A stretch of 64,000 nt of DNA from Epiperipatus broadwayi. Taxonomy: Eukaryota > Animalia > Onychophora. The position numbers were made by a program, and so were the translations under genes. Positions 1 to 64,000 of the stretch are shown here, piece by piece; position 1 is the first letter of the stretch, and every line of letters starts with the position of its first letter. The stretch is taken from assembly GCA_028023455.1 (NCBI GenBank), contig JAQFVV010000006.1, forward strand, positions 1,674,001 to 1,738,000. The letters are read 5' to 3'. The notes under the pieces are model-generated. The model was given only the letters and a program-made list of their open reading frames with translations. It searched no databases and had not been told where the DNA came from.

Positions 1-703
1 ATGTAATTCACAATTGTGTAATCCACTTTCTTTATATGTGTATCCAAATGCAGGCTTCAACAAGTAATAATTCTTGTGTCATTTACCAAATTAGTAGTAT
101 TCTAATTCCTTTTAATATCAGCTATAAATTTATCTGTCCGTTTATTGCATTGTACACAAATGTTATAATTTATATATTTATAATTCCTATGTGCATATAA
201 TACATACATTTCCAATAGGATGTGAGAAACAGACTATATACAATAAATGACACCATGATCTCATGATTAAAACCAGATATATTAAGATTTTCTATTTTCT
301 TTTCCCTTTTCCTTTTAATAAATAATCCTTGTATTAAATGTTGAAATCTAATTTTGTTCTTTTATGGAACTGGAATTTTATTTTCTGATGGTTAACATTT
401 TATTCCCAATATGTGTGCATTTATATCTGTTTGTATGTTTTAAATTCGAACGGTAATTTGATGAACATTTTGTTGAAAGTAAGAACAAATTTTATAATGT
501 GATAGGAATCGTGATTTAGTTGTTACATAACCGTAATTGATGTCTGTGGTCCTTAAGAACAGACGTCAACATTGTTTGTCCTAAGCACTTCATATTATAT
601 TGTTCTTTTCTAAACATTTTTATGAATACACACATTTCTTCTAAATAAAATATCTTGAACGAAATGTAGCTTTTTTTCAGATGGTTATGAAAAGCTATAA
701 ATA

Positions 704-2246
704 CACCTTTACCCCACTTAACGATGGCAATTGGTCCTTCAAAACTCATCGTTAAGCAAGATATCATATACAAAATACATAATTATAATGGGGGTCTATG
801 GGAAAAAAATTGGTCGGTTCCAGTTGATGTAAAATATCCACATTGATTTCCAAGCTCAAAGATTTTCTTGATTTTTTCATGACGATGACTAAATACGGTA
901 TCTAAAAAGAAAAGTTTTATATCACTAGGAAAAAAATGCATATTTTCACTTTAAAAAGTACAGAACAGCAAAAAGAAAGAGAAACTAAATTTGAATTTAA
1001 GAATTTTTATATTCTTCCGCAGAAGTTTTTCATCATAATGAAAAAAAAATTCATACTGAAGTGCTTTTTTTAAAATTTTGTATTACAGTACATATTACTG
1101 TACATTTATGTTTATTACTTATGTGAAATTATTCAAATTAAAAAACAATGTTTAATTATTAATTATTTAATTGAACATAAAGACTTATTACTGTACTTCA
1201 CAGTAATAAAATGCTTAATGCATATCGTAAAGCAGTCAACTTTAGAAAAAAAAATCAACTTATTTTAAAAGTAAAAAATCTAACTTCTAATTTTCTAAAA
1301 CATACATATATAGACACAGGTATATAATAAGCCTGTGTTTCAGTTATAACATACAGCAAAGTTTATTTTTCTTTTATTTTTTTTACTATATTTTTAGTAA
1401 TGTAATAATGCCCGCCTCCCCCGTTCGTGTAGAAGAAAATTCATTAACATTTATTTTAAATACAATCTGTTTTTTTTTTTTAAACTTTTCTAATTCAACA
1501 TTTTTGTTTTAAAATGTTGTTTTTTCTTTTGAATTGAAACAACTTGAGTGTAAACAACATATTTATTAACGAAGTTACAAAATCAATAACTATTTTTACT
1601 TAATTATCCAGGTGTTCTAAAAATAATCTATTGTAATTAATAAACACACGCACACAGTTTAATATTCATATTTAGTGTTTTCCTGAAAGTTTGTAATGGT
1701 AGTTTTTTAGTTGTCCTGTACCGTATTTATATATTGGAATATTTCATCATCTAATATGTGTTGAATGTCTTTAGAAAAATTAAACTTTATTTAAATAATC
1801 CAAGTACTGTACATTATATTTAAATAAAGTTTAATTTTTCTAAAGACATTCAACACTTATATATACAGTATACAGTATTATAGATTCAGTAATTATAGAT
1901 ATTTTAAGTTTATACATTCTATATTCAAAATACTGAATGCAGCACTAACATTATGTTTTATGAATAAAATATTGTATGTGTTTACAATTACAGCAAAGTC
2001 ATTACCTGTATATATATTACAATAATATACTTTTGCTTTTGGTGTAAAATGAATTTAAAATACCTATATCTCTGACGTCATCAGTGATGCAAAATTCAAG
2101 ATGGCTGCCAAAATTTTTTTTTTTTTAATTTTTTCCGATCGTTATAGTGAAAAATCGATTGTAAATTGAAGTAGTGGGTACAAATTGATGATGATCGCTA
2201 TTGTGAAATATCGCTAAATAGTCAATCGCTAAGGGGGGTAAAGGTG
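704..2246. mobile_element. Non-autonomous DNA transposon (MITE-like, 1543 bp), superfamily uncertain
   Basis: Left end CACCTTTACCCCACTTAACGATG (704-) matches the reverse complement of the right end (..ATCGCTAAGGGGGGTAAAGGTG, ends 2246) with 2 mismatches in 22 nt. TA flanks both sides (702-703, 2247-2248). No coding remnant seen. Confidence 0.75.
1758..1856. repeat. Perfect 40-bp inverted repeat with 19-nt loop
   Basis: GTGTTGAATGTCTTTAGAAAAATTAAACTTTATTTAAATA (1758-1797) is the exact reverse complement of 1817-1856. Confidence 0.95.
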
Positions 2247-3077
2247 TATATATAATCCGAAAGAGAATAAAAAAATAATATAAAATAATAATAAAGAATT
2301 ATACATATATAATCTGAAAGAGAATAAAAAAATAAAAGAATAATAAGGAACTTTTTTGTTAATGTGGTTTTTGTCTCTCAAACAGAATGTGTATGTCTCT
2401 TTCTTGATGGTATCCAATATTGCTTGAGGACTTTGCTCACTTATTGCTTCTAACAATTGTTGTAGTAGTGGATTAATATAACACATATAAATTATTACAT
2501 GCAACATATAACATATATCAGTCATTTATTAATGTGCAAATAAATAGTTATTTTAATAAAATAATATTCCTAAAATTAGTGTTTTCATTTTCTTTCTTTT
2601 ATATTATATATATATATTGATGTTATATATTATATGAACTGTCTAAAGTACAGCGCAATAAAATAAATAATTTCAAAATACTTGATTATTTATTGATCGA
2701 AGATTAGTGTTTATAAGATGTATATATTGTTATTGTTCACATCGTAAGCAAAATATGTTTTCTTCCTTTTAAATGTAACTTTGGGTTTCTCAAGGAATTT
2801 AATTTTGAATTTTTAAAAGTAAAAAAAATACAGACAAAATATTAGTTTAAATCTCATGAAAGGTGATGTATTTTCCCAAATAAAGTGGAGAGTTATCAGT
2901 TGGCAGTTTAATGATTAATATCTCAAAGTAAAGTAACAGGCTGAAATTTAAGCAAAATAATAATTAAAGACTATATGTGTATAATCATGTGGTAGGTACA
3001 TCCCATATGGCATAATATATAATATGCATATATTATTATGGTACAAATTGACGTGTGCATAATCTATATTATCACTA

Positions 3078-4433
3078 ATGGTCGCCACCAGACTGAAGCC
3101 TGATATATTTTTGTGTGCAGAAAGAAGAGAAGATATGGAAGTTATGTTGAGGACATGTGCAAGGGTTGGTAAAGAGATGGGGATTAAATTTAGTGAAGAA
3201 AAATCAAATATAATAATGATTAATACTGAGGAAAGAGAAGATGTAGACTTTTTATTGGGAGATATTAAGTTAAGTGTGGTGAATAGATATAGTTATTTGG
3301 GAATTATTTTAAGTAATCAGAAAAATTATTTGGATGAATGGGAGAAAAAATTGATAAATGAAGCAAAGAAAAGAAAGGGATTGATAAATAAATTAACAGT
3401 GTTTTCATATAATAAATATGATGTAGTTAGAATTATATGGAAAGGAGTTGCAGTAGCAGGGTTAACATATGGTAATGATGCGTTATATGTTAGTAAAGTG
3501 GTATTAAATTACTTAGAAAAAGTTCAAAGGGAAGTAGGAAGACATGCATTGGATGCAGATGTATGGACAGCAAAAGAGGCAATTCAAGGAGAAATGGGAT
3601 GGTCAAGTTTTCATATGAGAGATGCAAAAAGTAAAATGAAAATGTTTAGTAGATTGCAGTTTATGAATAATAAAAGAATAGCTAAAATAGTATTTAATTG
3701 GGTTATGAGTAAAGGGCAGGTAACAAGATGGGTGAGAAAGGTAATGCAGTATGCAAAAGATTTGGATAAAGAATTTATATCAGTATATTTGTACAAAAGA
3801 CGGGATGGTTGTGTTAAGAGGATTGTTGAGTGTTGTAGTAGTAAAGAGTGGGATAAAAGAATAGATTTATTAATAAAGAATAGGGAGTTAGAGAGATGGA
3901 GAAATAGTATGGAGAATAAAAAGAATGTAAATATATATAGAAATAAACAGAATATTAGGTGTGAGATAATATATGATAATAGTAAGTAAAGTAGTTTATT
4001 ATTTAAAGCTGGAACAGGATTTTTAGCTACAAGAGAATATACATGTAAATGGAAAAAAATGGGTGATTTATTTTGTAAATTATGTAAGGAAGGAATAAAA
4101 AATATTAGGCATTTGTTAATTGAATGTAAATGCTTGAAAACAGAAAAGTTACATATAATGAAGTTATGGAAGAAAAAATATGAAAAAAGTGAGTATACAG
4201 AAAGTGGGTTATTGGTTTTTATGCTGGGTTTGGGAAAAGACAAGGGGGATTTAGATATAAAGGTTATAGAGTTGACAAAGATTATGTTGTGGAAATGGAA
4301 TGGAGCAGAATATGGGAAAATTTAGAGTGGGGAATGAAAAATAAAGTGGCTAACAGGTTTATCTGGGCATAATTGCTGAGATATTCTTGACTTCGTTTAA
4401 GGAGAAGCCACAATACATCACGTCACATCATCA
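3078..4433 (+). mobile_element. 5'-truncated non-LTR retrotransposon (LINE family L): RT C-terminal half, CCHC knuckle, 3' UTR and (CATCA)n tail
   Basis: ORF 3078-3989 begins at the RT catalytic region (PDIFLCAE) and contains YLG, GLTYG and AIQGEMGWSSF. After one TAA (3987-3989) the same frame runs to 4325 with C-x2-C-x8-H-x4-C (CKLCKEGIKNIRHLLIEC). Ends in ACATCACGTCACATCATCA. Clade not assigned (RTE-X-like is a guess). Confidence 0.9.
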
Positions 4434-6642
4434 GACTCGCAAGGAATAATCTCACTAATTATTTCAAGAACGCTGGTCATAATTTAATTTTACTAACAAT
4501 CATATATGGGACAATAAACTAATAGTTTATGTACTCCTTTTAACCTATAAAAAATAGTAGCTTAGCAAATCAATAACGCTTTGTTTTTGGGAAATTTAAT
4601 AATAATAAACTAAATAAGAATGTGAGAATTAATTTTAAATATCTTCTATTAATTTCATGCCTTAATAAAATAAATTGAAGTAATTGGATCCATAATTTTA
4701 AGTCTCTAATATGATTATCCTATCACTTAAGATCAATTACCATCAATCATTACTAAACATATATTCTTGCTCTAACTAGCTATTATATGTATAAGTATTG
4801 AAACCCAATAGCATTCCGAGAGACATATGCGATTTGTTAGAATAACATTTAATCGGCAATATTAAAAGAGAAATGTCAGATACCGATCAATGGTAGATAG
4901 CTAGCAAAACTAATTAATCTAGATATAGAAACTAAAGTAACTCAACATTGCTAACAAGATCCATCCCTATTGCAAAAAGATGATCTCCCTCAATCAAGGT
5001 TTATTTAGAAAAAGAAATCAAATCTATAAGAAATCCTTAATTCTAACGCTAATATAAAATAACTAATCATTCCTAAAGGATAGATAGTATCTAACTTCAT
5101 TGAATTATATAATGATTAAATAATAATACCAATAGACTACATGATTAAAACAAAATTTATTTAAAAGAGAGAATTACATAATAGATGGAGGTTGAACTTA
5201 TTTATACAGGATATGCTTTCTTACTTCTATTTTATTTCAGTAACAGTTCTAGTTTTAATGAAATAATTAGTCTAATTGCATAATTATAATGTAGTTCGTA
5301 TTTACTGGTCCAAAATTGAGAATGCCAAATATATATATATTTAAAACACCATTTTAAATGCCATGGTGTGCATAATGTGACAAACTACTATCAGAAACTT
5401 TTGTTGTCAGTAGACTCAAAATTTTAGAATAAGACAAAATCTGATTGTTCTCCAGAAATCATACTCTTTTGCAAGATCATATATTATTTGTAAATACATT
5501 AGATATTTTCTAAGTTTGGCCAATCTGTTAATACTGGTTGTGCTCGAAAACTATGTGTACTGAGAAAAGAATATATATATTTTTTTATGCTAATGTCATC
5601 TTATGATGTTATAGATTGACATTTGTTTAGGAATGAACTAAAAATAAGCATTTCTGATTGATTTTGCTATAAACCAGAGCAGTTCTTCTTTCGCTACTCC
5701 AGAACCATCTTTTGTAAGCTTGAATCATCAGATTTTTGAATAGACAAAATGAACATTTCTGTTTCATTTTATTACATTCAAGTATAATCTTTATCTATTC
5801 TAGCGCCACCTATTGTAAGCTTAAATCATTAATAATTATTGGATAGTAATTGATTGAATTCCCATCTCCATGTTCACTTCCAGCTTTTGCCACTAACAAT
5901 TATGAACTTAGTGTTTGAAGCTAGAATCTACATTGTTGTTATGCATTTGACACCACTTTTACCTTTTTTTTATATCAACCTAATAGCCTGAAAGGCTGAG
6001 GCTTCGAATCCAAGCCTGTATCATTATATTTTAATGATATGAGTTGTATAACTCAGACTCACAATAGGTGTCAGTAGAAAAGAAAGAATTGCTCTTGTTT
6101 TTAATCTTCTCATAAGCTCAAAGAATATGATGGTGTAGTGGTGTTGATTACATTAACACATAACATAGTTCTTACTTATATGTACATATCTAATTATAAT
6201 TTTTTTAAAAAAAGTTGATTTGACTAGCAATTCAGCTACAAACAATTTAAGTAACTGTAAAGGAAGATGTTTTTTCTCTGTTTTTGATACTATATTTTGT
6301 AACAAGAAAGCAGATTGTGCTAACTAGCCAAGCGGGCAGTGTAATGAAGATCATGTTTAATATGGCTAACAGAGTTTAAGGATATATAGCTTATGAACTG
6401 ACATTTCTGATTTTATTTAAGAAATCATTTTATATCATATACCTCTTGTTTATATTACTAATTACGATTTAATAAGAGTAATTATGATTAGATTAAAGGG
6501 TTGAGATCTTTTATTGATCTTTTATTTCATCACTTTTATTAAATTATTAACTGCTACCACAATCATAATAACAATACTGTCATCTGTTGTTGCTAATACT
6601 AATATAACTACTGTCACTGTTTGCTATTGCTGCTGCTTCCAT

Positions 6643-6681
<39 letters not shown>
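6643..6681. repeat. (TAC)13 microsatellite
   Basis: Directly visible; explains the poly-Tyr ORF 6514-6762. Confidence 0.95.
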
Positions 6682-6682
<1 letters not shown>

Positions 6683-7008
6683 GCACACTGTTCCATAATA
6701 AATACTACAATATTATCTGTTCTTTTTTAAAATGGAAGGAAATACTTCAACACCAGGGCTAGTTGTAGTCCACCAATGTATTCTATCCTCTGCATATTTA
6801 CTTTAGGAAAACAATCAATATTTCACCCTTGTAGACTTTATTCTTAGGTTAAACATATTGAATTTTGTGGTTTATTAAAACTATTTGTAAATGCTATATT
6901 TATTATCTGCTATATTTTCTTAAGTATGACACTATATTTACATTTTATCTGTGTGTATGTATTTATATTATACTTATGTGATACTTACTGGATGTATATA
7001 TAAATTGT

Positions 7009-7036
<28 letters not shown>
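7009..7036. repeat. (TA)14 microsatellite
   Basis: Directly visible. Confidence 0.95.
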
Positions 7037-7041
<5 letters not shown>

Positions 7042-7127
7042 ACTACAGTAATGTATTAATTTATTTAGATTTAGTAATGTTTTTTTTATTTTATTTATAT
7101 ACTACTTTCATTCTATTGAAATTATAG

Positions 7128-7207
7128 GCTCCTTTAGAAGAATTAAAAATCGAAGATGATATTGAAAATATACTCCCCCAAATTCAAATGATGGCAACAA
7201 AGGACAG
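7128..7207 (+). CDS. DDX55: Internal coding exon of DEAD-box RNA helicase DDX55/Spb4 (APLEELKIEDDIENILPQIQMMATKD + AG)
   Basis: T-rich tract and AG acceptor (7126-7127), GTTAAGT donor at 7208. The 80-nt phase 0-to-2 exon joins the 28424 exon in frame. The peptide aligns with the recalled vertebrate DDX55 segment CPLQEMK..LLPKLKSMALADR. Confidence 0.8.
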
Positions 7208-7444
7208 GTTAAGTATTGATTAATTACATACTTATAAACATTTGTCATAATTTTTAAATATTACAAAATAAATAGAAATAAGTTCATTCTAATTGCAATC
7301 TATGAATTTTTGAATGTGCTTGTCTTTATAAAAGTATGTAATACTGTATTTATGCTAGCTAGGTCTATAGTCTGATTTGAAGGGATTTATCTTTTATATC
7401 TATTGTGATGGTTATGGGGTATCTCTAATTTAATAATCAGCATA

Positions 7445-7895
7445 ACTTCAAAATTTAATGGCTTATTACTATTGTTAATACTCATATATACTGCTTATAA
7501 TAACTCTTCTCATTTACACTTTAATGCAAACAATTTTTTAAATAAATCTTCTTTATTTTCCTGACAGTTTCGACTGTCCAGCAGTCTTCATCAGAGCTTT
7601 CCTGACAGTTTCGACTGCTGGACAATCGAAACTGTCAGGAAAATAAATTTTTTTATATTTAAAATACAAAGGGTATTTTCTTGCATCTAAACCATATCTT
7701 AAATAACTAAGCATTAATGTTTATATTGAGTGTGAGTATTAGTAATAAATATAAATGTTACTACTAAAACAGTGTACTTTTAAATAAATAATAGTATTAA
7801 CAATACTCTTATTCTTCTCCTTTACTTTCTTTGCATTTCTTCATATATTCATTTATATTGCTTATAATAACTTCTCATATTTAATGCAAACAATA
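7445..7895 (-). mobile_element. Penelope-like pLTR / HHR element remnant, partial tandem (period ~367 bp)
   Basis: Minus strand 7594-7560 reads CTGATGA-A-GACTG-CTGGA-CAGTC-GAAAC-T-GTC-AGG followed by AAATAAA. GCTTATAATAACT..TTTAATGCAAACAAT recurs at 7493 and 7860. Internal hairpin at 7598-7642. Confidence 0.65.
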
Positions 7896-7983
7896 ATCCT
7901 GAGATAATTAGTATTTATTAATACACATTTATATGTTTCTTAGATATGTAAATATTCTGTTTATGTTAAAGTCTCATTATAAT

Positions 7984-8320
7984 GACTGTTCCATCCGCCA
8001 GTCTGACTGTGCAAATGTTATATCCACACTTACGACTGTGCCAATGTTATATCCGCACTTACGACTGGGCCAATGTTATATCCGCAAGTCTGACTGTGCG
8101 GTCAGCAAATAACGTTGTTCAACTGCGTATGCTCTCCAACGAATGGTCTGCAACGAATGCTCTGAATATACTCTGTATTCTCTGCAATGGATGCTCTCCA
8201 AACGTATGGTCTGCAATGAATGCTCTGCCACAGTTGCTCTCCAACGAATGGTCTGCACCGACTGCTCTTCAATGAATGGTCTGCAAGCGGATGCTCTCCA
8301 AACGAATGGTCTGCAACGAG
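7984..8320. repeat. Compound minisatellite: 29-bp units (8005, 8034, 8063, 8092), then ~14/28-bp GCTCTCCAACGAAT/GGTCTGCAACGAAT units
   Basis: Periodicity counted directly; explains the overlapping ORFs at 7982-8475. Confidence 0.85.
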
Positions 8321-11236
8321 TCTATTTCTATAGTTCACTAAAGTTCAATTCCCACACTACAAAAATGGTTCACAATGGGCATACCTTAGCCCCAGTCCAG
8401 TTTAGCTGTACACGAACTCTTCGTAGTAAGCACTGCGACTGCCGTCAGATATCTCCTACTGGAATTGAACAGTAACTCTACTGTAGATGCACTCCATACT
8501 GTCTGCTACTCGCTACTGCTTTCTGTTCTCTACTGGAGTTGTCCCCTAATTATTGCCCTGCGTAGTTGTTACCCAGTCTTATTATCGCTTTCTGATAACT
8601 GCAACAATCAATCAATGCACCGTCCAATAAGGTATCGTCTCTTATCCAGAAATATTTGCAATCAGCAAATATCTCTTGGAATAGTTGATAGCCATTATGG
8701 CAATGCCTTAATTAAATTCCACAGTTATCAGCACGCGATCTAAAACAATCTCTCGAATACATTCTAGTTTTTTCTGGACTGCACAAACATGTCTGCCATT
8801 TTTACAAAACACTACAATGACTATACACTTAGCAAAGGTTAAGCTAATGTTTTGTTGATAACAATTTGGTTACACTAAGGTTTTGATAGTTACAATATGT
8901 ATATATTGAGTAATAGTTATTATTGATCCACATTTTGAAGGAAGAAAAGCAGTAGCTGCTCACATATGAAGAATACAGTGCGAGATAATTTTGTAATCTG
9001 AAGTAAGACTAATCTCACTACTAGTTTAAAAATGGTTTTTTAAAAATGGATTTGAAGCAAACCATATGCTAAACCTTAGCTGGAAGCTAAGCATCACCAA
9101 CTCTTACTAGCTAGCCTATTCACTAAAATAAAATGTAGAATGAGAATACCCATAAAGAAATCTGCAACCAGCCTTTTGTTTCCATCTAAAAGCATGCCTG
9201 TATCAGCCTATAACTTTATTTACAAATTGGTTTATAGTTGGCATTTACCATATGGTCAAAGTATTGATGATGATCAGTATGTATCAGTATCTCAGCCTTA
9301 TTTTTTATCATAGGTACTCTAGTACTTAAGTATTTACATCCAGGTGATTGTTTTATATTTTTACATAAGTTTGGCAGTAGCTAGATAAATAAATCTCTTA
9401 AATCCAGCCATTAAGGATGACTTGATTAATCTGGTTTAATGCTGATGATGAAACATTATTACAAGTACTTATTTTATACTCACTTCCACGCTCCATTTAT
9501 ATTTTTTTTCTTTTTATATCTGTTTTTGATTATTCAATGAAGATGATGGTGTTTTGCCATCACCCCAAACTAACCCCCTATTCTTACTGTTACAGTATAT
9601 ATATATAATAACTGGTTGGGAAAGAAAAGTTTAAAGTAGGGTGATGGCAAATCATCATCACTCCAATTTCAAAATATATTCAATAATGAATTTAAATAAT
9701 TAGATAAAATATTAAAGTAATAAAGCAAGATATTAAAGTAATAGATATTAAATAATGTTTAATACCACAAAATATGTAAAAGAAATTTTATATATTAAAA
9801 AGAGGATGAGATCTTTGAGAGATCAGCCCAGTTAACTCATTAGAGCAACTAAAAGTATAATTAACTAAGTTCACCAGTATTATAAATAACTAAAAAGTAA
9901 ATATAAGTAATAATCATCCATCATCATGAATGATCAACATTGAAATAAATCAACAGTCAATCTGATGACTGGATTTGAAATGAGTACTATAGACCAGGCT
10001 AACTATTGAGCCTTTGCCAGCATGGGGCAATTATTTAAACATTAATCTGGATGCACAAACTTAAGTGCTAATCCATTAGAATATACAACCATAAAAATCA
10101 TAATGTTGGGATATTAGAACATGCTGATCATCATCAATGCTCTGACCACTTAGTACCAGTAATGTACTGGTCAACTATAAGCTTAAATTCTGATAGAGAC
10201 AAAACTAAAATAAAATGTAGTGCATGGGCTTTAAAGAATATTCTCTTTTTGCCAACTAGGATGATGATGATGAGTAGATGGGAAATCATCATTATCACTG
10301 GATGCCCATAAACACTAATATACACCCCCTTCCATATATCAGATCATTATGCTCAAATCTGGCTCAGAGAACATGAGCTCTATTACTGTTATTGTGATCA
10401 AGAGATGATGAAATACATAATATCCTAAAAATATTTAGAATTAAGTCACTAGAATAATTTTAACAAGTATATATAAGTTTATTAGTAACAAAAAATGGTA
10501 TTAAGGTCTTTAGAATATGGCTTATGTATGTAAAAGCCTTCTGATGTTGATTAATATACAAAATAATAACTATCACATTCTGATTTATAATATCTTTTAA
10601 TGGGTTTACATAGAACATATATATATATATGCACACAGATGCACATTTTATAATATACAATGAATACATTTCAATTGACATTTAATAAAATTTAAAAAAT
10701 GATTAAATTTTACGTTCTATTTGATAAACATTGCTATATACACACAGACATGTGGCATAATAATTTCTAAACATATTTGAATTGTCATAAAATAAACATT
10801 TTTAGTTATCACTTTTAAATGATATAAAATACTGCAGTAGTGAATTTATATAAAACATAATTGACTAACATAAATGAAATTCATTTTTTTTTTAATATTT
10901 GAATTTATCAAAATAATAAAATTATTAATAATATCTTTCATAATCAATTTCATTTGGAAAATATACATAATTTTCACTGCTTTAATAATAAATACTTTTT
11001 CATTTCTCTTTAAATAAAGAAATAAATACTATCACGTCTTGACAGGTTACTTTAAAAAGATTTGATTAATTATAACATCTTTAAACTTAGATTTTAAATG
11101 ATTCTTTTCTTTTTAAACTATAATTGTCAATGAACTGATTCTTGACTTCGATTTTTAATAAAATTTAAAATGATATCATTCTTAATCTGACATATAGTCT
11201 TTATTCAAATTTTCTGCCTATCATACTACCTGTAAT

Positions 11237-11317
11237 GTGATGTGATGTACTGTGACTTCTCCTTAATTGGAGTCAGGAATCTCTCAGCAACTATGCGCAG
11301 AGAAACCTGTTAGCCAA
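11237..11317 (-). mobile_element. 81-bp 3' terminus of LINE family L with TSD
   Basis: Reverse complement matches the 3' UTR and tail at 4345-4430 (TGGCTAACAGGTTTCTCTG..GGAGAAG..ACATCACATCAC). Flanked by ACCTGTAAT at 11228-11236 and 11318-11326. Confidence 0.85.
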
Positions 11318-12570
11318 ACCTGTAATAGTTTCTCTATAGAGTGCTGACATCTTCAGATTTTTTTAAAAACCAATATCTATATATTGGTTCCAATTTTTAT
11401 TGTTAAATGAATGCCAAATCAGAAAAATAGCAACACAGCTACATGAGAATCAAGGAAAGTGAAAATATTACATGTGCTATCTCCATATGGAATATTTTTG
11501 CTGTGTATATAGAGTATGGGTTAAATGAGTTAAGTAGCTCAATTTTATTAAAATTGGTCATGAATTATTTTCAGATTTTTTTTTCATAATTTAAAAATAG
11601 CATACTTTATTTTAAATTAAAAATTAACTTAAAAAAAAATCAAAAAAAAAACACCCCCCCTATCTTTAAAAAAAAAGGGGAAAGGGGGAAACCTTCCCCC
11701 CCACCCCCACTTTGTTTGGGCCTTGGGGGGTGGGGGGGGGGGTTTCATTAATAATACATATAAATATTAATATATTTGCAATATAATAAATTTATGCCAC
11801 ATAACAAAAGTTTGATGAAACTACAGTCATGATGGTTTACCTTCAGTGACTTTTAATCCAAATATGAAGTATGTCATATTCTAATATAATCATGGTGGAT
11901 ATGAAGGAGAGTCCATATACTTATTTTCAAGAGTAAAATCTGATGGAGAAAGTTAATGGGAGTAAAAGTTTAAGCTATGAGAGAGTACAAATGAGATAGA
12001 TTGTCGATTGTCAAATTTTGGTCATAAGGTTACTGAGTAAAAAGTTGAAAGAGTATAGGTATTCTTTTGAGTATATTATATTTTCTATTGTCAAATATTA
12101 CCGAACATTGTGCAAGTCACAGAATTTTTAGTGTGTGAATAATTACAGATGCATTGTAGGGCTGATAATATTATATATATATAAGTAATTGCTTGAAGTT
12201 GATTATATGTTTATTAGAAACATGAATAGACATAGAGAAAAGTGTGAGCAGGTTTAAAAAAGTGTAGAATTTCTTCTGGATAATTATTGCACAATACACA
12301 TATAGCTTCAAGATTTAGGTTGAGTTGGTCATTAAGAAATATTTTGGTTGATATTGTACCCTGTAATAAATTAAAAAAGAAATAAATTAAAAAAAGAAAT
12401 TTCAACCATGATTGAGTAGAACAGTGGTTGTGAAATTTGGTTAGAATTGTAACAACAGGCACAAATGATAAAATTCTAAATCACTTCATTGAATAACGTT
12501 TTAAATCACATATTTTAAATATATCTTTTAATACATTGTACAGGCTTACACCTGCATTTATATATGTAAT

Positions 12571-13044
12571 ATATGCGGTATTCGAACTCAGACTTTAACA
12601 TGAGCCACAACTCTCAATGCTATCTTATATTCCTGACCTACCTGATCACACACATGTTGAAACGATAAATAATCACCAATATATGTATTTCAGAATGACT
12701 AAACGTCAACATGGGTAGGATGACAACCTTGGCACTAACATGGGCTTTGAACATTCCACCATCGGATTTTCAATGAAATGGAAGGTTGAGTTGTGGGTTG
12801 GAGTAGTTTGAAACCTGTCCATTAAAGTATGAAGATTGGCTATCTTAATATAAAGCTGAGAACTGATTGTATGTATGTGTGGAGATGGTAATCTGGACCA
12901 ATTGATGAGTTCTGGTTTAGTGCAGAATATGTATATTTGTGATTATTTATCTTTTCAACATGTATGTGATCAGGTGGGTCAGCACTATAAGATAGCATTG
13001 AGAGTTGTGGGTCATGTGAAAGTCTGAGTTCGAATCCCGCATAT
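12571..13044 (+). mobile_element. HHR element family A, fold-back copy (inverted 5' arm ~125 bp), HHR decayed
   Basis: 12571-12695 is the imperfect reverse complement of ~12925-13044. The central part is homologous to 35750-35980 and to the reverse complement of 38300-38500. Decayed core at 12891-12945. Confidence 0.75.
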
Positions 13045-13554
13045 GTCTTTTAAGAAAAATGTATTGATTTTATTTTTGACTCAGGAAAACAGTAAAAAGT
13101 AATTCAATAGCATCAAAGCCATTGTAATCTTTGTGTTGTAACTGTATTTTTGGTAATAGAAATATTAAAATGGATTTCAAGAACTGGAATGACAATTGGG
13201 ACAAATATTTCGACAAGATGCCTTCCAAGATGGAAACTGCGAACAATAAGGAGATCAAATAGTCTTACGGTATGTGGAATATAGTAATGATAAAATGTTG
13301 AATTTTAACATGGATGCCACCAAAAACACTGTTTGTAACTAATTAAATCTTATGAATAAACAATTTACTTCAAACAAATAATAACCTCATCTAGAATTAC
13401 GTAATAAAATCATATGGAAGCTCTATTTACAATGAAAATAACAGTCATTATTTGATCAATGTACGACATCAAAACAACTACTCTCATTCTACATTTTAGG
13501 AAGTTTTTATTATTAGCCCCCCCTTTTTTTGAATAAAAGAGATATCAGATAATA

Positions 13555-13700
13555 TCCTGTCCTTCTGGTATAGCAGTTTCAGAATTTTATCATTTCACCA
13601 GACAGAATCTATGCATATGGCAACATTTTTGTCCTCTTGTCCTGGTTGGTCCTTTGAGGAGTCTTCCAGGTTCCATAGACCAGTCACATGCCCTTCTCGC
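13555..13700 (-). pseudogene. Possible RTE-clade AP-endonuclease N-terminal remnant
   Basis: Minus strand has frameshifted traces of the TWNVR and SET-x-x-PEG motifs. Weak. Confidence 0.3.
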
Positions 13701-15133
13701 TGCTTTACCTAATGCAAGCTATCGGAATGAGAAAATTGGAATACTTACTTTTTGTTTATCCGTTCATTTTTTGGTTGTTTTAGAAATACTGAAAAAAATA
13801 ACCGGCTTGCTATTTGTTTACATAAATTCATTGCGATGTCCCAAGATGTTATACAGGAAGTTGTAGGACTGGCATGTGATATATCTCATCTTTAACCATT
13901 TATTCTTTACCTTTCTGACTTTTTGTTTTTCTAGAGTTAGAATGAATATACTTTATGAGTGTGATCATGATGAGGACATTTTGTATTGGGCTGCCTCTAA
14001 TGAATGACAGCCATGTTCACTTTAACCTATTGCAAAAAAAAAAAAAGCATGTGAATATATATATTTTTTTCAGCAGATCTGTGGCATACTATATACAAGA
14101 AGTCATGTAATGTTAAATTTTCCGGCAGCCTATCAGTATTGACAGAGCTCAAATGTTATTTGTAGATTCAATTTCAATATAGAATTGTATACTGGTTAAG
14201 GTTTATACAAATATATATCTTTGTATGTGGGTGGGATACACATGTATACGAGAAGGAAATATCTCAACTCTCTTCCACACTCCTCCAAATACAATTACTT
14301 ATATTAGACATATGGTTCACGTTTAGATATCACTTCATATATGAGGGTAAATTCTAGAATTTATTTTAATCAATTTTCAGAAAAGACAAATAACGTCTCT
14401 GTGACCTTTTATATTTTTCAAACATACAGTCATAAACACTGGACAAAAATAATGCAATTAGCAGTTTCTTTACCAGCATATGCAGCAATGTACTCGACAT
14501 AAACTGTAAGTTCTAAATATATATGTGCATTTGTGTGATATTATCTGCTTACTTACCAGATGATTGAACATCATTTCCAATAATTCGGATAATGCATATG
14601 TTATTCATCATCATCAGTTTGCGAAATCATTGCTATATCCTTGTAACCATACCATTCTATCTTCAGCAATTCTTTTCATATTTCCATATAAAAAACATTT
14701 GATTATATTTTAAAGATACAGTTTGTGATCAAACAAAGTACTCAATTATTACTCGAATTAATTAATTAATGGATGTCTCATAATTTAAAGTTACATTCAA
14801 AAATCTGTTATAAGATTTTTGTTTTTATGAAAGCAGTTTTTTTAAAAAGCAAATTTTACACAAACAAACATTTAGGAAAATTCTTCCTTAAATTAAATTT
14901 AAAGATTTTTTTCCAAAAAATATAGTATGATACATTGCACAAGACTAACAATGTACCAAACCACAATTTGAAGTGTGACCATCGATGTTGTTAAGCTGGA
15001 CAAGTATGAAACATTGTAGTGTTCTTTGCATTATTATTGAAATTGAACACATACAGAATTTGAAGTAAATTTGTTACGTTCTAACCCGAAACCTTGCATT
15101 ATCATGTATGCTAAGTATACAAAATCATCTAAA

Positions 15134-15454
15134 TTATGATAATATTAAATCGTGCTATCACCCTTACGACATAAAGCTGTAACAACAAATAGAAAAATAA
15201 ATTAAATGGCTGAGCGCTTTCAAGAATTTGTATATCGTATTTGCATAGAATTTGCATATCATATTTATATAATGATTTCAAAGAACGATCATAACTGGCT
15301 GTGATTATGAGAAGTACATCTTTTTGAAAGCGCTCAGCCATTTAATTTATTTTTCTATTTGTTGTTACAGCTTTACGGTCATAAGTGTGATAGCACGATT
15401 TAATATTATCATAATTTAGACAAACGTAAAGTATAACTCTACAGGTTATTACTT
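15134..15454 (+). mobile_element. Penelope-like insertion with ~96-bp inverted 5' arm, decayed HHR and 13-bp TSD
   Basis: 15128-15223 is inverted relative to 15324-15420. AAAATCATCTAAA at 15121-15133 and 15455-15467. TGGCT-GTGATTA..GAAAGCGCTC-AGCCA at 15296-15340. Confidence 0.7.
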
Positions 15455-15959
15455 AAAATCATCTAAAGTATGTTACAAATTCATTATAAGATTGATGTTT
15501 TTATTAAGCCAGTGGTTTAAAAATGCAATATTTACATAAGCAATCGAAAGGGATGTTAAGATTCCATCCTTCCTTTGTTTTTGGTTTTTTTTCTACTTTA
15601 ATTAACTGATAAATGCCACTAATATTTTTTTTTAATTAAAAGAAAGCATTTCTTAAAAAAATATAGAGATACCTATTGTGCACCATTAAAAACTTCCTGA
15701 ATGGATTCAAATGTCATTTGAAGTGCTACTCACCAGCCCCGTTAGACTGGATAATCTTGAAAATTGCATCATTATGTCACATTATCAAAACTGGATACGT
15801 ACAAAATTTGAAGAAAATTGGTTTTCACAGATATAGCTTTAAAAGGTTTGCAAGATTTGACTCAAAATAAGTGGAAGTCTTAAGTAAAAAAATGACTGTT
15901 TGATCTAATAAACATGTCGTTATATTGTAAATAAATCACCAACCATGATATTTGAAATG

Positions 15960-16517
15960 CATCACATGATCACATTTCCTATACTAGCACATTAATTGTT
16001 GATAAACAGAGCAAAACTCTCCATACAGTATACTGTATGGAGAGTTTTGCTCTGTTTATCAACAATTAATGTGCTAGTATAGGAAATGTGATCATGTGAT
16101 GCTTAATGGTTTAACACCAATCCTGCCTAATGAGATAGTGGTGGCTATAATTGTAAAAGAGCCAAAGACACCAAAATGTATGGGTGCTGAACTGAGTTCA
16201 GACCCATATGACTATATAAGCTATTGAGCTTAGATTGGAAAATATTTTTTGTGTTTTCAATTTCATTCTCATAGTTTTGTAGTTAAGTAGAGCTAAAAGG
16301 TGGTTGCTAGAGGGTTGCATTAGATCCTAAGATCTAGATGCAGTGCTCTCAGATCCAAAACTCCTCACTGACGAAGGCCACAAGCCAGAAACTAGTCTGG
16401 GGATATTGGATGAGTAGGCATTAGATAGGGATTTTATGCACAAGCCTTCTGGCATCCATTGATTACTCTGTTTAGCACAGGTGGCACTACTGTATGGAGA
16501 GTTTTGCTCTGTTTATC
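15960..16517 (+). mobile_element. HHR element family C, complete copy: inverted arm, 457-bp monomer, 30-bp terminal redundancy and 13-bp TSD
   Basis: GATATTTGAAATG at 15947-15959 and 16518-16530. 16031-16060 is identical to 16488-16517. 15959-16102 is a perfect palindrome. HHR at 16352-16411. Confidence 0.9.
16352..16411 (+). ncRNA. Minimal type I hammerhead ribozyme (family C), predicted GUC cleavage after 16397
   Basis: Stem I AUCCAA-AAC-UCCUCA / UGGGGA-UA-UUGGAU; core CUGACGA (16368-16374); stem II GGC-CACAA-GCC flanked by A and A; GAAAC-UA-GUC with palindromic ACUAGU. Confidence 0.7.
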
Positions 16518-16682
16518 GATATTTGAAATGATTGAAATTTTATATTAGAAATCATATCTAAAATATTCAACAAATCAGCCTACAGTTTCAAATAAAATAT
16601 ATATAAAAAAAAGACACCTGAATCGATTCTTGGTTTCTCGGATCCCATATTAATTTCATAAAACCGCGGAAGGTAGTTTTAA

Positions 16683-16882
16683 ATCATCATCAACCATTAT
16701 TAATCCACTGCAGGATGAAGGTCTCTCCAAGTTCAATCCGTCTTCTCAGATCTTTAGCTTCTCTTCTCCACTTCACCCTGCACACTTTCTTATTTCATCC
16801 ATCCATCTCACATGCGGTCTCTTTCTGGGTCTTACAATCTCTCGGAATCCAATTTAAGATTTCAATTGTCCATCTGTTATCA
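16683..16882 (-). mobile_element. RTE-clade LINE 3' end with (GAT)n tail
   Basis: Reverse complement is homologous to 48330-48520; ATCATCATC tail at 16683. Confidence 0.75.
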
Positions 16883-17539
16883 TTATTATTAGTTTTAAAT
16901 AATCAAGAAATAAAATCTAACAATTTTAATAAATCCATAAACAAATTAACTAAATATGTATGTATGTAAACGAAAAATAGTATTAACATTTTTTTTTTTT
17001 TTTTAAAAAAAACTTTATAATATTTAGAAATCATTAATTTTTAATCATTTTAAACTTTCGAATTCTTTCTCTCCTTTTTTTCTCTCTTCCGTTTATTGAT
17101 TATTAGTATGTTTCGCAACATCTACATAATAGATTAAGTCAAAGAAATTACCAGAAATGTCTTTTGGCGAGTAATCTGTCATTGGGTTTAGTCAGCTAAA
17201 TAGTGGTGCGAATTTAAAATTCTATTATAATTTAATTTGTTTGAAAACTCATCAGTTAATCAAATTGACATGAGGATGTAAATTCTAAATATTTGAATCC
17301 AAAAAGAAATTAACAATTTATATGTATATAAAAAATATTAATTGGTTTGTTGTTTAACAGAGAAACTATTTCACTATTTCAAACGTTTGACAATTAACAG
17401 GAAGTATTTTCTAGCAATCGATGGAATAAGAGATTGCATCATTTTATGCTGTAAAGTTTTTACGTAGGGAATTAAATATTTATTAATTAAAGAAAATGTC
17501 TACATTAATGATTCCACAGTAATATTAGATCCCTAAAGA

Positions 17540-17745
17540 TGGTAGATGACACTGAGTTTCTTCCTCGCAGTGGTAGGGTTGGGACATTGAGAGTAAAGAT
17601 TCCTAGCTATTGTAGCTTAGGAAAGATGACAGATTCGTCTGTTGAATGGGATAACTATTGAATACATCTCGCCACTTGAATGTGTCACCATCTGAGGTGC
17701 TAGTTAATTTAAGCACTTGGTCTGGGGATCGAATCTGGACTCTGT
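17540..17745 (-). mobile_element. Possible tRNA-derived SINE remnant
   Basis: B-box-like GATTCGATCCCC on the minus strand near 17720-17735, followed by a GC-richer body. No TSD found. Confidence 0.35.
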
Positions 17746-18856
17746 GAAATTTTTTCGGATCCCAGACAGGCTTAAGATTTTTTTTTTCCAGGTGAATAAT
17801 TCATAGCCAGTTTAGTTAATCATTCAATTTTTAACAGTAAATTGGTTTCTTAGCTATTCATGCTTTATCTAAAATATAATATGATTTTAATGTGGTGTAG
17901 TTTTCATTAGGTAGTGTTTTGGAGAAAGTTGTTCTATTGCTATGAGGATTGAACCCATGATATTATTACTTTTATTTTTATACAGTAGAACCATTGTTAT
18001 GTTATAATGGTCTTCATGATTGTATTGCATATGGTGGTATGTGTGTTTTAAATTCTTCATTTGAAAACCAATTGAAGCAATTGGACTCCATGGGCTACCA
18101 TGACCAATAATATTTAATCATCATGTGCCATGCTCACACAATTTGTTTTAACACTTCAAACATTGGACCATATAAAAAATATACAAGATCCCTTACATCA
18201 TTTTAATATATAAATTGTTCAATTTTCTGATATACCTCTAAATTTGAGATTCTTGAACATGTTCTAGTAGAAGAATAACAGATTTGAAAGTTAAAATTTC
18301 TAGTTTCATTTCAAATTGCTTTAAACAGCTGTTATGCTCAACATGCCAATTTAGTCCTCAAACAACGTGTAATTTTCAAATAATTGACCATACAATTATA
18401 TCTTTTAATTGAAGCAAAAGGTGGCATAAATAATTAGAAGTTCCAGAAATATTTAAAAGAAGTATTACAAGAAACATCCATTTATTTTATAGTGCCAAAT
18501 CAAAAACTTGTAGCCTTTTGGTGAAGATAAAATATTTCTAATAGGGCTCTCAGATAAATTATTTTGATGAATAACAAACAATATTATCATCCTGCTATTT
18601 TGTTCAGATCTATAATTTTGGGTCCTTACTGAGTTTTGTTTATCGGGCTTGATTATAAAATTTGTATTAGCTTGTGTTTTGTTGTTTCTTTTACAAATTA
18701 ATTACAAACAAACACTATCAATTGATAGGCATCACATTTTAAAAGTGTTTAGTTACAAGATTTTTGTTAAATTTGTGGTGAATACGATGCTCTTGTTTGT
18801 AGAAAATATGTCCATACTAAACTTCTCAATGCTTAAATATTACCTTGAGAAATATT

Positions 18857-19500
18857 ACCCTTAAAACATCACATGATCACCATTTCCGGTGCTTACACTC
18901 ATTGTTTAAACAGTAGCAAACTCCATAGAATAGTGTCACCCAGTGTGCAAGCCTTAGTAATCAAAGAAGGTTTGTGTGCAAAATCCCTATCTGGTGCCTC
19001 TTTGTCCAATATCCTCAAGCTTGTTTCTAGCTTGTGGCTTTCATCAGTGAGGAGCCGTGAATCTGAGAGCACTGTACTTAGATCTTAGGATGTAATATTC
19101 CAGTTGCAACCTTTTACCCATAAGATGATGGTGCATGTGGTTTTTAAAAAGCCAAAGACATCAAAATGTAGAGATACCAAACTGGGTTTAGATCTATATG
19201 ATTATGCAAGCAGATGAGTGATTGAAAACGTTATTATGTTATCATCTTTGGCTCATAGCTTTATTGCTAACTAAATAAATAAAAGGTGGTTGCTGGAGGA
19301 TTGCATTAAATTCCAAGATCTAGCTACAGTGCTCTCAAATCAAGGGCTTCTTACTGATGAAGCCACAAGCTAGAAGCTAATCTGAAGATATTTGATGAGT
19401 AGATACCAAGTAAAGATTTTATGTACAAATTTTCTTGGATCCATTGATTATTAAGCTCACACTAGGTGGCGTTACTATATGGAGAGTTTCCTCCTGTTCA
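18857..19500 (+). mobile_element. HHR element family C, older copy with ~250-bp inverted 5' arm and 11-bp TSD
   Basis: TGAGAAATATT at 18846-18856 and 19501-19511. 18860-19110 is inverted relative to 19290-19500. Decayed HHR in both arms. Same 3' end as the 16517 copy. Confidence 0.85.
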
Positions 19501-20586
19501 TGAGAAATATTTCTGGTACACTCATGTCTACTTCTATGCAATGATTTACTATTTCACATATTTTTCTACTAGGTATGAGAAGAGAAGTTACCTCAGATAT
19601 GATTTGCAGTTTCAAGTATTCCCAAGATATTTTAAAAATATGTAGGACCACCCATATTTAAAGTTTACTTTTGAATAAACCAACGTTCATTGAAAATGCC
19701 AAAAATAGATTGTGGTTTATCATTTTTAACTACTTATTGATGGGTAGTGCTCTCTATCCATAGTTCATATGAGAAAGATTGTTTACTTCTATCTAAATTA
19801 CATTTACTTTCAAATGCCTTTATTTGGGCCTCAAGACAATTCAAGAGGCATAAGTTTGGATACTACAATGCAATCAACAAGAATTGTTACAAACAAATGT
19901 AGGGAGTGTCGGTGCGTGTCAAGCGCATCCGCACCCATACAATTGATTCCGTGCATATGATTTTTAAACATTCAAGTATAAACATATGGATAGGTGAGCG
20001 GGGTTTTTATGGTTTCAGCTGTGCAGTGATACAAAATTCACCTGCCCTTCCAGACTCACACCCCTAAACCCAACTTCTTATGCTTAAATTATTTTGTTCA
20101 CAAAATTGTCCAATTATACATGTCCATTCCTCCATTAGTTATTCAAAAATTTTGTTATATCAACTGCAATGTTAAACTTTCAGAACACTTTTATTCGTGC
20201 CTCATGACTATTTGGGAGGCATAGCTTGAAAGAAACAATGCAACCACTTCAATTACATTTATATGTCAAAACACTGTGTTTTTTTACTATTTTACTTCAA
20301 CAAGAAACTCCAGCAAAAGAGCTATTATAAGTTAATGAAAAAAAATTGTTTAGCCTCAGAGATTGTTTATTAGTAATAATTGATAGTTTCTTGGTTATAT
20401 CAAAAGCTAAAAGTTATCTCTCTTTACATGGATATAATCTCATTTCTATTCTTTATTATAATAACAATCCATAGAAATATTTTAATTCAATATATATATA
20501 TAAACAACGGAAGTAAATAAACTGAACAAAGGATCAAGAATAAAATGAATCCATCTATTTTCTAGAGCTCTCATGTTTAGCCAGTA

Positions 20587-20631
20587 ACACCTGAAGAAGA
20601 GTAGTGAATAATACTAGTCAAAACATTGTGT
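20587..20631 (+). ncRNA. Decayed minimal HHR (separate Penelope-like family)
   Basis: ACAC-CUGAAGA-A-GAGUAGU-GAAUAAU-ACUAGUC-AAAAC-AUU-GUGU. Two plausible CpG-decay changes would restore GAAACGUU. Confidence 0.45.
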
Positions 20632-21518
20632 AATTACTAACCTGTGTTGTCCATTTGGATGTTATTACTAACAAGTTGTTTGTATTTGAAAAGTGTAAAT
20701 AAAAAGTTTACAATTTTTTATACATTCACCGTTTACTAATAGATGATAGAAACAAATCAACATATTATCACATATCTTTGTCAATATTATTGGTAATTCA
20801 GAGTGAAATTAATATATTAGCCAGATGGAATATGACACTTAATGGTTATTAAATTAACAAATAATTATACATGGCTGGAAACAATCTCTGTTTTAACACC
20901 GTGGTTATAATAATTAAATAATTATATATATATATACATTTATTGATAAATATAGCACTTCAAATTAAATATAAGATAAATTGAATTGATTTTGTACTCT
21001 TCCATATCATGTCTTGTCCTTTTATCAGAATATCTGTGTATAAAATGAATTTATTCTTGGAATCTCAGATATTAAAGAGGCAAGCTTTCTGATAAGTGAT
21101 CTAATTTAGGGTTAAATTTAAATTCACATCAGATGTAAACAAAGCAAAGATGATGGTAAAAATCATTTCATTTTAAAATGGTTTTATTTTTAAAGTTGAT
21201 ATGAATTTACATTAAATCTGTATGTGGAGGTTTTTCCATCATCCCCTAGTGGTTTGTGAGTAAATAGTTTCAAATTTTGTTTCAGTATTAAAACCTTTAT
21301 TCAACATTATGAGTCGATAAATTCTACTTGATTTATTAAAAATATAAGTTTTCATACAAAAGACATCTTAAAAAATTCATATTTAAACTTTCCAAATATA
21401 GAAGGAAATACAATGAAGTGAAATACATAATGAAACAATATCCCAGTGCATACTGTTACCTGAAAATTCAAATGCGAAATATTCAAATCACTCTCCCAAA
21501 TGTTATGTCTTTTCGGCG

Positions 21519-21634
21519 GCAATGCCCTCTGTAAATAAAGTCTGAACTTCAGACAGCACAACTCAAAAAGATATCCTTTTTAATCACACTGTCTGAAGTT
21601 CCAGACTTTATATTTATTTAACAGAAGGCATTGC
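21519..21634. repeat. Imperfect ~40-bp inverted repeat (small MITE-like fold-back)
   Basis: GCAATGCCCTCTGTAAATAAAGTCTGAACTTCAGACAG versus CTGTCTGAAGTTCCAGACTTTATATTTATTTAACAGAAGGCATTGC. Confidence 0.7.
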
Positions 21635-22776
21635 TGAAAAAAACGTTTGGAAGGTGATTTGAACATTTTGTATAATGAAACATTTATTTAGTTTTCCACT
21701 ATATCAAGATGTCAGCCCATATTTTGAAAAATCTACAGTTTTGGCACCCCTCAAAAATGTTTACGAAAAAATGCTTGCTAGGAATTATAATATTCAATGT
21801 TTATATATTTTTTCTTATTGCTGTTATGGAAAAATTAATTACAATATTTACAGAGTATTCTTTTATTTTGGATTAACTTATTAACAGAAAAATGGGAAAA
21901 AATTATAAACACAATATTTACACTTTATTCATGTTGGTTGCATGCAATTATATCATGACTATTTATGCACACTTTCAGGGGAACAGGATCTTTTACCTTT
22001 GGAAATAATCCACTACGTCAGTTCTGTGACTGGAATGTCTCAAATTTACAGAAAAACCTGCTGGCAAAAGAAAACACTGAATGGAATCAAAGTACAGTAC
22101 TGTTAAGAGTGTCTCATCGCTGCCCATGTTATAAATATAAAAAAAATTGAAATAAATCTTAATTAAATTTATCCAAATTTATTTATTTTTTAAATTTAAC
22201 AATCGATTTATTAATTTTGTTTTAATTTAACAATTAACATATTTTTGGTAGATTGTAGGCTCTTGAAACTGTATATTTATCAAAAATCCTGGCTGCCATC
22301 TTGGTTTACTTGAAAACTCACAAGTACCTCTTTTCTTATTGGCTGGTTAAATGTGAGCAAATTATTATAAAGTCATCATAAAGTTATGAAATTCCATCCT
22401 AAATTGCATTTATCACAAAAGTTCCGATCTGCTGTGTTTGTCAGACCATAATACTCATAGTTTCCTTTTTATTATTTCAAATTTCTTAACATGTATTTTG
22501 AATAGTGAAACTTATTTAAAAAAATTAGCGTCCACATGAATATATTTATTTTTTATACAAATACCTTGTGAAAATAATCACAAATATTTAAGTAAATTGT
22601 TAAGTTATGCATTTTTTTTTGTCATGGAGTTTACAACAAAGTTTATATGTCCAATGTCGAAGAATATTCTGATTTTCGAGGCTTTTATTGCCCCATATAT
22701 AAGTTTTTTGGGGGCCTACTAATATATATATATATTTAATTAATAAATCAATATTTATTTTTTTTCCAATTTTTAC

Positions 22777-22930
22777 CATCATCATCATTTTCAACCATTG
22801 TCGATCTACTGCAGGAGGGTCGCTCCAAGATCAATCCATCTCTGATCTCTAATCTTTTTTTTCCACATCACTCCAGCACCCTTCCTTATTTCATCCATCC
22901 ATCTCACATGTGGTCTATTTCTAGGTCTTT
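22777..22930 (-). mobile_element. RTE-clade LINE 3' end with (GAT)n tail
   Basis: Homologous to 16683-16850 and to the reverse complement of 48360-48520. Confidence 0.75.
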
Positions 22931-24334
22931 TATATATTGTGACCTTCCAGGTTGGCACCAGGAAGAAATGTGGGAAGTTCACATTTGTGCTAACAATGGC
23001 TAAAGATAATTATCTGAGAAAAATGAATTGAGATGTAATTTGCTAGTTAAAATTAGGATTTAAAAAAAATTAAAACTTTAATTGGGTGTACTGATTGGTA
23101 GAGTTTTGGATTATATATGTTTGGTAGTAGAAGAGGAGGATGAACAATATTAGGGATGTTTGTATGTAGTAGAAAAATTTACATGTCATAATAAGCAGAT
23201 ACATAGATATATTATTAATTAGAATTTTCTTTCCTATATTTTATTTATTATTTACTGATTATGTATTGTTTAATCTTATATTTAAAATGATAAAGATTAT
23301 TTGTATTTTAGTGAATAAAATTTTTTAAGTAATTTTTTATTTTTTTTTTTTTTTTTTTTTTTTAATTTTTTTTTTTTATATTTTTTTATTAAAAATTGTA
23401 AAGATGGATAAAAAAAAAAAAGAGGGGGGGGGGGGGGGGGGAGGAGGGGGAAAGAAGAAAAAAAAAAAAAGAAAAAACTTAAAAGAATCAATAACTCTCT
23501 AAGAGTATTAGAACAAATATAAAAAAACATCGCAAGGATTCTAATAATATACCTGTGGAGAATTTTCTATTATACTACTGGGATAATATAAAATGAGGAG
23601 ATAAACACCCCTCCCAGAGGGAAACCAGCTCCAAATTTCTGTCAAGCGATGATCTATATTCACTACCTTTAAAATGCCTGGATGATGTGTAAGCTAAATA
23701 ATTATGATTTATTTTAAAGTATTACCAAAAGGAAATAATATCAAAATGACAAAATTGTTTAAAATAAAGCTAACTAAAATTTTCTTATTAAACACTATAA
23801 TTAAACGCTTGATTTTCAATTTTAATAATTTTTTATCAATATTCTACAAAATAAAATTTAAAATGAAAGTGTTTATCTATTTAATCTTATATCAAGAAGA
23901 TAATTTTATACTGTATAACTTTGCTATTCGCGCATATATAATAAAATAATTCCAATGCATGCAAATGTTATTATAATGCCTATCACGGAATTCTAGGATA
24001 AAAAAAAAGACTTGTCATTCTTAACAAATTATGCTTTAACAATCGGATAAACATTTTTTTTTAATGTTATAATTTACTGTTGTCTTTGAAACTAATATGT
24101 ATGTTTCTTTCAACTTTCAAATTTAAAAAAAAAAAAACTTAACATGTAATGATGGGATATTGATAAGTATTTTCGTTATTGATTACAACAGAGGTACAAA
24201 AAATTTTTTTTTTTGTTTTCTTTTAAAAAAAACAAAATGTAACTTCGTATCATTATAATATGATAATCTATTATTTTGTATGATTTAGAAATTATATTAT
24301 AGGTGATTATAGATATTCGGATGTGTGTGTGATG

Positions 24335-24560
24335 CTAGTGTCTGAACCTACCCTGACATCTCTCTGAGGAGTGCCAAAGCACGAAACCATGGTCAGGGGT
24401 TTGGGGAGGGGTTCCTGACAGAGATATTTTAAGTGCTAGCTCTGGCTAAGCATTTATCATAAAGCTTGTAGAGGAATTGGCAATCCTCACTGTTTATAAC
24501 TTACAAGCTTAAGAGATAGGGTCATGTGATCTATAAATTGATCTATGACTCTTATTTTGA
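24335..24560 (+). mobile_element. HHR element family B, 5'-truncated copy
   Basis: About 95% identical by eye to 45932-46146; contains an intact HHR. Confidence 0.85.
24344..24414 (+). ncRNA. Intact minimal type I hammerhead ribozyme (family B), predicted GUC cleavage after 24394
   Basis: CUGAGGA (24364-24370), stem II GUGC-CAAA-GCAC, GAAAC-CAUG-GUC with palindromic ACCAUGGU, stem I AUCUCU/AGGGGU plus distal GAACCUACCC/GGGAGGGGUUC around a UGAC/UU internal loop. Confidence 0.85.
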
Positions 24561-25659
24561 CTAGCTATAAATTATTATTTTAAAAAAAATTGTATTTATT
24601 ATGCTTTAATTTCGTTAATGAAGTTTATTTAAAAAAATAAAGAATTAAAACCTTGTCTGTTATAAGTTGGAGGTAGAAATGGTCAAGGGACGATTAGATT
24701 ATTTAGATTGAGTTTGGAGATATTATTTAACCCTCATGTATATAAGTATAAGTATAAGTGTTTGGTTATTGTTTTCCCTGCCTTTCTTTATTGTTGTATA
24801 GTTAATGTTAGATGATATATACTAATTATAACAGATAAGTGTTGTATTAATTTTTATAATATGTATAAAAGATGATTGATTTATGACATCATCCAAGTTC
24901 TATAAATAAGCTAATAAAAAATATGTTTAGAAATACATTATATTTACAATGTTATAAAAACACACATATTCGAAAATATATGATTCATGTATTAAATATT
25001 AGTCAATTTTGGGTTTACTGTAGAAGAAATGTAATTGGTTAGCAAGGTGCATAAAATAATATATATATTTTTTTATTTATTATTCATTTTGTCTTTTATT
25101 TTTAATAAATGTTTATTGAATTAATAGCCCATATGAATTGCTTGATTATATACATTCGATTCTCCATTTCCACACACACACACATCTGGTTAACATAGCA
25201 TAGCCCTAGAATATCTAAATTTGCCAGTATAAGTCGAGTTTTATTTAATTTGTCTGGAGATGATAAATCATCATATTAAAGTGCTAATAATATATTCTAC
25301 TTTGCTTAGAATAGATGGTGATGTGGATATAAAAGGTACCCGACCCTCATCATTATCTATCCCATACTAAATATGATAATTGATAATTTTGCAATAGTTT
25401 TGTAATTGAATAAACGGGTGGCATATGATTAAATTAGTGTTACAGAATTGTTATCCATAAATGTTTTATTACTTTTATTTGCATCTTATATGAAGACCAT
25501 ATCCTATAACCTCAACTGAGCTAAGCCATAGAATAATTACAATATAAGAATCTTTTAAATAAGTTTAAAAGCAATTTACAATTATAAATTTTATTCTATC
25601 TTGTATAGAATTGGTGCCTGGGCATTTATAAATCTAATAAAGTAAACAAGTGAAGAAGA

Positions 25660-25900
25660 CAGAGGTTACAATATATACAGCCCAACTCCATTTCAGGCTC
25701 TTAATTCTTTCAATGATGTTAGTAACACCAGTTTGTTCTCTCACCCATATATTTCAATTTTGATCTCTTGTTACTATTAGCATATATCTTTCCGTACTTA
25801 GCTGCATGGTCTGAAGTCTCTGGATTGCTCTTCTGTTAAGTGTCCAAGTGTCATAAAACAAGCAAATAACACTAAAGATAACGATAGAGAAATGATTTAA
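25660..25900 (-). pseudogene. RTE-clade LINE post-RT fragment
   Basis: Minus strand translates to ..DTWTLNRRAIQRLQTMQLSTERYML..WVREQTGVTNIIERIKSLKWSWA, same family as 48240-48300. Confidence 0.8.
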
Positions 25901-27237
25901 TGCTTAAGTACCGCCAGTATTGTCACAGTATGTCATGATGCTCTGAATTTCAAAATCTTCAAGATAAACCACATGCCAGAAAAACTTATCTGTTTAATAT
26001 CTGAGATTCCAAGATATTCTGCCATGGGAGCACTGTTGCAATTATATTTCAAGAATTTTGGTTTCTTTCAGGAATTGGCAAAACATAGCTATTAGGTTGC
26101 ACCAGAAATTTAACAGATGATCTTAATCCTGTTTATTCATCATGGTGGGTTAAACATTTCGTGATTTTAAAAGAGACTAAAATCTTCAACTATAAATACA
26201 AATAATTCCAAGGTTACAAAAAAAATAATTTTGAAATTTATCAGTTCCAGCTATTAAATACTTAATTATATTTTTATTGGTAAATCATTGTGATTATGAT
26301 GATGATCAAGAGGCTAGTAACCATCATGGAAGGTGAACATCCATTGATTTTCTTCATAGCCAGCCATTACCTTCCAGCTGCGTAACGACCACAAGAAAAG
26401 AACACTGCATTTAGTTTATACAGCGTAGAGCATATGATGGAAAAGTGATGTAAATTCGAACTCCTTTTTCATTCAATTGTACCTTGTATGCAAAATTTTT
26501 ATTAGGTAGCTCTGACAATGGGTTTTTTCCAGATCGATTCTGACTTCCTGGTCATCTTTTGCTTGGTAAAATCAGCCATATTTATAATACAATTTACGTA
26601 GAAAAATTATTTCTAATAAAATTATTATTATGACAAATATACAATTATTTATATTTATTCTTGTACTAAATGATAGATTATTACCTGATTTTGTTAAAAT
26701 CAACAAGATTAAAATTTCTAAATTGACTTTTCATATTCTATACACCAATATGGTTTTGTATTGAATATATTCTTAATTTCTATAAAACCTTTTATTACAC
26801 ACACAAATATATACATGCGCCTTTAAATGTTTTAGGAAAGTAAAGTTTGTTTACATGTATTTTTAAATCGAATATAATTCACCAAAATTATCGTAAATTA
26901 TACCTTTGGGCAATGTGGGATTACTGACCTAAATTCTTTAATGAATATTTTTATTCAAATTTAACTTTAGCCATGATTTTCAAAATTTAGCAACATGTTT
27001 TATTCTTGTCTTAAACTGTGATCGCCATTTTGGTAACCCTTGGCAACACTATATTCATACTTATAATAATATAAAGTGAAAATTTCTTTTCTCATGAAAA
27101 AAAAAGTTGGGTTCATTTTAACACTACTGAACCAATGTGGTTACTATTGCACTATATTATCACTTTATCCCATTTACTTTGAGGTTCATCATGGAATTTA
27201 ATAAGTTTATATTAATTCCTACATTTGGACTATTTTA

Positions 27238-28016
27238 TATGTGATGTGATGCACGGTGGCTTCTCCTTTATCGGAGTTGGGAATCTCAGCCACAATGCCC
27301 AGAGAAAGCTGTTAGCCACTTTACCTTTCCCTTCTATTCCCCACCCTAACTTTTTCCCATATTCTTCACTATCCTGCTCCATCCCACTTTCACAACATAA
27401 TCTTTGTCAACCGTATGGCCTTTATATCTAAATTCCCATTTATCATTCCCCAAACCTAGCATAAAAACCAAGAACCCACTTTCTGTATAACCTCTTTGTT
27501 TATATTTATTCTGCCCACAACTTCATTATTTGTATCTTTTCTGCTTGCAGGCATTTCCATTCAATTAACAGATGTCTAATATTTTGTATGCCTTTCTTAC
27601 ATAACTTGCAGACTAACTCACCCATATTTTTCCATTTATGGGTATACTCCCTTGGTTTTTTTTAAGTGTCATAGCATTGGCCGGGACGCGAACCCGCAAC
27701 CCGGGCAACTGCCTGCAAGTGCAAGGCAGTCATGCTGACCTCTCGACCACCAATGCAAGACTACTCCCTTGTAGTTAAATATCATTAAACTACTTTCGTT
27801 ATCATCATAAATTAACTCACACCCAATGTTCCGTTTACTTCTATATATAATTAAACACTTTTTACTCTCCGTTCTAGTTCTCCATCTCTCCAACTCCCTA
27901 TTTTTTATTAATGCATCTATTCTTCTATTGCATTTCTAGCTACTATAACATTCAACAATTCTTCTAACACAATAATCCCCCCTTTTGCATAAGTATACTG
28001 ACATAAATTCTTCATC
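27238..28016 (-). mobile_element. LINE family L 3' fragment, interrupted by a tRNA-derived retroposon
   Basis: Reverse complement is homologous to ~3765-4430 (EFMSVYLCKR..CVRRIVEC, CCHC region, 3' UTR, CATCAC tail). Confidence 0.85.
27655..27761 (-). mobile_element. tRNA-Gly-derived retroposon (SINE or retropseudogene) with A-tail and 10-bp TSD
   Basis: Minus strand GCATTGGTGGTCGAGAGGTCAGC..GGTTCGCGTCCCGGCCAATGC, then TATGACACTT and A8. TACTCCCTTG at 27645-27654 and 27762-27771. Confidence 0.85.
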
Positions 28017-28423
28017 TCTTAGTGTTATAGCATTGCCTAGTGAACTTATTGTAATATTAAGATAATAAATGGTGTAAAAGCAAAGACTATAAATAGTCAA
28101 TAAAAAATAGTCATATATCACATGACCACTTCTTTTTTAATGCTTGCAGGATATAAACAAAGAGCTTTGCTAATGGCTCAACAAGCTTTGAGATAAATGC
28201 TTAGCAAGAGAGAGCATTTAAAATATCTCCATCTTAATACCCCCCCCCCCATTCCCTGACCAATTAGCAAAGCTCTTTTGTTTAATAAACGGCATTACTC
28301 TGATTTATACATATAAAATATAGTTTATTAATATAATGTAATATATAATTGATTATTTTATATAGATTTATTTGTTTATGTTGTATATGCTTTTTTTTTT
28401 TAATGTTTATTTATTTATTTCAG

Positions 28424-28512
28424 GGCTTTGTATGAAAAGGGTTTAAGAGCATTTGTTTCATTTATTCAGTCTTATTCCAAGCACGAATGCTATCTTATCT
28501 TTAGGATTAAAG
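28424..28512 (+). CDS. DDX55: Internal coding exon of DDX55/Spb4 ([31 protein letters not shown])
   Basis: Long T tract and CAG acceptor (AG at 28422-28423), GTAAGT donor at 28513. The 89-nt exon is phase-compatible with 7128-7207. The peptide matches the recalled DDX55 motif [31 protein letters not shown]. Confidence 0.92.
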
Positions 28513-29288
28513 GTAAGTTGTTGGATTTCTTTTCATTTTTTATGTTATTGTAGTTTATTACCTTTGGAAATAAGAATTACTTATTAAAAGAGAAAAAGTT
28601 TTTTAGTATATTGCCATTTTTAAAAAGGTAAATTATAAGGATTCACTATTGTTGGAAAAGATTTTTTTTTTACCTATGTTTTTGAAATGGGAATTAAGCT
28701 TTTTAATATCAAACGAATTTATATGATTTTGCTCGTGAAAGGAATTTACAATGCTTTTTGATCTCTTTAATATTTAATAACGGTGAGGCATAAATAGCTA
28801 ACGAACGAATGGTTTGTATTTCCAGTGAAATAATTCCATGGTTAATTTGAATATATTTATTACCAGCTCTACTTAATTATTGAGTTTCTAATATTAGCCA
28901 CTAGAATGCCCTGAAGTGTCTCGGACACTGAGTGAAATATATATATAACATTCAGACTCTCTGATTATTAAACATTTTCGGTGTATTGTTTTATATATGT
29001 CAATTAAATCTTAGAGTGAATAGAGTAATTTATTAGAGAGAGCTGTGTGTATATATATAAACCTTAGAAGCCAGTCAACACTTAAGACAAACACAGTATA
29101 GATAATAATCAACAATCTCAAACTGTTGTCAAGGCAACTGCTTTTATTTTTCTATATATATAATATAATTTTATGAGTCGATGTCTGTATTTCTTCAAAG
29201 CAATATACATAATTATATAATTGAATATTTATACATACAGTAATCAGATATATATATATATAAAGTATAACTTTAAAAATTTTATCCA

Positions 29289-29460
29289 CTTAGAAGCGCT
29301 TTCAACTATCCTCATAGTCTTTGTCAACTAACACTTTGAAAGATTAACCTTCCCACAATTCTGTGATCTTAACGTTTGCTGCCTGCCTGTTAATTAAGTC
29401 ATGTTTGTATTTGTATATTAGCATAGCTTCCTTTATTTTCCTTTTGTTGTTATTTTTTTC
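29289..29460 (-). mobile_element. Penelope-like element 3' remnant: GIY-YIG C-terminus plus variant HHR
   Basis: EKNNNKRKIKEAMLIYKYKHDLINRQAANVKITELWEG* is homologous to the 35180-35360 fragment. Just downstream is UUAG-UUGACAA-A-GACUAU-GAGG-AUAGUU-GAAAG-CG-CUU-CUAA (29331-29290). Confidence 0.75.
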
Positions 29461-29761
29461 AATTATATAATTACATATATATATATAAATAAAGATGAAG
29501 TCAAAAAATAGGAATAGTATGTAATAGTGAAGGAACACTTCTTTCACTGGCTGTAATTATGTGCTTACTATCAAATCAGTCTCTACAGTGCAGATGAAAA
29601 ACTAATCTCTTTTCAACTGCAGTCTATAATAATAATAGATCACACAAAGGTTAATACTAAAGCGAACATCAATCTTTTAAGATAGAAATATTTTGTAATG
29701 TTTTTGATAAATTTCAAACTTACCACCCTTACAACATTAACACAAACCACTTGATGGAAGT

Positions 29762-31470
29762 ATATTAATAATTTTTATCAATCATCCATTAGACTAAAAA
29801 TTATTTACTTAATGAATAATATATCTGTAGTGTAATTTTCATATCACCACTCTCATACATGATAGGGACTGGTGTAGTGAAAATTATACAGCAGAAATAT
29901 GATTCATTATGTGGATAATCTCTAGTCCAGTGATCTTCAACCTTTGGTCCGTGGACTGGCACCGGGCCACAGAAGTTTTCTGCTGGTCCGCATTAACTGG
30001 CAGGAAAGTGTGTAATAACAAAATAATAAGATTTTAAACTTTTAATTAATATAAATAATTTTTATTTTTTCATCGCAACTGCTTAAATAAAATTAATTAT
30101 AAATCAAAATTTTATTTAAATTATTAAATAATACTATAATTACTAAATAATAATTGAAGAAATTTATTTGAAAATGCAATCTTTAAAAAACAAAGTGTCA
30201 ATCTCATGATAATTGCACCACTCCTTACACGTCAATTTCTATATCTAGTAGGCATTGCTGTATAGCGTTAGCTCATTTATTGGTTATATATAGCAAATTT
30301 TTTATTGCATTTGTATCATCTTTTTATTTTGTGTGTGACATTTCTTTTTGAAATGGTAAACTTCACAAAATGGAGACAAAATAAATCAAACAACAAAATC
30401 TTTTGGCCTTCTTAAGAAGAGACAAGGATAATATTCCAGTAAAAAGTGATGCTGATACTGAAAGTATGGCAAGTACTAGTGTTTCAACTCTTGAAGAAAC
30501 GAGGAAAAAGAGATATGTCAATACTTCAGAATGTGCAGTAAAAGGAGGTCATTTTTTTTCTACGATAAAAATTAATAAAAAAGGCCATTTTATTAGAAAT
30601 TACAGTAAGGAGTATTTAAAACTTGGTTTCATAGTTGCTCCTGACTGAACTATTACCACAACCTTTGTGTGTAGTATGTTCCGAATTTTTGTCAAATGAA
30701 GCTATGTGACACTTTACCAAAACCAACTTTTCAGCTCAATTTTCCCAGTGGCTTTACAGGTGGTCCTCAGGTGACTTCAAGAATAAACAACTAATGCAAT
30801 CTGGTGTTATTTTAATCTCATTTTTACCCAGTTTAAAAAAAAAAGAAACGGAACGAAAACAAAATCTAATCCATCATACATAAATTAATTTGTTTTTCTA
30901 GTTATCACAGATGTTTAGGGGGGGGGGTTAGAATTAAATTTTTTATTAATTTTCTAAAAAAATTCAAAATTAAAAAAAAAAAGTTTTTTATTATACAAAC
31001 TCCATATATATATAACTTCATCTTGTATATTTAACATTAAATACAGATATTACATTTATCATAATCATTGTCATGTAATTACACTAGCTGTGATATTTCC
31101 CAACATTCAGGTGAATAACATTTTATTCTTGCATATTTTAACAATAAAATGATAAACATAGAAATGCAAGCACCTTAATGAGAATGATTCTTATTGTACT
31201 GTTTTTTGTAGCAGTATGACTGCGCAACTCGAGAAAGAGTGTTCAGCATGTGAAGGTAAGCAACACCATTACAATACACTGTAACTAGTGTGTTGTTTTA
31301 GTCTGTTATAACAATTATGCTCATCTAAGGCTAAGCAGTTTAAATCTTTAAGGAAATTTATCTGTAGACTTCTGCCAGTCCGCGAAATCTTATTCTTATT
31401 TTTGCCGGTCTGCAGGTGTGAAAAGGTTGAATACCATTTCTCTAGTCTAATGAATCGCTAAGAAAAATTA
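29762..31470 (+). mobile_element. Fold-back fragment of HHR subfamily A2, split by the hAT insertion
   Basis: 29762-29927 and 31440-31470 rejoin to GTGGATAATCTCTAGTCTAATGAAT, matching the uninterrupted copy near 51490-51520. Confidence 0.7.
29928..31439 (+). mobile_element. Internally deleted hAT transposon (Charlie/Buster-type) with 8-bp TSD
   Basis: TIR CAGTGATCTTCAACC versus GGTTGAATACCATTT (11/15). CTCTAGTC at 29920-29927 and 31440-31447. Broken transposase N-terminus at 30370-30710 (RNYSKEYLKLGF..LPQPLCVVCSEFLSNEAM). Confidence 0.9.
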
Positions 31471-31703
31471 TTCTGTAAATGTTCAACATTCGGTTTTAAT
31501 ATTTAAACCTTTTTAATTTTGTATTAGAATTCAATAAATTGAGCTTGATTTGTTAGATGTACAAGCTTACAAATGAAAAATACGCTAAAAAAAATCATGT
31601 TTGAATTTTACACAATATATCTTTTTCAAAAGTTATATCAGGTGAGATGTATATAAGATAATGTCAAATATTATTATCTTTTGTAATAAAACAAAATATA
31701 CAA

Positions 31704-31786
31704 GTCAAGCTTTGGTTGTGTAGTGGTTAGCATAGCTGCCTTCCGAGCTGCTGCATTCCAGTCAACGCATTTGACATATGAAAAAA
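31704..31786 (+). mobile_element. tRNA-Gly(TCC)-derived retroposon with T-arm deletion
   Basis: GTCAA leader, GCTTTGGTTGTGTAGTGGTTAGCATAGCTGCCTTCCGAGC..GTCAACGCA, then TTTGACATATG and an A-run. Confidence 0.75.
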
Positions 31787-31967
31787 TATATATACAATTT
31801 AAAACACTTGATAATACCCCAAAATTTAAGGGTGAGTTTTTAAAAAATTTGATTGATAAGATTACAACATTTTACACAGTAAATATTTTAGTTCTATAAA
31901 TATTTTAGGAACATTCTACAAAACATAATTAAATAAAAATCTATTTCTCTTCCTTTAATTCTATAGA

Positions 31968-32440
31968 ACAATGCTTAATAAATGTCTGTCCTGTGTTATT
32001 TCTTTTTCTCTACTTCTGCCACCTTGGGTACATTGACGTAATTAATAGATACTATATGACAATGCTTAATAAATCTATCCTATGCTATTTTTCTTTCTCT
32101 ACTTCTGCCACTTCGTGTAAGTTTGAGTAATTAATAAATACCATATCACAATGCTTAATAAATCTCTATCCGATGCTATTCTTCTTCCTCTAGTTCTGCA
32201 CTTTGTGTAAGTTTGAGTAATTAATAAATATCATATGACAATGCTTAATAAATCTCTGTCCTTCGCTATTTCTTTGCCTCTAGTTCTGCCACCTTGTGTA
32301 AATTTGAATAACTAATAGATACCATATGACAATGCATAATAAGTCTCTATCCTATACTATCTTATTCATATCCCCAAACTAGTTATAACTTATAAGCTTT
32401 CATCAGTGATCAGTTTTGAATCTAGATAGGTAGTTCTTTT
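31968..32440 (-). repeat. ~90-bp minisatellite (about 4.4 units) attached to a decayed family-C-like HHR
   Basis: ACAATGCTTAATA recurs at 31968, 32059, 32148, 32238 and 32329. Minus strand 32430-32365 (CAAAACTGATCACTGATGAAAGC..AACTAGTTTGGGGATAT) aligns with the family C HHR region. Confidence 0.8.
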
Positions 32441-35044
32441 CAAATTGTTGAAGGGAATGATCTGATGTCATGGTTTTTTTTAAACAAAAAATGTTTTAGA
32501 GAATGAATGAATAATTGAAAATTGTAATCCTGTTTGTGCATTTTTTAGATGAATGAAATGGCTGTTTAATGTATCAAATATTTGGAAATGAAATTATTAT
32601 TTTTCTTTAACTTTTTCACATTTGACTTTTTTATCACCCACATCTAGTGAAATTTCAGTTAATAATGCAACATTTTAATCTTAATTTTATTATGAATCAA
32701 TAAATTGGGCTTAATTTATTACAATTTATGTTTAACCCAAAAAAAAAATTCTAAAAAAATCATATTTGAACTTTGCAAATATTAGAAAAGTGTTAAGAAT
32801 GTGAAATTCGTAACAAAGACAGTGACTTTATTTCATTTACCGGCTATTTATCATAGCACTATTGCAAAAAGAGAATTAATAAAATGTGTTTGTTGAATCA
32901 ATTCCAGTTTTTAAATCTGAATGAATTACTGTAAAGTTGTAACAAATCTTTTGAAATATTTATCTGAAATTGTTTGTTGTATTTATATTTATTAAATTAT
33001 TACAACAATTTAGAATCACTGCTGGTTGCCAGAATGCCAACACCAGTTGTTTCGCTGCTTCCTGTATAATTTTCTTCAAGTTTCTTAACTTGTATTTTTA
33101 AAAGTCAAATATATCTTTAAAAAAATCTAAATAAAAATATATTTTATTTTTAATAATTTTAATGGAAATATTTTGTAAAATTAATTACAAATAATTATAT
33201 ACATTATGAAATTATTCATTTTTTTTTCTTTCTTTTAAAGTATTGATTAGGTAGTCCTTTTAATATTTGTAATCAAAAAAATCAACCAATTAGAATCCTC
33301 TTGCTTTGTTAGACTCATTCATCTTATATTCTAAAGGTTGCTCTTAGCATGTAATATTGACTTTATTAATTACAAAGAGAATCTGAAGATGTCAGTAGTC
33401 CATAGAAAAGTTTAATTCAACTTTTTAATGCAAAATGATCAAAAATAATTGTAAAAAAGCGTGATCACAACACTGCATGAGAAACTGCAATAACTAATCA
33501 AAAGGCTAAGAAAGATAATATAAGAGCTGATTGGTGATGTAAAAATATTCCTGGTTAGGAGCCGAACAATTTATAATTATAACATTTAAATCTGATTTAT
33601 GAGTGAAAAAAGATAAGTAAATAAAGTTAAAGTAAATTTTAAATTGCAAGGAAAATTAAAAGGAAATGAATGAAAGATATCTTTACAATCCAGTTTATTA
33701 TTGGTTATTACTAACATTACAGAGATTGTGTGACAGACTGGAACTTAAAGTCCATGGTTTGTGTCTAACTATTGCTTTTAGTGTTCCACTTCTTATGAAT
33801 TCCTGAACAATTAAAGTCATTCAATATATTATTGTTTGCTTCAGTGGTATATATTATTCTGGATTTATATTTAATTGGCTGTATAAAACTTACAATTTAA
33901 TTACAAAATAGAAAACTGTTTTAAATAAGTTCTGATTATCATCGTCATTAACAGCCAATCAAAGACAACTATTGGTAATCTAATTTTAGAAAACAAAGGA
34001 TACAAAGAAAAAATGAAAAGGTTGAAAACAAAGACAGAAATGACAAGATTGGAATCAGAATTGATGTGTGTATAGTGCATAAAGAACAGAGATATGGTTA
34101 CATTCACTGCAAAGAGATAAAACTCATGATAACCAGATTCTGTAAATTTCTAACTGACAATAATAAGTTTAAAGAAAGGTGAGTGAAAAAGCAGGATTAT
34201 TAATTTAGTTATACATATTAGTGGTTATTAATTGGTGAATTAAGAATCGGAGTGAGAAAATTAAAATATGATTAGAAATAAAATAAACTTCATGAATTTT
34301 TTATTAAATGAAAACATTTGCATATTCCCCCCCCCCCCCAATTTATCTCTTCCTTCTCTATTGCGCACTTTCTCTTACTTCTGGAAATGAATATGTTGTT
34401 GTCGGAGTAATAATTCATTTTCTTTAATTTTGCTCCAAAGCCATCTATAGTAAGTTTGAGTAATCACTGGAAGTTAGATTAAAGCCTGCATTGATTATCA
34501 TAAGGATAAGAAAAACTGATGCTTTGTGTTTTATATTAAATAAATATTGATCATTGTTGTCACATTTTTAATTAATATCTTCGGGTTTAGGTAGGTAGAT
34601 ACCGTGCTTTAAAATTAAGAAGGATAGAGAATATTATTCTTTCTTCAATGCGTTTAAACCCCATCATTCGTATTTCATTATAATATATATATAATATTGA
34701 TTTATCACTTCTGCATCTTAAAATGTTATTGCTTTTAAACAAGTATTGATAATTTTTTAAAAAATATATGTATACATTAAAATAATTTTAGCTGCACGTC
34801 ACTCTCAAAAGCTTTCAAAAATCCTATCAGCAAAATTTAGAGAAACTAGGGTCCCACATGCTTAATATATAAAATCAATACTTTGCTGTCTTGGGTTTCA
34901 TTTTTTTTTCCATTGATTTACAATGAAAAAAAAAGTTGTTTTCCCCCATAAAAGAAGAATATTGTATTACATATAAGAAGTAAATAGTTGGGTGTTTATA
35001 TATATATTTAAAATATTATATATATAATAAATAAAATATCCGTT

Positions 35045-35590
35045 AATTAAAAACAATATTGTAATTATAATTGAAATAATATTTTTAACGGTTTATAAAC
35101 AATTACAAACAATCTTAAAATCCGCATTAGTACTTTCGGTTACTTTCTAACCTGCCTCAACTGCCATTAAATTCTTTGATCACGAAAAAACATGTAAATA
35201 TAAATTTAAATTTACTTTTGAAAATGTGAAAATTCTTCATGAAGAGAGAAACCATAGTAAAAGAAAAATTAAAGAGGCAATTTTTATAAACAGGAATAAA
35301 ACGCATTTAATAAATCGACAAGCTTATAACATTAAAATACGAGATTCTTGGAATTTGAATTGATGACGTTTGCTTCCGCTTTTGGTTTTTGAATTTAATG
35401 GCAGTTGAGGCAGGTTAGAAAGTAACCGAAAGTACTTCTGCGGATTTTAAGATTTTTAATGTTTGCTTCCGCTTTTGGTTTTTGAATTTAATGGCAGTTG
35501 AGGCAGGTTAGAAAGTAACCAAAAGTACTTCTGCGGATTTTAAGATTGTTTGTAATTGTTTATAAACCGTTAAAAATATTATTTCAATTA
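35045..35590 (+). mobile_element. Penelope-like element remnant: inverted 5' pLTR, GIY-YIG C-terminus and tandem 3' pLTR (93-bp period)
   Basis: FENVKILHEERNHSKRKIKEAIFINRNKTHLINRQAYNIK at ~35215-35340. ~35050-35175 is inverted relative to ~35485-35590. HHR-like motif at 35401 and 35494. Confidence 0.85.
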
Positions 35591-35689
35591 TATATATATA
35601 ATGTTTTAAATACATATATATTTTCTAATGTAATTATAAGGGATTTGAAATATTACATATTCAGCCTGTATTCGGCCCATACCTCTTTT

Positions 35690-35985
35690 GTATAATTAAA
35701 TGGACATATTAAGGTCCTATGTGTGAGGGGTTAGAGACTGGCTTAAGGTCAACATGGGTTTGACGATAATACTGGCATCAGCAGTGCTTTGAGCGTTCCG
35801 TCCTCAGATTTATAAATTATATGGATGGCTGAAGAGTTGGAGAGTGGAGAAGATTGAAGCTTGCCCATTTAAGTTTGAAGATTTTCTATCTTAATATAGA
35901 CTGAGTGCTGATTGTACATATGTATGAGAGATGGGGATCTGGACCAACTGATGAGTGCTGATTCTGCATGAAGTATTTGGTCATG
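35690..35985 (+). mobile_element. HHR element family A fragment
   Basis: Homologous to 12705-12920; GATCTGGACCAACTGATGAGTGCTG at ~35936-35960, truncated after stem II. Confidence 0.7.
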
Positions 35986-37419
35986 GGTATCAATTGCGTA
36001 AGATGGACTGGATATATGTATATATTGGTAGAGAGCCTTAAATTGCTCTGTGCAGGATAAATAAATGTTTCCACAGACTCTTAAAGAGGAATAATGAATG
36101 ATACCAGGCTTTCCAATTGCTGACTAGCGAGGGTTTGGGCAGCTAGATCCCTATTTATCGATTCAATATTTATTGGCTAAGAGATAACTATTTGCAATCC
36201 AAACCTGTTTGGAAACTTGAAAAAATGTCAGTATGGGTTGTCACAGAGCAGAGATTTGGATGATTAGAAAAAGGAAAAAAGCAATGTGAAAACTTGTAGG
36301 TATTTGGTTGTGGATTTAGTAAGTGAAAAGAGGTTTATTATTGAGAAACTTATGAAGTAAAGAAGAATATTGGGTTAAGACATATTTAGAGCTAGAGGAA
36401 TTATGAGATTGTTGAAAGATTCCCTGAAATCCAAAAGAAAAAGAGATGGGAGGGTTTTTCAGTAATAATGTGCAAAACTGCACATTTTGGTTTTTAAATA
36501 ATATAACATTTCAAAAATTTACTATCACTTTATGCATACAATGATCCCTTTCCCCATATGTATCTTTAAATTGGAACATTGACAAAGTAGATTTGGAAGG
36601 CAATGATAAATTAGTGTGCAGAACCTGGCTTTCAAATTGCAAAGATAAAACGGCTTTATGTATAGGAAAGAGTTTGAAAAAATACTATGAATCTATATAT
36701 ATATATATATAGTGGTCCTTCTTATATCCATGATACTCGATTCCAAGCTATGACATGATAAGAAAATTTGCTGATAGTAATGAATCATTTCGTACTATGC
36801 ATTTTAAATGTGTGTATATACTGGAGCCATGTGTTGAAAACATGAAGGTCACACACATGCACAAATATTTGGGACATAGCACAATGGCTGTGAGTAAAAG
36901 AAATTAAGAGATTTGGGATATAGAATAATTGCTATCTAATATATATATATATTATTTTGTTGTTTTCAAATATAATGTCTATTATTCTGCCTTACATTGC
37001 ACTTTAAAAACAAAGCTGTGTACTATTAAATAATCTTAATGAATTGATAAATTATAAATAAATCAAAATAATAGACAACTCGTCAATATACAACTTAATT
37101 TAATATCATCTAATCTCAAGACGCCATTTTTAAAATTTATCATGTGACAGGAGTGTTCTAGCATTGTACACTCTAGTGGTCACTAGTAGAAACACTCATG
37201 AAAAAAAAATTTTTTTTAAAATTTATATATATGTGCTCTTATTCATTTCTTTAATAACTTATAATTATTATTTGTAAGCACACAAACATTTAATTCATGT
37301 CTTATACTATCAATATATATATATATATATTTATCTTATATAGATGTACAGTTGCCATGTAACTGACAATGACCATTTTCCTTCCAATTTTATTGAACCG
37401 TTGACCATATTAATACATT

Positions 37420-38010
37420 CATTTATGTTTTCTTGTTTATATAATGTTTCATAATATTTCTTTTTTTAAAATTGTTAGCATACGTTATTACTTTTATATT
37501 TTTCTCATAATTTATTATATGTCTTGTTTTTAAATAATGTTTACATGGTCCAGACTTAGTATTTTTCCTTTTTAATTTGTCACATGTAATTATATAAACA
37601 TTTTCTATTCTATTATTAATATTGTCATTCATTTTTGCATTGTATAACTATTTTTTTCCATCTTCCGTTCTATATTTACTTCATCCTTTAACTTACATGT
37701 ATATACTTCTACTGAATATGGAATTGAAATCCATTTTTTAACTGGATCTATTTTCTTCCCTTTTATATAATTTCCATTTCTAGTATTTGAAAATTTTCTA
37801 ATTACTTTTCCATTATAACCAATTTCAATATATTTTTTCTCTGTTTCTAATTTCTACACATACACACCTCTTTTTTATTTAATGAGAGTCTATCATTTTT
37901 GACTTTAAATTTTTTCAAAGCTGCCATTTTTTGAGACATAGTTGGTATGATTTAGAATCAATAACCCATCTAATATTTTTATCTTCAATAAAATGTTATA
38001 TATATATTTC
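37420..38010 (-). pseudogene. Penelope-like pol remnant (RT thumb, linker and GIY-YIG)
   Basis: Frameshifted minus-strand peptides MSQKMAALK, KKWISIPY and ENVYIITC..KSGPCKHYLKTRHIINYEKNIKVITYANNFKKRNIM. Confidence 0.7.
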
Positions 38011-38168
38011 CCTTTATATCTTGATTTAAGTTCAAGTCTAAATATTTTAATCCTTTCTTATCTTTTTTTATAATAATCCTAATATTATACTTATTATTAT
38101 TTAACTCTTTAAATGCATACGCCTACTGTTTCTATTTATAATTATATCATTTACACATCTAATAATGT

Positions 38169-38680
38169 TATAAATAAGGGGTTTGAACTCACTTGCACAC
38201 GACCCTCAACTACCCATGCTATCTCGTACTGCTGATGTACTTGATCACACCCGTCAAAAAGATAAATAATCACCAATATATGTATTTCGTGCTAAACCAG
38301 CACTCATCATTTGGTCCAGATTATCATTTCCACAGTCAATGCTCAGCTTTATATTAAGATGGCCAATCTTCATACTTTAATGGAAAGGCTTCAAACTACT
38401 CCAACCCACAACTCTTCAGCCTTCCATTTCATTGAAAATCTGATAACAGAATGCTCAAAGCCCACATTAGTGCCAACCTTCTCATTCTACCCATGTTGAC
38501 CATAAGTCACCCTGACCCCTCATATACAGGACTTAATCAATTTATATACATATACAAGGGATGGGCAGACCTTAATGCACTATTTTATAATAAATAAATT
38601 TTTTCTAAAGTACAGGCTGTTTCATACCAGCACTCCTATATGTAATAAATAGAGGGTTTGAACTCAGACTTAGAAAAAAT
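38169..38680 (-). mobile_element. HHR element family A, full monomer (~478 bp) with short terminal redundancy and 13/14-bp TSD
   Basis: GGGTTTGAACTCA recurs at ~38178 and ~38654. ACATCTAATAATGT (38155-38168) versus ACATCTATAATGT (38681-38693). HHR at 38268-38322 with a C3A change. Confidence 0.8.
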
Positions 38681-39803
38681 ACATCTATAATGTAAATTTT
38701 TTTTTATTTTTAATATATTTATCAATTACATTTTCCTCAATAAAACCACTTGCTGCACTAATTAATAATAGCTTGGAATTGATAGTTACCTATTAACATC
38801 ATTGCTAGAAATACTGAAATCCTCCATGTATTATTTATTTACATCTTAATTAATTTATAAAAGTATTTAATATTTGACATATGTACGTATATTTGTGTAT
38901 GTCTGCGAAGCAGTAATTGTGGGGTTAGTTGCATGGGCGTGATGTCATTCAAGTACCTTATTGGCATCTTTAGGCACAACTCTTTCAATCAGTTGAAGAA
39001 ATTGATATTTTTTTCTCCCTCCCTGGGAATCAATTCAGAAGCCTTTAAGTTTTGAATTCACCAGTTGACCACAGTATAAAACACCGCAGGGCTGACTTTA
39101 AAAAGATCTGCTACATTACATGCTTTATATCTGAAAAATCTCTTAGTATCTAGCGATAAGAAAACTACTAATCATTAATGATAGCATACAAAGACTCTGC
39201 TCCCGAGATATAAATGTATCGATATGAAAGCTTTTCATCGATTACTTTTACAGCACGTCAGAGCACAAACTGTTCTAATGATTTGAGCTGTTTACAAAAG
39301 ATAGTATTTTAAATACGAATCATCGTTGTAAGGCATTCTCATCTGAATAATCAATTTTTTTTTTTTACATTTATTGACAAACCGAACTTTCTGTTAGCAC
39401 ATACCAATAGATTTATAGTTTTGTAAATTCCCTACATCTCTTTACAGAAAAGCATTAAAAAAACATTAACTAAAAACTTATTGATTAGCAATGATTCTGA
39501 AAATGTTGGAAATTTCTACAGATTATTGATAGTTATAAACATTTATAACCTTTTTTTAAAAATTATTCCATGGAAAAAAAAGTATGTTCTAATAAATAGA
39601 AAATAAATAAAACTCATTTCTATTTACCTTTTATTTGTTTCTTTACATGTTGTTAATATGCATCTCAGCCTATACACCCTTAATCGTGACGTCATATTGG
39701 ATGTTTGAGCCATATGGATAAGTTTGTTTATCTTGGAGAGTTTTGTTGGTCATTCTTTATAAAGCTAAGTGAAAGTAATTTAAGTTTAAATATTTATTCA
39801 TAT

Positions 39804-39920
39804 TGTCAAGCGTTGTTAGCCGAGAGGTCAGCGCAGCCGCCTTGCAAGCAAGCAGTTGGTTGCAGACGGTTGTTGCGGGTTCGCCTCCCGACTGATGGTG
39901 TGACATATGGAAAAAAAAAA
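39804..39920 (+). mobile_element. tRNA-Gly-body retroposon with TGC at the anticodon position, A-tail and 10-bp TSD
   Basis: GTCAA leader, GCGTTGTTAGCCGAGAGGTCAGC..CTTGCAAG..GGTTCGCCTCCCG, TGACATATG, A10. TTATTCATAT at 39794-39803 and 39921-39930. Confidence 0.85.
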
Positions 39921-40417
39921 TTATTCATATATGTACTGAAGTTGAAGTTATATGTATCTAAAAAGATATTTCATATAAAAAAGAGGGATGGTGTTGAATT
40001 ATGCCATGTGGTTCGCATATCATTAAAAACATATTAATCTTTAACATTCTTTAAAGTTTATGTCTTGACTAAGATTGGTATGTTAATCTCTAGTTTAATA
40101 AGTGATTAGTAATAATTAGTAATGAATTTATCTGAAAAGGATTGTCTTAAAGATATGAATGTGGGAAATTTGACTGTAAATCAAACTGTAATAATTTAAT
40201 CTTGATAAATGCTGAACGAATGATGACATGCATAAGAAATTAAGATCTAGGTCCACTGAAATTCAGCATGAAATGCATTTTGTGGGGTCAGATGTCTAAT
40301 CATATCTTTTAAGAATGTGTAGTGGAATCAAAGTTCTAAGTATTTCCAAAAAAGATATCGCCCATGGGAAAGAAGACACAAAAAAAATTACTCTAGTGTT
40401 TATGATTAATTAAATAA

Positions 40418-40610
40418 CAGACGAAGGCCACAAGCCAGCAACTAGTCTGGGGATATTGGATGAGTAGGCACTGGATAGGGATTTTATGCACAAGCCTTCT
40501 GGCATCCATTGATTACTCAGGCTTGCACTGAGTGGCACTACTGTATGGAGAGTTTTGCTTGTTTTAATAACCGTTATGAGCGAGCATAAGAAATGGTGAT
40601 CATGTGATGT
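40418..40610 (+). mobile_element. HHR element family C, short copy without inversion, 12-bp TSD
   Basis: TTAATTAAATAA at 40406-40417 and 40611-40622. Begins inside the HHR core and ends at CATGTGATGT. Confidence 0.85.
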
Positions 40611-41299
40611 TTAATTAAATAATGGATATGTTAATCTTTAACTTAGATTTAAAATATATATCTGAGCTGCGAATAAGACAATCATCTGCAACCTAGTAAA
40701 TCATCTGTAACCTAGTAAATGATTAGTAAAAATCGTTAATATATATTGTTAAAATAGATGGCATCTCAGTGATGAGTGCAGAATATATAAATCATAATTT
40801 AAGATTATGTTTGAAATTAGGCATTGCTTATTGGGGAAAACTTCATTCTGTAAAAACTCTACTATAGATATTTATATACGCCACATATGCAAGTTTTAGG
40901 AAAAGATTTAAATACTGTGCATTATGTTGCATTCTTGTGATACAGTAAATATATTACTTTTATATCCACATGATTTAGATACCCAAAATTCAGGGTTATT
41001 AATGTACCCTGTATATTATATTTTAAATGTGAATGTCTATATACTGTAGAGACGCGTTTAACATATATTTGGACATTTGGACTCTGTATACATTTGCCTT
41101 TGTTGTAAATATTAGATTTTATCGACCTTTGATGCTGGTGTAATAAAGATCTTTCACAGAAGTTGTAGAGATGCCTAAAAAGATCAGATCACCTTTTTCG
41201 TGGGTGAAAGATATACGAACATATATTCCAGATTCATCTACGTCAATATTTGCTTTTAAGGGTTAGGATTATACTGATGCTTCAACTGGACCTCACCAA

Positions 41300-42440
41300 T
41301 TGTCTTCTAACTAATAAGGTCTTTTTGGTATATTGCTGAATATCTGATTTTTGGTTTTCAAGAGTCTGCAACATCTTTGAATGATATCTGCTACCCAAGA
41401 AAGAAACGATTTATATATTGCTTTTATAGGTTCGGTCAAGGCATTTGGTTCATTTAATAGAACATTGAATTGGTTGTCCAAAATTTATTCACATTATATG
41501 GTCTTCTACATCATAGAATAAGAGGATGTAGAAAATCTGATGTATTTGAAATAAAAATTGGTGTTAAACAAGATTGTGTACTTGTTCCAACATTGTTTTC
41601 AGTTTTTACGACTAATTTTTGGAATTATTTATAGGCAACTTAATCAAACAGGATCAAAGTAGGATACATGTTTGGTGGTGGAATTTTTAAGTTGAATCGA
41701 TTAAAAATGAAAATAAGAACTTCTTCGATTTTGGTTTTACAGCATGATAATGATTGTACTATTTTTGCCAGTTCAAAAGACAATTTACAGAATATTCTTA
41801 ATGTTTTGAATGCAGTATAAAGACTTGGGTTTATTAATTAATGTTCAAAAACTTCAAGTTTATCAACCAGTGACTGAAGCAAAATCCCCAGCAACTTTTA
41901 GATTGGATGGTTATCGATTTGAGGATGTAAATCAGTTTAAATACCTTGGTGGATGTAGATATTAAGATATAACCCAGACTCCAATATGCTCTTGCTTTAA
42001 AATCTGTATATAGAGCTGCTATTTTATCTAATTTATTGTATGGAAGTGAAGCTTGGACACTAATGGCACAATACGAAAACATTAGAAAAAATGGTATTAA
42101 AGGATAACTCATAAAATTTTTAAAATAGAAATGGCAAAATCATAAAGATTAATCAATTTTCTGTTTGCTGGATGCCATACTATTGGGTTCACTACTGTAA
42201 AATCATGTCTTCCTTGGATTGGACAACTAAAATGAATGAATAATGGAAGACTTCCTAAGAGGGTGTTTTATGGTGAATTTTATGGGGAAAGTTAGACCCT
42301 ATCTCCATTGTCAGGCTTATCTTAAAAACATTCTAAAGAAATGCAATGTTAATTGTTTCTATTATGAAGATATTACAGAGAATAGAATACATTGGAGAAC
42401 TATAATTGGATATAGTATTGAAGTATTTTAGAAAGAAACA
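41300..42440 (+). pseudogene. RTE-clade LINE reverse transcriptase, heavily decayed
   Basis: LYIAFI, IGVKQDCVLVPTLFSVF, GGIFKLNRLK, NLLYGSEAWT, KYLG and LKNILKKC..ENRIHWR, with many stops and frameshifts. Confidence 0.85.
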
Positions 42441-45119
42441 TTTTCTGCTGAAGAAATTGAGAAAGGTATTATAAAATATCAAGTAAACAAAAAAAAAAAA
42501 AATGGAGAGCATGTTCTATATATGGATGTATTTGTAGTTTTTGGTTATGTAGTCATTGCTATACTAGTTTATGGTTTCTTTTGTTCTCTATTCTCTAATG
42601 CCCTTTGCTTCCTCAACTTATGAGAGATAGCACTGATATAGATTAAATACAATAGGATGCTGGTCCTGACGTAGGAGTTGAAAATAAGCTGTGATGTGTA
42701 ATTTTGGACTTTGTATTCATTGTTTGTAATGTTTTAAGAAGGTTTTTTCTTTTCAATATATTCTATTGTCATCCTAAGTGACTATCTATTTGTTGGTCAG
42801 TAAATGGGTATGTGCATATTCTGAGCTATTAATGAAATTATTAAACCATCGCTATCTGATGATGGTAGATCTTTTTACTCTCTCTCTCTGTGTGTGTAGA
42901 GGTACTGCAATAGGTGATTTAATAATAGTTTCACGATTTACCTGTATAATTTATATATATAATCTTTAAGTTAATTTTTTAACTTTATTGCAGTCAGAAT
43001 GCCTTTATTTGATTAAGTAGTGATCACTGTGACCTTAAATCCAATTAGTTACCTAGTGAGATTTAGTGACCGTTGTGACATTCTAATCTGCATTTGTAAG
43101 AGATTTATTCTCTTTAACTTTAGCTTTAAAATTTAATTTATTTTTTAATCTATTGTAGGTACTTTAATAAAATCAAAGGTTTAGTTAGCAGATATTCTTT
43201 TTTAAAGTGATTTTTTACAATAAATAATAAATACTCATGGAAGAAAACAATTGGAAAGATAAATACTTAAATTAGGTTAATAAATTGAAAATGTTTGAAA
43301 TATTATAAATAAATAAAAAAAATGAGGCAGCAATCAGAGCTGTTTCTAATAATAGATCATATAATTTTTCAGCCCCCACAGTATTTGATAAAACAGAAGC
43401 AGTCCTCTATTCTAATGCCATCTATTGTAAAGCTGAGTTATGAGGATTACCAGATGCCTTATTGCATTTTAAATTAATAAAGACAAAAGCTATAAACTGG
43501 TTTGGATATGGGGAATTAAAATGCTTAGAATACCTGATAATCATTGATTATTCACATGTATGATAGATAATATTAGATTATAGAACTGCCATTTTTTATT
43601 TTAAGGATAGGAACTGTGGGTGAGATGCGGCCCGCAATGATATTGAATCCAGTCCTCTGCATGAATAGACAAAAGCCATACCCTAACAAATTATTAGAAG
43701 ACTAGACAATAAAAATATTTACAGATTTTAGTTTTATCTGTAATCGATTCTTATTTAGGTCATTAGTCAAACAGTAATTTTTAAACCTTGCGATCTCATA
43801 AAACAATGCCTGCATGGAATCTTCTGACAAATGTAATCCGTCAAATTTCATAAATAATGACGAGGAACTTTTTTTATTACAAAATGGCAATTTGTAACTA
43901 TATTTTAGTAGAAATAAGCAAACTCATTTATGTTTTTGAAGCAAATCAAGTTATTTGCAAAAGTGACAAAACTAAACTTATTTTTTACAAAATGGCGACT
44001 TGTAACTTTATTTATTGAAAATAAATGAACACATTTTTGCGAGAAATAATGTTGCAACAACTAAATTTTTAGCAATGTATATTTATGCCAATATGAAAGA
44101 AAATAAAAAAAAAGATTGTTTCTTACAATTACTTGGGTGGACTAAAGTTTTTATGTCTTTCAAAATGCAAATGAAAGCGTAGCTATGATTTACATGAAAT
44201 GTTCTTATTCGGAAGCTTGCAAGTTTTCACTTTTATAGAATTATGTGTTTTTTCTTGGAATGGCACACTACATGCACAGACTTCTGCTAGATCATTATTC
44301 CAGTCTATCACTATCTTCTGAAAGTGATGGACTTATCGTCCTCAGTAATGGGCAGTCCCCAAATTTTAACCAATCATATCTTTGGATAAAAATGTTGCTA
44401 AAAAAAAATCACTCCAGGAATCAAAGCTGGACAGTGAATCATTTATAATATACAGCTTATTTTCACCAGATGATCGATTAATCATCCCAGCATTCTTTAA
44501 ATCCTAAAATTTGCAGAGAAACCAACATTTTGAGTAACTACTTTCTCCTGATCAGAACATTATGTAATATTCAGTTAAAAAGTTATTTATTTTTTTCTTT
44601 ATAAGATTATAAAATGTGCTTAATTTGATGTTTATTCACACATTTGTTTGTGCCTTTGATCACAGCAGGTCTAACCAGTAAGTAATTTTACAATTTTTTA
44701 AAATATAACACTTTGGTAATTCAAATTATTTAACTTTTATTAGATTCTGAATTGTTTATTGAATCATTTAATTTATTTTGTCCCACATAATGATAAGAAA
44801 ATTTCATTCTGCCACTGACAAAAAAGATGCCTTCCCTTGTTTTATAATATGTTTCATTTTGTACAATGTATATTGCTATGTTTAATTCTAGTCCAAATTC
44901 CTCTCTCTCTTATTTGAAAGACAACTGGTAACAATTTTGCTCATATTTGATCTCTTCCGATTCAATTATAAACTTGTCTATTCATAAATACAATTTCTAC
45001 ATCCTACTTCAACCACTTTTAGCAATATTTTTCTATGCAATTTATGTTTTGACTGTTTTGCAGTCTTTCCCCAAACCACTCTTATTTCAATTTCTTAAAA
45101 AAAATTCCCAAAAACAACA

Positions 45120-45240
45120 ACAAAGAAACATACAATCTGTTGTTTCGACTGTGTTTTTTTGGAAATTTTTTAAGAAATTGAAATAAGAATGACTCTGAGG
45201 AAGGCTGTATGACAGTCAAAAACAACAGATTGTGTGTCTA
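45120..45240 (+). mobile_element. Decayed HHR with short inverted arm
   Basis: CUGAGGA-A-GGCUG-UAUGA-CAGUC-AAAAAC at 45195-45223. The inverted copy near 45130-45150 keeps CAGUCGAAAC. No UH triplet. Confidence 0.4.
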
Positions 45241-45689
45241 TGTTTATACAATAAGGTGTAGAAATTATATTTATATTAAATATTACAGCAAAATAAAGGA
45301 AGTGGTGGGTTTTAATGATATTTGTGAATTGTGTATTCATAATAATTGCTGAATGATATTTCTTATTTGAATTTCATTTTTAAAATGGAAATAAATTTTA
45401 GTTGAGACATAGTAAAAGAATGAAAATGTGTCTTAAGGTTTAAAATTAAATTTATTATTATTGAAATTCCACAAAAATGTCTTCACTGCTTTATTGCAAT
45501 TATATTATTACAACTTGTTTTCTTAAAACCAAATATTTTGAAATAAAATCTGATTGTAATCACATAGCTTTTTTGGTTTACAATTAATATATTTTATAAG
45601 CTACAATTTTTCTTTTGGAAATTTTCAAACAATGAAATATTCTAAAATTAGTTCGGTGCCAGAAAATCTATCAATCAGTATTATTGTTT

Positions 45690-46153
45690 AAAAAAAAAAC
45701 ATGATCTGTGACTCTTATTTTGACTATTTATAGTCTCTTCCATAAGTCTTATGCAATTTTATATTGCCAAGACTACTAATATATGGTATGGCTGAAGATC
45801 TATCAGACCCATATAGCTATTTGAGTTGGATAGCTGGGTTTGAAGACATGTAGGTGTCTGAAAATTTCAGATTTCCCACTCAGTAGATAACTTTTAGTTA
45901 AATGCTTGGCTTTGGGTTGATATTTTTAGATCTAGTGTCTGAACCTACCCTGACACCTCTCTGAGGAGTGCCAAAGCACGAAACCATGGTCAGGGGTTTG
46001 GGGAGGAGTTCCTGACAGAGATATTTTAAGTGCTGGCTCTGGCTAAGCATTTATCATAAAGCTTGTAGAGGAATTGGCAATCCTCTTTGTTTTTATAACT
46101 TACAAGCTTAAGAGATAGGGTCACATGATCTATGACTCTTATTTTGAGTATTT
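45690..46153 (+). mobile_element. HHR element family B, full monomer (424 bp) with ~30-bp redundancy and 13-bp TSD (1 mismatch)
   Basis: CATGATCT(G/A)TGACTCTTATTTTGA at 45700 and 46124. AGTATTATTGTTT (45677-45689) versus AGTATTACTGTTT (46154-46166). Confidence 0.85.
45941..46011 (+). ncRNA. Intact minimal type I hammerhead ribozyme (family B), predicted GUC cleavage after 45991
   Basis: ACCUCU-CUGAGGA-GUGC-CAAA-GCAC-GAAAC-CAUG-GUC-AGGGGU; core and stems II/III identical to the 24364 copy. Confidence 0.85.
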
Positions 46154-46296
46154 AGTATTACTGTTTGTTTCTTGGTATTATGATACAATCAATAGGATAT
46201 TGTCAGATTTGCTTTCGTATTTAAATTTAAGTGGTATTTATAAGCTCTGTATGATACTGACACAATGATTTCTACGCAAGAAAAAATACGTAGTAG

Positions 46297-46585
46297 CAAA
46301 TGTCACATGATAGCATTTTCTAAGCTTACACATGCTATTAAAACAAGCCACAAACTCTCCAGACAGTAGAAGTAGGATTGCACTTGATCCTAAAATCTAG
46401 GAGCCGGGTGCTCGGATCCGAGGCTCATCACAGATGGAAGCCACTAGCTGAAACTAGTCTGAGGATATTGGATGAGTGGGCATTAGATAAGGCTTTTACG
46501 CACAAACTTTTTTGCATCCATTGATTACTATGGCTTGCACTGGACGACTCTACTGTATGAAAAAATTGTCAGTGTTAAGTAGTTA
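46297..46585 (+). mobile_element. HHR element family C, diverged copy with ~70-bp inverted 5' arm
   Basis: Inverted CACATGAT..AAACTCTCCAGACAGTAG, then sense segment with GAAACTAGTCTGAGGA. TSD not found. Confidence 0.7.
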
Positions 46586-47700
46586 GAGAAATTGCTTGGA
46601 TGAATGAGAGAAAAAATTGATAAGTGAAGCAAAAAAAAAAGACTGGTAAAGAAATTAACAGTGTTTTTATATAATAAATATGATGTAGCAAGAATTGTAT
46701 GGAAGGGAGTGGGCAGTAATAGGGTTAACTTATGGTAATGATGTGTTATGTGTTAGTAAAGGGGTATTAGATTACTTAAAAAAAGTACAAAGAGAAGTAA
46801 GAAGACATGCATTAGATGCTGGATGGCAAAGGAGGCAAATCCTGGAGAAATGGAATGGTCATGTTTTTACTGAGATGCAAAAAAATGTTCGATCGATTGC
46901 AATTTATGGATAGTAAGTGAATAACCAAAATAATATTTAACTGGGTTACAAGTAAACGACAGGCAACAAGATGGCTGAGAAAGGTAGGGTAGTATGCAAA
47001 AGATTTGGATAAAGATTTTATGTCAATATACTTCTACAAAAGATGTCATGATTGTGTTAGGAGAATTGTTGAGCGTTAAAGTGGCAAAGAATGGAATAGA
47101 AGAATAGCTGCATTAATAAAAAAAAAATAGGGAGTTGGAGAGATGGAGAACTAGTATGGAGAGTAAAAAGATTTTAAATACATATAGAAGTAAACAAAAT
47201 TGGGTGGGTGTTAATTTTACAATAATCGCAAGGAATGTAATTTACTGTTTAAGGCTTGAACAGGATCATTAGCAACATGGGGATATATACATAAATGGAG
47301 GAATGTGGGAGATTTAGTCTGCAATTACGTAAGGAAGGCATGGAAAATATTAGGCATCTTTTAATTGAATGTAAATGCTTACAAGCAGAAAGGCTACAAA
47401 TAATGAAGTTGCCGGAGAATAAATATAAACAAAGTGATTATACAGAAAGTGGGTTCTTGGTTTTATGCTGGGTTTGGAAAAAGATAAGAGGGATCTAGAT
47501 ATAACGATCATAGAGTGGACAAGGATAATTTTGTGAAATGGGATAGAATAGGATAGAGAAGAATATGGTAAAAACTTAGAGTGGGGAATGGAATGGAAAG
47601 GGAAGGTAAGTTGGCTAATAGGTTTCTCTAGGCATAGTGGCTGTGAGTTTCATGACTCTGATAAAGGAGAAGCCATAGTGCATCACATTGCATTGCATTG
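46585..47700 (+). mobile_element. LINE family L, decayed 5'-truncated copy
   Basis: Colinear with ~3320-4430 (GLTYGNDVL, CCHC region, 3' UTR, CATCACATTGCATTG tail), with several frameshifts. Confidence 0.9.
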
Positions 47701-47899
47701 TTTTAACCATAAATGCAAAGTTATAGATAGCTGTAAACTAACAAAGAAAACTTGAAACAGTATCAGTTCCAAAATTATACCCCAAAATTAACAACAGTTG
47801 AAATTCATTTTAAAAAAAATTAAAAGCTAAAGGAAAGATTCAAATGTAGATAAAATTAAAGGAAAGGGCATATAAAGCATATTGTGTTAATCTACTAAA

Positions 47900-48520
47900 A
47901 ATAGATGTCAAAAAAATTTTGTAATCTTAGGATTAATTAAGAAAAAAGAAAGATAAATCCCCTGACTACTGACAAAGATTATTCCAGAAGTAAAAAATAA
48001 ACATGTGTTACTGACATTAAAACAGGCTAAACTCTCCATACAGTATTGCCATTCAGTGCAAGCTAGAGTAATTAATGGATGCCAGGAGGCTTGTGCATAA
48101 AATCCTCATCTAGTGCCTACTCATCCAAGATCCCCAGACTGGTTTCTGGCTTGTGGTCTTCATCAGTGAGGAGCCTAGGATCTGAGAGCACTGCATCTAG
48201 ATTTGCATAAGAAATGGTGATCATGTGATGTTTATTGCCTGTTACTGACATCATTGAAAGAATTAAGAGACTTTAGTGGAGTTGGGCTAAATATATCGTT
48301 AGAAGAGATGAAAATAGATGGACAATTGAAATCATAAATGGAATTCCAAGAGATTGTAAAAGATCTAGAAAGGGACCCCATGTGAGATAGATGGATGAAA
48401 TAAGGCAGTGTGATGGAATAATGTGGAGAAGATAGCTAGTGATAGGAGAAGATGGATTGAACTGGAAGAAATCTTTGTCCTGCTGTGGATTGAGAATGGT
48501 TGAAAATGATGATGATGATA
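47900..48520 (+). mobile_element. RTE-clade LINE 3' fragment with (GAT)n tail, interrupted by a family C element
   Basis: VTDIIERIKRL*WSWAKYIVRRDENRWT..WRRIASDRRRW..LLWIENG*, then GATGATGATGAT. Confidence 0.8.
48018..48239 (-). mobile_element. HHR element family C, short copy with ~37-bp inverted arm and 12-bp TSD
   Basis: TGTTACTGACAT at 48006-48017 and 48240-48251. HHR on the minus strand at ~48130-48172. 48203-48239 is in the opposite orientation. Confidence 0.9.
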
Positions 48521-49513
48521 ATTAGCAACTAATCTAAAAAAGAAAATATTTTAGGTGACTTTAGTTGCATCTTACCCAAACCATAAATCTGTAGATTTAA
48601 GAACTATTTATAAGGTCATATTTGATCTTCTTTATCATTTTATATGTAATAGCTTTTTATATTCTATGTATGCTATTGTATAAAAATATATGCTATATGA
48701 GATATGTAAATTTGCTTGCTATTAATTAAAATAGTAGAACTAATTTAAGTTGCCTATTTAACTTATTAAATTAGTTATGGAGAATAATGACAACAAAAAT
48801 TAGATCTATATGTTGTCAAATAAGAACAACTGATTCTAATTTGTCTAACACCTTAACCTTAGAGGCTATACAAAAGAAAATAGGCCCAGTTGATTAAAAT
48901 TTTGGATGAGAGAGTTTTTTTTTAGAAAAAGGAAATACAAATTTAAGGCACTTGAAAATTTGAAAATGTTAGGACATCCAAACATAAGAGAATTTAGCAT
49001 TAGCAATGATAGCATATAGCCACAATACTTGAAACAGTACCTGTATGAAACAAAAACATAAAATATCAACTCGGCTGTGACTAAAGATATTGGTTTAATG
49101 AAAATATTATGCAATTGGAATAAGCCGGATGAACTTATCTATGCCGAAGTGAATGGAAATTTAAGGAGCTATATCAATAAGTGCCATGTTACTAAACAAC
49201 ATTTCAAGTAAAGATGACAAGAAAAGGGAAAGAAGTTATCGGTTCTGATTTGATACTCAAGAGATTTAATAAAATCTTTTATCTTTTTAAAGATTTTATA
49301 TAATAGGTTCTTTGTGATTAATTTATTTGAGGTACATCAGAAGATGAACTTTATGAACAACTATTAGCAAAAAGTAATTTGAACTCGTAGAGATAACTGA
49401 AATCGGGCTAGCTTATGAGTTAATCTTAGATGAAATGGGAATTGCTAATTCCGATATATATGATTTCAGAGAAAATTGAAATGGAAAATGGTAGCAGATT
49501 ACTCTTTTTGTTA

Positions 49514-49601
49514 CATATGTCAAAGTGTTGACCGGGAGGTGAACCCGGGCCAGCTGCCTGGAAGGCAGCTAAAGCTATGTTAACCACTAGGCCACCAATG
49601 C
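49514..49601 (-). mobile_element. tRNA-Gly(TCC)-derived retroposon or pseudogene
   Basis: Minus strand GCATTGGTGGCCTAGTGGTTAACATAGCTTTAGCTGCCTTCCAGGCAGCTGGCCCGGGTTCACCTCCCGGTCAACAC, then TTTGACATATG. Acceptor stem broken, 6-nt insertion. Confidence 0.8.
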
Positions 49602-49979
49602 TCATTTTTATAATATCAAATAACAATTTTGAAAATAATTACTGGAAAAATTAAATTTAAATCAAGTGTATCAATCTAAAATAATAGAGGAAACATGAAA
49701 GGAAGCGAAATCAAAATGATGACTGCAGTAAAAATCCTTGAACAAACGGGATTTCATAGGAAGTTCGAGCACAAGTCCTGTAAGCATAAGAATCGATTCT
49801 GGCACCTCCCAATCCCATGTCAGACCTGCTACCAACTACACAAAATGTGCAGGGCATTAAATAATAGAAATGTGATGTTAAAATTGTATAACATAGAGAA
49901 AAATATTAATCTGATAGTAGGACATGAATAGATTAAGCCTCTAGGGATAGAGTTAACATAATAAAAAAATATCAAAACT

Positions 49980-50830
49980 GAAGCGGAAATGAAATTAATA
50001 TTTCAAAATTTATTTTCAACAGAATTAGATGAAACAAATACTTCTCCGGTGAAATTAATGATGACTGACTATGCTAAACTAATTATTGGATAAAGCTAGT
50101 AAGTTTTCATTTGTTGTTAAAGAAAAAGCTAAAGATATAATATGGGATTTGGAAATGAATGGATTATTAAGTCCTATGAAAAAATCTGAATAAGCAACAT
50201 CTTCAGTAACTATAGAGAAATTAAATCGAAAGATAGAAATATTTGGAAATTTATTCTGAAAAAGAAGAAGAAGATCCATATACAGTATCTAAAGTTTGAG
50301 AAACAGTAGCTTGGCTTCAGAATTGTAGTTACTTTGCAAAGCCAGGTTTGAAATTGTCTTTTTATCAAATTCCTGTAAGTAGTTACTTTACAAAGCCAGG
50401 TTTGAAATTGTCTTTTTATCAAATTCCTGTAAGCAAAGAATCATCAAAAGTACATTAATTACACATGTTGGACTCTCTAAATATAATCATCTACATTTCG
50501 GAATAACTACAACACCAAATATATTCCAGGCTAAGATCAAATACACTTCTAAGAAAAGTAGCTGCAGTAATTCCATACTGCAATAATATGTTGATCACCA
50601 CAACATTAGATGAAGAATCCAAACACCAGATTAAAAAAGTATGATGCTAAATTAAACGCCCGAAATTGCATATGGAAAATGCACAAATTAGAATTCCTAG
50701 ATCGTGTTGTATCATAGAAAGGAATTATGGTTATTTACCGAAAAATGAGGGCAAAAACTCCCAGACTTCTAAAGCAGTCAAAGAATTACAAGCATTTTAG
50801 ACCTTGTAAATTCTTTTTGAGGGATTTTTA
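49980..50830 (+). pseudogene. Ty3/Gypsy LTR-retrotransposon reverse transcriptase remnant
   Basis: SE*ATSSVTIEK, YFAK..LKLSFYQIPVSKES, THVGLSKYNHLHFGITTTPNIFQ, LEFL and VKELQAF. In-frame 54-bp tandem duplication at 50325-50432. Confidence 0.8.
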
Positions 50831-51374
50831 AAAGAAAGGACACATATCATGAGTATTATGATATGTTAAGAAAGAATCAAAAGTAAAACTGGACAAACCA
50901 CAAAAAAAGAGCTTGAAGCATATTTTACATAGTGATAACTCTGTTAAATAAATAGTTGAATGATTTATACTCAGCAATTTGAAAACTGAACACCCGAACT
51001 GATGAAATTGAAGTGCAATCTATGGATCTTGAGCTTTCAAGTCTGCCATGCTGTCATGGGCTAAATCATGCAGCACCATAATGAATTCTGCACACTGCAT
51101 ATAAATTACAGCCTTGTTTATAGTGTCAAATATCGGATTTGTATGAGAAATGAATTACAATATCTGAAATTTCCTTACTATGAACTAGACTGCAATTTAC
51201 ACGCAGTTTGCATGCGGTATCCATTAAAACTTATGTTTATTGGATTGTTTCACAACATACACTTAATACTATTTAGCTTCAGCTCAGCACACTTCATATT
51301 TAATTATACAGTTTTCCCTACATATTATTAAATATAATTACATTTTAACAGATTTATTGTTATCAGATATTGTT

Positions 51375-52195
51375 AATGAATATTAATAATTTTTACTAGT
51401 CATTCATTAGACTAGAGATTATCCACTTAATGAATAATATTTCTGGAGTATAATTTTCACTACAACACTACAGAAATATTATCCATTAAGTGGATAATCT
51501 CTAGTCTATTGAATGACTAATAAAAATTGTTAATATATCTCCGTTAAGTGGTATGTGTCAATGTTGTGAAGGCAGTAAGTTTGATATTTGTCAATTAAAC
51601 TGTAATAATTGACCTTCCATATATATATATACACACACACAATAATCAAGATATGTTTAAGAGTTGTGATCTGGGCCAACTGATGAGTGCAGGTTAATTA
51701 AAAATTTTGCATCTTATGGATCATACATCCTTTTCACATTATGTGATTACACCCTTCCACAAGGTGCTAAACGTGGATAGAAACCTGTCCCAAACTTACG
51801 TGAGAGTGGTGTAGTGAAAATAACACTCCAGAAATGCTATTCATTAAGTGGATAATCTATAAGGTAATGAATGACTAATAAAAAGTTGTTAATATACTTT
51901 CATAAAGTTGTGAGGGCATCAAGTTGGACACTTATGAATTAAACTGTAGTAATTTGCTATCTATATATATATATTGAACAATGATAAAGATATGTGTAAG
52001 AGTTTGTGTTCTGGATCAACTGATGAGTGCTGGTTCCGCACAAAATGTACCTCTTGAGGATCATACATTTTTTCACATCTTTGGTCATATGTTTATGAAT
52101 GCACCCCTCCACAAGGTGTTAATAGAAACCAGTCCCTATCTTATGTGAGAGTGATGTAGTGAAAATCACACTTCAGAAATATTACATGATAAATT
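51375..52195 (+). mobile_element. HHR subfamily A2: 5' inversion plus a head-to-tail dimer of ~340-bp units
   Basis: CCAACTGATGAGTGC / TCAACTGATGAGTGC cores at 51680 and 52020. 51385-51460 is inverted relative to 51465-51540. Confidence 0.75.
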
Positions 52196-52848
52196 ATTAT
52201 GAATACATTTGTTATGAATATTGTACATGTACATTCCTTTTTATAGCATCAATAAAAATCTTTTTTTTCCTTATTAATACATTCATTTAATTTCGTTTGA
52301 CATTTTAAATTCGAATATTCTGTAAAAGAATATCTGCTTGTCATTTTGATTGGTAAATCTTTCGGTATCTTGCTTAAATCACCATCTTGTCAGAGATTCT
52401 GGCCATCAAACTGGAAATGGGGATCTGAGTCAAAGAAATGAATTATGGTAATTTTAATACAAGTTGTGGCATCATACTTAGGTTTCGATCTTGAAAACAA
52501 TTAACAATTGTTGATTGCAACTGTTATCTCCCAAATACATAAGTAATTATGGATATTATGGACTTGTAACCACCATATTAACTTGTTAAGATCTGTTTTA
52601 ATAAGTATTACCTTAACTATGCATTATAAAAACATGTATTTATTGTAGAAAAAGCCACAGGTATGACAGGAGATGCATTATGTTTGCATCATGAAGCTGT
52701 TCTATACATGAGTGCATATATGTACACATACAAAATGTATTTTAGGAATGATAAATACATGTATAATTCATTTTAGACGTTTACGTTTAATAGCAATTTT
52801 GCGATTATTAAATATATGTACTGTATAGTATTTATATTTTAAGCTGGA

Positions 52849-53321
52849 TGTAATTAGAAAGGATTTGAACCCAGACTTTCAAGCTCTCTTTGGTCTTCCA
52901 CTCCATGTTATTCAACCGATACACATGACCACATACATGTAAAAAAGATAAACGATCTCCAATATGCGTATTTCATGCTGAAGCAACACTCGTCAGTTGA
53001 CCCAGATCATAATCTCTCTCTCTCTCACAGATATATATATTCAGATTTGTTATCTTAACATAAACTGAGATATATATATATATATATGAGAGATGATAAT
53101 ATGGACCCACTGATGAGTGCTGGTTTAGCATGAAATATGTGTATTGGAGATAATTTATCTTTTTCGCATGAATGTGGTCATGTGTATCGGTTGTATAAAA
53201 TGGAGTGGATAACTAAAGGAATCTTTTTCGCATGTATGTGATCATGTGTATTGGTTGTATAAGATGGGGTGGATGACTAATTGAAGCTTGAAGTTCTGGG
53301 TTCAAAAGCCCTTTAATTACA
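52849..53321. mobile_element. HHR family A fold-back with an outward-facing HHR in each arm
   Basis: Minus-strand HHR at 52954-53008 (CUGACGA-GUGUUG-CUU-CAGCAU-GAAA-U-ACGC-AUA) and plus-strand HHR at 53098-53152. Termini TGTAATTA..GGATTTGAAC / GTTCAAAA..TAATTACA. Confidence 0.8.
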
Positions 53322-54002
53322 ATTTTGTAATTGTAATTCTGAATATAATTGTTATGGTAAGTAGAGAGTTAAAATTTAAAAAAAACGTAGGACTAAAAGT
53401 TGGTTGTCATAATGTCAATAAGTTATTTTTAAAAAGAGAAATCTCACTCTCCTTTAAAAAAAAAAGTGTGAAAACTTTACATTCAACTTAGCATGTATTA
53501 AATCATTTTTTTTACTTTAAAAAAAACATTTTAATAATGTACAAACATTCAACAGTTATTAATTAATTGGATAGTTATTGAAATTTATATGCTGTCAAAT
53601 TAATTAAACTAATTAGAAGAAATACATCAGAAGTGTTTTCATGTAATGAGGCATACTTTTCATTTCTTTCTTATTAGTTGTTAAATCTATCTTAGATTTC
53701 AGCTGGCAGTTGGAAATTTGCTTTGATAGAATTACAGAACGCGACACTAGTAGAATATTTATGCGTTTATTTATTTTTACTTCCATTTACTTTTGTCATT
53801 CATTGTCAGGTGGCAGTTTTTTTTTACTAACTTTTTCTCTTTTTTTTTATGCACTTATGCATGTAAAAATTGGGATAAACATATAGCAATATATAGCTGG
53901 TTCATAGTAATGAGATTCGAAATGGGGGTAGGGATGCTGATATATTGATTAGGGAAAATGAACTAGTTATAGAAATTGAATGCAAACAAAAAAGAGTTAC
54001 AA

Positions 54003-54083
54003 GTAATTAAAGCGGATTTGAACTCAGACTTTCAAAATCCTTTAGTCATCCTCTCCATCTGAGTTCAAACCCCCTCTAATTAC
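54003..54083. mobile_element. Miniature fold-back made of two family A termini
   Basis: GTAATTA..GATTTGAACTCAGA / TCTGAGTTCAAAC..TAATTAC. Confidence 0.65.
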
Positions 54084-54276
54084 ACTTAGCTTAAATGTAT
54101 ATATAATATACTTGTATTAAAACAATATAAGTAGAATTTTTAATCAGAAATATTTGTCACAAACTTTTATTGTTCAAGCAAAATTTCAAAAGTGATTTTT
54201 TGACCTTTAAAAAAAAAATTAATTAAAAAAAACAAAAAAAAAAAAAAAAGTTGGGTCAATGGGTAAAAAGGGGTGT

Positions 54277-54313
<37 letters not shown>

Positions 54314-55009
54314 AAATACTTTGTTGACTCAGGATTCTTTATTGTGGATTGCATGAATGATGTTGGTGCTGTGCCGGGCCTCTTTAACTTTGTGTTTTTT
54401 TCAGAGCAGACAATACTGACAGATGTGGGTTCAAAGCTGGACCATTATTAGACTCATGTTCGATTAAAATAAATTTAGTATTAGTCTTAGTTCGATTGTA
54501 TTAGTATTTGTGCTGTGCAGTTCTCGTTGACAGATTGCCACGAGAGTCTCCAAATTACTAAATGTAAAGATAAAGAGGCTTGTCACATCTCCAATAACAT
54601 ATATGCTATCAGCAAGAAAGAATCCTGCAACTGTCAAAAAAGTGGCTCATTTAAATAAATTCATTTACATCTTATAATCAAATTTTATGTAAATCACCAC
54701 TTTTATGATTCTTCTATAAATTTCTCAATCGTCTTGGATAATTATAGCTATGATTATGACTACTAATTAATCGAAAGCATGCTCTGTATACTATGTTGAT
54801 GTATTTAACAATATTAAATAAGCTTTTCTTAGTATACATGCTTTACATATTATTTATATTGAATTACATTTTCTCGGGAATAGTTTACAAATAAATTAAA
54901 GAGAGAGAAAAAAATAATCATTTAATAAAGGTCTATAAATCAATAAGTTTCATTTTAGTGAGCTTCCTAGTTGGGCACTATAATCTTTAAAAAATATTAC
55001 ATTGATTTA

Positions 55010-55165
55010 TTAAAAGGGGTTTGAACTCAGACTTTCAAGCTCCCTACAGTTGTCCCCTCTATTCAGTATAATCAATGCACATGACCACGTACATATGAAA
55101 AAGATAAGCGATCTCCAATATATGTATTTCATGCTGAACCAGCATTCATCAGTTGGTCCAGATCA
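55010..55165 (-). mobile_element. HHR family A 3' fragment with structurally intact HHR (55110-55164)
   Basis: GAUCU-GGA-CCAA-CUGAUGA-AUGCU-GGUUC-AGCAU-GAAA-U-ACAU-AUA-UUGG-AGAUC. Confidence 0.8.
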
Positions 55166-55249
55166 TCTCCCATTCATATATATATATATTGAGAAAATCA
55201 AGTCATACAGCATGTGACTTAACTTATTAAGCTTGTACTACAAAATGTA

Positions 55250-55760
55250 ATATAATGAGCATTGCTAATAGCTCTAAACAAGCTTTTCCAATAAATGCCA
55301 CAAGAGAAAGGATTTAAAATCTCTAGCTAGAATTATCCCTATCCTTAAACTGGCTCTCCTCAGTGGGGTGCTAGGATATTCAGATATTAGATCTAAAATA
55401 ACAGATCAAGTTCAGCATTTATTTAATACTTAAATTAAATTAAGTCACATGATGTATGACTTGATTTTTTTACTATTGTAGTTTGGCTTTCGAGGCTTTG
55501 ATGAGGTCCATATAGCTATTTAAGTTAGATAGTTGGATTTGAAGACATATAGATGTCTGAAAATTTCAGATTTTTTACTTAATAGTTAAGTATTAAGTAA
55601 ATGTTGAGCTTGAGCTGGTAGTTTAGATCTAGTGTGTGAATATTCTAGCACCTCACTAAGGAGAGTCAGTAGCCTGAAACCGGTTTGGGGATAGGGTCAT
55701 TTTATTACATTTGTAATACAAGTCATGTGGTGTATGATTTGATTTTTTTACTATTAAAAT
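55250..55760 (+). mobile_element. Diverged family-B-like element: inverted arm, ~280-bp unit and redundancy
   Basis: 55500-55640 is homologous to 45800-45940. AGTCA..TGTATGA.TTGATTTTTT.ACTATT recurs at ~55443 and ~55721. Decayed HHR traces at ~55650-55690 (+) and ~55340-55375 (-). Confidence 0.6.
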
Positions 55761-56379
55761 ATAATTAGAAATTTTAATTATTTTGTTTAAGCATGGGTAC
55801 AGTGCCTAGAAATGGAAAAATTGTAGCTTGCATTGTAAATTGTATTAAATTAATGAATTTTAATGTTTTTGTTTGTTGTTATATTTTTTATTGGATAGCA
55901 TATTAAAATCATGTACTTTGGTATAGCATAGTATGCAGTTTCAGAGAAAGGAAAACTATCTTTGAAGGAAAAGATGCTGTCATTTTTTACAAGATATATA
56001 TCAGTAATCGTCCTATGTTAGGTTCAATCTAGATCATATCCTCCAAATATTTGTTTCTTTCTTTACGTCTTTAATACCTCAGTTATTTCTCTTTTTAAGA
56101 GTATCAATTTACTGATTTATCTTTTTTTCATACCTTCTACAATCCTCCCACTTATTTCATAATTATTCTGCTTGTAAAAGTTTTTTGTTTTCTATAATTT
56201 CCTCAGAAACGTCTTTTTTTCCACTTATTCTTTTTATTAACACTTCTATTCTGCTTGTTTTCATTTTATTGCATTTTATATATTTTCTCATTTCCAATCG
56301 TTACATTTCTCTGTTAATTCATAAAATTGCAAGCTTGTTTCTTTCTCTAATTTTTTTGTCTGTTCTTTTTTTTGGATAC

Positions 56380-56960
56380 TATCTTTTTCCAGTTTAATAT
56401 TTATTTTATTAATCTTTCTTGAAATAGCCCATGTGCATATTTATCCATTCCAATTGTTTTGTTCTGATTTCATTCATCATAGGGTATTCTATATTCGTTA
56501 TATCTCTAATTTGTTTGTTGCTTACATACTCTCTCCTTGATATTCTTCCAAGTCTTCATCAACAATCTGTAATTTTCAATTTTCTTTCCATTTTTTTTTT
56601 TGATTGCCAAATCTCATTTTCATATATAATGCTATTTTCCATTGTTTTGTCACAGTTATTTATTGACTTTTGATATATTTCAGTCTCTCAATATCTAATT
56701 TGTTATCACTGTAAAGTTGTTTTACCAATCATGTTCTTTTACAGTTTTGCATCTGTTGTTTCACATTTTCTATATTCCTCCACCGAATTTCAGACCATAT
56801 AACCCAAATATTATGATCCTTAGTCCAAACTATTTGATCATCATTTAGCACAACATGGAGTTCTCATTTCCTTTTTCACATTTTAAGAACTTGTTTTAAA
56901 TGTTACTTAACTAATCTAGGAAATAAACTACATTCTTGGTTGACTCCATTATCTGAAATC
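56380..56960 (-). pseudogene. RTE-like LINE RT remnant (second family)
   Basis: Minus strand GVNQECSLFP, NDDQIVW, ENSIIYENEIWQ and MNEIRTKQLEW, with many disablements. Confidence 0.65.
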
Positions 56961-57808
56961 ATATATATATCCTATTTCTTTTTTACATAAATATTGTTAT
57001 TTAAATTTACAAGCATTCATTTGTCTGTGTAATGAAGTGGTTTGTTTCTACTTTATAACCTAATGGTAAATACACTTTTCCATAAAGTTCATCAAAATCA
57101 TACCATAATCACAAGGAAATATGATTTTGGTAAACTTCACCAAAGTGCACCAAGCACATTAGGTTATAAAGTAGAAAGAAATCTTTTCATTATGCAGATG
57201 AACAAATGTTTGCAAATTTGAATTACAAATACATATGTAAATATTTAATTTATAAATTAATTAATAACACCTGATTAGCTAATAAATGCGAGAGGTTTGC
57301 AGTCTCTCTGTTTAATTTCAATTATAAATACAAACAAAATCAATATAAATATTGTTGTGTAATTTTCTAACTGCTCTCATATGAATAAAGCATTAGTTAA
57401 TTCCAGTATTGCCACAGTTTTTTAGATGGGTTCTACCGTATGCCTTTTTAATGATAATACACAAATGATGTATCTATATTTTTTATCTTTTCAATACATC
57501 TTTTTTATTCATTTCTTTTCAATATATCGCTTTTATTCTTCTGTCAATCCTCATTTCTAAAGCCTTTTTTTTCACTGTTCTTAATCATCTACATTTTACC
57601 TGTGACTTCTCCCAATTTTTAAAAAACAATTTCAAATTTTTACAGAATAACTTCTACCATTATTAGAGGTTGTTTATCCACTGTGACTCTTACTCGAATT
57701 TCTTCATTGCTGCTTTCTTCTTTAGTTCCCTTCACCCTAGCAAGAATCATTTACCATAAGCTTCAGTAATTGATTGAGATCGAATTGTATAGTGTTATAA
57801 GATCTTCA

Positions 57809-57847
57809 TTTCCTGATCAGTTTCTGGCTTTGCCTTCATTAGGGAAG
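57809..57847 (-). ncRNA. Decayed HHR with the family-C-type A-GGC-loop-GCC-A stem II
   Basis: UUCC-CUAAUGA-A-GGC-AAA-GCC-A-GAAAC-UG-AUC-AGGAA. Confidence 0.4.
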
Positions 57848-57899
57848 GCTAGATGAAACTTATGGGCTTACACATATAACTGCCACTTTTTATCTTATA

Positions 57900-58883
57900 C
57901 ACCTGGGTCTCGTTTTACTAATAGATAGGTTCCTCAGAAAATGCACAAACAAAATCGCGCAAAAATAGATGTAACTTACATTGAAAAAGGAGGGATGCGG
58001 TCTGTGATTTTTCAAAATTCGCGTAAAAGCAAAGCACCAATGTAAAATTCGCGCAAAAAAACAATAAGGAAATAAAATATGACTAATAAAAAATTTCAAA
58101 TTTGAAAAAAATTGATACAAGACAAACTTTTTTTAACTATAATATTTAATTTTATTTAAAATAATATATTTTATGCATAATTTACAGTACAGTAATTTAC
58201 ATTTTTTATACACGTTTTAATTATTATAGCTATTTGCCAAAAAACACATTTGTTTGCAAACAACTAGCGCCAACTTCACACTCATGTTGTAACAGTGGTT
58301 TTCTGGTGACAACGTAATTAGTAATTAATCTTTGAGACGATGATTTTATTAATTGTTTATGAAACTAACAACTAAAAATTAAATTCTTATTTTTGTCTTT
58401 AATTTTCAATTCCGTTTAAAAATCAAATTTCGCCGTAAGTAATTTTTAAATGTTAATTACAATTAAAAATCAGATTTTAATTTTTAATTGTCAAATTTAA
58501 TTGTGCCCACTGCTATTACTGACCTTTTAAAAATAAACTTGTGGTCACTAAATGATTAATAATTGATTACGTTTTTTTTTAAAAAGCAAAAACAGAATGT
58601 GATTTAAAATGCAAAATTAACACGCACAATGTTTGAACAAATTTACTTTATAATCTTGTAAAATTTAATGTGTGTATACATAAAATGTGGAAATCATGAT
58701 TTTAATTTCATTATTGCATAAAATCTTACTATTATAAAGCACTGAAAATATTCAAATTACTAAGTGCGTGAAATTTATTATTTAAAGTAATAGCGCAATA
58801 TCGGAGTTCGACTTCCGGTGAAACACGAATCGCGTAACTTCAAAATCGTGTTAAATAAGTCCGCGTAAAAAGAGACCCAGGTG
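57900..58883. mobile_element. Non-autonomous DNA transposon (984 bp), TA TSD; pogo/Tc1-mariner-like or CMC-like
   Basis: CACCTGGGTCTCGTTTTAC versus GTAAAAAGAGACCCAGGTG (18/19). TA at 57898-57899 and 58884-58885. CpG-rich subterminal CGCG motifs. Confidence 0.85.
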
Positions 58884-61800
58884 TATATATAAAATGTCTA
58901 TTTTCTCTGTTGCCTGATTGATGAAGGTATGTTGTTTATTCATAAGACTGTACATGTCAAATTCACAAACAATTTAAAAAAACTGCATTACAAAAGAATA
59001 TGCGAACAAAGTAATTCCACCATTGATAGTTTTGCTGTAACACTAACAGGTATATTTAAAAATTTAAATTTAAATTTGGAAGTTCAATTTAATTATGAGC
59101 ATTTTATTCAAAGCAAATAATTCCACAAAGCAAAATAAATTTGTTAAAGCAACTGACTAAAAAAAAACTTATAAAAATGGAGACCTTTCAGACCTACTAG
59201 GAAATAATTCTGCCGTTAGTAAACCATAATACATTAAAATGTTCTGTTTACTTTACATTAAATCTTAAAAATCATTTGTTAAAGCAACTAGGTTAAAAAA
59301 ATACAACCTTTATAGACTGGGTACATCTGGTATATATATATATATTATTCAAGTTAATGTCCTGAAATTTAAAATCCCTGAAGTTTTGAATCCTGCATTT
59401 CTGATCCTTGTTGGGCTTGAATAGTATAAAGAAATAAAAGTTAGAAATGTAAGAACTTTCGTTCCTGGTTTGAATTTTAATCGATGATGGCAAAAGCCAG
59501 AAAATGATTGAACATGGAGAATTTTTTAGCCACCTACTGTGTGGTATTTATTGATTACTTAAATGTAGTAGAGGCTGTAAAGTAGGGTAAATATAACTAT
59601 TTTTGAAAACGTATGAGCAATCAGGTGAAAAATCAGATAATATTATTCTTATTCATCTTTAGTTATTTTCCCTTTACCTATTTTAAAATTAAAAAGAAAA
59701 AGTCATGTCTTAATTCATCATTGGTCAATTTATTTTTCTTGTTATAAAACAAACAACAGGCAAGCAGATATTAATGCTTCTTTTAGTTGTAATAATAGAT
59801 ATCATCATTCTGTGTGGTTTCTGCATCAAAGTTCAACATATCAGTATTGATGTTCGATTATCACATGATCTCCGAAACTAATAATCATTCAATTATTACA
59901 TTATTATACATAATTCTGATTATAATTATGCTATTTTTTCAATCATTTTTTTTATTGAAGAGAAAGTAATATTACTATGCACCATTTACTAACTCAGCTA
60001 CCATTAGCTTAACTGCAGAAAAAACCTCCCAAAGGATGCAAAGATCATTATTGCCCTAAACTATCGTGATGTTAGATAGTTTCAATTCTAAAAATATTGT
60101 ATAATCTTAATTCCAGTCACCTCTTTATTGAAGAGGTAATAATTTCACTACACACTATTTACTAATCGTAACTATTATTAGTTTAACTCTGTGAATGTAC
60201 GTTATGCATGTAATTTTACATGTCTGTATGTGCACGCAAACCTCAAGTACCTTGACAAGAAATTAATTATTATAAATGAGCAATAAATATATAATGTGAC
60301 AGGAAAAACTTTTTTGATATAATTTATCAAACTGAAAGATTGGAGGGAGGGTGTGAGGGTTGCGGGGCGACAAGAATATTTGATTAAATAATTGATTAAA
60401 TTTAAATGTCAATTATTTGTTTAAAGAAAGAATTAAAAAGGTGATGAATAATTCATTTGTTATAACTTTAAAGCAATTACAGAAATGTAAATGATATTTC
60501 AGTACAATTGTTTGTCTGACAGGCTAATTTTAAAAGTTGTATGTGTGTGTGTGCATGCTTTGCAATATATATATTTTAAATTTAATATGTGTGTGCATGC
60601 TTTGCAATATTTTTTTTTTAAATTTAAATTTTATTCCGAGCCCCCCCCCCTTAAAAAAAGGGTCTGAATAAATAAAAGAATTAAGAGTTGTTTTCATTGT
60701 TGAAGGTAGAGTTAACTGTGGGCCCTGAATTGATCAGAGTTGGACATTTCTCATCAGAGGGTTAGTAACATGATATTGCAATCACATTTTTCTGTTTTTA
60801 CACTCAGCACTGTGGTATTCATCAGAACAACTCGGATTAATCTAGGATTCCATTCTTTAAATAAGGATAGCGAGAGAGGTATTTAGAAGCTGTTAATAAC
60901 CGTCTACTTGATTTGGCTGTGGATGTCTTCCCGGATTAAAAATTCAAAACTTCTTACAATCTAAAAAAGTTTATGAAGGTTTATCTGGCCTGGTCTCTGA
61001 TTACAAATTCTGGGCATGATTGGTGGCGACACTAACTATTACAGTATGAACTCATTCATGTTTTTGCCATTGTTAAATACAAAAGATACTTATTTAACTG
61101 CCATTATAAAATGATTACCTGTGCCATCTATGGATGTCCACCTGAATGAAAAATCCTAAGCTATTTTGTGATCTGGAAAAATTTGAAGTCTGTTCTGACT
61201 CGGACATGTAAGACCACAAATTTCAAATCTCATCATTGTTCAATAATTAAATATTTATATATATATATATTCTAAAAAAAATAAACTTCTTTATTTTAAT
61301 TTGGTTTCAGAATCTTAAAAAGTCTAATGTTTAATCCTTTACGTTTGCTAATAGTTTTAATTAATCTCAAGACTTCTTCAGAACTGTTTCGTAAATATTT
61401 TAAAAATAAATTACTGAAAATTATTATTTGATTTAAGCAAAGTGAACATAAAGAATTCATATTAAAAAAATAATCTGATTTCTAAAATTAATGGGCACAC
61501 ACCAGCTGTAAATTTGTGATTGTGGAGGAAGGGGAGGGGTATACAAGCAATGTAAGCAAGAGATATTTAGATCATTTTTCTTTCATATTTTTTTGTTTAT
61601 TTGTTTAGTTATTTTAATAAGTGGTAAATGTTGCACAATAATCTTGTTAACGAAAGGATTCATAATCTTGTTAACGAAAGGATTCATTGAAGCTTGTAAT
61701 GAAATTCAAAAATCGAAGCGGAATAATCTTTTGCGTTAATATGGCAAGCATGGTTTGAAGATATGTTCTTTGCCTGATTGATTTTATAATGTGATCCAAT

Positions 61801-62865
61801 TGCAACCATATGAATATTGTACATGAGTGAGAAACTATTAAAGAGGAAGTGACGTATGAAATGTAATTCAAGGTAGGAAAGACTATATAGGGTATATATT
61901 CAATGTTAATCCCAATGTACTTCAAGTGCATTTTAGTTTATGATCCTTACATTAAATGATATTAACAATTTGACGAATATCAATGTTGTGTTTTTATGAT
62001 ATTTAAAATATAATATACAGTCACTTTAGAAAACCCTATAGCAATGATATCTTCTTTTTGCATTTCGACTGCCTAGAAGTCTCTTTCAAGCACGTAACTA
62101 ATAATTATTTCAATTGTCTAGCTGTCTTCTGCAGGTCTCTGAATGATAATGCAATATTTTAATGTTTTAAATAAGTATAACTGTTCTGTTCCTGAATTAT
62201 AATAAAAGCACTACTAACACTGTCTATACCTGTTTAACGTATTAAGAATGTGTTTAGTATTTTCAATTTTTTTCTCCAAGTATACTGTATTAATCTTACT
62301 TTTAATTTATTTGATATCCCCTTGTGAGATACAATTCTGTATTAAATTGTAAAATAGCTATATTTAATTTTTACATCATCAAAAAACCCCATATCTACGT
62401 GTGATAATATAAATATACACATTTTTATACTCATTAAAAACCAGTTAACACTTAGATAATCCTAACATTAATAACAATCAATTTATAAATTGCTGTTAAG
62501 GCAACATTTTTGTGGTACTTGTGCATTATCCTGTCTACCAAGCTTGACAATGATTTTTGATTCAATATATACTTTCAGAGGCATACAAATTCCATTCAGA
62601 AGGTTTATTTCAATTTTTTTTTATATATTATATCATTATGTTTCAATTTTTTAAATTTTTATATTGATAGTAAAAAAAAAAAAGTGAGTATATTATAATT
62701 AACAAAAACAAATCTAAGGTAAATATTATAATGTGTAAACACCCATGTCTATATATATTAAAGCAGCAATCAAATATTCTCAATTACCCTTCTTTATAAA
62801 TAATGAAACATCTTTATTTGCATTATTTATAAAAGGTGAGGTTATTTGATTACTGTTTTAATATA

Positions 62866-63200
62866 CACAGAGGTACCCCAAAATAACCAGAATTTTATAA
62901 TACAAAATGTTTATTTATTTTAAAATGTTATAAATTTAGATTTTTCAAATTACTATCCATTTGATTCAATACACCAGTCTAAATGTGTTTTTCATCTTTC
63001 AAAGTAGTCCAGAAAGGACGTACTTGAAAAATGATCCCTTTTAACATCTCTGTCATTTTTTCTACCACTTCTACGTCTGCAAAAAAAAAAAAAAAAAAAG
63101 TCGTTTTTCATTCAAGAGATGAAAAAAAAATCGTAAGAAGTGAAATCGAGCAAATATGGATAATAGATAAGCTGGATCATGCTGAATTTAATTAAAAAGT
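62866..63200 (-). mobile_element. Mariner transposon 3' remnant
   Basis: TA then TIR-like CACAGAGGTACCCCAAAATAACCAGAAT. Minus strand has a decayed YSPDLAP-like region (YPYLLDFTSYDFF) and ADVEVVEKMTEMLKGI..LDWCIESNG. Confidence 0.8.
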
Positions 63201-64000
63201 GTTTCACACTCAAGGCTTTGAGAGAGCACACTTTGTGAGGGTGAAACTTGTATTCTTTTGTCACAAAACAGGGTGTTTACATTTTACCACATCACATAAA
63301 TGTTTCAGAACTTGCAGATAAAATGTCTGACTATTACAAACTAAATTTGAGAGAAACATGACGTTTTCATAAAAAAAAAATCAGCATTGTTTTTACCTTG
63401 GACTTTCACTTGCTATGGTTTTTAGGGACATGGTAAATTTAACCTTTCAATTAAACCACTCATGAACTTGTGTTATTATGAGATCAACATTTTTGTAATC
63501 TGTTTCAAACATTACAAGTTATATTCTTGTTATTTTCTATAAATGAAAACAGAATTTCACATTGTCGAACTTTTCAGTCATTATAAAAAAATTGACAAAA
63601 ATGTAAAGTGTACTTTACAAAACGATGTGTTATGTGACCTCACGATTGCATATGGTGCTATTATTTGGCAGATTGATGCAGAAAGTTCCCTGCAAGAAGT
63701 ATATAACTGGTGAAGCATATACTACAACAGGCACACAATCTAGACAATGATTTCAGTTATTTTTGGGTCTCCCTCGTGTATGAAAATTGGCAGGTACCCA
63801 TATATAAAATACATGAAGCGTCTTGCAAATATTAAATATGACCACTAATTTACAGTTTTTTATTTAACATTTAATGTATGCCCCTGAAAGGATATATTTA
63901 AACAATAATTATCCACCAAACTTAGTAGGAAACATAACATCCAAGTACTGTTTTTGTTTTTTATGAAGTGGTTTGTGCCAACATGGATTGAATGTGTTTA

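Follow-up and report, generated by a model that had tools for sequence, protein, structure and literature searches.

DDX55/Spb4-type exons and a pair of hammerhead motifs

The window, which is the whole 64-kb stretch of DNA analyzed here, contains two + strand exons of a DDX55/Spb4-type gene, a gene needed for 60S ribosome biogenesis. The first exon (7128-7207) encodes APLEELKIEDDIENILPQIQMMATKD plus two bases and is flanked by an ag acceptor and a gt donor. It was found by tblastn with the homologues P0028, P0051, and P0053, and it has an in-phase junction to the second exon (28424-28512), which supplies one base and then 29 residues and has exact borders (cag/G ... AAAG/gtaagt). The second exon had 139 homologues, scored 36.9 bits against Pfam PF13959 (CTE_SPB4; cut-off of 27), and was best matched among solved structures by yeast Spb4 (residues 422-447) and a Chaetomium helicase. 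The chains of these two proteins were also the only ones to cover the C-terminal tail of the full-length homologue P0082. Assignment of the gene to Spb4/DDX55 instead of DDX10, DDX18, or DDX31 is tentative.

Exons were searched singly, each by reference. DEAD-box core motifs were not found in the window because the helicase-core exons are located upstream of it on the same strand of C6. The next DDX55 exon was absent from the window and from 30 kb of sampled downstream sequence when searched by tblastn and with a small profile. A whole-genome protein search placed this exon at C6:1922504-1922668, ~220 kb downstream, and it matches the stretch of the homologues that holds the LPKMPEL-type segment of the family. 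The interval 30360-30428, considered as an exon, was rejected as a weak match (E = 0.72) without splice sites or motif.

A sequence-only reading of this DNA had described two near-identical hammerheads at 24364 and 45961, each with an intact core, a 4-bp stem II, a stem I internal loop, and a palindromic helix III, both sense to DDX55 and flanking exon 28424-28512. We found both motifs with all of these properties. The window contains exactly two occurrences of the 31-nt CTGAGGAGTGCCAAAGCACGAAACCATGGTC, both on the + strand, with 0 expected in shuffles. These identical cores belong to type I hammerheads at 24344-24414 (HHR1; + strand, core 24364-24394, predicted cut 24394/24395) and 45941-46011 (HHR2; + strand, core 45961-45991, predicted cut 45991/45992), and the predicted cuts, each after C17, are 21,597 nt apart, as had been proposed. 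HHR1 lies in the 21-kb intron between the two exons, 4,029 nt upstream of the acceptor, and HHR2 lies 17.5 kb inside the ~220-kb intron that follows, ~202 kb before the next exon.

Both motifs have a complete catalytic core (CUGAGGA ... GAAA ... an A15.1-U16.1 pair and the cleavage-site residue C17), a 4-bp stem II (GUGC/GCAC) closed by a G10.1-C11.1 pair and capped by a CAAA loop, and a helix III formed by the 8-nt palindrome ACCAUGGU (ACC-AU-GGU). Stem I, the open helix, starts with 6 bp and continues through an internal loop into a distal helix. Over 77 nt, HHR1 and HHR2 differ at two positions, both in stem I (24359 T/C and 24410 G/A); HHR1 has a U-G wobble at 24359, and the stem I of HHR2 has a C-G pair, as in the reference unit of the repeat family described below. 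In targeted 400-nt scans with Rfam Hammerhead_1 (RF00163; gathering score of 34 bits), HHR1 scored 32.3 bits and HHR2 scored 34.3 bits. A gathering scan of the whole window reported neither motif because of scan filters, and an E-value scan of the whole window listed HHR1 alone.

Structure predictions bore on how the motifs may fold. The double hammerhead formed by a dimer was the co-fold minimum (-59.0 kcal/mol versus 2 x -25.7 kcal/mol), and a heterodimer of HHR1 and HHR2 also co-folded into a double hammerhead (-58.1 kcal/mol), in which helix III is intermolecular and 8 bp long. Helix III can alternatively be read as 2 bp and a tetraloop in a monomer fold; in the energy model, the catalytic monomer fold is 4.7 kcal/mol less favorable than the minimum, in which part of the core is paired. 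The motifs thus resemble the satellite hammerheads of newts and axolotls in that a palindromic helix III allows an 8-bp intermolecular helix and the double hammerhead is the predicted co-fold minimum, but they differ from the classic amphibian motif, in which helix III has 1 bp and a tetraloop, in that 2 bp and a tetraloop can be read here, and dimer dependence is therefore uncertain. A helix III of 2 bp and a tetraloop has been called invertebrate-like, and invertebrate hammerheads are efficient as single motifs (PMC7229834). In view of this readable monomer form, the proposal that a motif with such a short helix III needs to dimerize is uncertain for HHR1 and HHR2.

Retrozyme copies and the 435-nt family

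Each hammerhead is carried by a solo copy of a repeat with a 435-nt unit. Copy 1 (24338-24563, + strand), delimited by blastn to the unit, is 226 nt long, is truncated at its 5' end, spans approximately positions 4-229 of the unit, and carries HHR1. It is flanked by a 4-bp target duplication (GCTA, 24334-24337 and 24564-24567) and interrupts an older repeat, the paralogues of which are uninterrupted and provide an empty site, with query position 607 joined to 834 across a 4-nt overlap. Copy 2 (45699-46154, + strand) is 456 nt long, or 1.04 units, runs from approximately 190 to 435 of the unit and then from 1 to 233, carries HHR2, and has ~33 nt repeated at both ends. It is flanked by a 12-bp target duplication (GTATTAYTGTTT, 45678-45689 and 46155-46166) with an A9 run at its 5' junction, and its extent was backed by family matches covering query positions 598-1053. 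The two copies diverge from the reference unit by ~2-6%, and each terminates at one of the two usual 3' ends of the family; their 5' truncation points differ. No second contig covers the site of either copy as an empty allele, and the assembly has no alternate haplotype at this locus. Since the copies are solo and one is only half a unit, they could not by themselves give rise to a unit-length circle.

Two older fragments also lie in the window. One, of the same or a related family (28080-28229, - strand; unit 243-87, 77.5% identity), is without a hammerhead, forms the inverted repeats I9 and I21, and is positioned ~200 nt upstream of the acceptor of exon 28424-28512. The other (55508-55640, + strand; unit 313-447, 83% identity, direct repeat D16) has no intact hammerhead.

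The exact 31-nt core occurs at 5,678 sites in this 5.6-Gb, 29% GC genome (2,830 forward and 2,848 reverse; control, 0), and the repeat has matches of 98-100% identity in more than 1,698 first-look candidates. At other loci (L004, L008, L023, and L030), hammerheads are spaced 435 nt apart in up to 8 tandem units. Family insertions start at variable 5' positions and stop at either of two fixed 3' ends (approximately 225-235 and 160-169 of the unit), and in head-to-head twin arms, one type of 3' end is always paired with the other. The unit is 39% GC and has no open reading frame (ORF), with a longest stop-free stretch of 50 amino acids in a trimer, and we found no terminal repeats beyond the unit redundancy in the window copies or at other family loci. 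The unit RNA folds at -147.9 kcal/mol (z = -5.94), with 0 of 100 shuffles as stable. Selection on the hammerhead was not detected among single genomic copies: the mismatch rate was similar in the core (1.9%) and in the whole unit (2.4%).

These features match metazoan non-LTR retrozymes (Cervera and de la Pena 2020, PMC7229834), which likewise have one type I hammerhead per AT-rich, noncoding tandem unit, thousands of copies per genome, highly self-paired unit RNAs, and target duplications. In animals, type I hammerheads occur in tandem repeats of 150-450 bp and yield circular RNAs (PMC7229834). The 435-nt unit differs in being at the upper end of these sizes (RNAs of ~170-400 nt and repeats of 150-450 bp), and the copies in the window differ in being solo (0.5 and 1.04 units). 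Neither the 435-nt unit and its retrozyme identity nor the ~220-kb intron was part of the sequence-only reading.

An origin of retrozymes from Penelope-like elements has been proposed (bioRxiv 10.64898/2026.07.22.740005). The family fits the insertion footprint of these elements in its variable 5' truncation, fixed 3' ends, inverted head-to-head arms, and target duplications that vary in length. Further shared traits are partial tandems and a hammerhead whose short helix III is palindromic (PMC8557442; bioRxiv 10.64898/2026.07.22.740005). Unlike Penelope-like elements, the 435-nt unit has no attached reverse transcriptase or GIY-YIG ORF. A Penelope-like ORF was not found beside family copies in 30 loci, where we observed ordinary reverse-transcriptase fragments only, and none of these loci held an autonomous Penelope-like element with sequence in common with the unit, which counts against mobilization by such an element.

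Origin of the HHR1-HHR2 pair

We considered whether one event or two placed the hammerheads in this gene. The 96% identity of copies 1 and 2 across their shared 164 nt (direct repeat D5) would be expected if a local segmental duplication, rather than two insertions, had produced the pair. However, the flanks of the two copies do not align, which argues that no segment was duplicated, and the host repeat of copy 1 is missing from the flanks of copy 2. Furthermore, the 5' ends of the copies differ (approximately unit positions 4 and 190), as do the target duplications (GCTA and the 12-bp sequence at copy 2). We regard a segmental duplication as ruled out by these differing junctions.

Instead, the data very probably reflect two independent and fairly recent retrotransposition insertions of one noncoding hammerhead element, an animal non-LTR retrozyme, that came to lie in sense orientation by chance in neighboring introns of a DDX55/Spb4-type gene. 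That the hammerheads are tolerated young insertions had already been favored in the sequence-only reading and is now supported by the target duplications, the differing 5' truncations, the usual 3' ends, the ~2-6% divergence, and the empty site of copy 1. The element is of a known kind, and this locus adds two solo insertions whose limits are well defined and whose junctions are clean, with copy 1 also having an empty-site control. Counting against chance placement, two exact cores within 21.6 kb exceed what the genome-wide density predicts (0.065 exact cores per 64-kb window; P of ~0.002 for two). With cores scattered independently, ~175 windows of 64 kb with such a pair are expected by chance, and insertions may cluster.

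We infer a life cycle in which the hammerhead would cut multimeric transcripts into unit-length RNAs, and in arrays the neighboring ribozyme 435 nt away could supply the partner for the palindromic helix III. The unit RNAs would fold into a stable rod and, in analogy to published retrozymes, would become circular and then serve as templates for a Penelope-like reverse transcriptase that primes DNA synthesis at the target site. The solo intronic copies would have no host role, and any cuts they make in intron RNA would at most be occasional and tolerated. In Xenopus, introns are depleted of retrozymes (bioRxiv 10.64898/2026.07.22.740005), a hint that intronic copies can carry a cost.

The sequence-only reading had further suggested that each pre-mRNA itself supplies the dimer partner, such that HHR1 and HHR2 of one transcript could pair via helix III, cleave both introns, and free an exon-containing fragment of 21.6 kb. 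We found no positive evidence for this scheme and consider it highly improbable. In its favor, dimerization increases the activity of newt and axolotl hammerheads in which helix III is weak (PMC7229834), and the heterodimer of HHR1 and HHR2 does co-fold into a double hammerhead (-58.1 kcal/mol). However, partners in the natural arrays are separated by 435 nt rather than 21,597 nt. Here, transcription reaches HHR2 21.6 kb beyond HHR1, having passed the acceptor of the intron containing HHR1 by 17.5 kb. RNA polymerase II typically proceeds at 2-3 kb per min, so HHR2 would emerge minutes later, when the HHR1 intron may already be spliced out. In addition, the copies are unrelated insertions and chance neighbors out of a family with 5,678 cores, a partner could equally derive from other transcripts, and we observed nothing conserved or specific to this pair. 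Nothing suggests that HHR1 and HHR2 cooperate or serve the host gene.

Possible intron cleavage and DDX55 output

Each sense hammerhead might instead cut nascent DDX55 pre-mRNA alone, or with partners from other transcripts, and thereby lower or tune DDX55 output. Both cores are intact, HHR2 reaches the Rfam gathering score, and helix III can form the 2 bp and tetraloop considered invertebrate-like (PMC7229834). Coral and mussel retrozymes cleave as single motifs, at ~0.8 and ~0.1 per min, respectively (PMC7229834). HHR1 is 4,029 nt from the acceptor, and the ~202 kb between HHR2 and the next exon would give even a slow ribozyme time to act; if introns are cut, HHR2 would matter most because those ~202 kb of intron are still untranscribed after it.

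Fast intronic ribozymes can reduce expression, as observed for the Cpeb3 ribozyme (PMC10919898) and for the T3H48 hammerhead, which lowered expression up to 20-fold from a zebrafish intron (PMC11856399). HHR1 and HHR2 resemble the HDV-like Cpeb3 ribozyme and the engineered T3H48 in being sense and intronic, with cleavage set against cotranscriptional splicing. However, Cpeb3 and T3H48 are conserved or engineered fast ribozymes with demonstrated effects, whereas HHR1 and HHR2 are predicted ribozymes in young repeat copies without conservation. [quoted passage not shown] (2009) as it is cited in PMC10919898. Also weighing against an influence on DDX55 output are the catalytic monomer fold at 4.7 kcal/mol above the minimum of the energy model and the lack of extra conservation of the core in genomic copies. 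Moreover, this gene of 60S biogenesis nevertheless carries the insertions. Considering these findings together, we judge an effect on DDX55 output to be unlikely, and we favor two chance retrozyme insertions that we infer to be neutral to the host.

The broader idea that sense retrozyme hammerheads really cut nascent pre-mRNA in the giant introns of this genome appears to us more doubtful still. If it were true, DDX55 and other genes with long introns would either rely on an upstream exon tethered to the polymerase or be throttled by their retrozyme load, and the genome would constitute a natural test of whether splicing survives intron cleavage. An intact sense hammerhead 17.5 kb into a ~220-kb intron of a ribosome-biogenesis gene is a point worth keeping. 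Should the motifs be active, the combination of giant introns and thousands of retrozymes would be well suited to asking whether intron cleavage harms expression, and the same genome could show whether selection removes sense copies.

Two hammerheads in the window

The window contains the 31-nt string CTGAGGAGTGCCAAAGCACGAAACCATGGTC at just two places, 24364-24394 (HHR1) and 45961-45991 (HHR2), both on the + strand, with 0 matches expected in shuffled sequence. Judged by sequence, each motif has every part of a type I hammerhead, with the core C3-U4-G5-A6-G7-G8-A9 plus G12-A13-A14, a 4-bp stem II (GUGC/GCAC, closing pair G10.1-C11.1, loop CAAA), the 8-nt palindrome ACCAUGGU as helix III, C17 as the predicted cleavage-site residue, and a stem I in which an internal loop separates 6 proximal bp from a G/C-rich distal helix. 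Targeted scans with Rfam Hammerhead_1 scored HHR1 at 32.3 bits and HHR2 at 34.3 bits (gathering score 34); over the whole window, speed filters caused one or both to be missed. HHR1 and HHR2 differ at 2 positions across 77 nt, only in stem I, and their predicted cuts (24394/24395 and 45991/45992) lie 21,597 nt apart. These findings bear out the sequence-only reading of two intact, near-identical hammerheads with this stem II, stem I loop, palindromic helix III and cut separation.

Genome-wide, we found 5,678 exact cores (2,830 forward, 2,848 reverse; reversed control 0). This density of 1.01/Mb predicts 0.065 cores per 64-kb window and, if cores are scattered independently, a probability of about 0.002 for two or more, or about 175 of 87,521 such windows; the prior for both being sense is 1/4. 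The motif itself far exceeds chance, and the pairing of two in one window is only mildly unusual.

We also observed a second repeat family with a hammerhead-like motif (CTGATGAGTGCTGG...CATGAAAT) at 12886-12955, 35915-35979, 51664-51733, 52004-52073 and 53094-53163 (+) and at 38256-38325, 52942-53011 and 55098-55167 (-). Its core is damaged in most copies (GAAG, or G12 lost), and the sole copy passing the hammerhead descriptor is 52996-52963 on the minus strand.

Separate insertions of a 435-nt retrozyme family

HHR1 lies in copy 1 (24338-24563, +; positions about 4-229 of the 435-nt unit), flanked on both sides by a 4-bp duplication, GCTA. Copy 1 interrupts an older repeat, many paralogues of which join both flanks directly with a 4-nt overlap and so provide a clean empty-site control. 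That host repeat (23733-24337, 24564-25163) has more than 3,800 first-look candidates, 86-96% identical, and its spacing of about 6.5-7.5 kb in some contigs suggests a larger element or tandem structure. HHR2 lies in copy 2 (45699-46154, +), which runs from unit position about 190 to 435 and on to 233, with about 33 nt present at both ends, a 12-bp duplication (GTATTAYTGTTT) at both sides and an A9 run at the 5' junction. Copies 1 and 2 have unrelated flanking sequence, which excludes segmental duplication as the source of the pair. The earlier suggestion of tolerated young insertions holds. Older family fragments lacking a hammerhead occur at 28080-28229 (-), 55508-55640 (+) and 55351-55398 (-).

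Elsewhere in the window, 3063-3986 (+) and 46342-47752 (+) are two copies of a degraded element, 75-85% identical, that matches reverse transcriptase weakly (RVT_1, 17.6 bits, below cut-off). A perfect inverted repeat at 15959-16102 (72+72 nt, no spacer, 100% complementary) gave weak microRNA-model matches, all below threshold.

The 226 nt of copy 1 around HHR1 have at least 1,698 first-look candidates genome-wide; 40 of these were scored and are 98-100% identical. Many fetched loci show hammerheads spaced 435 nt apart, the longest run comprising 8 units. The unit (GC 39%) lacks an ORF, and its RNA from cleavage to cleavage has a predicted fold of -147.9 kcal/mol (z = -5.9) in which stem I is prolonged into a long rod. 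Insertions start at variable points along the unit and end at two fixed places, unit about 225-235 (...TTTTGACTATTTATA) or about 160-169 (...CACTGTTTATA). Twin arms arranged head to head are common (L003, L005, L007, L010, L011, L015, L016, L020, L022, L025, L026 and L028 among the fetched loci), and in them one end type (unit about 225-248 in these loci) is always paired with the other (about 160-169). This fixed pairing, with both end types at a TTTATA-like motif, suggests two preferred priming sites on the template, used by the two DNA ends of a single target site. The family matches animal non-LTR retrozymes in anatomy (PMC7229834) and Penelope-like elements in insertion footprint (bioRxiv 10.64898/2026.07.22.740005), and copies 1 and 2 are further members of the former, a known element type. 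Mismatch rates among genomic copies (1.9% in the core vs 2.4% over the whole unit) reveal no extra conservation of the core, as expected for neutrally decaying insertions.

Within the retrozyme, the hammerhead would trim multimeric transcripts down to unit length, its partner in arrays sitting 435 nt away. When two copies are co-folded, the minimum is a double hammerhead whose helix III is intermolecular and 8 bp long (-59.0 vs 2 x -25.7 kcal/mol), and by the energy model the catalytic fold of a monomer is 4.7 kcal/mol less favorable than its minimum. An alternative reading of helix III, 2 bp with a CAUG tetraloop, gives a form termed "similar to invertebrate HHRs", and single motifs of coral and mussel retrozymes have cleavage rates of about 0.8 and 0.1 per min, respectively (PMC7229834); dimer dependence is therefore not established.

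The host gene

Exon 28424-28512 (acceptor cag, donor gtaagt) matches Pfam CTE_SPB4 at 36.9 bits, with yeast Spb4 residues 422-447 as its best solved-structure match. Among 1.84 billion representative proteins, we found 139 homologues, which run on into a DDX55-type tail (LD..LA..FGLL.LPKMPEL); orthology to DDX55, rather than paralogy, would rest on the Spb4-type matches and this tail. Using homologues as queries, we located neighboring exons one at a time: the preceding exon (7128-7207, +), which joins in phase; helicase-core exons farther upstream on the same contig and strand; and the next exon at C6:1922504-1922668, about 220 kb downstream. The gene thus spans at least 497 kb (G000:C6:1425351-1922668), and its large introns include one of about 203 kb (exons at 1455500 and 1658667) besides that of about 220 kb after exon 28424-28512. 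HHR1 lies inside a 21.2-kb intron, 4,029 nt before the acceptor, and HHR2 lies 17.5 kb into the ~220-kb intron, with about 202 kb to the next exon. Exon placement confirms that both are sense to the DDX55/Spb4-type gene, one on either side of exon 28424-28512.

A separate locus, G000:C6245:1142252-1145389 (-), holds an intronless 778-aa open frame encoding a DEAD-box helicase (CTE_SPB4, 62 bits); at 35% identity to the DDX55-type homologue P0082, it is a paralogue, possibly a retrogene.

Possible effects on the host transcript

The proposal that the pre-mRNA carries its own dimer partner, with HHR1 and HHR2 pairing across 21.6 kb, has no support beyond their complementarity, a property common to all genomic copies, and does not hold. 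The polymerase reaches HHR2 17.5 kb downstream of the acceptor that ends HHR1's intron, which at usual polymerase speeds would by then likely be spliceosome-engaged or gone. That each hammerhead cuts the pre-mRNA alone is the more serious rival; HHR2 would have a very long time to act. DDX55/Spb4 is required in ribosome biogenesis, and the gene carries both insertions nonetheless, which argues against a host effect, as does the lack of conservation at the HHR1 or HHR2 site. The assembly contains no second haplotype at either insertion site. In published work, expression is reduced by fast intronic ribozymes but not by slow ones (PMC10919898; PMC11856399).

An old antisense remnant of the retrozyme family at 28080-28247 (-), about 200 nt before the acceptor of exon 28424-28512, is 76-84% complementary to 24403-24508 and 46018-46096 (+) over 79-106 nt. 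It forms with the sense copies an inverted-repeat pair around exon 28424-28512, an arrangement that can favor back-splicing, but the pair is probably irrelevant because the exon is only 89 nt long.

With a GC content of 29%, in a 5.6-Gb assembly full of hammerhead retrozymes, the window is not human. The one idea to carry forward concerns this genome and not the DDX55 locus, and asks if cleavage by sense-strand hammerheads takes place in giant introns in vivo and if such copies are selected against.
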